Program-made: the position numbers and the translations under genes | Notes under the pieces: generated by a model | Told to the model about the DNA's origin: nothing | Seen by the model: the letters and a program-made list of their open reading frames with translations, nothing else | Databases searched by the model: none | Part shown: positions 1 to 64,000 of the stretch, piece after piece | Position numbering within the stretch: position 1 is the stretch's first letter | Layout of the letters: each line of letters begins with the position of its first letter | NCBI GenBank assembly: GCA_964304625.1 | Contig: OZ199840.1 | Span: 8,705,487-8,769,486, forward strand | Reading direction: 5' to 3' | Source of the DNA: Kudoa neothunni | Taxonomy: Eukaryota; Animalia; Cnidaria | Length of the DNA: 64,000 nt

Positions 1-3000
1 AAATAGGATTCACGCGCATATTCAGACTCGGTGGGTGACCCAAGAATGCACGAATAGAACAGATTCTACTCATTAGTAAATGTTTTTACTTTTTATTTCA
101 ATTATAATGTTTATATTACATAATATTAGACTAAAAAACGTGAGTGTACTACTAGTGAACAGTGTAAATAGAGCAGGTAAAATGTCGAACTTTTATTCTT
201 TAAATTTTCTAATAATTTTTTCATATAAAATTAGATTAAAAATTGAAAAATTCAAATAAGAAATCATATATGAAGTATCTTCTATAACGGAGGAGTTATT
301 CGTTTCCATGAGAATAGCCACTGTCTAATTACAATTAATACGTTTAAAAAGTAGTATTCCATTTATTTCATGCTGAAATAATTATATTTAACATAAAAAA
401 TGTAATAAACCCGTGAAATGAGAGTTATATGCATACGAACAAATGTGACATGTATAAAACAAATCACTGTCAAGTACATAATAATATACCAGAGTTTATC
501 GCAACAGGGTAAACAATGACAACGTTAAAATGTGGTTAAGACACAAAACTCTGGAGTGACGTGACGACAGTAAAACATCATGAGGTCCGAAGAATAACGT
601 TTATCTAGATATTGCTATTGCGGTGCTAGCTACATTGTACACTTCTTTGTTTATGCTGCTAAAATATTTCATCTTCAGGCAAAAATAATGATATTAATTT
701 ATTATTTACATTTAGTATCTGTTTTATTTAAACAAAGTATTTTACCATTACCTTTTAATGTTATAAAGTTTTGAGTACATTGTTTAAGTGTAATTATTTA
801 CTACTAAAGATTCGATACCTTTATTTGAACTACATATGTAAAAACTTAAACCCTTGTATGGAGATTACAAGTGATTTAAACTATATAACAACTTGAGTTG
901 TATCATAAAACGAGAAAATGTCTAAATTGGGATCACGAATGACCCCACATCTTCCGGGGAGGCTTAAAACTTAAAAATTTTGACAATTAAACATAATTTC
1001 CAATAGTCATTAATGATGTTTTAGTTTATAAATTTTTTAGCGGTTTTCTCTTGGTAAATTTAAGAGGTATTTAATTAATAATGGAAAATATTTACCATCG
1101 GATTTTTTAAACCGTTGTTTCTCATCTAATAATAATATTTAATATAATTATTTAACTTTTTCTCTTTATTTGTCTACAATTAAATTAATTGATGAGAATT
1201 TTATTCTCAAAGATATATTTTATATTAAAGTTATGTAAAGTTAAAATATTCCTTTGCAGACGAGCAAAATTACATGACCCTGTGCAATTATAACAAAATC
1301 TTTCGCCTCCTATAATAATTTTCCTCTTTTTATATGTAAAAATTTGTTTAAACAAAAAAACATCCATATAACGCTAGTGCGCGCTTTTTGGAGAATTTAA
1401 AATGGAACAAAATAAAAATTCTGCTCCATATAACCGTTAGATTGCGTACACATAAACCAAAACTAAGTAATATTTCGAGATTAATGTAGTCTATGATCGT
1501 TTTCAAACATGTTATACGTGCCAATTATTTGTTTATTCCATTATTTTAATATTTTATATGATTTAGTGAATAAGTTAATCCATCCGAACCATTATATACG
1601 TTTCTCGCAAATTTTAGAGATAGATATTTTAGTTTATTACTAATCAATAATTATTTACTCTAATTGATTCATTAAACCGAAAGAAAACAAAATTTTATTA
1701 TTTTGCTATAATTGATTGTCGTTGGTCGGATTCCTCCAAGATTCTATCGGATCATGTATATTTGAATTATCATTAATTTGATCACTGATATTAGACCCTC
1801 GGGGATATATGTATAAAAGAAACCAATTTGTATTTAATAATTAAGTCCACAATTGTTTATAAAAAATATTTAAATTCCATCCACATTGTTATCATTATCC
1901 ATTTGTCGTAGTTACATTATTTACATTAAATATAATAAAAATACTTTATACATTATTTTTAAAACAAATTTTAATTTGATCAACGAATAAACTCTACATC
2001 AATGAAGAAATTAATTCCGTAGGTATATCAGCTATTTTATGCAAGATATTCGAGTTGATTTAACTCTAAAACGATCTAATAATGAAAGCATATAAAACTT
2101 TTTATTATCATATATTTTTTATTTATGTACAATGATCACACATATAGTTTAAAATCAACGAATCTACCCGGTTTTAAAGAACAACATTCAGTCCTGTAAT
2201 AAAACCAAGATACTAATAAGTTTATGCACTTGGGTAAAATTTATAATCATAAAATATTCACGTTTTTCTGCATAGACTATTAGTTCGACTTTTGTTGTTT
2301 AATGAATTAACCCTTAATCATTTTTATTAATACAAAAATATTAAAACTTTGAAATAAAAATTTAATTTCGTTCTACTCCTTTAAAATTAAAATCACAAAA
2401 TAATTACATTACACTTTGGTTTGGAGATATTGTTAAATTTAATGGTGGTTAAAATTAATGCGCAACATCCATTTTTAAGCATCTATAAAAAATTTACTTA
2501 AATAAATAATTCAAAATGTTTTTTAATAACTTAAAAGACTTGTAAGGTAGAATTTCACCTTATAAAACGATTAAATAATGACACAACGAAAAGTACGCAA
2601 TATCCACCTACGCAATAACCGTTGTTGACTGTATCAAGATCAAATCACAACCAATCTTTTAAAATCAAATATATTTTACTTGTGAACGTTTTATAAATTA
2701 AAAATACATTATTTTTATATTTTTACAATTTTTATACGAGCTCAGAAATACATCAGGTCAAAGCACACCCTTACCGAATCAAAATTGAATTAACACAAAT
2801 AATCGGAAATATGTGGTATTGCATGTAAGAATGCGAAAAAGAATTATTCTGTTAACAAAAATAATTAATGTCTGTTCGATTTCTTATGAAATGTTTCAGA
2901 AAAATATGACTGAATAAATTTCTGAGTCTATGGATGTTCACAAATCAACGATTGGGTGAATTTTAAGACGAAATCAATATGTTATTTGTTCAGCAGTAAA

Positions 3001-3372
3001 AAGGTGGTGAAGGTGGCCACCGATAAAAATTTTCCTATATGCAAAAATCATTCATTCAAAGTTTAGAAGATGATGCCTGCATAACAAATTTTGCTAAAAT
3101 TGATAAAAACTACATTTCCCACCATGCCACTGCCTTTTTTACATTCAAGTGAAATATTTTCCATTATTCGATTTCAGTTCTAAGAAATAAAAATCCTTCC
3201 GACAATATGAATTATTTATTATTATTATTATTATGGAAAGACAAAATAAAATTATGCCTAAACAATATTAAAACACTTCGACCATTCAGGCTCGTAGTTT
3301 AATGGTTTTTAAACTCGGATACTATTTATAACTAGAAAAATAAGTTTCATTTTGATATTGAAATACTATATA

Positions 3373-4525
3373 CTAGCGGGAAAAAACCCAGCGTTACTTG
3401 GGAAGATTTCGTCCTAAGACATTTTTTAATAGCATTCAAAAAATATATTGAAATTTCGAATTAACCCATGGAAGAAAAATAACTAAAAAGTTTTAAGCAA
3501 TATACTTTAACGATTTGGACTATTAAATTTAAATTATAGTCATTTCTTTGAAGGAGTGTTCCAATCCCAGCGTTCATTTAAAAATTTTGTGGCTCGGCAT
3601 CAACGCTAAAAAATTTAAGGTCAGCATCACATTTTTTTCGTTCCCGAATTATTTAAATCCCGATAAGGTGTTATCTAAAACGTTATTTTTTGGCCAGGAG
3701 GATTTTTAAAAGTCGAATTTTGACCTGGATTGGAAACCGCGTGCATTGCTAAATTTTTAAGAGATAAAAAAATATAACAAATAATACAGATAGAAGAAAA
3801 TAGATGCAAATTAATTTTTATTGCTCAAATTATTATCGCTCAGATCGGCAATTGCAAAACGCACTTTTCCAAAATAAAAAGCTAAAAATCGCTTCAATAT
3901 CAACATAAATAATTTATATAATTAGATGAGGTAAGGGTACAACCATCTGCATTGAAGTTAATCACTGAAAGTTCAGCATAGCGGACGATTTCAATGAAAT
4001 CTATGGGCATGGTGCTTATATTATAATGTTTCAATCTATCTGATCATAGAATTCCTTACAAAATCGTTATTAATAATGCAAATATAGACTTTTTCACATA
4101 TTTTAAACCATTAATAGAACATTTAAAATATACTTATCAAGCCATCTACGTTAAAACTCCACAAATAAGGAGTGTATGTGCGCAAACCTACAAATATACA
4201 CTCCATCGTTGTATAAAAAGTCAGATGATATTGCTTAATTTAAATTGGATAGAGTATACGAAGGGAAAATTAACTTCAACCAACCATCAACAGGTCCTAA
4301 CCAGGTGTCAATCTTATTGTTAAATTCAAGTAATCCGATAAACAAACTTTGAATCGACAAAATCACAATTTTTTAAACACTTTTAGGAACATTTGGTAGT
4401 GTGAAAACGATTTGTAGATTTTTTTTGGACCATTGTGATTCTTAAAAAATTTCATAAATGTCTCTCTATAAGGAAAAAATTTGGACACACACACACGGGC
4501 ACTTCAGCTTTATCTATATAGTAGA
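3373..4525 (-). mobile_element. Non-autonomous Helitron-like element
   Basis: Read on -, it begins TCTACTATATAGATAAAGCTGAAGTG and ends with a CCCAAGTAACGCTGGG hairpin followed by CTAG|T. Internal sequence is similar to 22010-23130 and 38170-38797. Confidence 0.7.
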
Positions 4526-5445
4526 AGTAAATAATAGAAAGATAAATATTCAAAAATTCTTTATCTAGCTAAAAGTCCTAACGAAGAAATTTTATAAAAT
4601 AATACGCAAAACGTAATGTAGATTATGCGGCCAATAGCTGGGTTTTTTTATGTCTAATTTGACTTAAACTCATTTACTTCATTATAAGTAAGCAGTTGTT
4701 AATTAGAAAGTTTCCAAAGTTTAAAAATTGCGCTTTTTTAAATAACTTATTTAAATATTAACTAAAAACAAAAATCAGCTATAATTTACAAAGTTGATGA
4801 TATTACGTAAATCATGCTGCTTAATACATATAATCATCCATATGGTGTTTAAAGTGTCTGGGGATATTTAAAGCCCTACCTATGGTATCATGTAGTTATT
4901 TAATTATTATAATACTTTTTAAATCAAGGATAGTGTATTCCATTTAAATTTTATATCTAGAGATAATATACAATGGAAAATTTTTTTTCTCAATTTTAAT
5001 TTTTTCAGATGGAAAGGGTTAATATCTTTTAGATTACATTAGAAAAATTACTTAACTAACCCTCCTCGGAATCCTTCCGCACTGGTACATTAGGCAGTAT
5101 GGATATATGTTAATTGAGACAAGATTTTGATGTCTCGAAGAACTTGATTCATTTAATAAACGACTGGAATAATTCTAGTTTCTCTATATAATAAACAGTA
5201 TTACCATTATTTTTGCTAAAGCTTAAAATTTTATTTCGATACTACACTAAAAAACGTATCGTGGAAAACTTTTGATTCCATTAAAATGTCTAATTAATTT
5301 ACCAGACCGATATGAGCTAGGTGACAAAAATTTGATTTTGATTAATTTTTTAATACCTTGAATAAATCATTATATCCACAAATGAGTGAAATTCGGGTCA
5401 ATTGTATTCCGAACCATCAATTGATAGTTCATTTAATTGTCAAAC

Positions 5446-8400
5446 ATGAAAATAGCTGGATTATTCTACCTTGTCTTAGGTATTTTCCCGAATCAATTTT
5501 AATGCTGATGTATGTTTAGGTGTTTTAATATCAGATAGAGCCAATGCTGATCAAAGTTCAGATCCTCAACCTGCAACTGGAGCCTCAACGAAAACGCTGA
5601 AATACCAGATTGGGAAAGGTTCAGATACTAATCCAGAAAAAATTAAACTTAATCTTGAAGGTTCTGGTTACGAAAGGGGCAAATTTTGCCGTATAATGCG
5701 GTCTAACGATGTAGAAATTGTAGAGGCTCATAGTTCTGGTAGCGCAACAGTAGCAGCAGCGTTTGCAAGCATCAAGAGCTGCAATGCTAATGACAGTAAT
5801 ATTCAAGATAATTGTGTTGTGGATTGTAACACTAATGATAATACAATCACCTATGATAACCTATCACCAATAACCAAATACATATTTGTCTACGTAGGCA
5901 GTGAAATAAATACTGTTAAGACCCAGGTTAATGGAGCGGGATCAAAAGTATTCGGATACTCAATACGTAATTCCATTTTATTTAATATAAAGATAAATTA
6001 AATTTAGCATTATTGGCTAATCCACAAATTACCGTGTCTCTGGACTCAGGAACTACCGATAAAAATAAACTGAAATTGGTTGCGAAAACATGTGCGCCTG
6101 TAGATTGTCCTATTTATTATAAGGATATTAAATATGAAGATGGTACCAAGGGGACAACTTGTTATGCCGAAAATTCAAAAAATACAGTTGATTTCGATTT
6201 ATTGTTACCGCATTATGAAGTAAGGTGCGGAAATTATCCCAGTTTCTTTTACAATATGCCAAATCAATATATGAAGAAAACTATAGCTATTTATCAGCCT
6301 CAGTTTTATGCTGTTGCAAAAACTGGGGACAAAGTGGGAATTAAATTCACCAACTCCCCATCCTCTGAAATATGTCTATTCAGTCTTAAAGATGGTAAGG
6401 AAACGACAGACACTCAAAAATATACTTCAGTTTGTGGTGGAACCGACAAGAGTTGTTACGCTCCTTGTAAATACGTCGAACTCGATGGCATTAAGGATAA
6501 AAACATCTACGATATTTTGATCCAGACTAGACACCACGACATAAAATCTTCTGGTAATTTTGATGGTTATAAGAAAAAGAAATATGGTAATGCTTATATT
6601 AATGAGCATTTTTTATTATTTTCTTTAGCGATTACTGAACCAGTTGGAGGATTGCTTTCTACTTATACTGAGGTAGGTGTTACGTTTGATGGTACCGTAT
6701 TTAAAGACAAAACTAATCCAGCATTCGCTACGTGTACTCTTAAACACTATTTTGCGGACAAAATCAAATCAGAAACTCCAACAATGTCAAAGTGCACCAC
6801 TGAAACCTCTGCTAGCGATAACTGCAATAATAATTGCGCCACAAAATTGGTGCTTCAAAAACTTAAACCGGGAAAAGCTTACATGATTGAGATCACATTT
6901 ACGGGTACTGATGTTCCAAGTAGTTTACAAGAGCAAATATTCATAAGAACAAGTAAATCTATATATTTATTTTAGAAAATAATGAATTATAAGAAAATGG
7001 AGCTGATAAAAAATATGGAACTACTGATCCTACAAAAACAGACACAACAATCTCTATTACAGCAGTTGGCGGAACTTCACCTGAAGACAAGAAAACTGAA
7101 CCCACCTGCGAGTATTTGGTAAGCCCGGCTGGATTGGAGACTTTTTATCCCGCCAAGTGCAATGGATACACCTCGTGTAGAGGAATTTGTAGAGATCAAG
7201 TAACGATAGAAGATCTTGAGCCAAACACACCATATGACATCAGAGTGATCGCACATAACGAATACGATACAAAAAATTACAAAGATATACGAACAGGTTA
7301 TTGAAATTATAATTTATTCTTTAAATTTTTAATAGAATTAACAACATTAACGATAACACACATGATCGCATTGGATGGTTTGTCATTGAGGGCACGATTA
7401 AATTCCGTAGATCCAAGTGCAACTTGTAGTTATATCGTACAAAAGAAGAATGGAAACGATTACACAGACTTCTACACATGCCCAGTGGTGCCGAAAGTAA
7501 CGACACCAGTTATTACCCCAGTAGCACCAACATCCCCTTCGGCTGCTCTTTCCAGTTTACGTTCTGCAGATCTCAACATAGCCAGAATTACTGTGCCAAT
7601 AGTAGAAGATGATAGTCTAACGCCAGCGGCGAAATCATCAGTTCCGGATAATTCAGATACACAGCATGCTGGTGCCGCTGACGGCACAAACACATGTTCG
7701 TCAAATCCCCTTTGCAGTTCCATAAAATTTGCCGAGTATGAAGCAGCGAATACATACAGAATCTTAGTCACAGCTATCGGAAAATCGACACAAAAAGAGC
7801 ATATCATAGAAACAAGTATTACAATTAATGCTTCAATTAATGTCACTATTAAGAATTTCTTAAAAGAAACTTACATTAGGTGCACCGAGAGTAAACCCAA
7901 CTGATTCCTCAAAATTGATATCAGTCGTCATTACACGCGATGGGAACAGTTTCATTGTAACTACAACATATCCAGCCAGTATGAACGATAACTCAAAATG
8001 CAAATGGGAGTTACGTAACAGTAGTGTCAAATCAAATGCGATAGTAAAATCATGCATGGGAAGAAATTTCGACAGGTGCACTGCCTTTAAGACCTGTAAA
8101 GAATTCAAAATAAATGATTTGCCTGATGGAAATAACTATTATTTGACTGTTTACAGTGCCCAAGATGAGACGATTTTTGGCGGTGCTGACATACAACAAG
8201 GTATATTATTTGGTCACAACATAATTTAATGCTATATATCGTAGGATCAAAGAGTAGTTCAGGGTGGGCTTAGTAAAATTCTTTTTTTAATTTAATATTT
8301 TTTAGGATTAATACCAAACTTATGTAAACATTTTTAATTTCCGATATTTGAACTAACCGTTTTATAGAATCATTATTGCGTGTGTTGCTGTGGTTGTGGT

Positions 8401-8446
8401 CGCAGCGATAGTTGGAATCGTGGTACTGAAGAAGAAAAGAGATTAA
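5446..8446 (+). CDS. Family copy 1 (divergent): type I membrane protein with Cys-rich FN3-like ectodomain, 10 exons, 867 aa
   Basis: Hand-spliced exons 5446-5479, 5520-5966, 6008-6586, 6629-6952, 6994-7296, 7336-7815, 7880-8200, 8245-8263, 8306-8323, 8368-8446 total 2604 nt in one open frame, all introns GT-AG. N-terminus MKIAGLFYLVLGVLISDRANA is signal-like. FN3-type motifs LEPNTPYDIRVIAHN, LKPGKAYMIEIT, LPDGNNYYLTVYS. C-terminus LIIIIACVAVVVVAAIVGIVVLKKKRD*. Confidence 0.85.
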
Positions 8447-8848
8447 ATTAATTTTCGTTAACTATAAATATTAGGTAGTAATTATGGTAGAAATTATTCG
8501 ACCTCATAATATTATTTTATATTTGAAGTTGTTAGTTGAAATTATTGTTTTTTAGAATTTTTGCATGTAGCTCTAGAGAGGGAATAAGATATCCGATGTT
8601 TATTTTTATAAAATTATGTGATTTCAAATGATTTTTATCATTTTTATATTGATCTCGAATTAGTTTTTTGTGATTCTAATTATAGTTTAAGTTTTAATGT
8701 GAGATCTGATTAAACTATGTTATCAAATTTCCAGATCAAAATATCAATATTGTGAGACTGACTTAATTATAAAAAACTTTATTAAAAGAAGTCTTATAAT
8801 ATGAAAATAATACAATTTTTAAAGTCAGAATAGACTCAATCTTTTATG

Positions 8849-11090
8849 CAGTGGTTCTTAACCTAGGTTCGGTGAAAAAATTCCAAATTTTAGATCCAAT
8901 CTAGGATTATTATTCTTTAATTTTAATATTTTAAATAAACCTTCTATTGGTTGTATTTATAACCCTAATTAGAAGCTCTATTAAAAAGATAATAGTGATA
9001 AATTAAAAAATTATTGATAATTTAATTTCAATTATTATTTGAGCGTTTGAAATCCATTTCGATTTATCTGAATAGTACAATCGCGTGCAACGAGTTACAG
9101 TGTTTACCGCGCGGTGGTGTTATTTGCTTGCTAATTTTGTGAGGGTTACTAGAAATAAATATTAGCTCGTTGAATGTTTAACAAAAAAAGAAAGTGGTCA
9201 AATGATTTTTTACAGTTCGGGTTTACCTATGTTACGGAACTTAATGGTATTCAACGACCTCTTTGCATGATATGCAACTCGAAATTAAATAATTCTAGTT
9301 TGATACCAGCAAAACTAAAGGATGATTTCACAAGTGTCTATGGAGACTCTGCATATAGGAATATGACTCTTTCTGAACTTGAAGCAAAGAGAGCAAGATA
9401 TGTTGAAAGAACTACGTTGCAAAATTTTGGATTTGTTAATGTCGATAAGCCTATCTTAACAGTAACGTATGTAGTTTCATATCTCATTGGCAAACAAGGT
9501 AAACCTCACAATATTGAGGAAACGATCGTTAGACCTGATGCGTTGAAGATGGCAAATATTTTATTTTGAAGTATCGCAGAAAAAAAATTAGCACAAATTC
9601 CTTTGTCAAATGATACCATCAACAAATGAATTGATGATATGAGTAAAAACATTCTGGATCAATTAATTTCTGATCTAATTTCAAGTAAAGCAATGTTTAG
9701 TATACAATTCAACGAAACTAGTGGTATCTCAAACCTAAGTCAACTGGTTTCATTTGTTGGATATTTGAAAATTTGTGTGATAGTTGAAGATTTTCTTTTT
9801 TGCAAACCTTTAACAAAAACTAACAAGACAGTGGATGTTAAGAAGTTGTCGATGAGTTTTTCAAAGACAATGGACTTTCATGGAATATGGTTTCTTTTAT
9901 TTGCATTGATGTTGCCCCAGTTATACTGGGACGTAACTCTGTTTTTTGTGCTCTTGTGAAAGCAGATGCACGTCACATTATTGTTACGCATTGCATTTTA
10001 CATAGATATGCATTAGCAACAATGAATGTGCCTCCAAGGCTGAGAGAAGTGCGTGCTGAAAATCGTTATCGATTGTGTAAATTTTGTGAGACGTAGTGCT
10101 TTGAATCATGGAACCCTCAAATATTTGTGCAACGAAATGGATTCTGAAATACTTTTGTTTTACTCAAATGTGAGGTGGCTGTCTCGAGGAAAAATATTAA
10201 ACCGCGTTTTTACCCTGCGAAAGGAAATAGGTATATTTTTGCTGGAGTGTAACCATTGCCATGCTCAATGTTTCAATAATTTGGAATTTACTCTTCTTTT
10301 GGCATACATGGTTGATATTTTCGATTCCATAAATTGTTTGAACCTGCAGATGCAAGCAAATGGAGTCAACATCATTGAGGCAGAAGAGTATCTTAGAGCA
10401 TTCCAAATTAAATTATCTTTTTACAAATGAAGAATAATGGTCGACAATTATGCAAACTTTCCACTTTTAAAATATATTTGTAATATTAATGGCGGCGATA
10501 ATAACGAATCGATCATTTTACCTTTTGAATTAAAGGAAATAATTGCTGCACATTTAGAAGAACTTTCTAACTCACTCGATGGCTATTTCCCTTCTAAAAA
10601 TTCATTCCTCGACTGGGTGAGGCAGCTATTTAGCTTCGATAATTCAGCTGAGGATGCCAATAATAAATACCTTGATGAGCTAATCGAATTTCAACACAAC
10701 AAATTCAAAAACAACTTTTCGAAAAAGTTTTACCATCAATCTTTTGGATAAATCAAATTGAGAAATATCCTACAATTTCGAAGAAAGCTTTGGAAGTTTT
10801 TATTCCCTTCGTAACAACTTACCTTTGCGAACAATCATTTTCAATATTGGTCACCATACAAGGTAAGCTAAGAAATAAGCTTTTCTGTGAAAGAGATATA
10901 CGAATCGCTCAATCCAACATTTTGCCTCGTATTACGGAATTGGTTGCAAAAAAAAGAACAAAAATCGCACTAATTAGCTTTACATTAATTTGATTTTTAC
11001 ATTTTGTAAGTTTTATGATGTGCCAAATACTGATTAAATTATAATTCATTTTATTTAAATTTTAAAAGATTTTTTGTTTGGGGGTTCGTC
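8849..11090 (+). mobile_element. Degenerate hAT (Buster/Charlie, SCAND3/ZBED8-like) transposon, 3' TIR missing
   Basis: 5' end CAGTGGTTCTTAACCT. Broken ORFs 9174-10993 carry FGFT..PLCMIC, KPHNIEETIVRP, THCILHRYAL, VRWLSRGKIL and PFVTTYLCEQSFS motifs, with stops and frameshifts. Confidence 0.85.
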
Positions 11091-11092
11091 GA

Positions 11093-11390
11093 GGCGTGCT
11101 ATAGAGGAATTCTTTCACCAAGCAAAATCATTTGTCCAAAGAAAAGAGCTCACAAATACTGATGAATTAATAGAGGCTATCTTGAATTATCCTGATGAAA
11201 TAACACCTTCCCAACTTCAAAATTATTCTAATCATGCAGAGTCGTATTTTCCAAGATGTTTAAATATGGAAGAAATAGAAAACTAATACTTATATGCATT
11301 TAATTTATTAATCCATTTTGACACATCATTGTTGCATTTTGATCCGACGCTGTTGCTTTTTGATCCGACACTGTTGCATTTAGGTCTTGA
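11093..11390 (+). mobile_element. 3' fragment of IS630/Tc1-like transposon with ~21-bp subterminal tandem repeats
   Basis: IEEFFHQAKSFV...ITPSQLQNYSNHAESYFPRCL resembles a Tc1/IS630 C-terminus. Repeats of TTTTGATCCGACRCTGTTGC at ~11315-11385. Confidence 0.65.
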
Positions 11391-11402
11391 AATAATGTGT
11401 AT

Positions 11403-14267
11403 AATATTTTAAGTTTATTTCTTTTGGAAAAATTTATATAAATTCCATTAATTTGAAAGATGATGTATTATAAATGTCCTGAATACCTATTATTCGAGGA
11501 ATTAGTTAAACCTACATAGCACACAATGCAAAAAAATACTAAATTTTTAATTTGATAAATAATTATGTTTGATAATAGTAGAAAATATTCAATATTATGA
11601 AACTTGTTTAAGTCTGTTTCCCTACTAAATCATAATTAAGGTAATAACATAAAATGAAATTTTTGATTAATTCATTTTTTTAAAATATATATATATATAT
11701 ATGAAGTAATAATTAATATAGGAGGTTTTTTCCGTATAACCCCAGGTACTTTAAATAGTTACTGAAATTTCACCTCTGTTCCTCTTGCTTAGGAACTCTT
11801 GTGCAATGGCTTAACTCTGAAAGGAACTATGAGGAAAAACAAAAGAAAAATTCCGGATAATTTTCTCAAGTCATGGAAACGTGATGTTTTTTCATCCATT
11901 TTTGATTTCAGTGGGGATTTTATATTAGGCTCGTGCGTTTCAAAAAAATACTACGCTGTAAACCTCTTGTCTAGTCAACACCATGATAACTCAATCCATG
12001 ACGTAGACTGAAAGACACCCAACATCACTATGCACCACAAAAAAACAAATGATGGTGTTGATATGGCTGACAAATTGACCGCCCAATATTCCTACAGCAA
12101 ACCTACGAGAAGATGGCCATTTAAAATTATTTATGGACATGCTCAGTACAGCTTGCTTAAGTGTCTATATTTTATGGATAAAAAAGCATCCTGAGTGGCA
12201 ACAATCACGTAGAAGTCGGAGACAATGTTTTATACTGCAGTTATCCATTGAATGAACACGAGAACATGTATCACGGCGCCAAAATAACCAAAAAAGATTG
12301 TCATTTTACATTAAGCATAGATTTCGTCTATTTTATGGAAGTATCAACAATGATTCCTCGTCCCTCATATCTAGTTCTTCGCAAGAATTAAGTAAGATAC
12401 GATGTTTTCATTGTCCACAAAACCAAGACAAAAAATCACGGATATTGTTTCAATTTCCAAAAATTTGTTTGTGTCAAACATATAAAACATAAGAACATTA
12501 TTTATTTTTCGGACAACGACAAATAATTCCTATATAATTGAAAAAAGTTTGTGTTTGTTTTCTTATATTCTCAACCTTGTGTGAATATAATGGCGTCGTC
12601 AATATACTCAGTAAAGCATTGATGCTAATTTTTTTTTATTATTGATATTGCGTTTTGATTCAACCTATACTTAATCCGCTGATTAAATCCAAAATAAACC
12701 TTAAACACCTGAATCGATAATTGGAATAGTTTAAAATGTTTTAAAACTATATGATTTTGACTCATACAACGGTTTCACGAAATACGTGAATAAATGAAAA
12801 AAGAAGTAACGTTTTATTCCCTAACCGTAAACTATATGGGATTTGAAATAATTTCTTAAACTATACGCCGAAATAAATCTTTCAACATTTTTATATACAC
12901 TTAAAAATTAAGGTCACACACAAAAGAATTTTTGTTAGGAAAATATTAATTATAATGAACAATTAACTGCCTGTAATGTTTATTGTACTTTAAATAATAA
13001 GAATTTATTCCCTCGTATGTTCATTTGAATGATTCATTAATGCAAGGATATATAAACGTTTAAAAAATTTGACTCTATCTCAAAAAAACGATGGTTAAAG
13101 AACATAACTATTGATATTCATAATTTTCTGATATTACACTTAATCAAACTAATTTTTTCATTCGTAAAATTGTTGAAGTTTCATCCGCAAAATCAAAAAT
13201 TAAATTATTACATTTCGTTATTCAAATAAAGATCAAAGTTTAAAAAAGAGGAAATAAACTCAAATGGAAAATGGAGGCTTAGAACACAAATCAATTGAAT
13301 TATAATGTCAGAAAATAATAATGATGCGTGTATATTTAAAACGCAACAGATTATGACTGAAGAATTCCGCGAACAGCAAAAATACAAAATCCTGCGTCAT
13401 TTGGGATCGAAAATCTGATTATACTAACCACGATCGAGAGTTCCGTTTCGATGCATGGTTTTTTCCAGATAGCGTATATCTATATCACGTGAAACTTTTG
13501 TTTTTTTTAAGTTTTCTGATTCAAGCATGAATTATATCTATAAAACAATCTCCACTGTTGAAATATTACCGATTCAAACACATGCATTTCATTTTGTGTA
13601 AAAAATATTGCAGCTAACAAACAACGCCATTTTTTGTAATGAAGGAAATAAAAATTTAGTTAGATTTTGGTTTTAATTAGCTTAATATTGTATAATAAAT
13701 TAATTGATAATAATTCAATCGCAGTAAAACTTAGTTATCATTGATTGCTTCTGGGGTCACTGAGTGCCCACCACCTCGTCAGGGAGTAATTTTTTGTCAC
13801 TCAGTACTAGGAAGGTTCAATAACATCGTTTGTATAAATATCACGCTCCCAAGAAATAAGCTCAAAAACAAAGAGAAAATTAAGGAGTACACGTATTCTT
13901 AAAAACCATCCAATGAAATTAATAATCATTAATAAATATTATTATTTTTAAATCATACGTTCAAATTTAATTATAATGACCCCTAAAAATATGGTTTTTA
14001 AGATTGAGTTATTCGGTGGTGCATTTCTATCTTGAAGAATTTTAGACATTTTTTCACTTTAATGTAGTAAATAAATTGAATATTTAGTTAATTTTATATG
14101 GACGTTAAACTTATATGATTTTATTAGAAAGCTAGGATAAAATAAAGTTAACAAAACTAGTGCTATTTTAAAAATTTGATTATGAATAAATTATTGTAAG
14201 AAAATATAAATAATAATTAAATAATATAATTAATCAAAGTATTAATAAATAAAAAGAACGTTGGGGG
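11403..14267. repeat. Segmental duplication, flank type A (3' flank of copy 2), paralogous to 42910-45853
   Basis: Near-colinear identity by eye, starting AATATTTTxAGTTTATTTCTTTTGGAAAAA. Duplicated ORFs 11799 and 43306. Confidence 0.9.
11770..13815 (+). mobile_element. 5'-truncated piggyBac-like transposon remnant
   Basis: GTMRKNKRKIP, LLSSQHH, GVDMADKLTAQYS..RRWP motifs and a C-terminal Cys-rich domain. Right end ...CTAGGAAGG followed by TTCA (TTAA in the 45416 paralogue). Confidence 0.75.
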
Positions 14268-17198
14268 CTAGTCATTTTTCTTTTTTCCGATGAAAAATGC
14301 GATTCCCCCCTATCAAAAGTACCACTCCTGCAACAGCTGATACGATTATTCTATCTATAAATTAAACAACTCAAATAACAAAAATTAATACATCATTTTC
14401 ATGTTTGACCTAAAATTAAAATTTCGTTATATTGTTATATACAATAATATAGTAGTAAAATCACTTTGCACTACTTTTTTCACCTAAAGAGAATAACAAT
14501 AAAAAAATAATTTTTAATTTATTTAATACCTTGATTTATTGCAGCGGTTCCGTAATATGTCGGATCAGACTCCAAGTATACGATTAAATGATAATTGTTT
14601 GATTCTGGCAAGTTATCAATGGTGAAACTTGCACATTTTGGAAACTTGGTGCATTTAGAATTCCGCACCATACATGATCTCACAATTAATTGTGATTTTG
14701 CACTTGTATTTTTCAATTCCCATTTACATTTTGACTTTTCGTTCACTTTTGTCGAATGATGAGTTTCCACTGTGAATGTAGTTCCATCTCGTGTTATTGA
14801 AACGTCTAATACTTTATTGGTGTCTGTTGGATTTTCTTTAGGTTTATCTAATCGTTGATTAATATGGATAAATTTGAAATTAAAATTTTTACTTGAAGGG
14901 ATATCAATTGTTTGTTGTGTAGATTTTCCTCTAGCAGTCACCAAAACTCTGTATTCATGGTTTGGATCGTAGTCGGTGTTGAATACAATAGATTTGCATG
15001 ATGGCATATTTTGACATGTCTTTGAAGTGATATCATTAGTTTGAGCAGTATTTGCTGTTGCTGTGCCACCTGCTCTAGCTATACTTACTATCTCTGATTT
15101 TGGTGTAATTTCAGAACTTTGAGAAGGTTGTGAAGTCTGTGAGGATGGATCGGGAAATGTAAGAGTAGGTGGATTAGTTGAGGCAGGGGCAGGGCACACA
15201 AATATCGATTCATAATCATTACCCTTTTTAATTTTTACATCGTATTCACACAGGGCTGGAGTTTTTGTCGACAATCGTGCATTCAATTCGAATCCTTCCA
15301 TATTAAATCTATGAGTAATTGATAGTGTATCCAACTCTAATGAAATTTTATTTAATAAAAATGAAACAAAATTAACTTACGAGTTTCAACTCCACTATAA
15401 ATATGTTCCGCATAATCTTTATGAGCAACTACTTTAATGTCATATTGAACACCAGGTTCTAGACCAATGATTTTTTTAGTATCCTTACAGAAGCCTCTAC
15501 ATGGAATGCTGTCTTCGCATGACGCAGGATAGAAATTATCTTTTCCTGTCAAACTTATATGATATTCACATGTCGGTTCTGTTTCTTTATCATCGCGTAC
15601 CGTACCATCTACAGCTTTAAGGGATGCATCAGATGCTGTTGTTGTTGGAGTTGTAGCTAAATAAGTCTTCCCACTGCCGTTTTCTTAATAAATATTAATA
15701 TTGTCTGAAACATTAAATATATTTACTCGTTCTGTAAAATATCTTTTCTTTAAAATTTGTAGGGTTGGTAATTCCGGTTGCAGTTACTTCAATAATATAT
15801 GCCCTACCAGCATTAAGACCTTTTACGACTAATTCTGAGCCATCTTGCTTGCAATCTCCGTCAGTGGAGGAGGGACTTGTACTACTACCAGAAACACAAG
15901 TAGTAGTAGTCGACGTAGTCGGTTTAATACTGTCAGCGGCATAGTGGGTGAGAGTAGGGGTTCCATTATTCTCTTTTAAAAGGTTTGAATTAAATGTAAC
16001 ACCAAAATTTGTATGAGATGACAATAATTCTTTGGTTTGCTCAGTAATGGCTGAAAAAATTAAAAAATGTTTAAACTTTTTCGTTAAACAATTACCGTAT
16101 TTATTTTGGATATAACCGTCATACGTTTTGTTAGAATGCATTGATAGCTTGTGATGCCTCGTTTGGATTATAACACTGTAAACCGATTTTGCTGCAGATA
16201 CTGTTAAAGTAACATTTTTACAGGGGGCATAGCATTCACCGTTGCTGTTACCACACTTTGATTCATATGCATCATTAACTGCAGTAGTCTCAGCATTTCT
16301 AACACGAAAGACACAAATTTCATGGGATGGGTTATTAGTAAATTTCAAAGTGATTTTTTTGTCATCTTCAGTATTTTTAGTAACATAAAATTGTGGCTTG
16401 TAAATTTCAATGTTGTCTCTCATGTACACATTAGGCAAGTTATAAAAAAAGCTTGGATAATTTTCACATCTCACTTCATAATGAGGAATTAGGAGATCGA
16501 AATCAACCGTATTTGCTTCGTTTTCAGTGATACAATTAGTGTTGGCCGTTCCTTCATTGTATTTCGTATCCTTATAGTGGATTGGACAGGCCACTGGTGT
16601 GTATGTTTTTGCACACAATTTGAGCTTTTTTGAATTGTCAGTGGAAATTAAAATTTGTGGATTTACAAGCAATGCTAAATTTAAATTAAATGTTAATAAA
16701 ATTTAATATCACAGTTACGTATTACTAAACCAAACACTTTGCCACCCTTAATTTGAGTTTGAGTATTAACAGCCCCTGCGTTAATTCCAGCAAAAATGTA
16801 AATGAATTGAGTTCTGGGAGAAAGTACGTTAAAACCTATCTTTATATCATCCCCAGCACACTTTCTAACACATTTATTTTTTGATGCTTCATCAGTATCG
16901 TTATTAGGACATCCATCTATTTCACCAAGCACAGCAGGAGGGGCCCCATTAGACTTCATGATACGGCAGGTTTTACCTTCTGTAGTATATGTACTTCCTT
17001 CTAAAATAAGTTGGACCTTGAATATATTTGCAGTAGTATCTTTCACAATTTGGTATTTCACAGTTTCGGCCAAAGAAGTTTGAACTGGGACTACTTTCTC
17101 ACAAAGTTTTTGTTTAATGAGAACTATAAATAATTTTTTAAATATGAGGAACCAAATAAATTACTTAATATGTAAAATACGTTTAGAACATTCATCAT
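14268..17198 (-). CDS. Family copy 2; intact except one extra base in the TM exon
   Basis: 34-nt exon 1 at 17165-17198 (MMNVLNVFYIL|ILIKQKLC), same 10-exon layout as copy 1. C6 at 14305-14310 versus C5 in the other four - copies shifts the end to IGGNRIFHRKKEK*. Confidence 0.8.
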
Positions 17199-18097
17199 TA
17201 GAGATATTATATGAAGAAGAACGTATTGTTAAAATCCAAAATATCGGTTGTATATGATGAATAAAAGATCATGCTAATTAATGAATACTTTCATAAGTAT
17301 TATTTAATTCGTATTAATAACTAATTGACGACAAGCCAACGTATGATTATTAACAATAAGATATAGAATTTAATATAAAATTGGCGTTATTAAGCTACTA
17401 AGTATAAAGAAATATTATAAATATTTTTCCTGCAAAACTTGAAAATCTCGAAATGTATATCAGTTTACTTTTAAAACTACAAGATCTCATTCGTCCGAAT
17501 ATATTTAGATTCTTGCATCAAAAAAGAAGAAACAATATTTCAAATATGATAAACGTAATTTTTTAAAAGATATGTTATTCTAATTATATTCAAGCCACAA
17601 CTATAGGATATATCTGATCTGACATTATTGATCTTCCAATTAATATCTATTCTCTATACTAAAATTATTTAAATAATAAAATTTTATTTTTAGGCACGAA
17701 TATAAATAAAAATTCTATTTAATTTTCCATTCCTTAAACAAAAATATAAAATACTTATTTTTTAAAATATTTTTTATTACTTATATTCATTCTCTTTGCT
17801 TTGTTAAATATGAATGACGATTCCAAACTACACGTTCTATTTCAAATATTTCCCCAGTAATACTAAAATAAAAACCATTTTTTATTTATTATCATTTATA
17901 ATACAATAAATAACTTTTAGTTATTAATAATCATATGTCAAACGAGGAAACTAATTCCTCTATATCAATGGACTGTATTAATCGGGTTAAAGTACTATTC
18001 TTGGTAAATAATATAAACTTACCGGTTATAAAATTACATTATAAATAGTTTGATGTAAATCGAAACAATAATCAATTAAGTTGTATTTAATTTTAGA

Positions 18098-19460
18098 CAG
18101 TGACTATTGGCCGGGTAGATTAGCATCCCGCGTTTAATAAATTTACTTTAAGTTGATATGCTATTAAATTAAACGTTCTAAATAACATTTCAATGATAAA
18201 TATATCTCGCGATTAAGTTTCATTGAAGAATATTTAGAAATGGACAGCATCAAGGTTTTCATGATTAAATTTATAAAACGTTATAGTTTTGAATCAAAAA
18301 ATTCACTAAACTTAATTTATCCATCAAAAATTAAACTTCATGTGTATATTTTCTGATGACTTAACTCAGTGTTATAATGACCATTGAAGCGCATCTACAA
18401 ATAATAATGAACAAATATATTGTGCTCCATTTTCAAAAATAAGAAAATACCATTTATATCAACCCGATAATTTATAGATATTTAATCTCAATAAATTAGT
18501 ACTAACTAGCTAGTTCACATGATGCTTAACATACGAAAAGTGCATTTGGTCAAGCGGCAAATAGTTTAACATATTCATATCTAACAAATTATAAAGTTAT
18601 ATTAACTATTTAAATAAAATAAACATTTGTTATTATCCCAATAAAGTAATTATACATCATTTAATTTTCAAAGAAAGTAAATCAATTGTTGTAGTATATT
18701 CTTAAAAAATGAGCTCATATAATGATGGTTACATGTAAGATATCGTATTTATCGTAAATTAGTTTCCAAGTCTATAACATAATTATAGAAACTTATTAAG
18801 ATTTCAGAATTTTAAAAACAACACTTTTGAAAAAATCCGTCTTTTAATATCCAATTCTGTTTACAAAAGAAAGAGTATTTATTCTATTATTTAAATCATT
18901 GAGTATTTTTACTGATTTAATTTCATGTGACATTATAATACTCGATCACATCGTTTATTGGGGTTTTCAATGAATTCGCGTTTTAATATGGAATTATTAT
19001 TTTTGTCATGAAATTCAATCCGTCAGATTTTCAACTCTAACTCTGAAAAGCGATAAAATGTATCACCGACGTTAATAAAGCTGTCTATTTTAGTGTTAAT
19101 ATCCCTATCTTCTATACCATATTTGATGCTGTTCATCATGTACGTATAAACACGCTATCCTGTGTACCAATTCCATAAAATACAACGTTACATCATTATG
19201 TTGATACTATTACTAATTGTTAAATTTACTCATGAATTTCCACGAAAAATAAAACAATAAAAAGTATAATAAAATCATAAAATCTCAATTGCATAATCAA
19301 GCTATATCGGTAGTACTTCCCAACTGGAACGACTAATATTAAATTTAGATTTTTAAACGTTGTTATATAACAGTCACAAAACAAACAATCTTATTTTATT
19401 TTTTTTGCACCAAGAAAAGTAAACGATCATAAAATTTATGTGCCGGGCCAATAGTTACAG
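18098..19460. mobile_element. Putative non-autonomous TIR element
   Basis: Imperfect terminal inverted repeats CAGTGACTATTGGCCGG / CCGGGCCAATAGTTACAG. The block is absent from the paralogous flank at ~55700-55720. Confidence 0.45.
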
Positions 19461-19655
19461 AATTAAATTTATTTAATTAGTATTAACAACTTATGAATTA
19501 CTTTATTATTTGATTCATGTTTACTATTAAAAATAGCCAAAATGTTATATATTTTCTGTAATTTTAATACAAAAACCAAATATAACTATTATTAATCTAT
19601 TATTTTAAATCTTAAAGTTTTTATTAATAAATATTTTGATTTAATCTACTATATA

Positions 19656-22009
19656 TGTTACAGGCATTGTATGAAATTCAAACAATATATAGAATGCCTA
19701 GGCAAAGTGTATAATATATGCGTTCTTACATACTCTATCTAGGCATTCTATACAATGACTAGTTCTACTTCATGCAATTTATAAAAAATTAATTCCCACC
19801 AAAAAGATGTTCGATTCGTCGTTTTCACGTGATAATAGTCCTTGGGTTTAGACGACGCAACGTAAGTTTGTGCTCATTGCTGTGTGTTTGTAAACATGAA
19901 CGGAAAAAATTCAAATGTAGCATTTGAAAAAAAATCCCGTTTGATTGAAATGAGAGAACTTTTCCTTACAGAGCTATCAAAAATGCGAACCACTGGTGCT
20001 AAAAATTGTGTTTTCCTTACCGACGCTAGTTATGAACGACTAGTGAATGATGTGATAAGAGCAAAGCTAACAACAAAGAAAGGATCACGGGATTATTGGC
20101 TTCTGAAACGCTACGATGTGATGACGATAGAGGAAAAAAGAAAGTTGCTCTATCCTGTCAAAGAAAGGGTCCGTTCTATTCAGTTTTACGTCAGTGATTC
20201 TGAATTATTTGATGTTATTCATGACGCTCATGTAGACATTGGACATGGAGGACGAGACAGAATGTTAAAGGAGCTTCGACCAAAATTTAAAAACATTACC
20301 AGTCGTGATATTGAATTGTACATTCAACTTTGCCAGGCATGCCAGAAGAAACAAAAAGGCATGAAGAAAGGCATTGTAGTGAAACCGATGGTATTTTCAG
20401 ATTTTGATTCCCGCTGTCAGGTGGATCTAATTGATTACCGACCCCATCCTGATAAAGAATACAAATTTATAATGGTATATCAAGATCACCTTACTAAGTT
20501 TGTTGTTTTACGGGCTATTAAATCAAAAACAGCTGAAGAAATGGCGTTTAATTTAATAGACATATTCACATTACTGGGAGCTCCACCGATATTGCAGTCA
20601 GATAACGGTCGAGAATTTTCCAATAAGGTGATCACAAACCTGAAGAAATACTGGCCGACATTAAAGATTGTTCATGGAAAGCCGCGACATTCTCAAAGTC
20701 AGGGTAGTGTTGAGCGAGCTAACCAAGATATCGAAAACATGTTGTCTACTTGGATGCAAGACGAAAAAGCCAACAAATGGAGTGAAGGAATACTTTTCGT
20801 CCAACTTATGAAAAATAGAGCCTTCCATTCTGGGATTCAAAGAACACCTTACGAAGCTCTCTTTGGCTGCAAAGTTAAAGTTGGTCTCACTACGTCTTCC
20901 ATATCTCAAGATGTCTTAGTCGGTATACACACTGAAGAAGAATTAGAAATAATAATTGAAAATATGCACACAATAGAGTTAGATGTGAACCATGTGACCG
21001 AAGAAATGAGCATTATTCCACAGAACCCTGTTGAGATTTCTGAATACGAAATGGAAAAACAATGCTACAATGAAGAGATGTGTACTCAAGAATCTGAAAA
21101 TTCCTCCGTGTGTTGTGTATGCTTAAAAGCAAGTACTGGTGCACATACTTGCATTAAGTGTGGCCGAAGCGTCCATATAATCTGTGGGGAAAGTCTAAAA
21201 GACTACAATGGTGAAACAATTGAAGGTTATGGTATTGATATCTGCTGCATTATTTAACATTGAAAATGTGGAAAAACATAAGAAGCTGTCTATGTTGAGC
21301 CTAGAGATTTAAGCAAAAAGAATGAAAATGGCTTCGGAAAAAAATTTTTCTCCCGCAACTTTGGGCGATACCGTGCGCATTCCTATTCCTGATGTGGACA
21401 AGGGACGTGGTGACCCGCGAAATGTGTTAGCGGTGGTAATGTACCTTACGGGAGATGGTTTTTACCGACTTGGAACTAATCAAGAAAGGTTAAAGCAGCT
21501 ATACGCAAGATCACAATTTAGCATTTGCCAAAAGCGATTTATAAAAATTGTTGATGTCAATGACCACGAAATACCTCTACGCTCTGCTGCTACTTCTCAA
21601 TCAACAGGAAGTGGTCAAGGATTTTTAAGGTGTATGTGTAAAACTAAGTGCCAAAATAACAAATGCCTTTGCCTCAAGAAGAATTTACAATGCAATTCAA
21701 AATGCCATTCTAGTCTTCCTTGTTGTAATAAATAATAAGTTATTGTTGTGCTTCGTTTGTGATTTTTCTGAAGGCTAATTTCGACTTCTTCTTGCGCTTC
21801 ATTTTTGATTATTAACCATTTTTTGACGAATATCTTTTTAAATTTGCATATTTGCACATTGCCTGAAGTAGAACTAGTCATTGTATAGAATGCCTAGGTA
21901 GAGTATGTAAGAATGCATGTATTATACACTCTGCCTAAGAATGCTAGGCATTATACACATTAAATAGGCATTCTATATACATCCTGAATTTCATACATTG
22001 CAGGTAACA
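19656..22009 (+). mobile_element. Ginger-like DNA transposon with KRBA2/SCAND3-type rve integrase
   Basis: Termini TGTTAC...GTAACA with ~120-150 bp imperfect TIRs (19726-19777 mirrors 21858-21912). Flanks TATA/TAAA (possible 4-bp TSD with one mismatch). No LTR, gag or RT. Confidence 0.85.
19884..21735 (+). pseudogene. Integrase-type DDE transposase (HHCC zinc finger, rve core, Cys-rich C-terminus), disrupted near 21257-21322
   Basis: HDAHVDIGHGGRDRM..CQAC; QVDLID; ILQSDNGREF; SQGSVERANQ; C-terminal CMCKTKC..CLC...CNSKCH. Confidence 0.85.
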
Positions 22010-23640
22010 TAAAAATGAAGTGTCCGAGCGTGTCTGCCAATACGCATGTGCGTCAAAATTGTTTCCTTATAGAGAGACAGTTATGAAATTTTTTAAAAAT
22101 CACAATGTTTCAAAAAATCTTTTAATCGTTATCACACTACAAAATGTTCCCAGCATTGTTTAGAAAATGGTGATTTGGTCGATTCAAAGTTTGTTAAACG
22201 GATTACCTGATCACAACCATAGAATTAACACCTGCGTATGTCATGGTAAGGGTCGGTTGAAGTTAATTTTCCCCTTTATATGTTCCATCAAATGTTGGTT
22301 AACTGCTGTCATCTGACTTTTTATATAAATTTAGTATGTAAATTTTGGTGTTCGTGCAGATACACTCTCTATGTCGGGAGTTTTAACGTATTTGACGTGA
22401 TAAACACATTTTGAAGGTTCTATTAATGGTTTTAGAAATGGTAAAAAATCTATATATGATTCATGAATAACGAATTAATGAAGAACATTAAAATTGCATT
22501 GATTGAATCATTGTAATACAAGTATTGTGTCCGTAGATCTCATTAAAATCGTCCTTTAAGTCTAACTTACCGTGATTAAATTCAATGCAGATGATTTTAC
22601 TTTTATTTCACCCAGTTATTTAAATTGTTTATGTTGAAGTTGACACGTTTTGCGGTTTTTTATGCGAAAAAGTGCGTAAAGCTCTTGCGGGGCCAAGGGA
22701 TATTAATTTGAGTAATAAAAATTTATTTTCGTTTATTTTCTTGTCTCTATATCTTTTTATCTTATTTACCGCCTCAAAACCACGAAAAAAACTCTGAGTC
22801 GGATCAAAAATAACGTTTTAGATATCACTTTAACGGGATTTACATAATCCGGGAATGCAAAAAATACTACACTGAACTTTAATTATTTAGAGTTGGCGCT
22901 GGGCCACGAAATTTTCAAATGAACGCCGGAATTGGTACACTCCTTCACAGAAATAATTGTAATTTAAATTTCATATTCCCAGTCATTCAAATATAATGCT
23001 TGGAAATTATTTTAGTTTGACTCCATCTATATTTATGGGTTAATTTGAAATATTAATATCTTTTTAGAATGTTAATACGAAGTTTTTCAGTGCTTAATAC
23101 TCCCAGACAAAGCTGGGCGGTTCTCACTAGTAATATCATACAGAGAGTGGAGAAGGACCTATTCTTATTTCTTGATAACTAAAATCAAGTCAATAGTTGG
23201 TAGGTTAAAATGGTTCATTATCATAATATTGACGCCCCCATTGCCTTTATCTATTTGTAATATTGAATTATTTGGATTTTTTTCTTCTATGCTCCTCTGA
23301 AATATTCCTAACATTATTTTTATAATAAGAAAAATATAGAATTAATCGGATTATTTTACAAAAAAAGCCATCAATAATCAATAGCGAGGCCACCGATTTC
23401 TATAATTTTGAATTTGATTTAATAAAAAATTAAATATAGTATTTTATTACTTGTTAAAGGCTAATTAACAGAATTTGTTGAACTTATTATGTTGGAAAAA
23501 ATGAAAAAATGAATTTAGAACAAATTTGTTTATATTTTATTTTATCTTTTGTTGTTAGAGAAGTAAAAAATCTCAAGAGTATATATACATTATTTTCCTT
23601 TAAATTAAGATTGAGGTCGATTCTTAAAGTATTGAATTTA

Positions 23641-26600
23641 GGCAGTGTCTATTTTTCCAGACGCGCTTTTTCTCTTAAAATAATAATTCATTCGCTACAA
23701 TTTTTTCCTAAAAATATCTTTTATGAATGCAGAATATAAATTTAGTTTCATTTATCTTTTAATTAATAATTAGGTATCAAAATACATCGAGGATATTTTA
23801 AACTCATTCATAAGTATTATTATAAATGACATTAAATTTTTATAAATCTGTATTATTTATATAATTAATCTAATTTTATGTGTTATAACAGCATAAACGA
23901 GTAAAATACCCTCTAGCGTGCGGTTGTAACTTTGATAGTCGCGAGTAGAATCACTATGGAAGGAGAGTCTGATCAAACACTACTAATTCAGGATATTACA
24001 TCTGAACCTATGGTCGAAAATGCATTTACAAACTTTGAAAAGGCTAAAGAATTCATGGATGAGTACTCAAAGCGGAACAACTTTTGTTACTGGATCCGAG
24101 ACTCTAGAAAAATCTCAACTGCCCTAAAAAAATTTGATAGAGACATGAACTCTGATCTTGTTTATTATGAAGCCACTTTTTGTTGTGTTCATGGTGGTAA
24201 AAATGTAATCATCTATATAAACATTGATGTAATTAATTTGAATTCAGATACAATCTAAAAGTGCTGGGAAGAGAAAAATTAACAGCCATAAACGTGGTTG
24301 CAATTTCTTCATTACACTGCGAGTTCCTAAAAACATGAACATGTTAGTTTTTAGAAAATTGGATCATACTCACAGCTGCAACAGAAATGAGCATTTTAGG
24401 GATTTTTTACCAATGAATAGAAAATTAGATGAAAAAAGCAAGAACCTTATAAAAAATGTTCATTTTTATGATGGAAATCTAAAAAAAATGTTTGTCTGAT
24501 ATTTCGGAGGTGTTTAATTCAATAAAAAATTCTCACCCAATTGCAACTATCGAAATATTGCACAATGATTCCAATGAAATGACTGGAATATTTTTCCAAG
24601 ACCTTTACATGAAAAACGCTATTATAAAATTTCCCGAACTAGTATTTATGAATTCCATATATATATATATATATATATATGTATTAATCAATAATCGAAT
24701 GTCATTGTATATGCGCCTGTTTATTTATTTGACTTTGGGCAAAGTTAAACAAGAGCTATTGCTCTTTTATTTGAGGAGCGTACCGTGACTGTTACCTGGT
24801 TATGTCAATCTCTACTTAAACATAATGAGGAAATGTCAACCAAAACAGTTTGTTTCATTACGGATAAAGACATGATTGAAAGAAACTCTATAAGATCTGT
24901 ATTTCCTAACGAAAGTACAAACTTATGCCTGTACCATGTCTTAAGAACATTTGGGAGAGAGATCTCTACATTAAGAATGGGAATAAACAAAGCTGAAGGA
25001 ATAACTGCCTTAGAGTTGATTCAAAAGCTTTATTATATCAATGATCCAAAAATTTATGAAAATTACCATGAATTGTTAAATAAGACATGTAACAAAAAAT
25101 CATTAGTTATTATAATAAATCTTGGGATCCAATCAAACATAAATGGTGCCCGGCATATATGAACCTAAAGGGTACTTTTTAAATAGAACAAATAATCGAT
25201 TAGAATGCATAAATTCCAAAATTAAACAAATCATAAAAAAATTCTCAACAATTGAAGTCTTTTTCAGCGATCTGCTTATTTATTTATCAAGTATGAGGAC
25301 TGAGCGTGAGAGTAAAGCAGTTAGAGAGTGGACAACCCAAACTGTTGAGAAATTAAATTCAGACATTAACGAACAATATAAAACATTGTTGACTTCATAT
25401 GCGTATAATATTATGCAGGATGAAATAAATAATCATATCGAATCCTATGCCAATCCTGATCCCAATAGTTGTACATGTTGTTTCTACGTAAGTATGGAGT
25501 TACCATGTAGGCATATTATTTACGCTAGAAAAATAATGACCAAAAATTTATATGAAGAGAAAATTTGTAATAAGAGATGGCACAAAGAATAATACCTGTC
25601 ATTTATTCAAATGACCAAAAATTTAGATCTTTAAAATCCTTCGTGTTGTGTGCAACCAAGTATTACAGAAATTTCGAGTCAGTGCCCTGTTCCGAATTCT
25701 GCTTTAAAGCGATACAGGGAGCTAGAAATTCGTTGTAAGAAAATAGCTTGGCTAGGGTCTGAAAAAACAGGGAGTCAATATAATTCATTAAAAAAGATTT
25801 TAGGTGAATTAATCTCTCTTATTTCCAATGGGGATTCTCTGGATAAGGTGACTATTTTTTCCACTATTCATATATCAACTTAATTTAGTTCAAGTTGACG
25901 TCTGAATCTGTCAACGAAAACAATCAAGAGATTTCAATCCCAACATGTAATTAGTGATATTGTCTTTAGTAGAATTTTTATTTCGTGTTTAGTTACTGAG
26001 GAATCACGATTAGAGAATGAGGATATACTAGAAGCAGTTAATGATAATGTTCCATCATCAATAATTGATATGGAGATCCCGAATATTGTAGATGATACCA
26101 CAACTAAAAATCCATCTTTGAAGGGTGTGTATCTTTTGTCCATTTTGCTAAATTCATAAAATTATAGGAATTAAGCTGCCAACAGTAGTGAAATTGAGAG
26201 GTAGACCAAAAGGTGTATTTCAAACAGTTATTGGTTTAAGAAAAAAAAGAAAATTATGATTATGGTAATGATGATAGTAGTAATAATAACAACACCAATA
26301 TCGATATATCATATTCAAATATAATTTTATGTGGAAGTTAAACAGTCCCAATTATTTGGCGTTGCAATACAAGATAATTTCAAACATTTATTATTTAAAG
26401 TAGAATACTCAACATTTTATTAAATTTTAGTGGTGTATCAATCAGCTGATAAAAACATTTACCTAATTATAAAAGTTTTAAATACGAATTGGCCAAATAG
26501 TTTTACTTTACTGTATTTTCATTTGGATATTATGGATACAAATTAGTTATGTTAAAATTCGTCACTGAATTAATGAAACTAAATTTATATTCTGCATTTA

Positions 26601-26683
26601 TAAAAGATATTTTTAGGAAAAAATTGTAGTGATTGAATTATTATTTTAAGAGAAAAAGCACGTCCGGCAAAATAGACACAGCC
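23641..26683 (+). mobile_element. Full-length but degenerate Mutator-like element (MULE) with SWIM zinc finger
   Basis: ~110-bp TIRs (23641-23752 and 26572-26683) and perfect 9-bp TSD TTGAATTTA (23632-23640, 26684-26692). ORF pieces include FITDKD..SVFP..LCLYHV, TNNRLECIN and CTCCFYVSMELPCRH. Empty site at ~39310-39318. Confidence 0.92.
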
Positions 26684-27162
26684 TTGAATTTAATATTTTC
26701 TTTCATTTTAATTATAACCTTAAAGAAAACCTAGACAATATTACCAAATATTTTTATAACTACCTTAATCCCCCAAAACTCTCGACTGAGATTAAAGTGT
26801 ATTAATTTAGAAACATAATAATTATTTGAAAATCGATCAATAAAATATAACATTATTTGAGTAAAAGTTAGTACTAACTATACCAACATAACTCTCAGCA
26901 AACGATTGCGTAGAGCCCAGGTTTAATCCGTAATGTTTTTCTATCATGATTAATACGAAATTTCTGTTTCATACTTAATTGTTTGATTTATGGCTAAGTT
27001 AATGTTAATTTATTTATGGGGGTTAGTGTTATGGATTACCTTAAATCAAAATGGCCTAAATCGCTCAAGGGTTGTCATGAGCTTGACAGAAAAAATAATT
27101 TTTTAAGTGAATATAAAGAATATAATTAATCAAAGTAATAATAAATAAAAAAAATGTTGGGT

Positions 27163-30098
27163 CTAATCATTTTTCTTTTTTCCGATGAAGAATGCGATTC
27201 CCCCTATCAAAAGTACCACTCCTGCCACAGTTGATACGATTATTCTATCTATAAATTAAACAACTCAAATAACAAAAATTAATACATCATTTTCATGTTT
27301 GACCTAAAATTAAAATTTCGTTATATTTTTATATACAATAATTTAGTAGTAAAATTACTTTGCACTACTTTTTTCACCTAAAGAAAATAATACAAAAATA
27401 ATTTTTAATTTATTTAATACCTTGATTTATTGCAGCAGTTCCGTAATATGTCGGATCAGACTCCAAGTATACGATTAAGTGATAATTGTTTGATTCTGGC
27501 AAATTATCAATGGTGAAACTTGCACATTTGGGAAATTTGGTGCATTTAGAATTCCGCGCCATGCATGATCTCACAATTAATTGTGATTTTGCACTTGTAT
27601 TTTTTAGTTCCCATTTACATTTTGACTGTTCGTTCACTTTTGTCGAATGGTGAGTTTCCACTGTGAATGTAGTTCCATCTCGTGTTATTGAAACGTCTAA
27701 TACTTTACTAGTGTCTGTTGGATTTTCTTTAGGTTTATCTAATCATTGATTAATATGGATAAATTTGAAATTAAAATTTTTACTTGAAGGGATATCAATT
27801 GTTTGTTGTGTAGATTTTCCTCTAGCAGTCACCAAAACTCTGTATTCATGGTTTGGATCGTAGTCGGTGTTGAATATAATAGATCTGCATGATGGCATAT
27901 TTTGACATATCTTTGAAGTGTTATCATTAGTTTGAGCAAGTATTTTCTGTTGTTGTACCACCTGCTCTAGCTATACTTACTATCTCTGATTTTGATTTAA
28001 TTGCAGAACTTTGAGAAGGTTGTGAAGTCTGTGAGGATGGATCGGGAAGTGTAAGAGTAGGTGGATTAGTTGAGGCAGGGGCAGGGCACACGAATATCGA
28101 CTCATAATCATTACCCTTTTTAATTTTTACATCGTATTCACACAAGGCTGGAGTTTTTGTCGATAATCGTGCATTCAATTCGAATCCTTCCATATTAAAT
28201 CTATGAGTAATTGATAGTGTATCCAACTCTAATGAAATTTGATCTAATAAAAATAAAACAAAATTAACTTACGAGTTTCAACTCCATTATAAATATGTTC
28301 CGCATAATCTTTATGAGCAACTACTTTAATGTCATATTGAACACCAGGTTCTAGACCAATGATTTTTTTAGTATCCTTACAAAAGCCTCTACATGGTTTG
28401 CTGTCTTCGCATGACGCAGGATAAAAACTGTCTTTTCCAGACAAACTTATATGATATTCACATGTTGGTTCTATTGTTTTATCATTGGTTACCGTACCAT
28501 CAACAGCTTTAAGGGATGCATCAGATGCTGTTGTTGTTGGAGTTGTAGCTGAATAAGTCTTCCCACTGCCGTTTTCTTAATAAATATTAATATTGTCTGA
28601 AACATTAAATATATTTACTCGTTCTGTAAAATATTTTTTCCTTAAAGCCACTTGGATCGGCAACTCCTGTTGCAGCTACTTCAATAATATATGCCCTTCC
28701 AGCATCAAGACCTTTTACGACTAACTTGGAGCCGTCTTTTTTGCAATTTTCACCACCACCACCACCACCATCATCACTAGTTATCGTACTACCATCAGCA
28801 CAAGTAGTAGTTGTTGCAGTTGGTTCAATACTGTCAGCAACATAATGAGTGAGAGTAGGGGTTCCGCTGCTCTCTTTTAAAAGTCCTGAGTTAAATGTAA
28901 CACCAACAGCTGTGTAAGCTGATAATAATCCATCTTCTGTTTCAGTGATAGCTAAAAAAAATTTAACGGAATTCACCCTCTTCGTTACACAAATACCGTA
29001 TTTATTTTGAATATAACCGTCATACGTTTTATTAGAATGCATTGATAGCTTGTGATACCTAGTTTGAATTACAACGCTGTAGACCGATTTTGCTGCAGAT
29101 ACGGTCAAAGTGACATTTTTACAGGGAGCATAGCATTCATCTTCACTGTTACCACATTTTGATTCATATGCTTCATTGGCTGCGTTAGTCGCAGCATCTT
29201 TAACACGAAATACACAAATCTCATGTGATGGGCTCTATTAGTAAATTTTAAAGTGATTTTGTTATCTTCAGTATTTTTAGAAACATAAAATTGTGGTTTG
29301 TAAATTTCAATGGTGCTTTTCATGTACTCATTAGGCATGTTATAAAAAAAACTTGGATATTTTTGGCATCTCACTTCATAATGTGGAATAAGGATATCAT
29401 AATCAACTGTATTAGCTTGATTTTCAGTGTCACAGTTATCAGCTTGCGTTCCATCGTTGTATTTCATATCTTTATAGTGGATTGGACAGACCACTGGTGT
29501 GCACGTTTTTGCACCCAATTTGAGCTTTTTTGAATTGTCAGTAGAAATAGAAATTTGTGGGTCAATAATTAATGCTAAATTTAAATCGATTATTAATAAA
29601 ATTTAAAATCACAGTTACGTATTGCTAAACCAAACACCTTGCCACCCTTCGTTTGAGATTGTGTATTAACGGCCTCTGCGTTAGCTCCAGCAAAAATGTA
29701 AATATATTGGGTTCTGGGAGACAACGTATTAAAAGCTATAATTATATCTTCTCCAGCGCAAGTCCTGACGCACATATCGTTAGATTTCTCCGTGACGACA
29801 TTCGGACAGGGGTTGATTTCGGTAAATGTAACAGCGTTAACGTCTCTATTGGACTTTCTGATGCGACACGTTTTACCATTTGTAGTATAAGTGCTTCCAG
29901 TTAAAATTAGTTGAACCTTTAATTGATTTGCACCAGTGTCTTTCACAATTTGATATTTCACAGTTTCACGTGGCGCTGAAGGAACTTGAGCTATCTCCTC
30001 GCAAAATTTTTTTTTGATGAGAACTATAAAATATTTCATAAATTAAAAGCCACACAAATATTACAAAATATGTAAAGTATGTTAAAAATTATTTTCAT
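27163..30098 (-). CDS. Family copy 3; two apparent frameshifts
   Basis: Exon 1 at 30065-30098 (MKIIFNILYIF|FLIKKKFC); TM exon ends IGKKKND*. Indels at ~29231-29237 and 27938-27939 relative to paralogues. Confidence 0.75.
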
Positions 30099-31049
30099 TT
30101 TGTATGTTATAACAAGATGAGAGTATTATTAAAGCCAAAAATATCGGCTGAATAGGATGAATATGGGTTTCGCTAGTCAATGAATTCTTTCTAATGTATT
30201 ATTTAATTTTTGTTAATCACCAATTGAATATAAGTCAGGATCTGATTATTTAACAATAAAATAGTCATTAATTTTACTTTTAGGTCATATAAGTAATTCA
30301 AAATAAATAATTTAAATAGTCCATTAGTTATTATTTTTAGAAGGAAATATCCTTTTTAAACCAATAAATTGTTAACTCTATAACGATGCAAATCCCCTAC
30401 ACACCATGATTTTTGGGGATGTAATGTCCCTCGAAATTTTAATGGATATTTTAATTCAGAAGATTTTTACAAATAAACCGGTTCAAACCCAAAATGTTTT
30501 ATTGATCATTTCATTATTAGAATAAAACGCTAATGTTTTTATTTAAAATTTCACTAATCTAAGAAAGTATCTTGATAATCCCCTATATATTAAAGTAGTT
30601 AAATTAAATTTTACATATGTTATCCAAAAATGGTGTTCAACTTAGATAAATACACATTTACAGTGATAGTATAAATTTTAAGATTTACAACATTTTTTAA
30701 TGATCTCTTCACAAAAATAAAAACGTTTGCAATTTTTACATATGAGATAATATTTTTAACGTCTTTTCGAAGGTAAAATTGACATCGTTTTAGATAATTT
30801 GTTTAATGATTTAACTCATTATTTTTATCAAAATATAGGTCGTACTGAGAAGTTTGTTGAATTCCAATGTCAAAACCTATAATGATTTATACAGATCCAA
30901 AGAAAATTCTTTCAACAAAAATATGCAGAACCATAATTTTATCGTTGAAAACATTTTTGTAAATAGAAAAGAAATTAACCAATGAAAGGTTTACCTGTTA
31001 TAAAAACGATCATGATTTACCTACTACTAAATTTTCTAACAGAAACTAA

Positions 31050-31800
31050 TGCTAGCATACGATTCATCGGTGCCAACAGAATATTTTGTTTGGTTGACAT
31101 AATCACTATGAGCTTAGTATGATCCCTTTCGTCCGTTACATTAATAATGGTTGTGTTGGCTGATAAAAAGGTGTAATACTGCAGTTTTAATCAATTTATA
31201 GTGTCGAAATGCTTTTCTTAACTTAAAACATTTAACAATTTATAGGTTATATCGTGACTTAAAAACACGTTGTGGTAGTTGCCTTTATTTATGGCAGGTG
31301 ATGCCCAAAGAAGTAAACTTTTCCTGGGATTTTTTATGCGATTTTAAACGCTAAAATGAATTCGTCTATAAAGATAACGCTTTCTTAGTAATATAATAAG
31401 AATGAAGTTTAATTTAAATATTTGTGTACGCCTCAATTTGTTAAACCATTTCATCATATCTTAAGATATGGCGAAATATTCAGTAACTACATCATGAACA
31501 GATGAATGATCATAACAACCTTTAAACAATATTATGCTGGAATTAAGAGCATGCGATATGTACAGGGGCATCTTACTCTAAATGATACCAACCACTCATT
31601 AACGGTAACGTCTGGATTACGAGAAAAACACCTAAGTAGTTTGCATCTAACAATTGACCACCAAACAGTGAGAAATATCTCAAACTAAATTCCAGCTTGT
31701 CTTTGTTTTAGAGTATCAATATCATCAAAAAACAAGTTTATAGCTAAACTTTTACATCCTTGAAATGAACAAGCTATCGACAGATTACACTCAAACCAGT
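31050..31800 (-). mobile_element. Old, heavily degraded piggyBac-like transposase remnant
   Basis: Minus-strand translation at ~31563-31616, PDVTVNEWLVSFRVRCPC, matches the piggyBac TVDE.L..FRGRCP motif; an LFFDD motif lies upstream. Confidence 0.5.
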
Positions 31801-32189
31801 TTGATTAAAGATTTAAATAGATACCCCTCGTCACTGTTATATATATATAGCTATCAAGGTAAGAAACCCCGGATCATCGTTTTCCTTGACTTTTTCAACA
31901 TGCCACCAAATTTTATTCAATGACCTTTTAGAAAAATGTAGTATCTTATGTGATGATGATATATTTTCTTTATTTAAAATATAAAGGAAAATTAAAATAG
32001 TTTTTGTGATGTAAACAGTACGTTGTCTGCCTAGATGACCAATGGTGATACTTTCGGTCAAGGAATTCGATGTAGAAACATTATTCAAACTCCAAACCTT
32101 TTCTTACTCCTGAATGATTCGTTAGTCAAAAGATAAACTTAATTTTGATCATCCAAATTTGTCTATTAAAAATAAATTATTATCTAATT

Positions 32190-34878
32190 CAATGTTTCCC
32201 AACATTTGAGGGGGAATTTTTTATTGGGCGTCGAAATTTTGGATCGTTTTATGAACGCTTCTTGTGGGACCTAAAAAATTCTGAGAAGTTGTGTGAGATG
32301 GATAATGGTGAAATAATTGAGCAATGCAGGGCAATTTGGGAACAATACCTAGATTTTCGATCTCGTTTATTTTTGAGTGACCACTAATATCAAAAAATAA
32401 TACCAAAATCTGGGATTTATTATATGCAAATATATAATAAACTTGAACTCGGTCTTTATCCAAATAGAATCGTTATGGTTTTAATCTCATTTTTGTCTCA
32501 TTTATACCAGTGATCTCTCCTTTTTTTGATTTAAACAAACATAATACAGTCGAGATTGGACATTGATAGGGATTTTTGCTGGTCCCAAAAACCCACGTAA
32601 TAAAAAGTTTTTACGCAATATCCAGTTTCAAACGTGCGCGTCACACTGTAAAATACGATTTTCATGTGCTAACGTTTATTGATTATTCCAACCAACAAAC
32701 TTTGTTTAAAAAAAGATAACATAGAGTTCATTTAAGGAAGAGTTATTAAATTTTGTCAAAAAATCTTGTGATTTTTGTTTGTCGAAATCTTTCTATTGAT
32801 ATTTTTCAAATTCTGTCCATCATGGAATATAAATCAAACAATATAGTTGGATCCTCTTGAATTAAAACTTTCATTAAAACTTTCATTAAAATTTTAACTA
32901 TATTTTTTATTTATTTGATTAAATTTTTGACTTCTTTAATAATTGGTTCGATATCATCAGATTAACTATTGTGAGCAATAAAGTCAGCATGATTTTGATT
33001 CTCACATATTGCAGCATTATCATCGTCAAATATATTTTCGTAAACTTCGGATTCATTTAAAAAGATTATGTATACATAAAATATTGCTTCGTGAACTGTT
33101 TCTGACTTGGGATATCTTTCTTAAATCTTCTAGTTCTATAAACTGATATAACTTTTTTATTACAGTTTTGTATATTACTACCAAGCATGTTTGATTTTTA
33201 AAACAATTAAATATTATTTCTGGCGTAATACACTCCCAAAATTTAATTAACAGCATGATTGAGTTTAGTAATGTTTATTTTTTGATGATAAAAGTGTTAC
33301 ATAAAACCGTGTGCTTGAATATTGTATTCCTATCCTACTTTCAATGCATTTGATGATGCCTAAATTATGGTTTTTAGAATATTAGTTGTTTTTATTGGTA
33401 GGAAAAAATTTCGATACTTTAAAAAAATCAATATTTTTGAATGAAGAGGATACTGATCCAACAAAAATAAAACTTTTCTATTCTCATCTATCATTTTTTG
33501 GTTCAACTTTCTAATTATGTTTACAAATATACTACACATCATTCATGTGTTTATTTGAATAATATTTACGTTGTTAATGTTTAACTCGGTTGAAACGTCT
33601 AGGATTCTGAAATTTACCAGTAAAAACGGATGGAAGTTCATCTCTATTTAAAAAAGAGTGATAGTGAAACATTCACTCTTTTTTGGATATTTTTCGCCTC
33701 ATATTCTGACTTTCTTCTTTAAAACATAACTTATTTTTTGTAACTTCTCCTAAAAGGAGAGCGGTTTCATAAGTGTTTATAACGACTTTAGGACTATATG
33801 TCTTAACCAAATTAATGTTTTTAACCGTCCATGAGACAAGCGATGAAATATCTGTATTCGCAGCCTCATGATGAAACATTTTGAAAGCTACTCCATATTT
33901 TGACGTGGATTCTAAAAACCACCTTTCATTAGATTTTAAATTGGAAATTTCTTTTTTATTTGCAATATATATAGCAATTTCTATAATAACATATCTCAGC
34001 AGAACATTATCATTCGACCATTATTTAACGATCCAATCATACAGCTCACCATCTATATTTTTAATTTTCCCGGATAATGTGTCTTCCCTTTAGTTTCAAT
34101 ATCCGTATTTCTGAATTTATCTTCGTGTAAACGAATACTATCAATTTTTAAATGATCTTAAACGTGACAATGTATTAATATTCAACATAAATCACCATAT
34201 CATTTAATATAAACCTAGGAACTGTGATTTTTTCGACAACATTCAATATTTTTATCAAATTATAATAATAGATAATTTCTCTTTTCCCTTAACTATTACG
34301 CTTTTAACGAGATATAATGAATAAAACACTTTTATTTTTTAATAGATAATTTACTGAAACCACGTAATAACGAGACTTTTCGTATATATAAAGTTTTTTT
34401 GTTATCTTTTAATGTTAGTAAATGATAAAATAATAACATTACCAAAAAACTAGGTTTCTTTCTAGAAAGAATAACGTCGAAATTTTAAAATTACGCAGTA
34501 TCCAATCTCGATTGTATTGATTAATTTTCTATCTAGACTGTTTCTTTTGAGTGAATCAGACCCATTAAGAAATACATGAATATCTTTCGAAATGTAAGCT
34601 AGATCAGATCGAATTTCTCTTAATTCTTTTATTGACTAGATGGAGAACTAGATGTTAATTTTCATGTTTCACTGATAAATTAAGTTAGATCCGATCAAAT
34701 ACATCTAATTTTAATGAGAAAAGAAGTTTCTAATAATCAATTTTAAATTTTAATATGATGAAGTTTTAATCAAAATTATAAGCAATTTAAATTAAAAAAT
34801 CAACACTTGAAAAATGTGGGGCGCGGAACTTTTTACCAAAAAAAGTGAGGATGATAGAAAAAAGGTTGGGGAATGCCG
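32190..34878. mobile_element. Non-autonomous hAT-type element hosting a pogo/Tigger insertion
   Basis: Ends CAATGTTTCCCAAC / GTTGGGGAATGCCG with perfect 8-bp TSD ATCTAATT (32182-32189, 34879-34886). Confidence 0.7.
32547..34514 (-). mobile_element. Degenerate pogo/Tigger-like transposon
   Basis: TA|CAGTCGAGATTGGA...TCCAATCTCGATTG|TA. DDE_1-like fragments VINTYETALL, RKVLFLLDQYPLH, FLPIKTT, WECITPEIIFNCFK. Confidence 0.8.
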
Positions 34879-37800
34879 ATCTAATTAATTGTGAAATGAT
34901 ACATTTTTTCTGTTATACTCTCAAATGGATAATTACGGTAAGGCTTCGATATAGGGTGGTTTTATGAGGAATGAAATTCACCACGCCATATTAATATTAA
35001 AATTTTTTGACGAAATAGCTATTTATTTTATTTTTTTTGTGTTTAAAAATTTCTTATAATGATTCATAACATGATGTAGGGAGAGCAGGGCTGAAGGCTT
35101 TTCTAATGTTGTCAATTAAGACATAGTTGGTTCATTGAAACTGTTTGTTTTCGAAATCAAAGTCACGGTCTTAATTATGCACATAAATTTTTAAGTTACT
35201 TATGTCATAACTCTTAGATTAATTATCATAGACAGTTTCGGCCTCTTCGATATCAACGAAATCATCTAAAATAATCAAAGCAAACAGGACATCAACTACC
35301 GTCAACAATTACATACTTCTCATAGTTGGAACCAATGAATGATTTATTATTATATATATTAAGTATTTATAATCGAATAAATCACAATTACCGAAAATAG
35401 GAGAATTCTTGAAACAATTTACGATAACAGAGTTACTGACTGTTTCCCAAGCATTTCTTAGAGAATTAAAACATTATATAGTGTATATCGAAGTATTTGT
35501 GGCACCCACGTTGAATAAAATAATTTTAGACGAAATTCATGCATAATTAGCTTATGGTTTATGAATAATACCGCGGTCAATTGGTTGCACGATGCTGGTT
35601 GTAATTTTTGGGAGAAAAATTCATGTGATATTTTTACATGAACTATATATTAGGGTTGAGAAAGGTATTGATCTCGTAGTATATAATCGTTTCCGCGAGT
35701 TTTAATGAATTCACTATTTACGTCTTTTAGTATCGCATAAAAAATGGCTGCAACAATTTAGCCGTTTTATTGAAACTTACCAACAGCATAAAGCAGTAGC
35801 TTTTTGTCGTAAAATGAGGTAGTTACCAAAATGGAATCTCTTTTTTTATGTTTTACAACCCCTCCCTTAGGTTTATCTTTAATGTATATGTACATTGGGG
35901 AAGATTGTCACAAAAAAAGAGTAGACTTATCAGGATTCAAATTAGTTTTATGACTGCAACCACTTATTTGTCCTGAAATTTTTTCAATCCGTTCATCAAC
36001 TGACATAGCGCTAGCTGCCTTTTCATCGAGTTTGCTGTTATTTAAACTCAACCGTTTTTGAATTTATAAAACCACATATTACTAAAATGAAATTTTTATA
36101 TTTGAATCATGTTTTCTCTAGAATTGCCCTTCTGTAATTCTAAATTTTGACACATTTTTTTGCTCGCATGCTTACAGTTCAATTATACAATTCACTCTCA
36201 ATTTGAGTGTATTTTCCATGATAAATTCGCATTCGGTCAATCGAAATGCTTGCACAAACCAACTAACTTTTTTTAATTATATATATATATATATATAAGA
36301 GGAGTGTCTGTGTAACACGGGGAGTACGCAATGGCGGAAAAATCTGTTTCTTTACAGGAACATATGTAGAAATTATTGATCATACAGACATGATCTAACC
36401 GCTGTTTACTTGGAATTAAACCAACTTAATTTGCATCTGCATTATTATTAATTAATATACAGCCCATTTTATGTTTTTATGCGGGCTGCGAATTAGATTA
36501 AAGGCTTTAGTTGTGGATTATCGAGAGAATTACTATGTTTGGAGCCAAAGAAATTATCAGTCTCTCCAGAATTAACATTGAGATTCTTAAGTAACCGATA
36601 TTAAGTCAATGATAAACCTTTAAATCAATTTATCAGATAGAAATTAAGAAATGAAAAAGTGCCTATATGACGTGTGGCTTCGAGTTTTCAACTACCGAGA
36701 ATATATGAAATGTATCAAGTCTCATATGTCATATTTTACTTAATTTTTTTATACAGCTTTTTGTTATATATTTAAAAAGATAATAACGTTTCAAAAATTC
36801 ATCTATTCACTAAAGAGTACTCGAGTAATCAATACTTTCGTCAGAATTAAAGAGTTTGCTGATGAATGACACAAAAAGTAGACTGAAAGTTATCTGCTTA
36901 TGATTAATTTTAATTTATATCAGGATGAAGCTCAACTAAATGAATTCCTGATATTTGAATATACAAAGAAAGTCTGTTAATTTAGGTCTTGAATGTTTTA
37001 AAATTGATAATTATGTCGTTAGGAGCAATTTTACGGCACATGAATCCATTGGCGCGATATTTACAATTTGATGTTGCAAATCACTTAGAATTTGTGGTGT
37101 ATATTGATTTTTTAATATATTTATTCGCTTTCCAAACTATGAAATATAATTTTAGGCGGGAAGGTTATCATTATTTTAGTTAATACATAATTTGAGATTT
37201 CTCGTAGTTGCCATAAAGAAATGATTTGATGTACCTACACGCATTATAACAAGATCTACGATGTGCGTATAGTTTTTAAATAGTTCAACTTTTATGGCAA
37301 ACGTTTAAAAAAAACCCTATTCTACTGAAATTCCAGTAATGTTCCAATTTATTATTTATCATGTTAATTGCATAAATTTGAAATTATATTTATTTTTTAA
37401 ACATGTTTTAGCCATTTTCAAGATTACCAAAATTTTCCTACATTAAGTTTATAAAACCATTGTAATAATTTTCGAAACTTTATTAAATAATTTTTTAAGT
37501 AAAATTTTATCATTCAAACCTCTAATTACTTTCTAACTTCTGACTTGAAAGTTGATAATGAAATAAATATTTGGTCTTTATTAGACCAAAATTGATTCAT
37601 TATTATATGGAAATTGTATAATAATAAGATTCATTCATGTTACCGATAGTTTTATAATCTAGATCAACTATTACCACAAAAAAGGCACTATTTTTTTGTT
37701 AAGCGTTAGCCTGTCAATAAATAAGAAACTAATTGTTTATTCTATCATGCTGACATTATTACAAAGTTTTCATTACTTTGAACACAGTTCAATACAAAAA

Positions 37801-38169
37801 TTATTCTAAAACGATTGAATAATATGTTTATCTTTAATTGAGAGCCTTCCATCGAGAAAATCTATTGACTTTTAATCAATACTGTATGTTTTCAAGCTAA
37901 AAGCACATGCACATCAATAGTTAAATCAATTTTTTATCTACGGTTGATTGGTTTTTTTGAACTAAGTGATGTTTGTCTGAAGGAGAATGTATAGATTGAT
38001 TTAAGAGTTTAAAAATCTTATTAAAAGAGTGAAACCCTAATTTCGCAGTAACAGACGTTCGGTGAAAATTAAATAAGGATCCTTCATAAAATTATCGGAA
38101 AGAAGTAATTTGGGCATTATCCTTATAGATGTCGAAATTTTAATTTTTACCTATTTCGTCCTTTATCTA

Positions 38170-38797
38170 TTATGAGATAGTTCGAAGCATTATAACGCAA
38201 GCATTGCGTCCATAGATTTCATTGAAAACGTCCGCTATGTTGAACTTTCAGTGATTAAATTCAATGCAGATAGTTGTATTTTTATTTCACCTGATTATTC
38301 AAATTATTTTTGATGATATTGATGCGATTTGATGTGTTTTTGAGAATGAACGCATTAAAATTTATGCTATGTCAAGAGATATTAATTTGAGTAATAAAAA
38401 TCAATTTTCGTATACCTCTTTATCTTATTTTACCACCCCAAAAAGCATGGAAAAAACTTTCTAAGCCGGGGCAAAAATAACGTTTTAGATATCATTTTAA
38501 CGGGATTTACATAATCCGGGAATGCAAAAAACAATACACTGAACATAAATTATTTAGAGTTGGTGCTGGGCCACGAAATTTATAAATGAACGCCGGAATT
38601 GGTACACTCCTTCACAGAAATAATCGTAACTTAAATTTCATATTCCCAGTCATCCAAATATAATGCTTGAAAATTATTTTAGTTTGACTGCATCTATATT
38701 TATAGGTCAATTTGAAATATTAATATCTTTTTAGAATGTTATTAAGAAATTTTTCAGTGCTTAATACTCCCAAGAAAAGCTGGGCAGTTCTCACTAG
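38170..38797 (+). mobile_element. 3' part of Helitron-like element
   Basis: Homologous to 22500-23130; ends with CCCAAGAAAAGCTGGG hairpin and CTAG|T. Left boundary approximate. Confidence 0.65.
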
Positions 38798-39786
38798 TAA
38801 TATCATACAGAGAGAGAGAGAGAGAGAGCAGAAGGACCTATTCCTATTTCTTGTAAACTAAAATCAAGTCAATAATTGGTAGATTAAAATGCTTCATTAT
38901 CATCATATTTACACCTCCATTGCTTTTATCTATCTGTAATATTGAATTATTTGGATTTTTTTCTTCTATGCTCCTGTGAAATATTCCTAACATTATTTTT
39001 ATAATAAGAAAAATATAGAATTAATCGGATTATTTTACCAAAAAAGCCATCAATAATCAATAGCGAGGCCACCGATTTCTATACTTTTGAATTTGATTCA
39101 ACAAAAAATTAAATATAGTATTTTACGACTTGTTAAAGGTTAATTAACAGAATTTGTTGAACTTATGTTGGAAAACAATGAAAAAATTAATTTAGAACAA
39201 ATTTGTTTATATTTTATTTTATCTTTTGTTGTTAGAGAAGTAAAAAATCTCAAGAGTATATATACATTATTTTCCTTTTGAATTAAGATAGAGGTCGATT
39301 TTTAAAGTATTGAATTTAATATTTTCTTTCGTTTTAACTATAACCTTAAAGAAAACCTAGACAATATTACCAAATATTTTTATAATTACCTTAATCCCCA
39401 AAAACTCTTGACTGAGATTAAATTGTATTAATTTAGAAACATAATAATTATTTGATAATCTATCAATAAAATATAACATTATTTGAGTAAAAGTTAGTGC
39501 TAACTTTACCGACCTAACTCTCAGCAAATGATTGCACAGAGTCCCGGTTTAATCCGTAATGTTCTTCTATCATGGTTATACGAAATTCCCGTTTCATAAT
39601 TAATTGTTTAATTTATGGCTAAGTTAATGTTAATTTATTTATTGGGTTGTTGTTATGGATGACTTTAAATCAACATGACCTAAATCGCTCAAGGGTTGTC
39701 ATGAGCTTGACAGAAAAAATAATTTTTTAAGTGAATATAAATAATATAATTAATCAAAGTATTAATAAATAAAAAGAATGTTGGGG
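38250..39786. repeat. Segmental duplication, flank type B (3' flank of copy 4), paralogous to ~22570-23640 joined to 26693-27162
   Basis: Colinear similarity once the MULE is removed. Confidence 0.9.
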
Positions 39787-42705
39787 CTAGTCATTTTTCT
39801 TTTTTCCGATGAAGAATGCGATTCCCCCTATCAAAAGTACCACTCCTGCAACAGCTGATACGATTATTCTATCTATAAATTAAACAACTCAAATAACAAA
39901 AATTAATACATCATTTTCATGTTTGACCTAAAATCAAAATTTCGTTATATTGTTATATACAATAATTTGGTAGTAAAATTACTTTGCACTACTTTTTTCA
40001 CCTAAAGAAAATAATACAAAAATAATTTTTAATTTATTTAATACCTTGATTTATTGCAGCAGTTCCGTAATATGTCGGATCAGACTCCAAGTATACGATT
40101 AAATGATAATTGTTTGATTCTGGCAAGTTATCAATGGTGAAACTTGCACATTTTGGAAACTTGGTGCATTTAGAATTCCGCGCCATGCATGATCTCACAA
40201 TTAATTGTGATTTTGCACTTGTATTTTTTAGTTCCCATTTACATTTTGACTGTTCGTTCACTTTTGTCGAATGGTGAGTTTCCACTGTGAATGTAGTTCC
40301 ATCTCGTGTTATTGAAACGTCTAATACTTTATTAGTGTCTGTTGGATTTTCTTTAGGTTTATCTAATCGTTGATTAATACAGATAAATTTGAAACTAAAA
40401 TTTTTACTTGAAGGGATATCAATTGTTTGTTGTGTAGACTTTCCTGTGGCAGTCACCAAAACTCTGTATTCATAGTTTGGGTCGTAGTCGGTGTTGAATA
40501 TAATAGATTTGCATGATGGCATATTTTGACATATCTTTGAAGTGTTATCATTAGTTTGAGCAGTATTTTCTGTTGTTGTACCACCTGCTCTAGCTATACT
40601 TACTATCTCTGATTTTGATTTAATTGCAGAACTTTGAGAAGGTTGTGAAGTCTGTGAGGATGGATCGGGAAGTGTAAGAGTAGGTGGATTAGTTGAGACA
40701 GGGGCAGGGCACACAAATATCGATTCATAATCATTACCCTTTTTAATTTTTACATCGTATTCACACAGGGCTGGAGTTTTTGTCGATAATCGTGCATTCA
40801 ATTCGAATCCTTCCATATTAAATCTATGAGTAATTGATAGTGTAGCCAGTTCTAATAAAATTTAATGTAACAAAAATAAAACAAAATTAGTTTACTAGTT
40901 TCAACTGCCTTGTAAATGTGTTCTGCATAATCTTTATGAGCAACCACTTTGATGTCATATTGAACACCAGGTTCTAGACCAATGATCTTTTTAGTATCCT
41001 TACAAAAGCCCCTACATGGATTGCTGTCGTCGCATGAAGCAGGATAGAAATTATCTTTTCCTGTCAAACTTATATGATATTCACATGTTGGTTCTGTTGT
41101 TTTATCATTGGTTACCGTACCATCAACAGTTTTAAGGGAGGCATCGGATGCTGTTGTTGTTGGAGTTGTATCTAAATAAGTCTTCCCACTCTCGTTTTCT
41201 TAGTAGATATTAATATTGTCTGAAACATTAAATATATTTACTTGTTCTATAAAATATTTTTTCTTTAAAATTTGTAGGGTTGGTGATTCCTGTTGCAGTT
41301 ACTTCAATAATATATGCCCTACCAGCATTAAGACCTTTTACGACTAATTCTGAGCCATTTTTCTTGCAGTTTCCATCACTACCATCAGTTATACTACTAC
41401 TAGAAGCACAAGTAGTAGTAGTCGATGCAGTCGGTTTAATACTGTCAGCGGCATAATGAGTGAGAGTAGGGGTTCCGCTGCTCTCTTTTAAAAGTCCTGA
41501 GTTAAATGTAACACCAATAGCTGTGTAAGCTGATAATAGTCCTTCTGTTGGTTCAGTGATAGCTAAAAAAATTTAAAAATGTTTGTACTTCTTCGTTACA
41601 CAATTACCGTATTTATTTTGAATATAACCGTCATACGTTTTATTAGAATGCATTGCTAGCTTGTGATGCCTTGTTTGGATTATAACACTATAAACTGATT
41701 TTGGTGCAGACACCGTCAAAGTGACATTTTTACAGGGGGCATAGCATTCACCGTTGCTGTTACCACACTTTGATTCATATGCATCATTAACTGCAGTAGT
41801 CTCAGCATTTCTAAGACGAAACACACAGATCTCGTGAGATGGGTTGTTAGTAAATTTTAAAGTGATTTTGTTATCTTCAGTATTTTTAGAAACATAAAAT
41901 TGTGGCTTGTAAATTTCAATGCTGTTTTTCATGTATTCATTAGGCATGTTATAAAAAAAGCTTGGATAATTTTGGCATCTCACTTCGTAATGTGGAATTA
42001 GGAGATCGAAATCAACCGTATTAGCTTGGTTTTCATTGATGCAATCAGTGTTGGCCGTTCCTTCATTGTATTTCATATCTTTATAGTGGATTGGGCAGTT
42101 GACTGATGTACATGTTTTTGTGCTTAACTTTAATTTGTTTGAGGTACCCTCTGTTGAAATAGAAATTTGTGGATTTACAAGTAATGCTAAATAAAATATT
42201 TTTATTTAATCGAATTAACTATACAGTTACGTGCTACTAAACCAAATACTTTTCCACCATGTAATTGATTAGCTGTATTAACAGCCCCTGCGTTGTCTCC
42301 AGCAAAAATGTAAATGTAATGTGTTCTGGGAGAAAATAAATTAAAGTCTATTTTTATATTATCCCCAGCACAAACTCTAACACATTTATTGTTCGCGTCC
42401 CCTTCCGTTATGCCGCTCGGACAAGAGGTAATTTCGTCAAATGCAAGTGCATTATTGGCTACATTTGACTTCATGATGCGGCAGGTTTTACCTTCAGTAG
42501 TATATGTACTTCCAGTTAAAATTAGTTGAACTTTGGATTGATTTCCATCAGTGTCTTTCACGATCTGATATTTCACTCGTTCTGTTGGAGCAATGGGAAC
42601 GTTTCCGTCACAAAACGTTTGGTTAATAATAACTTAAAAAGTTTATCAGCGAATAAAAAATATTAAATTACTAAATATGGAAAAAATATTAATAATAAAC
42701 AACAT
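39787..42705 (-). CDS. Family copy 4; apparently fully intact
   Basis: Exon 1 at 42672-42705 (MLFIINIFSIF|IIINQTFC); no frameshift found. C-terminus QGEKSSAKSNMKMIIIVSAVAGVVLLIGGIAFFIGKKKND*. Confidence 0.85.
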
Positions 42706-43276
42706 TGTAGTCTTATTGTGGCGATAAGAATATAATCATTTCACAAATCGGTTGAATAGGGCGAATACGATTTGTGCTATTCAATGAATGTTTTTGAGGG
42801 TATTATTGAATTCATATTAATTATTTGTAGGTCAAAAAAACAAGTTATGATTAATCATGGAGGTTATGAAATTAATTATATATTTTTTTAAAATATAAAA
42901 TAATTATTCAATATTTTCAGTTTATTTCTTTTGGAAAAATTTATATAAATTCCATTAATTTGAAAGATGATGTATTATAAATGTCCTGAATACCTATTAT
43001 TCGAGGAATTAGTTAAACCTACATAGCACACAATGCAAAAAAATACTAAATTTTTAATTTGATAAATAATTATGTTTGATAATAGTAGAAAATATTCAAT
43101 ATTATGGAACTTGTTTAAGTCTGTTTCCCTACTAAATCATAATTAAGGTAATAACACAAAATGAAATTTTTGATTAATTCATTTTTTTAATATATATATA
43201 TATATATATGAAGTATTAATTAATATAGGAGGTTTTTTCCGTATAACCCCAGGTACTTTAAATAGTTACTGAAATT

Positions 43277-45416
43277 TCACCTCTGTTCCTCTTGCTTAGG
43301 AACTCTTGTGCAATGGCTTAACTCTGAAAGGAACTATGAGGAAAAACAAAAGAAAAATTTCGGATAATTTTCTCAAGTCATGGAAACGTGATGTTTTTTC
43401 ATCCATTTTTGATTTCAGTGGGGATTTTATATTAGGCTCGTGCGTTTCAAAAAAATACTACGCTGTAAACCTCTTGTCTAGTCAACACCATGATAACTCA
43501 ATCCATGACGTAGACTGAAAGACACCCAACATCACTATGCACCACAAAAAAACAAATGATGGTGTTGATATGGCTGACAAATTGACCGCCCAATATTCCT
43601 ACAGCAAACCTACGAGAAGATGGCCATTTAAAATTATTTATGGACATGCTCGGTATAGCTTGCTCAAGTACCTATATTTTGTGGATAAAAAACATCCTGA
43701 GTGTCAAAAAAGTAAGTAGAAATAGGATACAATGTTTTATACGGCAGTTATCCATTGAATTAGCACGAGAACATGAATCATGGCGCCATAATAACCAAGA
43801 AAGATTGCCAATCAACATTAAGCATGGATTTCGTCTATTTTATGGAAGTATCAACAATGATTCCTCGTCCCTCATATCGAGTTCTTCGCATGCATTAAGT
43901 AGGAAACGATGTTTTTTTTGTCCAATAAACCAAGACAAAAAATCACAGATATTGCGTTTCAATTGTCAAAGATTTGTTTGCGCCAAACAAATTTTAAACA
44001 TAAGAACATTATTTATTGTATGGACTGCGACAAAAAATTCCTATATAATTGAAAAAGGTATGTGTCTGTTTTTTTATATTCTCAACCTTGTGTGAATATA
44101 ATGGCGTCGTCAATATATCCAGTAAAACATTGAAGCTAATTTTTTTAAATATAAGACACAATTAATCTTTACGTCACATAATTTTTTTTATTTTTTTATT
44201 ATAGATATTGCATTTTGATTCAACCTATGCTTAATTCGCTGATTAAATCCAAAATAAACCTTAAACATCTGAATCGATAATTGGAATAGTTTAAAATGTT
44301 TTAAAACTATATGATTTTGATTCATACAATGATTTCACAAAATACGTGAATAACTGAAAAAAAGAAGTAACGTTTTATTCTCTAACCGTAAACTATATGG
44401 GATTTTAAATAATTTTTTTAACTATACACGGAAATAAATCTTTCAACATTTTTATATACATATTTAAACCTCTCGTTTAAAAAGTTTGAGCGTTTAAATT
44501 TTTTAAAACTTAAGATCACACGCAGAAGAAATTTTGTTAGGAAAATATTAATTATAATGAACAATTAACTGCCTGTAATGTTTATTGTACTTGAAATAAT
44601 AAGATATTTTTCCCTCGTATGTTCGTTTGAATGATTCATTAATAAATGGATATATAAACGTTTAAAAAATTTGAATCACTCTCAAAAAAGGTTGTTAAAG
44701 AACATAACTATTGATATACAAAATTTTATGATATTACACTTAATCAAACTAATTTTTTCATTTGTAAAATTGTTGAAGTTTCATCCGCAAAACCAAAAAT
44801 TAATTTGATACATTTCGTTTTTCAAATAAATATAAGGATCGAAGTTTAAAAAAGTGGAAATAAACTCGACTGAAAAATGGAAGCTTAGAACTAAAATAAA
44901 TTGAATTATAATGTCAGTAAATAATAATGAAGCGTGTAAATTTTAAAACGCAACAGACTATGACTGAAGAATTCAGCAAACAGCAAAAATTGCAAAATCC
45001 TGCGTCATTTGAGATCGAAAATCTGTTTATATTAACCACGATCGAGTGTTCCGTTTTGATGCGTGGCTTTTTCCTGATAGCGTATATCACGCTAATCTTT
45101 TGTTTTTTTAAGTTTTCTGATTCGAGAATAAATTATATCTACAAAGCAATCTCCACTGTTGAAATATTACCGATTCAAACACATGCATTTCATCTTGTGT
45201 AAATAATGTTGCAGCTAACAAACAACGCCATTTTTTGTAATGAAGGAAATAAAAATTCAGTTAGATTTTGGTTTTAATTAGCTTAAAATTGTATAATAAA
45301 TTAATTGATAATAATTCAATCGCAGTAAAACTTAGTTATCATTGATTGCTTCTGGGGTCACTGAGTGCCCACCACCACGCCAGGGGGTAATTTTTTGACA
45401 CTCAGTACTAGGAAGG
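43277..45416 (+). mobile_element. 5'-truncated piggyBac-like remnant (duplicate of 11770-13815)
   Basis: Same motifs (ORFs 43306, 43537, 43640 with RKRCFFCP..C..FVC). Right end AGGAAGG|TTAA at 45416. Confidence 0.8.
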
Positions 45417-45853
45417 TTAAATAACATCGTTTGTATAAATATCACGCTCCCCAAGAAATAAGCTCAAAAACAAAGAGACAATTAAGAAGTACACGTATTC
45501 TTAAAAACCATCCAATGAAATCAATAATCATTAATGAATATAATTATTTTTAAATTATACGGTCAAATTTAATAATAATAACCACTAAAAATATGTTATT
45601 TCATATTGAGTTATTCAGTAGTGCATCTCTACCCTGAATACTTTTAGACATTTTTTTCACTTTAATACAGTAAATATATTGAATATTAAGTTGATTTTAT
45701 ATAGACTTAAAACTTATATGATTTCATTAGAAAGCAAGAATCAAATAAAGTTAACAAAACTAGTGCTATTTTAAAAATTTGATTATGAATAAATTATTGT
45801 AAGAAAATATAAATAATAATTAATTAATATAATAAATAAAAAGAATGTTGGGG

Positions 45854-48780
45854 CTAGTCATTTTTCTTTTTTCCGATGAAGAATGCGATTCCCCCTATCA
45901 AAAGTACCACTCCTGCAACAGCTGATACGATTATTCTATCTATAAATTAAACAACTCAAATAACAAAAATTAATACATCATTTTCATGTTTGACCTAAAA
46001 TCAAAATTTCGTTATATTGTTATATACAATAATTTGGTAGTAAAATTACTTTGCACTACTTTTTTCACCTAAAGAAAATAATACAAAAATAATTTTTTAA
46101 TTTATTTAATACCTTGATTTATTGCAGCAGTTCCGTAATATGTCGGATCAGACTCCAAGTATACGATTAAGTGATAATTGTTTGATTCTGGCAAATTATC
46201 AATGGTGAATCTTGCACATTTTGGAAACTTGGTGCATTTAGAATTCCGCGCCATGCATGATCTCACAATTAATTGTGATTTTGCACTTGTATTTTTTAGT
46301 TCCCATTTACATTTTGACTGTTCGTTCACTTTTGTCGAATGATGAGTTTCCACTGTGAATGTAGTTCCATCTCGTGTTATTGAAACGTCTAATACTTTAT
46401 TGGTGTCTGTTGGATTTTCTTTAGGTTTATCTAATCATTGATTAATACAGATAAATTTGAAACTAAAATTTTTACTTGAAGGGATATCAATTGTTTGTTG
46501 TGTAGATTTTCCTGTGGCAGTCACCAAAACTCTGTATTCATGGTTTGGATCGTAGTCGGTGTTGAATACAATAGATTTGCATGATGGCATATTTTGGCAT
46601 GTCTTTGAAGTGATATCATTAGTTTGAGCAGTATTTTCTGTTGTTGTACCACCTGCTCTAGCTATTTTTAGTGCGTCAAATCTTGACTTAATTAGAGAAT
46701 TTTGAGAAGGTTGTGAAGTCTGTGAGGATGGATCGGGAAGTGTAAGAGTAGGTGGATTAGTTGAGGCAGGGGCAGGACACATGAATATCGACTCATAATC
46801 ATTACCCTTTTTAATTCTTACATCGTACTCACACACAGCTGGTGTGTTTGTCGATAATCGTGCATTCAATTCGAATCCTTCCATATTAAATCTATGAGTA
46901 ATTGATAGTGTATCCAATTCTAACGAAATTTAGTATTAACAAGATAAAATAATATTGATTTACTAGTTTCAACTGCCTTATAAATATGATCCGCATAATC
47001 TTTATGAGCAACTACTTTAATGTCATATTGAACACCAGGTTCTAGACCAACGATTTTTTTAGTATCCTTACAAAAGCCTCTACATGGAATGCTGTCTTCG
47101 CATGACGCAGGATAGAAATTATCTTTTCCTGTCAAACTTATATGATATTCACATGTTGGTTCTGTTGTTTTATCATCGCGTACCGTACCATCTACAGCTT
47201 TAAGGGATGCATCAGATGCTGTTGTTGTTGGATCTGTATCTAAATAAGTCTTTTGAGCGCCACTTTCTTAATAAATATTAATGATTTTAATATTATTTTG
47301 TATATTCACTCGTTCTGTAAAATATTTTTTCTTTAAAGTTCTGTGGATCAGTAACTGTTGACATTGCAACTTCAAACATGTAAGCCCTTCCACTATCAAG
47401 ACCGGTTACCACTAATTTAATACCTTCTGTTTTGCAAGTGCTTCCATTTCCAGACGTTGTGCCACTACCAGCAGCACAGTTAGTAGTACTTGGTGCGTCT
47501 GGCGTAAAAGTGTCGGCAGGATAATGAGTGAGAGTAGTGGTTCCGGCAGTAACTTTAAAGGGCGAAGAATCAAACTTGACACCTACATTAGTAAACTCTG
47601 ATAATAATCCCTCGGTTGGTTCAGTAATTGCTAAAAGAATTGATCATATTTATGTAAGTGATTTCATTCGTTATTACCGTATTTATTTTGAGTATACCCC
47701 TCATAATTTTTATCAGATTTTATCGTTAAATCGTGATGTCTTGTTTGGATTACGACACTGTAAACCGATTTTTCTGCTTTGACAGTTAATGTAACATTTG
47801 CGCAAGGGGCGTAGCAATCACCATTTTGGTTACCACAATTTGACTCATATGCGTCACTTGAACCAGTTTGTGTAGCATCTTTAATACGAAACACACAGAT
47901 TTCGTGAGATGGATTATTAGTAAATTTTAAAGTAACTTTTTTAGTATCTGCAGAGTTTTTCGTGATTATAAAATTGTGGTTTGTAAATTTCAATTCCGCT
48001 TTTCATGTATTCATTGGGCATGTTATAAAAAAAGCTTGGATAATTTTGACATTTCATTTCATAATGAGGAATAAGAAGATCGAAATCGAGGATATTCGCT
48101 TGACCGTCAGTGTTACAACTATCAGCATTTGTACCTGCTGCGTACTGCATGGCTTTGTAGTGAATGGGACAGTCTACAGGAGTGAATGTTTTGACACATA
48201 ATTTAAGTTTTTTTTGAGGTGTCAAAGGAAACAGCAAATTTCGGATTAACAAGCAATGCTAAAGTTAATGTAATTATTTATTTCATTAATAATAAGTTAC
48301 GTGTTGAAAAACCAAACATTTTTCCTCCTGTTAATTCGTTCGCATCTTTTTCGGCTCCGTCCTTGGTCCCAGAAAATATGTAAACGTACGAAGTTCTGGG
48401 AGAAAGAGCATTAAAATCCAACTTTAAATCGTTTCCAGCACAAACTCTAACACATTTATCGCCGGAACGGGCAGGTTCTCTTCCGGTAGGGCAATTACTA
48501 ATTTCATTTAAAGTAAGTGCATCGCCCGCTTTATCAGATTTCCTGATGCGACACATCTTATTGGCGGTAGTATAAATACTCCCACTTAAAACAAGTTGGA
48601 GTTTGAATGGATTATCACCCGTATCTTTCACAATCTGATAATTCACTATTTCCGTTGGAATGGTAGGAACATTTTCATTGGAGAAGGTTTGGTCGATGAA
48701 AACTATAAAAAAACAATATGGAAAACATAAAAAAATCTAAAATTACTTAACGTGGAAATAATATGAAAAACAAGCGACAT
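45854..48780 (-). CDS. Family copy 5; two apparent +1 frameshifts; most diverged N-terminal half among the - copies
   Basis: Exon 1 at 48747-48780 (MSLVFHIISTL|IFIDQTFS). Extra bases at 48208-48215 (T8) and ~47966. TM/tail as in copy 4. Confidence 0.75.
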
Positions 48781-51266
48781 TAATGATGTTTAATGCAGCT
48801 GATGGTATTATTTAATATTAAAATAATTGCATGAATGGACGAATATGTTATATTGCTTACCAATGAATGCCTACCGAAGAATTATTAAATTCTTCATTAT
48901 CAGTTGACTTCATCAAATGAATAAACTCTATTACATAGTATGCATCTAATTTAATTTTCATTGGTCCATATTAAAATAAAAACCAAAATTGACCAATAAT
49001 ATTTATATATGAAGTAATTTAGCCGAGAACAGGCTTTTGAAACACAATAAGTTGCAAAATTATATTGTAGAAATTTTATGGAACTTAACAATATCTAGAA
49101 CTGCCTGATCATATAAAACATTATGGATTAAAAATTAAATGAATACTTTAGTGGATACATTGGTTAATATAACTGTTTAATCGGGTCTAATTGAGTTTGA
49201 TTTATGTAAAAAATTGTTTGATTCCGAACACTAATCCTATTGATAAAAGCTTTCTTAAACTGCAAAACAAATTGTATATTTTTTACAATTAAAAAAATTC
49301 CGTTTGTGTTATAAAATCAAAAAAGTATACATAAACATTCTAAAAGTATTTTACACACCCCTTGTCCTATTATTTACATCAATACTGAGATTCCCAATAT
49401 GAAACATTAATTATGCGTCATGATATAAGTACATGTTAATCAAGCTTAACTAAGTTCAACTTTATATTTAAAACTGAAAATAATTACAATACTGAAAAAT
49501 AAACAATACAAATAAGTTGATTTGGGAAAAAATGAATACTTACATATCTCGAATTTTTACAAATTATTCCATTTTAGGAAACCAAAAAATATAAATTAGA
49601 GTAATTAAGAATAGTCACAAGTAATGAAATATTAGCTAATAGAATAATAAACTAAAAAAATCAATCTGAATAATAATAGCAAAATTATTTAATTTTATAG
49701 TTTATTATTTGTAAATTGGTAAAGTTTCAATATCGATATTCTTGTTTAAGAGTAGTTAATAATCAATTAATTAAACAAACCTCAGTATTTAAATATTCCG
49801 ATGTGCATGTTTTAAACATCACGAATAATTTTTTAACCTGATATCACATATCCATTGATTTATTTAATTATTTTAAAATTAATTTTGGTATAATCTTTAT
49901 ATGAAAATATTTTTTGTACGAATTAGAAGCATCTCGTGTGGTTTTAGCTCGAACGTGAGATTGATAACAAGAATTATTTTAAATTTTTATATTATTTATA
50001 CAAATAAAAACCTTATTTAAATATAAATACATATATATTAAATTAGTTAAGGTAAGAATTAAACAGAAAAATAAATATCGCGATATTGACCATCAAAGAT
50101 TTCGAACGCAAATATTCGATGGTATATGGATGGTGACAATTATTATTTACCATATAATATACATATAAATATAATATCAACTTACACTCTTCTAATAAAT
50201 TATATTCAAGAACTAATTCATCAATTAAAAATATCACGTAATCTTTGGTGTATTGCAAACGAGACGGATAATTCAAACGGGATAATCGCTAGCCGCTTAT
50301 AAAATGTAACTAGGACAATCAAAATGTAAAAATAATTGATAATTCAATTATTTTAAAGTCATATTTAGGTGCTATGTTACTAATGTTATAAAGTTTATAA
50401 AGTACGAATTAAACTTTCTACATATTGATTAATTTAATTTTCGTCGCGATATTACGTACTACCCTTAAGTTAGTTTACATAAATTTATAATTTATAAACA
50501 AATATAAACGAACAATTTTGTTATTATAAATTCCTGAGCTTAGGTAAATAGTTCAAATTATGTTTTACACAATTATACTTATTATTATATTGTTTTAAAG
50601 GAAGGACTCTATATCACGGTAACTTATAGGGATCGGGGACATGTTGCGCAACATCGAGATCTTATTGTGATTTCTAGAAATGACCATCGCCAGTCTGGAA
50701 AATATGACATGGTTTTATTTATTCTGCTTCTATTATGTCGATTAATAATGAAATTTGATATAGACTAAACGCGTGTAACGTAGTTTTTATATTATTTAAT
50801 ATTATCTTATTTACCTAGGTATGAGTAATGTGAGTTCAACACACAATAAAGTTCTATGAATATTCTAAAATTTTCTGGTTAAATTTTTGTAAAATGTATA
50901 ATATTAATATTAAATAACTACGATATATATTGATTTAAATGCAATTTAGATTACTTTAATAATATTTTTTGTGAATTATAAAAACTAATTTTATCACGGA
51001 TGGATGACACTTGAAATGTCACTAGGAGTATTTATCATTGTGTCTTATAAATGTTTGTATTTAAAAGGAACCATAAATCATTAGCTATATTCAATCCAAA
51101 GATAATTAGGTTATCTTCATGAGGAGAGAGTTTTCCAAAAAAAAATGCTTGTGTTTAAAAAGAGAGTAATTTAAGTAGTAAGTTATATAAGTGAAAATAT
51201 TGTTCTTTGGGGTAAAATTATAAAATTAATAAGCTAAGATATAAATAAATAGAGATGATATGTGGG

Positions 51267-54182
51267 TTAGTCATTTTTCTTTTTTCCGATGAAGAATGCG
51301 ATTCCCCCTATCAAAAGTACCACTCCTGCAACAGCTGATACGATTATTCTATCTATAAATTAAACAACTCAAATAACAAAAATTAATACATCATTTTCAT
51401 GTTTGACCTAAAATCAAAATTTCGTTATATTGTTTATATACAATAATTTAGTAGTAAAATTACTTTGCACTACTTTTTTCACCTAAAGAAAATAATACAA
51501 AAATAATTTTTAATTTATTTAATACCTTGATTTATTGCAGCAGTTCCGTAATATGTCGGATCAGACTCCAAGTATACGATTAAGTGATAATTGTTTGATT
51601 CTGGCAAATTATCAATGGTGAATCTTGCACATTTGGAAACTTGGTGCATTTAGAATTCCGCGCCATGCATGATCTCACAATTAATTGTGATTTTGCACTT
51701 GTATTTTTTAGTTCCCATTTACATTTTGACTGTTCGTTCACTTTTGTCGAATGATGAGTTTCCACTGTGAATGTAGTTCCATCTCGTGTTATTGAAACGT
51801 CTAATACTTTATTAGTGTCTGTTGGATTTTCTTTAGGCTTATCTAATCGTTGATTAATACAGATAAATTTGAAATTAAAATTTTTACTTGAAGGGATATC
51901 AATTGTTTGTTGTGTAGATTTTCCTGTGGCAGTCACCAAAACTCTGTATTCATGGTTTGGGTCGTAGTCGGTGTTGAATACAATAGATTTGCATGATGGC
52001 ATATTTTGACATGTCTTTGAAGTGTTATCATTAGTTTGAGCAGTATTTGCTGTTGTTGTGTCTCCTGCTCTAGCTATACTTACTACCTCTGATTTTGATC
52101 TAATTGCAGCATTTTGAGGAATTTGAGGAGAATTTTGAGAAGACTCGGGAGGACGTAGGAGTAGGTGGATTAGTTGAGACAGGGGCAGGGCACACAAATA
52201 TCGATTCATAATCATTACCCTTTTTAATTTTTACATCGTATTCACACAGGGCTGGAGTTTTTTGTTGCATTCAATTCGAATCCTTCCATATTAAATCTAT
52301 GAGTAATTGATAGTGTATCCAACTCTAATGAAATTTGATCTAATAAAAATAAAACAAAATTAACTTACGAGTTTCAACTCCATTATAAATATGTTCCGCA
52401 TAATCTTTATGAGCAACTACTTTAATGTCATATTGAACACTAGGTTCTAGACCAATGATTTTTTTTAGTATCCTTACAAAAGCCCCTACATGGATTGCTG
52501 TCTTCGCATGACGCAGGATAAAAACTGTCTTTTCCAGACAAACTTATATGATATTCACATGTTGGTTCCGTTGCTTTAACATTGCTTACCGCACCATCAA
52601 CAGCTTTAAGGGATGCATCAGATGCTGTTGTTGTTGGAGTTGTAGCCAAGTAAGTGTTTTGAGCGCCATTTCTTAATAAATATTAATATTGTCTGAAACA
52701 TTAAATATATTTACTTGTTCTATAGAATATTTTTTCTTTAAAATCTGCTGGGTTTGTGATTCCGATTTCAGCCACTTCAATAATATATGCCCTTCCAGCA
52801 TCAAGACCTTTTACGACTAACTTTGAGCCGTCTTTTTTGCAATTTCCACTACTACCAGTTATCGTACTACCGTCAGCACAAGTAGTAGTTGTTGCAGTTG
52901 GTTCAATACTGTCAGCAACGTAATGAGTGAGAGTAGGGGTTCCACTGTTCTCTTTTAAAAGTCCTGAGTTAAATGTAACACCAATAGCTGTGTAAGCTGA
53001 TAATAGTCCTTCTGTTGGTTCAGTAATCGCTAAATAAATTCATTATGTTTATACTTTTTATTTCGCTTTTTATTACAATATTTATTTTGGATATAGCCGT
53101 CATAGGTTTTACCAGTTTGTTCTGTTAAGATATGATGCCTTGTTTGGATTACAACGCTGTAGACCAATTTTGCTGCAGATACAGTCAAAGTAACATTTTT
53201 ACAGGGGGCATAGCAGTTCACCGTCACTATTACCACACTTCGATTCGTATGCATCATTAGCTGCGGTGGTCGCAGCATCTTTAACTCGAAAGACACAAAT
53301 TTCATGGGATGGGTTATTAGTAAATTTTAAAGTGATTTTGTTATCTCCAGTATTTTTAGAAACATAAAATTGTGGCTTGTAAATTTCAATGGTGCTTTTC
53401 ATGTATTCATTAGGCATGTTATAAAAAAAGCTTGGATAATTTTGACACCTCATTTCATAATGTGGAATTAAGAGATCAAAATCAACTGTATTAGCTTGGT
53501 TTTCAGTGTCACAGTTACCAACTTGTGTTCCATCGTTATATTTCATATCTTTATAGTGGATTGGACAGACCACTGGTGTGCATGTTTTTGCACCCAATTT
53601 GAGCTTTTTTTGAATTGTCAGTAGAAATAGAAATTTGTGGGTCAATAATTAATGCTAAATTTAAATTGATTATTAATAAAATTTAAAATCAAAGTTACGT
53701 ATTGCTAAACCAAACACCTTGCCACCCTTCGTTTGAGATTGTGTATTAACGGCCTCTGCGTTAGCTCCAGCAAAAATGTAAATATATTGGGTTCTGGGAG
53801 ACAACGTATCAAAAGCTATTTTTATATCGTCCCCAGCACATGTTCTAACACATTTGTTGCTGGATTCCCCTCCAGTGTTTCCCTCCGGACATGCGTTGAT
53901 TTCGGCAAATGCAATAGCTTCGTTATTTATATTAGATTTCCTGATGCGGACACGTCTTGCCTTTTGCTGTATAAGTACTTCCACCTAAGACGAGTTGAAC
54001 CTTTAATGGATCTGCAGCAGTATCTTTCACAATTTGATATTTCACAGTCTCAGTTGGGGCAGCAGGAACTGGGGATACTTCCTCACAAAGTTTTTCTTTA
54101 ATAAGAACTATAATAAATTTTATAAGTATGAAGAACCAAATAAATTACTCAATATGTAAAATACGTTTAGAACTATCATCAT
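51267..54182 (-). CDS. Family copy 6; multiple apparent frameshifts (pseudogene or consensus errors)
   Basis: Exon 1 at 54149-54182 (MMIVLNVFYIL). Indels near 53948, 53605-53611, 53216, 52459-52466, 52258-52266, ~52150 and 51632. TM/tail intact. Confidence 0.7.
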
Positions 54183-54410
54183 TAGAGATAATATATGAAG
54201 AAGAACGTATTATTAAAAATCCAAAATATCGGTTGAATATGATGAATATGGATCATGCTAATTAATGAATGCTTTCATATGTATTATTGAATTCATATTA
54301 ATCACTAAATGATTAAAAGACATTATATAATTATTTAGAATAAGACATAAACTTTAAGTTTAATTTAGCGTTATATTGATATTAATATAAATAAATATTT
54401 TATTCGTCTA

Positions 54411-55061
54411 CAGTAGGGTGACGTGTGGTTCGTAGTGAAGTTAGTTCGTAATCTGAGAAAATGTTACAAAATTAACCTAAAAATAAGATTATAAAAGTTA
54501 TATAGTTCTTAAACTATTTAAAAACATTTATTTGACCATTAAGAATATAAATAAAATATTTTTTAATTAATTATGTTATTTATGGATTATTTTGTAGCGA
54601 ATTGTGGTTCGTAACCTTTCAGGTGCGTTGAGATCTTTGTTTTCGATTGATGACGAAATAGAGAACAGAAATATAAAATGAAGTTACGGTTTTAAAAGAG
54701 AAATATGAAACAATATTGAAAATGATGCTAATAGTAATGTTATAGGTGATGGCAACTGTAACATAGATGATAATTTACATAAATTGGACGACAGACAACG
54801 AAAAAATATTCCATCCAAAATTTCTTTTTACATTTGTCTGATGTAAGACATTACTTGGAATACCATGGTTAAATAGCTGTAAACATCTAACGAATATTAA
54901 ACAAGAATTAAACATTATAATTGTCAGGAAACTTAAAAATATTATTATAACTGAGTAATTTCCCCCCAAATAATCTATCAATATAGTTGATTTATAGCAT
55001 TGTTTCCTCCCTAGTATAACGCACACAATCTTCGAAATTACGAAGCACCCGTCACCCACTG
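54411..55061. mobile_element. MITE-like element of Tc1/mariner/pogo type
   Basis: TA|CAGTAGGGTGACGTGTGGTTCGTA ... TACGAAGCACCCGTCACCCACTG|TA. Absent from the paralogous upstream flank of copy 2. Confidence 0.7.
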
Positions 55062-57047
55062 TATTAAATATTTATACCTACAAAAATTTCAAACTCTCGA
55101 AATATGTATCAATATATTATTAAAAAGCCGTAAGATCTTGTTCGTCCAAATATTTTTCGAACATTGCATAAAAAAGGTAATAATTTTTCAATTATTATAA
55201 ATATTTTTTTAAAAGATATGATATTCTAATTATATTCGAGCCATAACTAATGGAAATATCTGATCCGACATAGGTGATCATCTAATTCATACTTATCATC
55301 AATATTAGAATAATTTAAATAGTAAAATATTATCTTAAATATGAACATAAATAAAAATTCACGTTAGCAATATCCCATTAGTTTACCAAAAATATAAAAT
55401 ACCTTTTTCTTTAAAATCTTTATGAATTATATTTATTCTCTATGTTTTGTTAAGTATGGGTGATAATATAAAAATATACTTTCTCTTTCAATCATATTTC
55501 CTTATTAATATTATAACAATAGCTATTTTTATTTATCATCATTTATACTACAATAAACAACTTGTTGTAATTAATAATCGGATGTCAAACGAAAAAACTG
55601 ATTCATCTATATCAGTGGACTGAAATCATCAAATAAAAGTTCAATTCTTGGTAAATAATAATTTTCAGCAAAACGATACAACAATCCATTTAGTTATATT
55701 TCAATTGGTTTATTTAATATTTATTTACTTATAAATTACTCTATTATTTGATTCATGTTTATCATTAAAAATAGTCCAAATTTTATATTTTTTCTGTAAT
55801 TTTAATGAAAAAATCTAATCTAATAATTATTAATCATAAATACATTATCTTAAATCTTAAAGTTTTTATTAATAAATATGTTGACATAATTGTTCATATA
55901 GTACAATTTTTATGTTAAATTAAGAATTTTATTCCCTTCCCATTGGAAACTCCTCAGCTGATCATTATTTTTTAGTTAACATGGTTTTTATAAGTTAAAA
56001 AAAAATCAGTAGCCTAAAATAAAAACTGTTTAAAAATTTTCTAAATCAACATAACTAATTCCTACGTATAAGTAAGTAAACTAAATGCGACAACGTAAGT
56101 AATGGCGAACTATTCGTTCAGTAAATACAAGCCCCATTTTTAAGGTAATTCTTAGGGATATCAAGATAATTCGATTGATATTATTTACGTTAATCCTAAT
56201 AATTTCTAAATAGACTTCAAACTAATCCATATCAGCTGGATTTTTGTCCATTAGAATTTAATTTTGAAGCATTTGGGACATTAAATTACAGAGCGTTCAC
56301 AAAGACGTAGCGTGAAGATACGATCAAAAAATCTCGTAACTTTATTTTTAATTTTGAATTAAAAATAGAATATTCCTTAATGTATGGACACCACAATCAA
56401 AGATAGAAAGCGAATCAAAGGTTTTAAAGTTCTCGCTGCGAAACAACGCATTAGATTTAATATTTAACCAATATATCTCCCATTTAAAAGTTTTTATTTC
56501 AATATCACGTGAATAAGCTTGTGAATAAAATAATAATGGCTAAATATCAGTGCTGAGTTCATTCGATGTATACTGCTACAACAACCGCTTAATAAGTTAT
56601 TCATTAAAATCTAAGATTCTCAAAAATTATGCAAATTAATTCAAATAAAATAACTAAGATGAAATAATCTACCTGCAAGTAAATTATTCATAAATTATTG
56701 TAAAATAATGAAAACCATACATTTAACCAAATACTATCATTTCTGGGTAAATATTATTCTATAAAGCACACTGAATTTCACCCGACAGAATTTAATAATT
56801 CGTCGTATAATAGCAATTCGAATCTTAGAAATTGGCAGTCAAAACTTTTTTATGGAATAATTTACGACAATTCAACAAAATTATGTTTTCAGTTCTAATA
56901 TTGGAAATTATTCTGTAGCAGCTCGTAAAAGAACACGAAATTAGAACTTAAATCTTTCAAATTTTAAAAAATGTTACTACAATTCATAAATTAATTTTAT
57001 ATGCATAACCAAAGAGCAAAAATAATCACAGAAACGCATTGTCATCA

Positions 57048-57059
57048 TGCACATGCGCA
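57048..57059 (+). promoter_or_regulatory. NRF1/Ewg-like site upstream of SSR2
   Basis: TGCACATGCGCA ending 48 bp before the ATG; the established consensus is YGCGCAYGCGCR. Confidence 0.45.
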
Positions 57060-57107
57060 ATTAACACAAGTTCAATAGCAATAAGTTATCGTTCGTAGTT
57101 GTACAAA

Positions 57108-57879
57108 ATGAGGGTTGAGGTTGACTGGAAAGATATTTTTGGTTATTGTATTGTCTCTATCAAACGTATTTTGTGATGACGAGGTGGTGGCTGAGGATGA
57201 AACCATAAATGATGCAATAGATCAACACTCATCATTGTACATGCTAGCAACTAAATATATTAATGCACCAGTGATGGCCAAAAAAGTGCCATTCACTGTG
57301 ATCTACACTATTTACAATATTGGGAATATGTACGTTGCATTTTGAGAAATTCGTTTATTGTTTGATCAGCCAATTAAATCGATTTATTTAGCAAATTGCA
57401 AGCCATCAAATTAACGGATACATCGTTTGCCAAAGACAAATTCATATTTCACAAAGGAAATATAGTGGCTAGTTGGGATATGATTTTACCTGGAGAGAGT
57501 GTGTCTTTTGCTACAGTGCTCGAAGCTAAACCACACGTGAAAGCTCATAATGTCACTGCAGCAGTAGTTAAATATTCGGTGGAATCTTCAGACCAAGAAA
57601 TGGTTAATTATTTCCGTAGAATTTAATTTAAAATTTCGTTGTTATTCAGGTTATGAGAACCAGTGGTCACGATCGCCTGATTCTCATGGACACCTCAACT
57701 TACTATAGAAGATACTCCTCGCATGCAGTAGTTAATTCATGTTGTCTATTGGTTAATAATTGTTGTTATAGTTCCAGTGGATAGTATTGGCGGTATTGGT
57801 TGTTATTCTGTTAGCAGGTCCATACATCGGATTGAAGAATCTCAACCAGAAATTCAATCTAAAGCCTAAAACTCTCTGA
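57108..57879 (+). CDS. SSR2: Translocon-associated protein beta (TRAP-beta), 4 exons
   Basis: Exons 57108-57329, 57392-57602, 57650-57727, 57772-57879. Signal peptide, YTIYNIG, LTDTSF, G...ASWDMILPGESVS, N.TAAVVKY, RRYSSH..QW plus TM match the TRAP-beta pattern. One extra G after the ATG must be removed to restore the frame. Confidence 0.85.
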
Positions 57880-59749
57880 CAATTTGATTTTTTGCAAAAA
57901 AAGCTATCTAATGCTCAATTCGTTATATGATTTTTATTAAGGTTTATACTTGATAAATTGTTTTCATTGCTAAAAATCCCATCAAATATGTTACAGAATA
58001 ATTTTCTAAATTAAGGGAACTAAGTTTGTAGGTTTGAGAAATAGTTACATTTTTTCGTTTAAAAGTGAAAATAAAAGACGTTTGTGATGTTCTATTTTTG
58101 CGGTAATTATTGTAGCAATATTAAGTGGGTTATGATTACGTAGGGGAGTTTCTCATTTTTATATCATACGATAGTAGGTTGGTACTAGGAATTTTTATAT
58201 TTTACACTCATGAACTACAGATTTTTACTTGAAATTCACTTTATCGATTATTTTTCTGGCTCAATTTTTAATCAGATACATTAAAAATATTTCGACGAAA
58301 TTGAATAATTAGATAAGAATTAATACCATATCTGAAAAGGAGAATAGGAAAATACAACTTAAATGCATATTCCAAACAAACGTCTATTTATTCTAAAAAT
58401 AATCTCTTATCCATGATAAACATGCAAAAATATAATTTAGGTTTTTCATAAATTCTCGCGCATGCGCGAGAATGTCACCATTACATTTAAACTGCTCTGA
58501 ATTTCCTCTTCAAATTAAGATATCGATTATTTGGTAAGAGAATCCAATAGTATATATTGATTTTTAGTTTATAAAATTTTTGATTTAAATATGAACGATA
58601 GAATATACTTTAATCGCCATGTTTGTGACTAAATTGTTTTTGAAAAGTAGAAAATCAATTTACAAATTAATCATTAAAATTAATAAACGTAAAATGAATG
58701 ATTTCTAATTAAAGCAATAATTTTTGTTTAAATGGCGAAGATTTATAATAAATATACATACATATTTGTTTACACAAAATGATTCAATACTATTGAAAAA
58801 GGACAAAATAATTTTATTGGATTTAAACACTGTTTTTTACAGCTTACGTAGCTGTATACACTTATGTTATTTATTCTTAATCATGATACGATTAAGAATA
58901 TAAAAAATTGGTAGAAGATAATATTTAATCCTAACTTGAATTTACGCATGCGCACCAGAACTTCCTAATTTCAGCAACTTTACATACAAAACTGTTTACA
59001 TATACATATACATATATATATATATATATGTATATATTTTAAAGTCTGCTCTATCTAATTATTTCTGGTCGGCAAAAGCGAAGCGTTAGGCTCCGAAATA
59101 ATTAGAATTAGATACAGTCAAAACCAGTGCCACCTCAATATTAGCCACTTCTAAAAAATACGAATGATTGAATACACCTTTAAAAATTGACCTCGAGATT
59201 TCGATTAATATTTTTATATTTAAAATGATAGACGAAAATTATTAAAGTGATAAAATTTTATTCTTTAAATGAATTTTGTAATCCGGTCAATCGTAGAGTG
59301 GATTAAAGAAAGCATTCGAAACGTGGCGTTTCATGCAAATAATTTGCAGCAATTATTTGTTAAGTGATAATTTCTCTCAAAAAATCATGAAACACTTTTT
59401 GAGGTTAAAGAATTCAACGTTTATGTAATATTTCGTTAATCCATATTTGACTATTGACTATTATACATATGCATTATGCATAAGAGAAATTAATGTTTTG
59501 TTGTATCTCTGTTAAATTATTAGAAAGCTTGGGGGAGAAATATTTAAATCGATATTATTTAATACATTATTTAGACACAACAAGGATTCAAGATAACGCC
59601 TAATCTCTTGCGAAATAATTGAATATTTTCCAATTAGAGTTAATTTAGTGGGTTCAAATTTTAAGTTTATTATACTCAAATCAATCGAGTCGTGGTCGAA
59701 CACAATAAAAAAATCACTTGAAAACAACACTTAAAAAACAAATGAAACA

Positions 59750-60891
59750 TTAATTTAACCGTTTGAATACAGACTGTTTCGGTTTGGTTATACGATTCAA
59801 AATGGATGGTTTACCTACGCCAGACTCGGACAAGTGATTTTGTTGAGGATGAGCGCCAAAGTTAAGGCGTCCATTCAATCTACTGGGGTATGTAAACGAA
59901 ATCTAGATGCAAAAATTGAAATTGAAAATATTCCAAAACAACCCATTACATTCGTGGAGATGGTTTTTCCATTTTTATTGTTACTTTGATCATGTGCATG
60001 GAATTTACTCACGAATTTTCGTCCACTAGGTAACACTATTATATCTTTGGTGGGTTTTACGTTTTGTTGAGTGGATGGTTTACCAGCGTTGTTCTCTTGG
60101 ATGACAGAAATTCATTTGAAAATTGATTAATATAATCAATAAATACTTAAATTCATGCGCCCAGTTAAAGTTAACCCCGCCGCCAATTTACTTGAGGAAA
60201 CTTGACGAGGATTTGCAGACAATCGACTTAGAATATTACCTTCCGACAAACTACTATCACATCAAACCTCCAAATAAATATTACTGTAGGATTTTTCTAC
60301 AACAGGCACTCCTTTGAGCAAAAAAATCACTCGGTTTCAAACATACAACCAACATTGTATTACTTGATATACTTTTATTGTTTGATATGATAGCTGAAGG
60401 AGTGGTATAGGTTTTTGTTGGAGTGTACACTTTTCTGGTGTCACTTCGATAGGTGGTTTGAGCGATAATGTTGGTTGGTAGAGTTGTTGATGTTGATGGA
60501 AAAATCTCATTTGATGTCTAAGTCCACATTGAACAACCTGATCAATCAAAAAACAAAGCTACCATTGCGATCTTTTGTACCTCCCTCAAAATAGCAATCA
60601 CATCACCCATAACACTCACCCCCAGTTCTTTCAATAACTCCTAACAAAACAGAATCAAACTCCAGCATCAAAATCCACCCAGACTTTATTTAGCATATCA
60701 ATCATTCCCATATTCATCCGATGCAATACAAAATTGTTCGCATATCTGAATAGATGTAGTGTGAAAATTGCATTACATAATGTGCCCAGGATTGTGTATT
60801 TATACTTTAACGCGTGATTTTTGGGTATGTTACATGCGCAGAAGAATGAGTACCATTTGTTTCTCTCCGCTGTGGCTGAATCTGTTGACAT
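59750..60891 (-). CDS. C19orf47-like protein (N-terminal SAM-like domain), multi-exon
   Basis: Spliced N-terminus MSTDSATAERNKWYSFFCACNIPKNHALKYANNFVLHRMNMGMIDMLNKELLKELGVSVMGDVIAIL (introns 60746-60805, 60641-60684); C-terminus KQSVFKRLN*. Middle exon boundaries uncertain. Confidence 0.75.
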
Positions 60892-60930
60892 TTTGTGGGT
60901 GATACGGCCAATGTGTCTTGGTGTCTGCTT

Positions 60931-60942
60931 GAGCATGCGCAC
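60931..60942 (-). promoter_or_regulatory. NRF1/Ewg-like site upstream of the C19orf47-like gene
   Basis: GTGCGCATGCTC on -, ~40 bp before the ATG. Confidence 0.4.
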
Positions 60943-61734
60943 AATCAATAAATGAGTTTTATCATTGTGTCACTTTATACTATAAATAATTAAGTTAAAT
61001 TCATCTACTTATATTATTTTTAATATTTCCTATCTGAATAACACAAATACATAGACGTTATGAAGTATTATATATTTATAGTTGAAATTCTTTATTTACT
61101 TTAGGAGAGATTTCATTCATTAAATTATAAACTGAATAAACTTACGTGAGCGTTTATGTACTAGTTTACATTGATCTCTACATTATGAACATATTTTCCA
61201 TTTATTCGCTTTAAATATAATTATGGTGAATTTTCCCGAGGATTAAAACTATTCCAAGAACATAATTTTATTTCTTTAGCGATTACAGATTTTAAAAATA
61301 ACCATATTTTTATAATTATCAAATGCTACATTAAAAATTGTTAATTACAGACATTAAATTATTTATCAATAGATTTTAGATTTTTAATTATTCGTATATG
61401 TACCATCCCAGCTTTATTTATTTGATATTTATAGGGTTTTCCGAGCTTTAACAACAACACTGTGTCAAGCATTAGCAACACGGTTTCAGGGCTTGCTGCA
61501 TTAACTAATAAAAGAAATATTTTGAACTTTTTTAACAAGTCGAGATTAAAGACAAAATTTTTGTACACTACGATAAACGTGATTCAGCCTAAATGAAATA
61601 AACTTTACTAAATTAACACAGCACTAGATGTAACCCAAGATTAATTACAAATCCGCAGTTTTGATGCGCGTATAAAATAATAATGTCAAATCAAGAAGAT
61701 ATAATATATAATTTTCTTAAAGATTATAAAATTT

Positions 61735-62490
61735 ATATTTATTCCATAATAATTTCTCTGTTGACACATCTGGAAACATATCGAAGAATCTTTCGATAGT
61801 ATCCGGAACAATCATCAGGGGTGATAATTTTAAAACCCATCATCTATCAGGTTTAAAAGATCAGGTTCATCCCTTGCTGAGCCCCGTATAACACTGGTTC
61901 TTCCATTGACGACGCATTTTCGATCGAGTGACAAAAATCTACTAGCTCAATAAGGTATTCCTTACAATCTTCTCGATTCACACTGGTCGCCGATTAACTT
62001 TATAAAATACCATACCGCATTTACTCATAGAGACTATAACGGATATGTTCCTTGTTCTAACGCCTCCAACAGGAACGTGAGCTGATGTACCAGCAAGGGA
62101 ACGACCTTTTCTAGTTTGTGTAGATACACTAAACCCAACTTCATCGATAAAAGTGAAATTTTTATCTTCAGTCTCAAGAATTTTGAGCATACACAATTCC
62201 TTCGCTCGGGGACAATTATAACTATTTTTAACGAATAGTGGAATTGTTTCAAGAATCTGTTAATAATGCTTGCACTTACGTTTACTCCACATTCGTCAAT
62301 TAATCGCCACCCCGCTTAAAGATTCGTCCTTTACGTCAATTAGGTAGGCTTTTACAATTGAAGCAACGGTGCATCGATGTACACCGACGTTTTCTGCAAT
62401 TATAGAGTCGCTATATTTTTTCTCACATTGGTTAATAATCATTGACCTTGTGACATTTGAGATTGTCTGTCTCGTTTTTATTTCATAAAT
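61735..62490 (-). mobile_element. Degenerate IS630/Tc1-like transposase with internal deletions
   Basis: N-terminal HTH-like segment; FTFIDEVGFSV..RKGRS..G; RNISVIVSMS..GMVFY. Confidence 0.75.
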
Positions 62491-62938
62491 ATTATAAAAT
62501 CAACTATGTTATACATTATTACCACTCGTTTGATATTTTCTGAATTCTCTACCTAATTAGATTCCAAATTTAGACACGTGTTGTTAAAGCTCGAAAAACA
62601 CTATAACCTTATCATGCCAAATGTCCACCCTAGTATCCAAAAAATTAAACATCCCCATAAATATACACGTAAAATTTATTTTGATAATTTGTTGAATTAT
62701 TACATGATTTAAAAGTTAAATATTTGTTTTCATTAATAACCGATTATGCAAACTAAGAGATCTAGCATTTATAGTAAGTTTATTTGTAATCCTTACATCA
62801 ATCCAAATCAATAAGGAATACGAGAAATTCAAAGTTATGAAACTTTAAAATGTGGTTCAATGCGCTAAATTTCGTATGATTTATAACAACCTATCAAAAG
62901 ATAATGATTAGTCAACGCGTGGATCTCCAACTTTGAAT

Positions 62939-63455
62939 GCCTGGACAATATAGCATAGTGGTGTTAGGTCGAGATCGCATACCATGAGGTTGCGAGTTCG
63001 AAGCCTACGTCCAGGTGTTCCAAATCGGAAATTAAGTAGGAAGGCTGTGGTAATCGCAAAGATCTATGATTTATCGTGACCTTGCTTGTAGTTGTAGCTG
63101 GGAGAGCGTGGCGGAAGGGTGGGTAGATCTTGGGTGCTCATAAACGCCGGGGTAAAGAAACGAAATACAACGCAGTAGGTGTAGGTGAAGGTGAAGATGA
63201 AGGTGTGTGTAGGTGTAGGGGGTTTCCGTAGAGCCGACCGACGCCCACATTCAGACGACTTTTCCAGACTAATTCTGGGTTAGTCCAGAGTATGGTTGGG
63301 GTGGTCATTGATTATTGATTGCTACGAAACGAGGATGTTTAGTGGTTAAAATCCCACACTACCGCATACACGTAAAGTCGCCTTAATATGACGCTGCGGT
63401 GCCTAAAGCGTAAATGGAGAAGGTCTAACCGGCCCAACCTTCACAACCTAACACG
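62939..63455 (+). mobile_element. tRNA-derived SINE-like element
   Basis: Acceptor-like stem CCTGGAC/GTCCAGG, A box TAGCATAGTGG (62951-62961), B-box-like GAGTTCGAAGCC (62994-63005), then a GC-richer ~440-bp body. 3' end approximate. Confidence 0.6.
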
Positions 63456-63559
63456 TTGCACCACGGTTTTGACCTTGTAAACAAAAAAATCCGACTTTTG
63501 AACACATGGATCACGATTTGGTTTTTAAATGTTCAAGAGCGAAATACGACAACTGAAAA

Positions 63560-63917
63560 TAATCATGATTGACATTCCATGTCCTGCAGTTTTACACGAA
63601 TATAACCAAAATATGGAGGAGTTGAGTCTTCAGATATACTCGTATCGCTTTATGTAATGAAACATTAATGTAAGAAATATTACATGCAAATTTTCTTTTG
63701 GACCCTCAATACATGTATTATAAATGCGTGGTTATTATATAAACGAAATTGTAACATTCGAAAAGTTCCTAAGAAAGATAAACTGGACTTGATGAATTTT
63801 TCATTGAAAATAAGTGAAAGTCTTCGTTATTACCAAATAGCAAGTGCTCCCAAAAAACGTGGTAGACAGTCTCTTAACAATTTTTTGGTAAAAATCGATG
63901 ATAAATTTGAAAGATAG
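63560..63917 (+). mobile_element. piggyBac-like transposase C-terminal remnant
   Basis: YNQNM(GGV) motif broken by a frameshift, followed by IFFWTLNTCIINAWLLYK. Confidence 0.7.
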
Positions 63918-64000
63918 AAATTATTTTTCAAGTTATCATAGCCAAGTATGTAACGAATTTTCGAATTCATTTTGTTTTTTTTGTGCACAACTCACTGCGC

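What the first reader, a model, noticed from the sequence alone, without database searches (positions are those of the whole stretch)
5446..54182. Six-gene array of variant FN3-like type I membrane proteins: candidate variable surface-antigen/receptor system
Seen: six paralogues share an identical 10-exon plan (34-nt signal exon, six large ectodomain exons, 19-nt and 18-nt microexons, 79-82-nt TM exon) with conserved cysteines and variable intervening sequence. Known: the L-x-P-x-x-x-Y-x-I-x-V-x-A pattern is typical of FN3 strands E-F, and a variable Cys-rich ectodomain on an invariant TM with a 5-residue tail is the layout of Giardia VSPs. Inference: a lineage-specific family diversified for host interaction, immune evasion or recognition. 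I do not recognise it as a named family, and no signalling domain is present.
Basis: partly seen in the sequence, partly recalled or inferred. Interest (0 to 1): 0.9.

Follow-up and report, generated by a model that had tools for sequence, protein, structure and literature searches.

The report
Giant FN3 surface-protein family in Kudoa
The six genes are real members of a family of at least about 240 undescribed genes in the tuna muscle parasite Kudoa neothunni; they encode single-pass membrane proteins built from fibronectin-type-III-like domains, and this may be the parasite's main variable surface coat, although no expression or localisation data exist yet.

Summary
Six paralogues lie at 5446-54182, one on the + strand and five on the - strand. 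All share a 10-exon GT-AG plan: a 34-nt signal exon, six phase-1 ectodomain exons, 19-nt and 18-nt microexons, and a 79-83-nt TM exon.

As assembled, only two copies (g1, g4) are intact. g2 has a 1-nt run-length shift in the TM exon. g3, g5 and g6 carry 2, 2 and at least 6 frame-breaking indels. Contigs from the source sample disagree with the assembly at several g6 sites, and the assembly has only about 7x HiFi coverage, so pseudogene status is open.

The genome matches the published Kudoa neothunni assembly (40.2 Mb, 3 chromosomes, one (TAAACC)n end). The family is very large: at least 150 scored exon matches and 252 motif hits against 13 in the control, on all three chromosomes. No named homologue turned up among 1.84 billion proteins. 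The genome paper does not mention the family.

Folds and profiles confirm FN3/Ig-like beta-sandwiches. Distal exons are the most variable. The 3' halves are homogenised, and mosaic gene conversion is significant. Domain-average dN/dS is below 1. The Giardia VSP analogy fails on 3.3% Cys and no CxxC.

Function (variable host-facing coat versus parasite cell-cell recognition) is inferred, not shown. First-stage readers flagged arrays of this type in other windows of this genome.

The parts
5446..8446 (+). g1: intact 10-exon gene, 2604-nt CDS, 867 aa. Exons 5446-5479, 5520-5966, 6008-6586, 6629-6952, 6994-7296, 7336-7815, 7880-8200, 8245-8263, 8306-8323, 8368-8446.
   Evidence: A local frame check gave GT-AG at all boundaries and no internal stop. 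The N-terminus is hydrophobic, and the gene ends in a TM segment plus KKKRD. g1 belongs to a different subfamily from g2-g6; its closest relatives lie at other loci (80% in exon 5).
14268..17198 (-). g2: 10-exon gene. Exons (5'->3' on the - strand) 17198-17165, 17123-16719, 16674-16096, 16050-15727, 15683-15381, 15336-14893, 14847-14530, 14483-14465, 14409-14392, 14350-14268. Open through exon 9. One extra G in the G-run at 14310 shifts the last 10 codons.
   Evidence: The TM exon is 83 nt against 82 in g3-g6.
27163..30098 (-). g3: 10-exon copy, frame-broken as assembled. It has a +2 indel at 29235-29236 in exon 3 and a +1 at 27939 in exon 6. Exons 30098-30065, 30023-29619, 29574-28997, 28951-28619, 28575-28273, 28228-27784, 27738-27421, 27377-27359, 27303-27286, 27244-27163.
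   Evidence: There are 17 in-frame stops between the two indels. No read data were laid on this copy.
39787..42705 (-). g4: intact 10-exon gene, 2520-nt CDS, 839 aa. Exons 42705-42672, 42632-42231, 42186-41608, 41562-41242, 41198-40896, 40851-40408, 40362-40045, 40001-39983, 39927-39910, 39868-39787.
   Evidence: no internal stop; 27 Cys, 8 N-x-S/T sequons, a P/S/T-rich insert in exon 6, and a TM segment plus KKKND.
45854..48780 (-). g5: 10-exon copy, frame-broken as assembled. It has a +1 in the A-run at 48215 and a +1 at 47967, both in exon 3. Exons 48780-48747, 48702-48301, 48258-47678, 47630-47310, 47266-46964, 46919-46476, 46430-46113, 46068-46050, 45994-45977, 45935-45854.
   Evidence: The laid contigs neither confirm nor contradict these two sites, because depth there is low and one site is at the stretch edge.
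51267..54182 (-). g6: 10-exon copy with at least 6 frame-breaking indels as assembled: 53950, 53611, 53216, 52466, an 8-nt gap at 52262/3, 52153 and 51635. Exons 54182-54149, 54107-53699, 53654-53077, 53029-52715, 52671-52369, 52324-51888, 51842-51526, 51482-51464, 51407-51390, 51348-51267.
   Evidence: Contigs of runs X1-X4 differ from the assembly by one letter at 53216 and 52151 (both in g6-specific sequence), at 52459 and 51631/51637 (sequence shared with paralogues), and partly at 53605.
6010..6585 (+). Exon 3 of g1 (192 aa). It is the most conserved module of the family, has 8 conserved Cys, and is predicted as an Ig-like sandwich (residues 1-84) followed by an FN3-like sandwich (85-192).
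   Evidence: A3 alignment of 38 paralogues. AF2 model with pLDDT 75.9. Foldseek matches tandem FN3 cytokine-receptor modules at E about 3e-4. VIA-align Z is 6-7.8 per half.
6996..7295 (+). Exon 5 of g1 (100 aa): a single FN3 domain with 4 invariant Cys.
   Evidence: A4 alignment. AF2 model with pLDDT 81.3. All top Foldseek matches are FN3 domains, TM 0.5-0.6. Pfam fn3 is hit in 21 of 39 members. The profile hits titin FN3 at 5.8e-8.
5522..5965 (+). Exon 2 of g1 (148 aa): the membrane-distal, most variable module. Mean column identity is 39%, against 59% for exons 3, 5 and 7.
   Evidence: Alignments A6, A3, A4 and A5. There was no usable hit in the ESM Atlas feature search.

Best explanation
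The window holds six tandem members of a Kudoa-restricted multigene family of at least about 240 copies.

Each gene encodes a type I membrane protein with these parts:
- a signal peptide split by a 34-nt first exon;
- about seven disulfide-stapled FN3/Ig-like beta-sandwich domains, roughly one per phase-1 exon and two in exon 3;
- a Pro/Ser/Thr-rich insert in exon 6;
- a short stalk encoded by two microexons;
- one TM helix;
- a 2-5-residue basic tail that cannot signal.

Inferred mechanism: the proteins are carried through the secretory pathway to the parasite plasma membrane. There they form a rod-like, glycosylated host-facing coat or adhesin layer. The membrane-distal domains (exons 2 and 4) carry the variable binding or antigenic surface.

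The repertoire is generated and reshuffled by tandem duplication and by segmental gene conversion between paralogues. This keeps the proximal half nearly identical while leaving mosaic distal halves. The most likely role is variable host interaction or immune evasion.

Shown: gene structure, fold, family size, lineage restriction, mosaicism and purifying selection. Inferred: surface display, host-facing role, and any switching of expression.
For: Gene models and frames.

Fold:
- The exon 5 model matches FN3.
- The exon 3 model matches tandem FN3/Ig.
- Pfam fn3 is hit in 21 of 39 paralogues, and the PDB profile hits titin, fibronectin and NCAM FN3.

Topology: all six have hydrophobic N-termini, and 39 of 40 fetched paralogues have a TM segment and a stop; the tail is 2-5 aa and basic in 38 of them.

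Family size:
- The exon 3+4 profile gave 127 scored matches out of 567 candidates.
- Exon 5 gave 150 scored out of 474, nearly all stop-free.
- The motif pattern gave 252 hits against 13 in the control.
- 40 fetched paralogues are colinear for exons 2-7.

Restriction: only 18 unnamed fragments among 1.84 billion representatives. One of them is a colinear genomic fragment from another run.

Functional constraint: dN/dS is 0.08-0.65 per exon.

Variable tip, constant base: dS falls from 0.73 in exon 2 to 0.06-0.10 in exons 6-7. Column identity is 39% in exon 2 against 59% in exons 3, 5 and 7.

Mosaicism: the closest paralogue switches along the gene. Permutation p is below 0.001 for 9 of 10 pairs, and PHI-like p is 0.002.

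Organism: an obligate fish-muscle parasite.

Antigenic variation has been reported for other myxozoans, according to 10.64898/2026.02.11.705288.
Against: - There is no expression, proteomic or localisation evidence. No RNA run holds the locus, and the genome paper reports almost no parasite RNA reads.
- Domain-average dN/dS is below 1 everywhere, so positive selection is not demonstrated.
- Much of the tip-versus-base contrast comes from lower dS in the 3' half (homogenisation), not from faster protein change alone.
- From my own knowledge, Kudoa plasmodia live inside muscle fibres, where antibody pressure may be low.
- The family is only partly near chromosome ends. Most arrays, this one included, are internal.
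- Three of the six local copies are frame-broken as assembled.
Confidence: 0.45

Rival explanations
1. The proteins act in parasite-parasite recognition or adhesion. Homophilic or heterophilic binding between FN3/Ig ectodomains would hold together or sort the cell-in-cell stages and sporogonic cells, or tell self from non-self plasmodia. This would be functionally similar to the Alr family of the cnidarian Hydractinia.
For: - The organism is a cnidarian with cell-in-cell organisation.
- Multi-domain FN3/Ig type I proteins are classic adhesion molecules; the best fold matches are NCAM, Dscam, contactin and cytokine receptors.
- The family is clustered and includes broken copies, as in the Hydractinia ARC (PMC9546547).
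- Purifying selection with a variable distal domain fits specificity-determining tips.
- The S. molnari transcriptome authors speculate that IgSF genes serve non-self recognition.
Against: - More than 240 copies spread over three chromosomes far exceeds the 41 Alr genes, which sit in one complex.
- The tails are 2-5 residues, so no ITAM/ITIM or any other signalling is possible.
- No sequence similarity to any non-Kudoa protein was detected.
- Nothing tested here speaks to binding.
Confidence: 0.25
2. The copies are largely dead DNA: a decaying, repeat-like family, with this array mostly pseudogenes and no current protein function.
For: - g3, g5 and g6 are frame-broken as assembled, and g2 is shifted in the last exon.
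- About 5-9 of the 40 sampled paralogues show truncated exon matches.
- The family sits among transposon remnants.
- The published annotation lists only 5,316 proteins and 45.6% repeats.
Against: - dN/dS is 0.08-0.65 in every exon.
- Nearly all of the 150 scored exon 5 matches are stop-free.
- Splice sites, phases and microexons are conserved in all copies.
- Cysteines are invariant across 38-39 paralogues.
- g1 and g4 are fully open.
- Several g6 indels are contradicted by read-derived contigs.
Confidence: 0.07
3. The proteins stay in the ER or Golgi through a C-terminal dilysine (KKXX) retrieval signal. They would work inside the secretory pathway, not at the cell surface.
For: The tails KKKRD, KKKND and KKKN place Lys at positions -3 and -4 from the C-terminus in a type I protein. 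The KKXX rule itself is from my own knowledge.
Against: Across the 40 paralogues many tails do not fit KKXX or KXKXX (KNKG, KNKS, KNKN, KKNKS, KKK, KK, RKK). The feature conserved across the family is a short basic stop-transfer tail, not a positioned dilysine.
Confidence: 0.05
4. The array is an assembly artefact: haplotypes or collapsed repeats of one locus laid out as several genes.
For: - The assembly comes from about 7x HiFi of an infected fish and needed haplotig purging.
- The 3' halves are 97-100% identical.
- Contigs disagree with the assembly at single-letter indels.
Against: - The 5' halves differ by 15-35%, with copy-specific introns and flanks.
- The copies are separated by different transposon remnants, and one copy is on the other strand.
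- Unique intergenic contigs match at 100% (table 8).
- Summed contig depth in the shared 3' half is several-fold that of the unique spacer, as expected for several real copies. The tool warns that this depth is not a copy number.
- The same gene plan recurs at more than 100 other loci.
Confidence: 0.02

Closest known systems
Metazoan FN3-domain type I membrane proteins (NCAM, Dscam, contactin, cytokine-receptor ectodomains)
   Same: - Beta-sandwich FN3/Ig-like modules in tandem.
- Roughly one module per phase-1 exon.
- Signal peptide and a single TM helix.
- Both the fold and the weak sequence profile match these proteins.
   Different: - No detectable orthology.
- Each module carries extra conserved cysteines (4 in exon 5, 8 in exon 3).
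- There is no cytoplasmic domain, only a 2-5 aa tail.
- The family is amplified to at least about 240 copies in a 40-Mb genome.
Hydractinia allorecognition (Alr) gene family (PMC9546547)
   Same: - A cnidarian lineage.
- A clustered family of type I proteins whose Ig/FN3-like folds are hard to see by sequence.
- Invariant cysteines and pseudogenes in the cluster.
- A variable distal domain.
   Different: - Alr has 41 genes in one complex. This family is dispersed over three chromosomes.
[quoted passage not shown] Here the tails are 2-5 residues.
- No sequence link was found.
Giardia variant-specific surface proteins (VSPs), and the 'VSP-like' genes reported in Sphaerospora molnari (10.64898/2026.02.11.705288)
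   Same: - A large family in a parasite.
- Type I layout with a variable ectodomain, one TM helix and a very short basic tail.
   Different: VSPs are defined by more than 10% Cys, many CxxC motifs and a conserved tail motif. These proteins have 3.2-3.3% Cys and no CxxC. Their domains are FN3-like, and their tails differ between subfamilies.
Protozoan variant-antigen repertoires shaped by segmental gene conversion (for example trypanosome VSG and Plasmodium var/SICAvar; from my own knowledge)
   Same: - Hundreds of clustered paralogues.
- Mosaic sequence exchange between copies.
- Broken copies beside intact ones.
- A constant membrane-proximal part with a variable distal part.
   Different: - The organism is an animal (a cnidarian).
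- The genes are intron-rich.
- Most arrays are chromosome-internal.
- Nothing is known about expression control.
- Positive selection is not shown.

Membership tests
Fibronectin type III (FN3) domain superfamily | Seven-stranded beta-sandwich fold of about 90-100 residues | tested here: met
   The exon 5 AF2 model (pLDDT 81.3) has FN3 domains among its top-ranked Foldseek hits, with probability 1.0 and TM 0.5-0.6. Residues 85-192 of the exon 3 model align to FN3 domains at Z 6-6.7, and residues 1-84 align to Ig-like domains at Z 6.5-7.8. Exons 2, 4, 6 and 7 were not folded.
Fibronectin type III (FN3) domain superfamily | Sequence match to the fn3 profile (Pfam PF00041) at or above the curated cut-off | tested here: inconclusive
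   g1 exon 5 scores 21.3 bits against a cut-off of 25. Of 39 paralogues, 21 match at E up to 0.01, best 7.1e-6. The family profile hits titin FN3 at 5.8e-8, plus contactin, fibronectin, NCAM2 and Dscam. Other exons gave no Pfam hit. hhalign of exon 5 against exon 7 gave E 0.0085; against exon 2 or exon 3 it was not significant.
Giardia-type variant-specific surface proteins (VSP) | More than 10% cysteine with multiple CxxC motifs | tested here: not met
   g1 has 29 Cys in 867 aa (3.3%) and g4 has 27 in 839 aa (3.2%). Neither has a CxxC motif.
Giardia-type variant-specific surface proteins (VSP) | Conserved C-terminal tail motif after the TM helix | tested here: not met
   Tails differ by subfamily: KKKRD, KKKND, KKKN, KKKK, RKK, KNKG, KNKS and KKNKS. 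Only the shortness and the positive charge are conserved.
Hydractinia Alr family | [quoted passage not shown] | tested here: not met
   Tails are 2-5 aa. Copies lie on all three chromosomes. The search of 1.84 billion representatives gave only 18 short fragments from ENA and Logan assemblies, and the 10 looked up carry no name. The N-terminal half of exon 3 is Ig-like, but its set type was not determined.
Parasite variant surface antigen systems (functional class) | Large, clustered, lineage-specific repertoire | tested here: met
Parasite variant surface antigen systems (functional class) | Sequence exchange (gene conversion or recombination) between members | tested here: met
   The closest paralogue switches along the gene. 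The run-length permutation test gave p below 0.001 in 9 of 10 pairs, and the PHI-like test gave p 0.002. dS in exons 6-7 is low even between dispersed loci.
Parasite variant surface antigen systems (functional class) | Diversifying selection on exposed parts | tested here: not met
   Domain-average dN/dS is 0.36-0.60 in exon 2 and 0.31-0.47 in exon 4. Only 1-2 of 36 pairs exceed 1. Site-level tests were not run.
Parasite variant surface antigen systems (functional class) | Surface display and switching or exclusive expression | not testable with these tools
   No RNA run holds the locus. The genome paper reports very few parasite RNA reads.
KKXX dilysine ER-retrieval proteins | Lys at -3 and at -4 or -5 from the C-terminus, conserved in the family | tested here: not met
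   The motif is present in the KKKRD, KKKND and KKKN subfamilies and absent in KNKG, KNKS, KNKN, KKNKS, KKK, KK and RKK.

The most novel reading that the evidence does not exclude
Kudoa, an animal, runs a protozoan-style antigenic-variation system. A repertoire of several hundred FN3-coat genes would be continually reshuffled by segmental gene conversion, with broken copies serving as sequence donors. One or a few genes would be expressed per plasmodium to evade fish immunity. This would be the first such system described in a metazoan parasite, and it would have been missed by a hint-based annotation.
Probability: 0.15. Interest if true: 0.9.

Novelty: new variant of a known kind. Interest (0 to 1): 0.72.

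Why it matters
Myxozoans are economically important fish parasites, and almost nothing is known about their host interface. The published K. neothunni annotation has 5,316 proteins, was built from protein hints, and does not mention this family. A lineage-specific family of at least about 240 genes would therefore be one of the largest gene families in the genome. It would cover about 0.7 Mb and may currently be counted as repeats.

If expressed at the surface, the family gives:
- concrete candidates for the parasite coat;
- candidates for diagnostics or vaccines in aquaculture-relevant relatives;
- a way to test directly whether an animal parasite uses repertoire-based antigenic variation.

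It also shows FN3 modules with extra disulfides and microexon-encoded stalks evolving by gene conversion in a drastically reduced cnidarian genome.

Tried and rejected
- Nematode origin was rejected. There was no SL1 RNA family hit and no SL1 pattern, though the SL1 family search rang nowhere, controls included. There was no cuticle-collagen N domain either. The mitochondrial code has AGA at conserved Arg sites, so the organism is not a bilaterian.
- Rfam found nothing in the window.
- The ESM Atlas feature search with exon 2 gave no usable hit.
- Pfam gave no hit for exons 2, 3+4, 6 and 7 of g1. It also gave none for the ORFs at 9174-10751, 11799-12011 and 43640-44095, which I had taken from memory for hAT-like and piggyBac-like. 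That naming is unverified.
- hhalign of exon 5 against exon 2 and against exon 3 was not significant.
- The look-up of encoding contigs gave sample codes only, so the organisms behind the 18 fragment hits are unknown.
- The KKXX reading was considered and rejected.
- The haplotype mis-assembly reading was considered and rejected.
Searches and folds were done exon by exon, by reference. Exons were joined only inside local scripts, to test reading frames and count residues.

Full report
**1. What is in the sequence**

The window is about 30% GC. Open frames come in short runs separated by 39-64-nt GT-AG introns.

For the + strand copy (g1) I read the sequence and checked a 10-exon model in a local script. 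The exons are 34, 447, 579, 324, 303, 480, 321, 19, 18 and 79 nt. Every boundary is GT-AG. The CDS is 2604 nt and encodes 867 aa without an internal stop.

tblastn of the g1 exon peptides finds five more colinear copies on the - strand. A MAFFT alignment of those five, with projected exon boundaries, shows the same plan in all of them. Exon 1 is 34 nt. The six large exons are all in phase 1-1. The microexons are 19 and 18 nt. The TM exon is 82 nt, or 83 nt in g2.

**2. Where the observation needs correcting**

Only g1 and g4 (2520 nt, 839 aa) are open throughout.
- g2 has one extra G in a G-run of the TM exon (14310). This changes the last ten codons.
- g3 has a +2 indel at 29235-6 and a +1 at 27939.
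- g5 has a +1 at 48215 and a +1 at 47967.
- g6 has at least six frame-breaking indels, including an 8-nt gap.

I used the four runs that hold the locus; all four come from one sample and are kept as contigs.
- Contigs differ from the assembly by exactly one letter at 53216 and 52151. Both sites are in g6-specific sequence, and all the depth there carries the difference.
- Contigs also differ at 52459 and 51631/51637. That sequence is shared with paralogues, so these sites are uninformative.
- At the A-run at 53605 only part of the depth differs.
- Two contigs stop just before 53950.
- Non-coding places (48707, 51433, 52668) differ as well.
- The 8-nt gap and the g5 sites are neither contradicted nor confirmed.

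The assembly rests on about 7x HiFi coverage (see section 3). I therefore regard the pseudogene status of g3, g5 and g6 as unsettled: part real decay, part consensus or allelic difference.

**3. Whose genome this is**

The window is C3:8705487-8769486 of a 40,260,978-base assembly in four contigs of 17.15, 12.04 and 11.05 Mb plus 18,219 nt.

Evidence that it is a highly reduced non-bilaterian animal:
- It has nuclear-receptor zinc fingers, which from my own knowledge are confined to animals.
- Only 12 homeobox matches were found.
- It has no nematode cuticle collagen.
- The 18.2-kb contig is a mitochondrial genome with TGA as Trp and AGA at conserved Arg sites of COX1 and cytochrome b, and its COX1 is very divergent.

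A literature search led to Weber, Paulini and Blaxter 2025 (PMC12239612). Their Kudoa neothunni assembly was recovered from an infected yellowfin tuna. It has 40.2 Mb, three chromosome scaffolds plus a circular mitochondrion, N50 12.0 Mb, GC 30.41% and a median intron of 49 bp. It carries the telomere motif (TAAACC)n at one chromosome end only.

I found that repeat at exactly one contig end, C2:12039536-12040069. The match is effectively certain.

That paper reports k-mer coverage of about 7, an annotation from protein hints only (5,316 proteins), 45.6% repeats and almost no parasite RNA reads. It contains no occurrence of 'surface', 'fibronectin' or 'paralog'.

**4. Size and spread of the family**

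- A profile of exons 3+4 gives 127 scored matches out of 567 first-look candidates in the genome.
- g1 exon 5 gives 150 scored out of 474, almost all without stops. The weakest listed match is still at E 1e-16.
- A degenerate DNA pattern for the conserved Y-E-x-x-C-x-x-Y-P-x-F motif of exon 3 hits 252 places, against 13 for the reversed control.

The family therefore has at least about 240 members on all three chromosomes. The largest arrays are in the first 0.46 Mb of C3 and at 16.3-16.9 Mb of C1, but many arrays are internal, including this one. Two more copies lie within 10 kb upstream of the window.

I fetched forty paralogues from across the genome. Nearly all carry exons 2-7 in the same order and spacing. 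About 5-9 show truncated exon matches. In 39 of 40 a TM segment and a stop were found after exon 7; the tail is 2-5 basic residues in 38 of them.

First-stage readers flagged similar arrays in other windows of this genome. My genome-wide hits fall inside three of those intervals (s1-682510, s1-682511, s1-682508). The scan has thus met this family before on other DNA.

**5. What the protein is**

- All six N-termini are hydrophobic across the exon 1/2 junction.
- Cys content is 3.2-3.3%, with no CxxC motif.
- g4 has 8 N-x-S/T sequons.
- Exon 6 holds a Pro/Ser/Thr-rich insert.

Alignments of 33-39 paralogues show invariant or near-invariant cysteines: 8 in exon 3, 4 in exon 5 and 4 in exon 7.

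AlphaFold2 results:
- The exon 5 alignment gives a model with pLDDT 81.3. FN3 domains (NCAM2, fibronectin, monobodies, neogenin) dominate its Foldseek matches, at TM 0.5-0.6.
- The exon 3 alignment gives an all-beta model with pLDDT 75.9. It matches tandem FN3 modules of cytokine receptors. With VIA-align it splits into an Ig-like half (residues 1-84) and an FN3 half (85-192), at Z 6-7.8. By the tool's own note these Z values are middling.

Sequence evidence agrees:
- 21 of 39 exon 5 paralogues hit Pfam fn3 at E up to 0.01.
- The exon 5 profile hits titin FN3 at 5.8e-8, then contactin, fibronectin, NCAM2 and Dscam.
- Exon 5 and exon 7 profiles align in register, Cys pattern plus E-F motif, at E 0.0085.

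The ectodomain is therefore a rod of about seven disulfide-stapled beta-sandwiches.

Outside this genome, an exhaustive HMMER search of 1.84 billion representatives found only 18 short fragments. The ten I looked up are unnamed singletons from ENA and Logan assemblies. One is a 2.2-kb, 29%-GC contig with exons 2-6 colinear at 31-40% identity. The family therefore also occurs in other public samples, presumably in Kudoa relatives.

**6. How it evolves**

Among g2-g6 the 3' half, from exon 5 to the TM exon and including the introns, is 97-100% identical. The 5' half is 63-90% identical.

For the intact pair g2/g4, dS falls from 0.73 (exon 2) through 0.40, 0.38 and 0.24 to 0.06-0.10 (exons 6-7). 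dN/dS is 0.36, 0.15, 0.31, 0.25, 0.65 and 0.08.

In the g1 subfamily, which is spread over other loci and chromosomes, median dN/dS is 0.60, 0.29, 0.47, 0.32, 0.53 and 0.32. dS is again lowest in exons 6-7.

The closest paralogue changes along the gene at sub-exon scale. For example, g3 and g6 are 97-99% identical over alignment columns 611-830 but 71-83% just upstream. A run-length permutation test gives p below 0.001 for nine of ten pairs, and a PHI-like test gives p 0.002.

So the genes are under purifying selection, which means they code for something. The distal modules are the least constrained. Segmental gene conversion both homogenises the proximal half and produces mosaic distal halves. 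Positive selection is not shown at the domain level.

**7. Interpretation**

Shown:
- a very large, Kudoa-restricted, constrained family of type I multi-FN3 membrane proteins with no cytoplasmic domain;
- evolution by tandem duplication and gene conversion.

Inferred:
- delivery to the parasite plasma membrane;
- a host-facing coat or adhesin role, with the variable distal domains as the interacting or antigenic surface.

I put about 0.45 on this host-interface reading. Within it, true antigenic variation by switching expression is a minority possibility, about 0.15 overall.

The main rival is parasite cell-cell or self/non-self recognition, by analogy with the Hydractinia Alr family (about 0.25; PMC9546547). 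The copy number, the dispersal and the absence of any tail motif differ from Alr.

Minor rivals:
- A dead-repeat reading is contradicted by dN/dS, conserved splice sites and invariant cysteines.
- A KKXX ER-retention reading fails because the motif is not conserved across subfamilies.
- A mis-assembly reading fails on divergent 5' halves, distinct flanks and the same plan at more than 100 loci.

**8. Comparison with known families and novelty**

By fold the modules belong to the FN3/Ig superfamily. By sequence they are a new family.

Membership in Giardia-type VSPs fails on the two defining features I tested: Cys content with CxxC motifs, and the tail motif.

The S. molnari preprint (10.64898/2026.02.11.705288) reports VSP-like, RIFIN/STEVOR-like and ETRAMP-like genes in another myxozoan and cites evidence of antigenic variation there. 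Those are different, much smaller gene sets.

Four literature searches found no paper linking myxozoans or Kudoa to an FN3 family. I therefore rate this a new variant of a known kind: a parasite multigene surface-protein family built from a known fold.

**9. Procedure notes**

Searches and folds were done exon by exon, by reference. The joined protein was never sent to any search or fold tool; exons were joined only inside local scripts for frame checks. 

Noticed in passing
window 19884-21735 (+): Two adjacent ORFs (457 and 137 aa) of a transposon-type integrase lie between g2 and g3. Pfam hits are Integrase_H2C2, rve and the SCAND3-like zinc finger.
   Followed up: partly
window 23932-25883 (+): A run of ORFs carries ZSWIM3_N (2.4e-11) and a SWIM zinc finger, so this is a MULE/FAR1-like transposase remnant. 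It fits the MULE expansion reported for myxozoans in 10.64898/2026.02.11.705288.
   Followed up: partly
window 11799-12492 and 43306-44095 (+): Nearly identical ORF fragments lie about 1.8 kb downstream of g2 and of g5. g2 and g5 share one type of 3' flank, g3 and g4 share another, and g6 has its own. I took these ORFs for piggyBac-like from memory, but Pfam gave no hit.
   Followed up: partly
window 57115-57800 (+): A conserved housekeeping gene, translocon-associated protein subunit beta, is split by small introns. Pfam TRAP_beta scores 4.9e-11.
   Followed up: partly
window 61978-62252 (-): A weak DDE_3 (Tc1/mariner-type) transposase remnant, E 0.0025, below the Pfam cut-off.
   Followed up: no
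window 48707, 51433, 52668: There are single-letter indel disagreements between the assembly and all read-derived contigs at non-coding places. This suggests residual consensus errors or haplotype differences in this repeat-rich region of a roughly 7x assembly.
   Followed up: partly
G000:C4 (L003+L004), 18,219 nt: The mitochondrial genome has 44% GC against 30% in the nucleus. TGA reads as Trp, AGA reads as Arg, and COX1 is extremely divergent. ARAGORN found no tRNA in standard mode and only doubtful ones in -mt mode.
   Followed up: partly
G000:C2:12039536-12040069: The (TAAACC)n telomere repeat is present at only one of the six chromosome ends of the assembly. 'Subtelomeric' statements about the other ends are therefore uncertain.
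   Followed up: yes
G000:C1:10296485-10306767 (-): The only three nuclear-receptor zf-C4 matches in the genome sit in tandem within 10 kb, and two of them have identical scores. Only 12 homeobox matches were found in the whole genome.
   Followed up: no
L006 (G000:C3:302493-306492), TM exon: A paralogue at another locus shows the same kind of frame shift inside the TM exon as g2. The hydrophobic run breaks after ...IVG and continues in another frame.
   Followed up: no

Follow-up and report, generated by a model that had tools for sequence, protein, structure and literature searches.

In a tandem gene array of Kudoa neothunni, a myxozoan parasite found in tuna muscle, the 3′ half of the genes has most probably been overwritten by ectopic gene conversion, with old sequence types kept in the 5′ half. 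A probability of about 85% is assigned to this explanation taken as a whole. The analysed stretch of 64,000 nucleotides, referred to here as the window, contains five minus-strand paralogues (c1 to c5), each with 10 exons and about 830 codons. Two further array copies lie directly upstream of the window, so that the array comprises seven copies, all on the minus strand, within about 65 kb; two dispersed copies, d1 and d2, are located on the same chromosome. The region under study runs from the stop-codon end of c1 (14268) to the start codon of c5 (54182). The genes considered in the window, with the material on which each is based, are the following:

14268–17198, minus strand: c1, given from its start codon to its stop codon, with 10 exons (alignment, exon coordinates, indel list); its sole frame break, an additional G in a G-run of the transmembrane (TM) exon near 14310, puts other residues in place of the last part of the TM segment and the tail KKKND
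27163–30098, minus strand: c2 (alignment, exon coordinates, indel list); frame breaks in exon 3 (+2 nt, near 29236) and exon 6 (+1 nt, near 27939)
39787–42705, minus strand: c3, 830 codons, the only unbroken copy in the window (alignment, exon coordinates, structure models); signal peptide, about seven predicted beta-sandwich domains, two microexons, TM segment and KKKND tail, in this order
45854–48780, minus strand: c4, a chimera (per-exon dS, trees and AU tests, indels); two frame breaks, both in exon 3 (near 48215 and 47967)
51267–54182, minus strand: c5, seemingly a pseudogene (alignment, exon coordinates, indel list); seven frame-breaking indels spread over exons 2, 3, 5, 6 and 7; the acceptor of intron 4 reads GG instead of AG
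5582–8446, plus strand: a divergent paralogue with the exon order of the array (tblastn per exon)

Polarised divergence among the copies, as proposed in the initial annotation, is real and far beyond chance, and it is confirmed by both nucleotide identity and dS. Among the five window copies, mean pairwise identity is 0.68, 0.70, 0.82 and 0.77 in exons 1 to 4, and rises to 0.93 in exons 5 and 6 and 0.98 in exon 7. The exon 2 loop peptides cited as differing among the copies were all found on the minus strand (five of five). The 3′ segments described as almost base-identical indeed have mean identities of 0.96–1.00: besides exon 7, this applies to microexons 8 and 9 (1.00), the TM exon (0.98) and introns 7, 8 and 9 (0.98, 0.96 and 1.00). 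The 3′ introns are thus better kept than the distal coding exons, as claimed, with 0.96–1.00 in introns 7–9 versus 0.70 in exon 2. Introns 6–9 are 95–100% identical, compared to 62–73% for introns 1–3 and the sequence flanking the gene on either side; identity is 0.62 in the 200 nt upstream of the gene and 0.70 in the first 100 nt past the stop codon. The same contrast is visible at synonymous sites. The dS of exons 2, 3 and 4 is 0.94, 0.75 and 0.65, and that of exons 5, 6, 7 and 10 is 0.15, 0.10, 0.08 and 0.07, which is 6- to 13-fold lower in the 3′ half. When all seven array copies are compared, pS is 0.29–0.61 in exons 2–4 versus 0.07–0.19 in exons 5–10 in each of the 21 pairs (Fisher p 1e-10 to 1e-37), and introns 1–3 are less alike than introns 6–9 in 21 of 21 pairs. 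The segments defined by this contrast are all on the minus strand:

39787–41171 in c3: homogenised block, exon 5 to the stop codon including introns (identity 0.93–1.00, dS 0.07–0.15); equivalents 14268–15656 (c1), 27163–28548 (c2), 45854–47239 (c4) and 51267–52645 (c5)
41172–41241 in c3: intron 4, 70 nt, the zone of the dS step (sliding dS and identity, c4 chimera junction); equivalents 15657–15726 (c1) and 47240–47309 (c4)
41242–42705 in c3: unhomogenised block, exons 1–4 (identity 0.68–0.82, dS 0.65–0.94); equivalents 15727–17198 (c1), 28619–30098 (c2), 47310–48780 (c4) and 52715–54182 (c5)
39910–40001 in c3: two microexons, of 19 nt (39983–40001) and 18 nt (39910–39927), with intron 8 between them
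39787–39868 in c3: TM exon, about 22 hydrophobic residues followed by the KKKND tail and stop
42382–42426 in c3: Cys-closed loop of the N-terminal domain in exon 2; equivalents 16870–16914 (c1), 29770–29811 (c2), 48452–48496 (c4) and 53850–53894 (c5)

The idea of a gradient along the gene holds insofar as identity is higher toward the 3′ end, but the change is not smooth: sliding dS steps down at intron 4 and declines only slightly thereafter. The polarity is present in all array pairs, but it is reversed in some others, and c4 is closer to the dispersed copy d2 in its 5′ half.

Strong support for gene conversion at the 3′ end comes from the drop in dS, the homogenised introns together with a broken copy, the conflict between trees and the long identical tracts. 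In trees, the 3′ half clusters by genomic location and the 5′ half by lineage. The 5′-half tree places c4 and d2 as sisters (support 100/99) and rejects monophyly of the array (p-AU 0.003), whereas the 3′-half tree separates d1 and d2 from the array (support 99/99) and rejects the grouping of c4 with d2 (p-AU 4.5e-6). The copy c4 is a clear chimera, with exons 1–4 from the d2 lineage and exons 5–10 from the array lineage. Its dS to d2 is 0.11, 0.18 and 0.33 in exons 2–4 and 0.75, 0.43 and 0.26 in exons 5–7, whereas its dS to c1, c3 and c5 is about 1.0–1.4 in exons 2–4 and then 0.03–0.21 in exons 5–7. Identical tracts of 66–444 bp are globally significant in 13 copy pairs (GENECONV-like permutation, global p below 0.02), the PHI test gives p 0.0005, and both the tract partners and the nearest neighbour switch along the gene, with patches of 100% identity. 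Between the end of exon 7 and the stop codon, c3 and c4 do not differ at all, but the sequence downstream of the stop places them in different flank groups; the exchanges must therefore have been internal patches rather than single crossovers. The 3′ half of c5 retains 97–100% identity to the other copies despite the seven frameshifts of this gene. A rise in GC3, which is a frequent but not universal sign of GC-biased conversion, is not seen in the converted half (0.23–0.27 in exons 5–7 versus 0.24–0.29 in exons 2–4); nor is there a rise in intron GC, introns 7–9 being the most AT-rich.

Low divergence of the 3′ end could also arise from direct constraint on its nucleotides without any exchange, imposed by microexon splicing signals, RNA structure or a regulatory element. 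The microexons are invariant even in dispersed copies whose flanking introns vary, and a sister subfamily of dispersed copies displays a mild rise of identity from 0.75 to 0.90 in the 5′-to-3′ direction, so intrinsic constraint may explain part of the polarity. As a full account, constraint is very improbable. The low dS extends over about 1.3 kb of coding sequence and includes exon 6, whose conservation across the family is the lowest of all exons (38–43% amino-acid identity), and neither the switching neighbours with their fully identical patches nor the grouping by location in trees fits it. The plus-strand neighbour gene, which served as an internal control and has the same architecture, is fully diverged at its 3′ end: in exons 2–7 it shares 37, 56, 43, 47, 34 and 51% of amino acids with c3 (tblastn), with no rise toward the 3′ end, and this paralogue is therefore free of 3′ homogenisation. 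Out-paralogues compared to c3 share 46–58% identity in exon 2, 62–65% in exon 3, 38–43% in exon 6 and 62–65% in exon 7. More distant paralogues thus lack the polarity, and intrinsic constraint is no stronger at the 3′ end than elsewhere. It is just as hard to credit that the alike 3′ halves, the mosaics and the frameshifts are products of the assembly, caused by low-coverage read correction or mis-joins. The genome matches an assembly made from about 7x HiFi reads of an infected fish by hifiasm-meta, at a k-mer coverage of about 7 (PMC12239612), and about half of the frameshifts fall in homopolymer runs, so that some of them could be consensus errors. Against an artefact, the identity is graded rather than perfect (0.93 in exons 5–6, 0.98 in exon 7), and d1 and d2 follow a like tendency, in weaker form. 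Moreover, the HiFi reads exceed the whole gene with its unique flanks, making false overlaps between copies unlikely, and at the reported QV of 48.5 far less than one error is expected in the 15 kb concerned.

The other half of the pattern raises the question of selection. It is improbable, if slightly less so than the two preceding explanations, that the polarity stems mainly from host-driven diversifying selection acting on the N-terminal domains, with a fast-evolving 5′ half and a 3′ half that is not homogenised. The term "hypervariable" for these domains proved misleading, since omega over exons 2–4 is 0.17–0.41 and dS is as high as the non-coding flanks suggest. Exons 2–4 are old, unhomogenised lineages under purifying selection, not fast-evolving ones. 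Uniform dS together with dN/dS well below 1, the combination named in the initial annotation as refuting its reading, does not occur, since dS is non-uniform along the gene; that reading is not refuted and is supported in part. As the main cause, diversifying selection is largely refuted by this non-uniformity: synonymous divergence of the 5′ half is itself 6–13 times higher. Introns 1–3 and both flanks match exons 2–4 in their divergence, and several of the compared copies are frameshifted. Selection of this kind keeps moderate support at about six codons in or beside the Cys loop of exon 2, but not elsewhere, as the likelihood-ratio statistic (LRT) is 0 for exon 3 and not significant for exon 4. 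Site models place about 5–13% of exon 2 codons, grouped in the loop, in a class with omega 4–7. The M1a/M2a LRT is 17–21 with a parametric-bootstrap p of about 0.02 (observed value exceeded in 1 of 83 null simulations), as obtained by in-house maximum-likelihood code on nine recombining, near-saturated sequences; by data set, it is 20.8 for exon 2, 18.7 for the central segment, 12.3 for the five open copies and 17.4 after realignment. Most candidate codons, 81 and 86–89 in the numbering of the c3 CDS, lie in the loop. In the closest pair, c4 and d2, codons 60–100 contain 20 non-synonymous versus 2 synonymous differences (omega 3.3, p 0.07). The structure model presents this region as a low-confidence loop between strands, which would be part of the membrane-distal domain according to the predicted topology of the protein.

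The translated exons contain an N-terminal hydrophobic signal, a single C-terminal TM segment and a short basic tail, which corresponds to a type I single-pass layout; both microexons are required for the reading frame to enter the TM exon. The array genes would accordingly encode type I membrane proteins of a large lineage-restricted family, and the exon 2 domain has matches at at least 150 loci genome-wide. Each protein is predicted to consist of about seven Cys-containing beta-sandwich domains resembling fibronectin type III (FN3). Fold models reach pLDDT 75 and 82.5, and their best structural matches, with Z 5–7.2, are cytokine-receptor and fibronectin FN3 domains; values below 8 in VIA-align may mean no more than a common arrangement. 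For exon 2, the top matches are cytokine-receptor FN3 domains (Z 5–6.7, rmsd about 3 Å over 75–87 residues), and residues 94–192 of exon 3 match the FN3 domains of gp130, LEP-R, integrin beta4 and tenascin (Z 6.5–7.2). A Foldseek search gave no match at E 0.001 or better. No exon exceeds the gathering score of PF00041 (fibronectin type III), the best being exon 5 (E 0.07, 13.8 bits versus a cut-off of 25), and exons 2–4 do not match this profile at all. The five-residue tail KKKND fits a KKXX ER-retrieval motif; if this motif works, the protein would be off the cell surface. The published Kudoa annotation, with 5,316 proteins from protein hints, leaves the array family unmentioned, and the paper on the matching assembly reports almost no parasite RNA reads (PMC12239612). 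In the literature searched, no link between Kudoa and FN3-type proteins was found.

The step in identity and dS, the mosaicism, the tree conflict, the tracts, the c4 chimera and the frameshifts are observed, and ectopic conversion would be the mechanism at work in the array. In this process, the 3′ 1.4 kb, from exon 5 to the stop codon with its introns, would be rewritten repeatedly by short-tract conversion, in which broken copies take part as well. As a consequence of conversion between copies, the 3′ half evolves in concert and clusters by location. On one side the tracts halt at the stop codon, since the 3′ UTRs are of two types that cannot be aligned; on the other side they mostly end near intron 4. 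Exons 1–4, which encode the signal peptide and the first four domains, are largely spared from homogenisation, as is the promoter, and survive as at least three old sequence types, now and then swapped as blocks. This sparing may result from selection for diversity or, alternatively, from too little homology for recombination. A further, rather doubtful proposal is that the constant 3′ half acts as the homology anchor of a cassette system for new combinations of distal domains, likened to the VSG, vlsE and pilin systems. Broken and intact array members would then form a donor archive, with conversion or crossover anchored in the common 3′ block and the common 5′ types, c4 being one example. 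If true, this would represent recombinational antigenic or ligand variation in a parasite that is a cnidarian animal.

A half-conserved, half-divergent pattern is already known from other surface-receptor gene clusters. Noonan et al. reportedly described regional gene conversion in teleost protocadherin clusters in 2004. Regional gene conversion is documented in the clustered protocadherins of fugu (PMC1852091), which share several features with the Kudoa array. Both comprise tandem single-pass adhesion-type receptor genes, in which the 3′ part, with membrane-proximal ectodomains and TM segment, is more than 95–99% identical at synonymous sites among neighbours, and the divergent 5′ part with distal domains is the sole carrier of phylogenetic signal. 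In both, repeated lineage-specific gene conversion is the explanation. Unlike the fugu genes, the Kudoa array has no GC3 rise with conversion (PMC1852091). The Kudoa unit is also a 10-exon gene with homogenised introns instead of one large variable exon, broken copies participate, and the domains are FN3-like rather than cadherin, in a parasitic cnidarian rather than a vertebrate.

The second group of comparable systems consists of variant surface families with a constant C-terminal region, such as Giardia VSP, trypanosome VSG, and Plasmodium var and rif. As in these antigenic-variation systems, the Kudoa family combines a variable part, predicted to be exposed, with a constant anchor part. 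Common traits are a large family (at least 150 loci in Kudoa), a Cys-containing variable ectodomain, one TM segment, a very short conserved tail, arrays, pseudogene members and mosaic recombination; the VSP traits follow the summary in bioRxiv 10.64898/2026.02.11.705288. Neither sequence nor motifs relate the Kudoa family to these proteins: the translated Kudoa exons contain neither the CXXC repeats nor the CRGKA-type tail of VSP, but isolated loop-closing Cys pairs and KKKND. Further differences are that omega stays under 1 across most of the variable part and that the KKXX-like tail would even argue for ER retention. In MHC class I and other immune receptors, 3′ exons evolve in concert and old lineages persist in the ligand-binding exons. 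MHC class I and the Kudoa array thus both have membrane-proximal, TM and cytoplasmic exons homogenised with their introns within a genome, and old diversity kept in distal exons; the folds are unrelated.

As parasites of fish, myxozoans are of economic importance, and hardly anything is known of the molecules that they present to their hosts. The array offers a clean, well-controlled case of concerted evolution confined to one half of a gene, in an animal that is early-branching and highly reduced, and it shows ectopic conversion to be active in the Kudoa genome. Trees of the family must use the 5′ half only. The array also separates the part of the protein that is kept uniform, namely the stalk, TM segment and tail, from the part that is allowed or selected to differ, namely the distal domains and chiefly one Cys-closed loop, and this division provides candidates for diagnostics and host-interaction tests.

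The sequence of Kudoa neothunni under study totals 40.26 Mb in four contigs, and the window lies at C3:8705487-8769486; the published description gives 40.2 Mb with an N50 of 12.0 Mb, made up of three chromosome scaffolds and a mitochondrion of 18,219 bp (PMC12239612). Comparison of the window with itself shows a 3.2 kb unit present as five minus-strand copies:

14268-17198, minus strand: copy c1
27163-30098, minus strand: copy c2
39787-42705, minus strand: copy c3
45854-48780, minus strand: copy c4
51267-54182, minus strand: copy c5

The genome search adds two further array copies, u1 and u2, just upstream of the window. Two dispersed copies lie farther away on this chromosome, d1 some 0.36 Mb upstream and d2 some 1.75 Mb downstream. 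The limits proposed in the initial annotation, 14268-54182, correspond exactly to the stop end of c1 and to the c5 start codon, and the loop peptides it quoted for the five copies were all recovered. From the alignment of the nine copies, a 10-exon model was derived with GT..AG introns of 39-70 nt, which are short and of the TTTAG type; the median intron of this genome is 49 bp, with a GC content of 36.8% in exons and 26% in introns (PMC12239612). An SL1 leader pattern was looked for and is absent. The parts of the gene are as follows:

Exon 1: encodes most of the signal peptide
Exons 2-7: all six in phase 1
Microexons 8 and 9: 19 nt and 18 nt, after exon 7
Last exon: encodes the transmembrane (TM) segment and the tail KKKND

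The divergence between the copies depends on the position along the gene. The mean identity of the five window copies is 0.68-0.82 in exons 1-4, 0.93 in exons 5 and 6, 0.98 in exon 7 and in the TM exon, 0.96-1.00 in introns 7-9 and 1.00 in both microexons, which bears out the earlier description of a nearly base-identical 3′ end, introns included. Outside the gene it drops to 0.62 on the upstream side and to 0.70 over the first 100 nt past the stop. The Nei-Gojobori dS is 0.94, 0.75 and 0.65 in exons 2-4 and 0.15, 0.10, 0.08 and 0.07 in exons 5, 6, 7 and 10. The sliding-window check places the step at intron 4, where dS in 30-codon windows falls from about 0.6 to 0.2, then slopes to about 0.05. 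The contrast between the 5′ half (exons 1-4) and the 3′ half (exon 5 to the stop codon) at synonymous sites and introns is found in all 21 pairs of the seven array copies. Introns 1-3 and the non-coding flanks are as divergent as the 5′ exons, and therefore the anomaly is the similarity of the 3′ half rather than the divergence of the 5′ half. The initial annotation had counted uniform dS together with dN/dS well below 1 in exons 2-4 against its own reading; dS is not uniform, but dN/dS in these exons is indeed low (0.31, 0.17 and 0.31 by Nei-Gojobori).

Such uniformity could reflect an intrinsic constraint on the 3′ half, and the wider family argues against this source. Distant paralogues (on contig C1 and at C3:0.62 Mb) are 46-58, 62-65, 49-60, 69-77, 38-43 and 62-65% identical to c3 in exons 2-7, and the plus-strand neighbour gene at 5582-8446 is 37, 56, 43, 47, 34 and 51% identical. 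Exon 6 has the lowest conservation family-wide, yet it is 93% identical within the array. In the dispersed sister subfamily, the rise in identity is only mild, from 0.75 to 0.90.

The 3′-end gene conversion proposed initially is strongly supported by the dS step, by the conflict between trees, by the PHI-type test (p 0.0005) and by significant identical tracts. The closest partner of each copy switches again and again from one end of the gene to the other, and patches of 100% identity link the shifting partners. In a GENECONV-like permutation, identical tracts of 66-444 bp reached global significance in 13 pairs; they are located in both halves. In the tree of the 5′-end segment, c4 and u1 join the dispersed d1 and d2 (support 100/100), whereas the 3′-half tree sets a tight group of all array copies against d1 and d2 (99/99), and the downstream flank yields a third grouping. 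The AU test rejects monophyly of the array for the 5′ half (p 0.003) and the pairing of c4 with d2 for the 3′ half (p 4.5e-6). The clearest case of exchange is c4, in which array-type sequence has replaced the 3′ half: its dS to d2 is 0.11, 0.18 and 0.33 in exons 2-4 and 0.75, 0.43 and 0.26 in exons 5-7, and its dS to c1, c3 and c5 is about 1.0-1.4 in exons 2-4, then 0.03-0.21. A single unequal crossover as the sole mechanism is rejected because the identical patches have boundaries at both ends and the flanking sequence does not go along with them; we infer from these patterns that the exchanges were gene conversion events. GC-biased conversion was looked for, and the converted half shows no rise in GC3. 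The tract ends coincide with the stop codon and the start of two unalignable 3′ UTR types. These types begin within a few bases of the stop (e.g., 14168-14267 and 51167-51266; first 40-100 nt) and divide the copies into c1, c2, c3, c4 and u1 versus c5, u2, d1 and d2, a grouping at odds with both coding halves.

Larger units are also shared within the array. Identity is 94% between the 2.9 kb stretches downstream of c1 and c4 (11390-14267 and 42898-45853) and 87-89% between those downstream of c2 and c3, which means that duplications of larger units built up the array before the gene-internal exchanges took place. Between c1 and c2 lies an open reading frame (19884-21735, plus strand) with Integrase_H2C2, rve and SCAND3-like zinc-finger domains, which mark a mobile element with an integrase and are not what characterizes a Helitron. 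Fragments of a MULE transposase and of a SWIM zinc finger are present at 24785-25592 (plus strand), also between c1 and c2; MULE expansion is reported to be common to myxozoan genomes (2026 preprint).

Five of the nine copies are damaged. The c5 copy carries seven frame-breaking indels and an altered intron 4 acceptor, c2 and c4 are each broken at two places and d2 at one, and the TM exon of c1 has gained one base (+1) in a run of G; the frames of c3, u1, u2 and d1 are open. Since about half of these 13 indels fall in homopolymer runs, some may be consensus errors; the assembly was made from HiFi reads at about 7x, and parasite RNA was almost absent (PMC12239612). The omega of c5 versus c2 is still 0.16-0.32, which leaves three readings of the breaks: they are recent, they are errors, or conversion from intact copies masks them.

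The family was characterized by sequence and fold searches exon by exon. The Pfam scan of all large exons gave no match above threshold. At least 150 loci of the genome carry the exon 2 domain, and HMMER against 1.84 billion representative proteins found 17 unnamed singleton fragments related to exon 3 in metagenome and Logan contigs, two of which offered no informative context. The exon profiles show weak mutual similarity in hhalign, the best being exon 6 with exon 7 (probability 43%, E 2.5e-4). AlphaFold predicts one beta-sandwich for exon 2 (pLDDT 75, pTM 0.70) and two for exon 3 (pLDDT 82.5). The best structural matches (Z 5-7.2) are FN3 domains of cytokine receptors, gp130, LEP-R, integrin beta4 and tenascin, a resemblance of the predicted models at the fold level only; a Foldseek search of the PDB with the exon 2 model returned nothing at E 0.001 or better, and the literature search found no link between Kudoa and FN3. 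The hypervariable loop sits between strands four and five of the exon 2 model, in its lowest-confidence part, and by analogy with FN3 topology it would lie at the membrane-distal pole.

Selection was evaluated on concatenated codons with our own codon maximum-likelihood program (models M0, M1a and M2a). Exon 2 gave an LRT of 20.8 with omega 7 for 5% of codons; the LRT is 3.1 for exon 4, which is not significant, and 0 for exon 3, where the site models detect no positive selection. The signal is located in codons 52-112 (LRT 18.7 with the segment's own tree), and the LRT is 12.3 on the five copies with open exon 2 and 17.4 after protein-level realignment. The candidate codons (71, 81, 86-89 and 110 in c3) lie mostly in or beside the loop between two invariant cysteines. 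With fixed branch lengths, the observed LRT of 15.5 was reached in 1 of 83 M1a simulations, which sets p at about 0.02 rather than the chi-square 1e-4. Diversifying selection on the exposed tip, as originally proposed, thus narrows to a few codons in or beside the loop, and with nine recombining sequences and near-saturated dS it is suggestive, not proven; positive selection across the whole of exons 2-4 is rejected (omega 0.17-0.41). Omega exceeds 1 (1.4-1.8) in one window only, the Pro/Ser/Thr/Gln-rich exon 6 linker (about 40510-40670; c3 codons 586-640), whose two sequence types are swapped among copies and which looks like a mucin-like spacer under relaxed constraint. Exon 4 encodes another Cys-closed loop of variable length, with a GGT codon run in c2 (28738-28803).

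Several features touch on the processing of the product. At the usual intron 4 acceptor, GG replaces AG in u1 (L001:2414-2483) and c5 (52646-52714). Only these two copies have, over the 27 nt that precede it, an in-frame stretch without a stop that follows another AG, the use of which would add nine codons; the equivalent stretch of c1 contains a stop. Intron 6 (14848-14892 in c1) is 45 nt long and in frame; it is stop-free in c1, and c2, c4, d1 and d2 have a TGA there. Skipping of microexon 8, alone or with 9, leads in all copies (39869-40044 in c3) to a stop 1-3 codons past exon 7, and alternative splicing could in this way yield either a membrane-bound or a secreted protein; microexon 9 (18 nt) is a cassette that keeps the frame. 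The cytoplasmic tail has only five residues (39787-39801 in c3; the same in the other copies), and its end fits KKXX, the classic signal by which type I membrane proteins are retrieved to the ER. If it works here, this signal would be at odds with a surface location.

Other variant-surface-like families have been reported in another myxozoan (2026 preprint). The closest known phenomenon is the regional gene conversion of teleost protocadherin clusters, in which neighbouring genes share the 3′ part of the variable exons at more than 99% identity and diverge in the 5′ part (PMC1852091), like the uniform 3′ and divergent 5′ halves seen here. The array is a new instance of this type of regional conversion, from a parasitic cnidarian and a gene family not described before.

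Follow-up and report, generated by a model that had tools for sequence, protein, structure and literature searches.

How do the members of a tandem gene array come to have different nearest relatives from one part of the gene to the next? The question is raised by a stretch of 64,000 nt of the Kudoa neothunni genome (GCA_964304625.1, contig OZ199840.1, positions 8,705,487-8,769,486 of the forward strand), which we call the window and to which the coordinates below refer. It had been predicted from the letters of this stretch that the nearest relative of each copy changes along the gene, that no simple duplication tree can give this and that blocks are shuffled by segmental gene conversion or unequal crossover. 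Is a single tree really excluded? If so, is the exchange conversion, crossover or both, and could the mosaics have been made by the assembly? Does the exchange have any bearing on the surface of the parasite?

The window holds part of an array of at least seven direct paralogues on the minus strand, in the order cB, cA, c2, c3, c4, c5 and c6 within 66 kb. Two of these copies, cA and cB, lie to the left of the window, the array running on past its edge. The interval analysed, 14268-54182, extends exactly from the stop codon of c2 to the ATG of c6. The genes c2 to c6 share an architecture of nine exons encoding an FN3-like type I membrane protein of about 854 residues. The intact copy, c4 (39787-42705, CDS of 2565 nt, 854 residues), displays a signal peptide, an FN3-like ectodomain, microexons of 19 and 18 nt, a transmembrane helix and the tail KKKND. 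Together with splice sites, it served as the reference for exon projection onto c2 (14268-17198, ATG to stop in nine exons), c3 (27163-30098), c5 (45854-48780) and c6 (51267-54182); all are on the minus strand, as are the features described below unless stated otherwise. The frame of c2 is open apart from a 1-nt insertion at 14310 in the G run of exon 9. As assembled, the frame of c3 is broken near 29236 (exon 3) and 27939 (exon 6) and that of c5 at 48215 and 47956, with one in-frame stop in exon 6, whilst c6 carries eight frame-shifting indels. Seven of the eight fall where read contigs from runs X1 and X2 differ in length by 1 nt, so that the c6 breaks are probably consensus errors and pseudogene calls are unsafe; frame breaks in a low-coverage assembly are not evidence for a pseudogene unless reads support them. 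A further copy, c1 (5600-8446, plus strand), is inverted and diverged (about 50-70% identical) and sits inside the array yet outside the exchanging set.

The array genes form an orphan family of K. neothunni and are predicted to encode FN3-like type I membrane proteins. The published genome paper does not mention this gene family (PMC12239612). Searches and the fold model used single exons rather than the spliced protein. In Pfam no family passes for exons 2, 3-4 or 6, and no match to the fn3 profile was found; a word-index protein search with exons 3-4, limited by its length window, gave no hit, and a full HMMER protein scan returned only 16 short relatives, all at 49% identity or less. The predicted structure of exon 3 is all-beta with a pLDDT of 71.5, and Foldseek matches it to two-domain tandems with FN3 domains in NCAM, cytokine receptors and CD45, with E values down to 9e-5 and TM-scores of only 0.3-0.4. 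As modelled, exon 3 has an FN3-type beta-sandwich fold, and Atlas features point to NDNF/fn3. The family is large, with at least 125 loci scored from 652 candidates, many of them near chromosome ends; a location of the products at the cell surface is putative.

Along the gene the nearest relative of each copy switches four to seven times, giving tracts of about 160-450 nt. Sliding identities for c2 and c6 are 81-90% over the upstream flank, exon 1 and intron 1, as against about 60-70% for other pairs; the block in c2, which reaches the start of exon 2 (17032-17364), is 84.9% identical to c6 54036-54348, with the next best copy at 70%. From late exon 2 through intron 2 into early exon 3 the partner of c6 is c3 at 92-98% (block 53519-53856 with c3 29440-29793, 94.3%, next best 83.6%). 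In mid exon 3 c4 pairs with c2 at 91-92% (block 41636-41890, mid to late exon 3, with c2 16144-16341, 92.1%, next best 87%), and in early exon 6 with c3 at 98-99% (block 40481-40679 with c3 27857-28056, 99.5%, next best 94.9%). The 3' flanks combine c2 with c5 (80-97%) and c3 with c4 (74-96%), other pairs sharing about 40-60%. Intron 5 occurs in three types, one in c2, c3 and c6, one in cB and c4 and one in cA and c5. The centre of c5, comprising exons 3-4 (47246-48183), is only 70-73% identical to its array neighbours; its nearest relative at 82-94% is cD, a copy at C3:10.5 Mb, 1.75 Mb from the array. The exchanging set exceeds the window, taking in cA and cB on the left as well as the distant cD. 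The four pairings within the gene, the two pairs of 3' flanks and the intron 5 type of c2, c3 and c6 had all been anticipated in the original prediction, and the seven peptide markers that it named are found exactly in the copies stated. One of these, IYKAVET, given as common to c4 and c5, is present in addition in cA and cB outside the window.

A single duplication tree is statistically rejected. The PHI test gives z = -10 with p at the permutation floor, and for exons only z = -7.8 with five copies and -33.5 with seven. Parsimony segmentation yields 10 segments and a gain of 63 steps, the maximum in 200 site shuffles being 10. AU and RELL tests were applied to all 15 topologies and the AU-accepted tree sets of two segments do not overlap, since those for segment A all contain c4 with c5 and those for segment D all contain c2 with c4; the pairing in segment K, in the flank, rests on identities instead. 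In triplet walks, 321 of 504 triplets are at the permutation floor. The claim that the nearest relative changes along the gene is therefore borne out by identity profiles and by permutation and AU tests, and the claim that no simple duplication tree fits by PHI, segmentation and the AU sets. The blocks that copies have in common extend to introns and synonymous sites, so that no origin other than DNA exchange between paralogues is reasonable.

The flanks add a further level of mosaicism. On the 5' side the partners are cB and c5, cA and c4, c2 and c6, and on the 3' side cA and c6, c3 and c4, c2 and c5; no gene keeps one partner on both flanks, and the spacers pair as wholes. The 3' flank of c2 (11390-14267) is homologous to 42898-45853 in the c4-c5 spacer and that of c3 (26684-27162) to the 3' flank of c4 (39310-39786). 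Within the c4-c5 spacer a cA-type 5' flank, up to 42887, gives way to a c2-type 3' flank at 42898. That the partners differ on the two sides of every gene points to gene-internal unequal crossovers besides conversion, and on the sequence evidence crossover would be the cause of the hybrid flanks.

Homology also extends over two genes at a time. The segment from cB to cA matches that from c5 to c6 over 8.6 kb, with a core at 95-100%. This core is a block of about 4 kb (48400-52250) containing the 5' part of c5, the whole c5-c6 spacer and the 3' half of c6, and its counterpart in cB-cA lies 57 kb leftward at window positions -8400 to -4600. Read-contig depth over 48400-52250 is about two to three times that of the parts unique to c6. 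The possibility that the two segments are haplotigs was rejected, as the homology breaks off inside genes and the outer flanks are dissimilar. Apparent SNPs in the c5-c6 spacer and the c6 3' half are likewise not variants; they stem from cross-mapped contigs of the cB-cA block. On the left of the array the spacers run alpha-beta-gamma, on the right beta-alpha-gamma. One parsimonious reading is that a three-gene unit was duplicated and that two gene-internal crossovers then fused neighbouring genes, the products being c5, with a c2-like 3' end and a cB-like 5' end, and c6, with a cA-like 3' end and a c2-like 5' end; this would reproduce the spacer order. Since the blocks are not of one age (alpha 95-100%, beta about 86-95%, gamma about 77-89% identical), such a history cannot have been a single event.

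The 3' half of the gene behaves differently. From intron 4 to the stop codon (39787-41241 in c4, about 1.45 kb) all seven array copies are 91-96% identical (93.1% within the array), compared with 83-85% to the distant copies cD and cE. Values of dS are 0.3-1.5 in exons 2-4 and 0.07-0.17 in exon 6, whilst introns 1-3 are 65-74% and introns 6-8 91-97% identical, intron identities tracking those of the neighbouring exons. Introns and synonymous sites that follow the exons in this way indicate recombination, not selection, and since the 3' introns and silent sites vary no more than the coding positions, the uniformity is ascribed to array-local concerted evolution rather than to protein-level constraint. 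GC-biased gene conversion, sought by means of GC3, was not seen: GC3 is 0.25 for the homogenized exon 6, as against 0.22-0.31 for exons 2-4. Two processes can be told apart, an exchange of patches in the 5' half and a homogenization of the whole array in the 3' half.

The explanation we favour, with a probability of roughly 0.85, is that the copies evolve by ectopic homologous recombination, combining conversion-like patches, array-local homogenization and, as inferred from the flanks, gene-internal crossovers. Both alternatives offered by the original prediction find support, as tracts of 160-450 nt fit interlocus gene conversion in size and pattern and the changes of flank partner fit crossover. 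Unequal crossovers within genes would generate hybrid genes and alter copy number. The 5' half may stay diverse because exchange there is rarer, or because selection eliminates its products. The result is likely to be a series of variant ectodomains, each borne on the same membrane-proximal stalk.

Might conversion alone suffice, with all mosaicism and flank pairings due to non-reciprocal copying, some tracts of up to about 4 kb passing through spacers and no crossover altering copy number? Crossovers could be mimicked by long conversion tracts reaching into flanks, many short patches lie inside the genes and the block of about 4 kb at 95-100% spans a spacer and ends at non-homologous gene positions, which a single crossover does not explain. 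However, the swapping of partners between the flanks of every gene and the consistent pairing of whole spacers are what crossovers in misaligned genes yield directly, whereas conversion would require many long tracts that include flanks, and we judge it unlikely to have acted by itself. That the assembler made chimeras by joining paralogues or haplotypes where the 3' halves are nearly identical is very improbable. Such joins give blocks that are 100% identical, but most of the shared blocks are 84-98% identical and have substitutions of their own, and many breakpoints fall in the diverged 5' half, where paralogues at 60-80% identity are not confusable. No N occurs in the 94 kb examined, and pieces specific to c6 are present without substitutions in the X1/X2 contigs, which derive from the host sample and are short k-mer contigs. 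Under the host species label, neither DNA run X9 nor RNA run X10 gave parasite reads. What does speak for artefact is the local consensus, poor in that many 1-nt indels of c6 lack read-contig support, and the nature of the assembly, built from low-coverage HiFi data with haplotigs purged (PMC12239612). With such data, and a parasite population that is possibly mixed or diploid, individual copies may contain internal haplotype switches.

It may also be asked whether the exchange is programmed, an expressed copy being supplied by silent or broken ones in a donor-acceptor system of antigenic variation. The size of the family and its many members near chromosome ends would suit such a system, as would a distal part that varies on a proximal part that does not and the broken appearance of some copies, and antigenic variation is suspected in myxozoans, the mechanism not being known (bioRxiv 10.64898/2026.02.11.705288). 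Against this, omega is 0.14-0.55 and neither gene-wide positive selection nor diversifying selection at the exon-wide level was found. Partners are many-to-many and copying is not aimed at one acceptor, and the breaks in c6 are, as noted, probably consensus errors. The dilysine-type tail KKKND can act as an ER-retrieval signal and would then argue against surface display. RNA run X10 gave 0 reads, and very few parasite RNA reads are reported in the genome paper (PMC12239612). Programmed diversification is, in our view, distinctly unlikely and nothing here shows programmed antigen switching. A broader proposal sees in the array one part of a system by which a metazoan parasite varies its host-facing surface through recombination; it is tentative and unlikely. 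If it were true, hundreds of FN3-like genes would be engaged in ongoing exchange, assembling novel ectodomains on an unchanging anchor during an infection or from one infection to the next, and the mosaic antigen families of protozoa would have their animal parallel in myxozoans.

Myxozoans are economically important parasites of fish, K. neothunni infecting tuna muscle, and to our knowledge their host-facing molecules are essentially unknown. At this locus recombination is seen to be actively reshuffling members of a very large family of orphan membrane proteins, and a mosaic ectodomain with a uniform membrane-proximal half is the raw material that a variable surface would need. The array thereby offers a concrete gene set for tests of a variable surface in myxozoans. 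Candidate variable membrane-protein families are also described in the myxozoan Sphaerospora molnari, where VSP-like, RIFIN/STEVOR-like and ETRAMP-like families are proposed to serve immune evasion; the protein types differ, being CXXC-rich and VSP-like in S. molnari and FN3-like in Kudoa, and neither 'fibronectin' nor 'gene conversion' occurs in the text of that preprint (bioRxiv 10.64898/2026.02.11.705288).

Gene trees and orthology calls for the family will be unreliable unless made per segment. Mosaic variant-antigen families are known from the VSG genes of Trypanosoma, var of Plasmodium, msg of Pneumocystis and VSP of Giardia. With these the Kudoa family has in common a large, lineage-specific repertoire of membrane or putative surface proteins, in part clustered towards chromosome ends, recombination of segments among its members and conservation of the membrane-proximal part. 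It differs in that the FN3-like fold is unrelated, the organism is an animal, a cnidarian, and neither directional copying nor positive selection was found in the array.

The swapping of pieces as such is textbook evolution of tandem families, newly documented for this parasite and this family. Concerted evolution of this type is known from rDNA arrays, globins, opsins and KIR/MHC genes. The likeness includes direct, clustered tandem paralogues, a patchwork phylogeny in which the signal shifts along the gene, homogenized introns and silent sites, exchanged flanks with hybrid genes where the flanks change and homogenization confined to the array. Unlike the textbook cases, the Kudoa gene is a mosaic in its 5' half yet uniform in its 3' half, it belongs to an orphan family in a myxozoan parasite and its array contains an inverted, diverged member, c1, that has been left untouched.

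Self-comparison of the window reveals five repeats in direct orientation, each about 3.1 kb long, and these are minus-strand genes, here termed c2 (14268-17198), c3 (27163-30098), c4 (39787-42705), c5 (45854-48780) and c6 (51267-54182). The limits that the original prediction placed on a mosaic region, 14268 and 54182, coincide exactly with the c2 stop codon and the c6 ATG. The window also contains an inverted sixth copy on the plus strand, c1 (about 5600-8446), whose similarity to the others is only 50-70%. The gene model is based on the intact c4 and comprises nine exons, two of them microexons (19 and 18 nt), separated by introns of 37-60 nt with the ends GTAA...TTTAG. The coding sequence of 2565 nt specifies 854 amino acids, with a predicted signal peptide, a long ectodomain, one transmembrane helix and a five-residue tail, KKKND. 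This tail (39787-39801 in c4, with homologous ends in all copies) is the whole cytoplasmic part and a dilysine-type C-terminus. Should it direct retrieval to the ER, the proteins would be absent from the surface.

The assembly derives from yellowfin tuna HiFi data and is described as 40.2 Mb in three chromosomes with a GC content of 30.4%, a median intron of 49 bp and a mitochondrial contig of 18,219 bases; the data gave limited coverage, haplotigs had been purged and hardly any RNA reads could be mapped (PMC12239612). We count 40,260,978 bases in four pieces, three of 17,154,348, 12,040,071 and 11,048,340 bases and a fourth of 18,219 bases with a cox1 gene in which TGA is a sense codon.

A MAFFT alignment of c2-c6, profiled in gene orientation, bears out the proposal that the nearest relative of a copy changes along the gene. 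Copies c2 and c6 pair over the upstream flank, exon 1 and intron 1 (81-90% identity against about 60-70% in the others), c3 and c6 from late exon 2 to early exon 3 (92-98%), c2 and c4 in mid exon 3 (91-92%) and c3 and c4 in early exon 6 (98-99%). Intron 5 occurs as three types, all five copies are 96-100% identical from late exon 6 to exon 9, and the 3' flanks pair c2 with c5 and c3 with c4, as predicted. All seven peptide markers are present in exactly the copies to which they had been assigned.

That a simple duplication tree is inadequate, as originally argued, is supported by several tests. The PHI statistic for c2-c6 lies far under its permutation distribution (z = -10), and remains so with exons alone (z = -7.8 for five copies, -33.5 for seven). 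Runs of shared variable sites exceed shuffles in nine of ten pairs. When the 15 five-taxon topologies are compared by parsimony segmentation, 10 segments result and 63 steps are saved, against a maximum of 10 in 200 site shuffles. In AU tests every tree accepted for segment A unites c4 with c5 and every tree accepted for segment D unites c2 with c4, so that no one tree fits both. A 3SEQ-like walk reaches the permutation floor in 321 of 504 triplets, and the clear nearest relative of each window copy switches four to seven times, the tracts measuring about 160-450 nt.

The exchanging copies extend beyond the window. Within the 20 kb to its left are two further direct copies, cA and cB, both intact. 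Among the seven copies the 5' ends pair B-5 (99-100%), A-4 (89-95%) and 2-6 (86-89%), the 3' flanks pair A-6 (96-98%), 3-4 (91-93%) and 2-5 (81-96%), and additional patches link A-B, B-6, B-4 and A-5. In its centre, c5 shares only 70-73% identity with its array neighbours; the nearest relative of this part (82-94%) is cD, a dispersed member of the same subfamily that lies on the same chromosome at a distance of 1.75 Mb (L006:2200-5900, at 10.5 Mb of chromosome C3 of genome G000). The 5' flank of cD is of the cB/c5 type (90-97%) and its 3' flank of the cA/c6 type (91-93%), so it resembles one array unit with alpha-type spacers (defined below) on both sides. Another dispersed subfamily member lies at C3:8.35 Mb (L007:2250-5950).

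Two regimes are evident along the gene. Between the 5' flank and exon 4 the seven copies show mean pairwise identities of 63-81%; between intron 4 and exon 9 the values are 90-100%, except for intron 5 at 81%, and directly past the stop codon the mean falls to 61%. Intron identity tracks that of adjoining exons and dS is 0.3-1.5 in exons 2-4 against 0.07-0.17 in exon 6; the uniform 3' half therefore reflects homogenised DNA and not stronger protein constraint. This homogenisation is local to the array, since the 3' half is 93% identical within it and 83-85% identical to cD and a second dispersed copy, cE. Omega is 0.14-0.55 throughout, giving no sign of gene-wide positive selection, and no elevation of GC3 was found in the homogenised part. 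Although c1 sits within the array, its identity to the neighbouring copies remains at 50-70%, even across the region that is homogenised in the direct copies. Being close by is thus not enough for homogenisation, and divergence or orientation excludes c1.

In every gene the partner of the 5' flank differs from that of the 3' flank, and whole spacers pair consistently, which upholds the suggestion of unequal crossover besides conversion. The segment cB-spacer-cA aligns with c5-spacer-c6 over 8.6 kb; identity is 95-100% in a core of about 4 kb, made up of the 5' part of cB/c5, the spacer and the 3' half of cA/c6, and 63-97% in the gene parts beyond it. The c4|c5 spacer fuses a cA-type 5' flank (to 42887) to a c2-type 3' flank (from 42898). 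Its left counterpart carries, exactly at this junction, 13.8 kb with c1 and transposons (-2447 to 11390, negative values lying left of the window; the end of L004 plus the window start), including hAT-like ORFs at 9174-10751 and a repeat at 3387-4491. With spacer types labelled alpha, beta and gamma, the order is B-alpha-A-beta-2-gamma on the left and 4-beta-5-alpha-6-gamma on the right. This order would arise from duplication of a three-gene unit and two later unequal crossovers within genes. Such a history, which we infer from sequence comparison, predicts a hybrid c5 that resembles c2 at its 3' end and cB at its 5' end, and a hybrid c6 that resembles cA at its 3' end and c2 at its 5' end; copies of both kinds are seen. 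The unequal age of the blocks calls for several events. The long c2|c3 spacer holds a Ginger/SCAND3-like integrase ORF (Integrase_H2C2, rve, Znf_SCAND3) and a fragmented MULE/SWIM transposase (19884-21735; 23932-25592). A repeat at 22047-23077 reappears at 3427-4491, 38166-38784 and about 66090-66881.

Could chimeric assembly have created the mosaic? We consider this unlikely, because most shared blocks are 84-98% and not 100% identical and many breakpoints fall where paralogues are only 60-80% alike. The 94 kb examined have no gaps. The sequence occurs in one host sample only, whose X1/X2 runs are available as short k-mer contigs; X9 (DNA) and X10 (RNA), under the same species label, contained no parasite reads. 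Stretches specific to c6 are recovered in X1/X2 contigs without substitutions, and contigs cover the 95-100% block about 2-3 times as deeply as the c6-unique parts, which is what a genuine duplicate should show. Differing letters in the spacer and the 3' half of c6 were traced to cross-mapped contigs from the cB|cA block. The local consensus of this low-coverage HiFi assembly looks poor. Seven of eight frame-shifting indels in c6 (near 53950, 53611, 53216, 52672, 52466, 52153 and 51635) coincide with 1-nt length differences in X1/X2 contigs, and those at 53216 and 53948 lie in the c6-unique part, where a paralogue origin is impossible. These seven c6 frame breaks are probably consensus errors. 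Equal caution is due for c2, c3 and c5, with further frame-shifting 1-nt indels at 14310, 27939, 29236, 47956 and 48215, and pseudogene calls in this family require read support.

In this array, gene conversion and unequal crossover drive the concerted evolution of a tandem family. The process itself is well known; within the literature searchable, it is new for this Kudoa family and for myxozoans. The assembly paper does not contain 'gene famil' or 'paralog' and uses 'gene conversion' only for GC-biased gene conversion (PMC12239612). A 2026 preprint proposes VSP-like and RIFIN-like families in Sphaerospora molnari and states that the mechanism behind myxozoan antigenic variation is unknown (bioRxiv 10.64898/2026.02.11.705288). 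Those families are unrelated to the one described here, and nothing in the locus data shows programmed switching.

Protein searches and folding were run on single exons. Pfam recognised no family in these exons. Exons 3-4 are represented at no fewer than 125 scored loci among 652 candidates in the source genome, on all three chromosomes and many near chromosome ends. Only 16 relatives, short and at most 49% identical, were found elsewhere among 1.84 billion representative proteins. One of them, a predicted protein of 333 residues that is 49% identical to exon 3, is encoded on a 2.2-kb Logan contig of another public run, SRR33849685 (L001); the family is thus also present in one or more further samples, presumably from another myxozoan. 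The exon 3 model, predicted from an alignment of 24 paralogues, is all-beta with a pLDDT of 71.5. Its best Foldseek matches are FN3-containing two-domain tandems in NCAM, cytokine receptors and CD45, with E values down to 9e-5 but TM-scores of only 0.3-0.4. Language-model features point to NDNF/fn3, in agreement with these structural matches.
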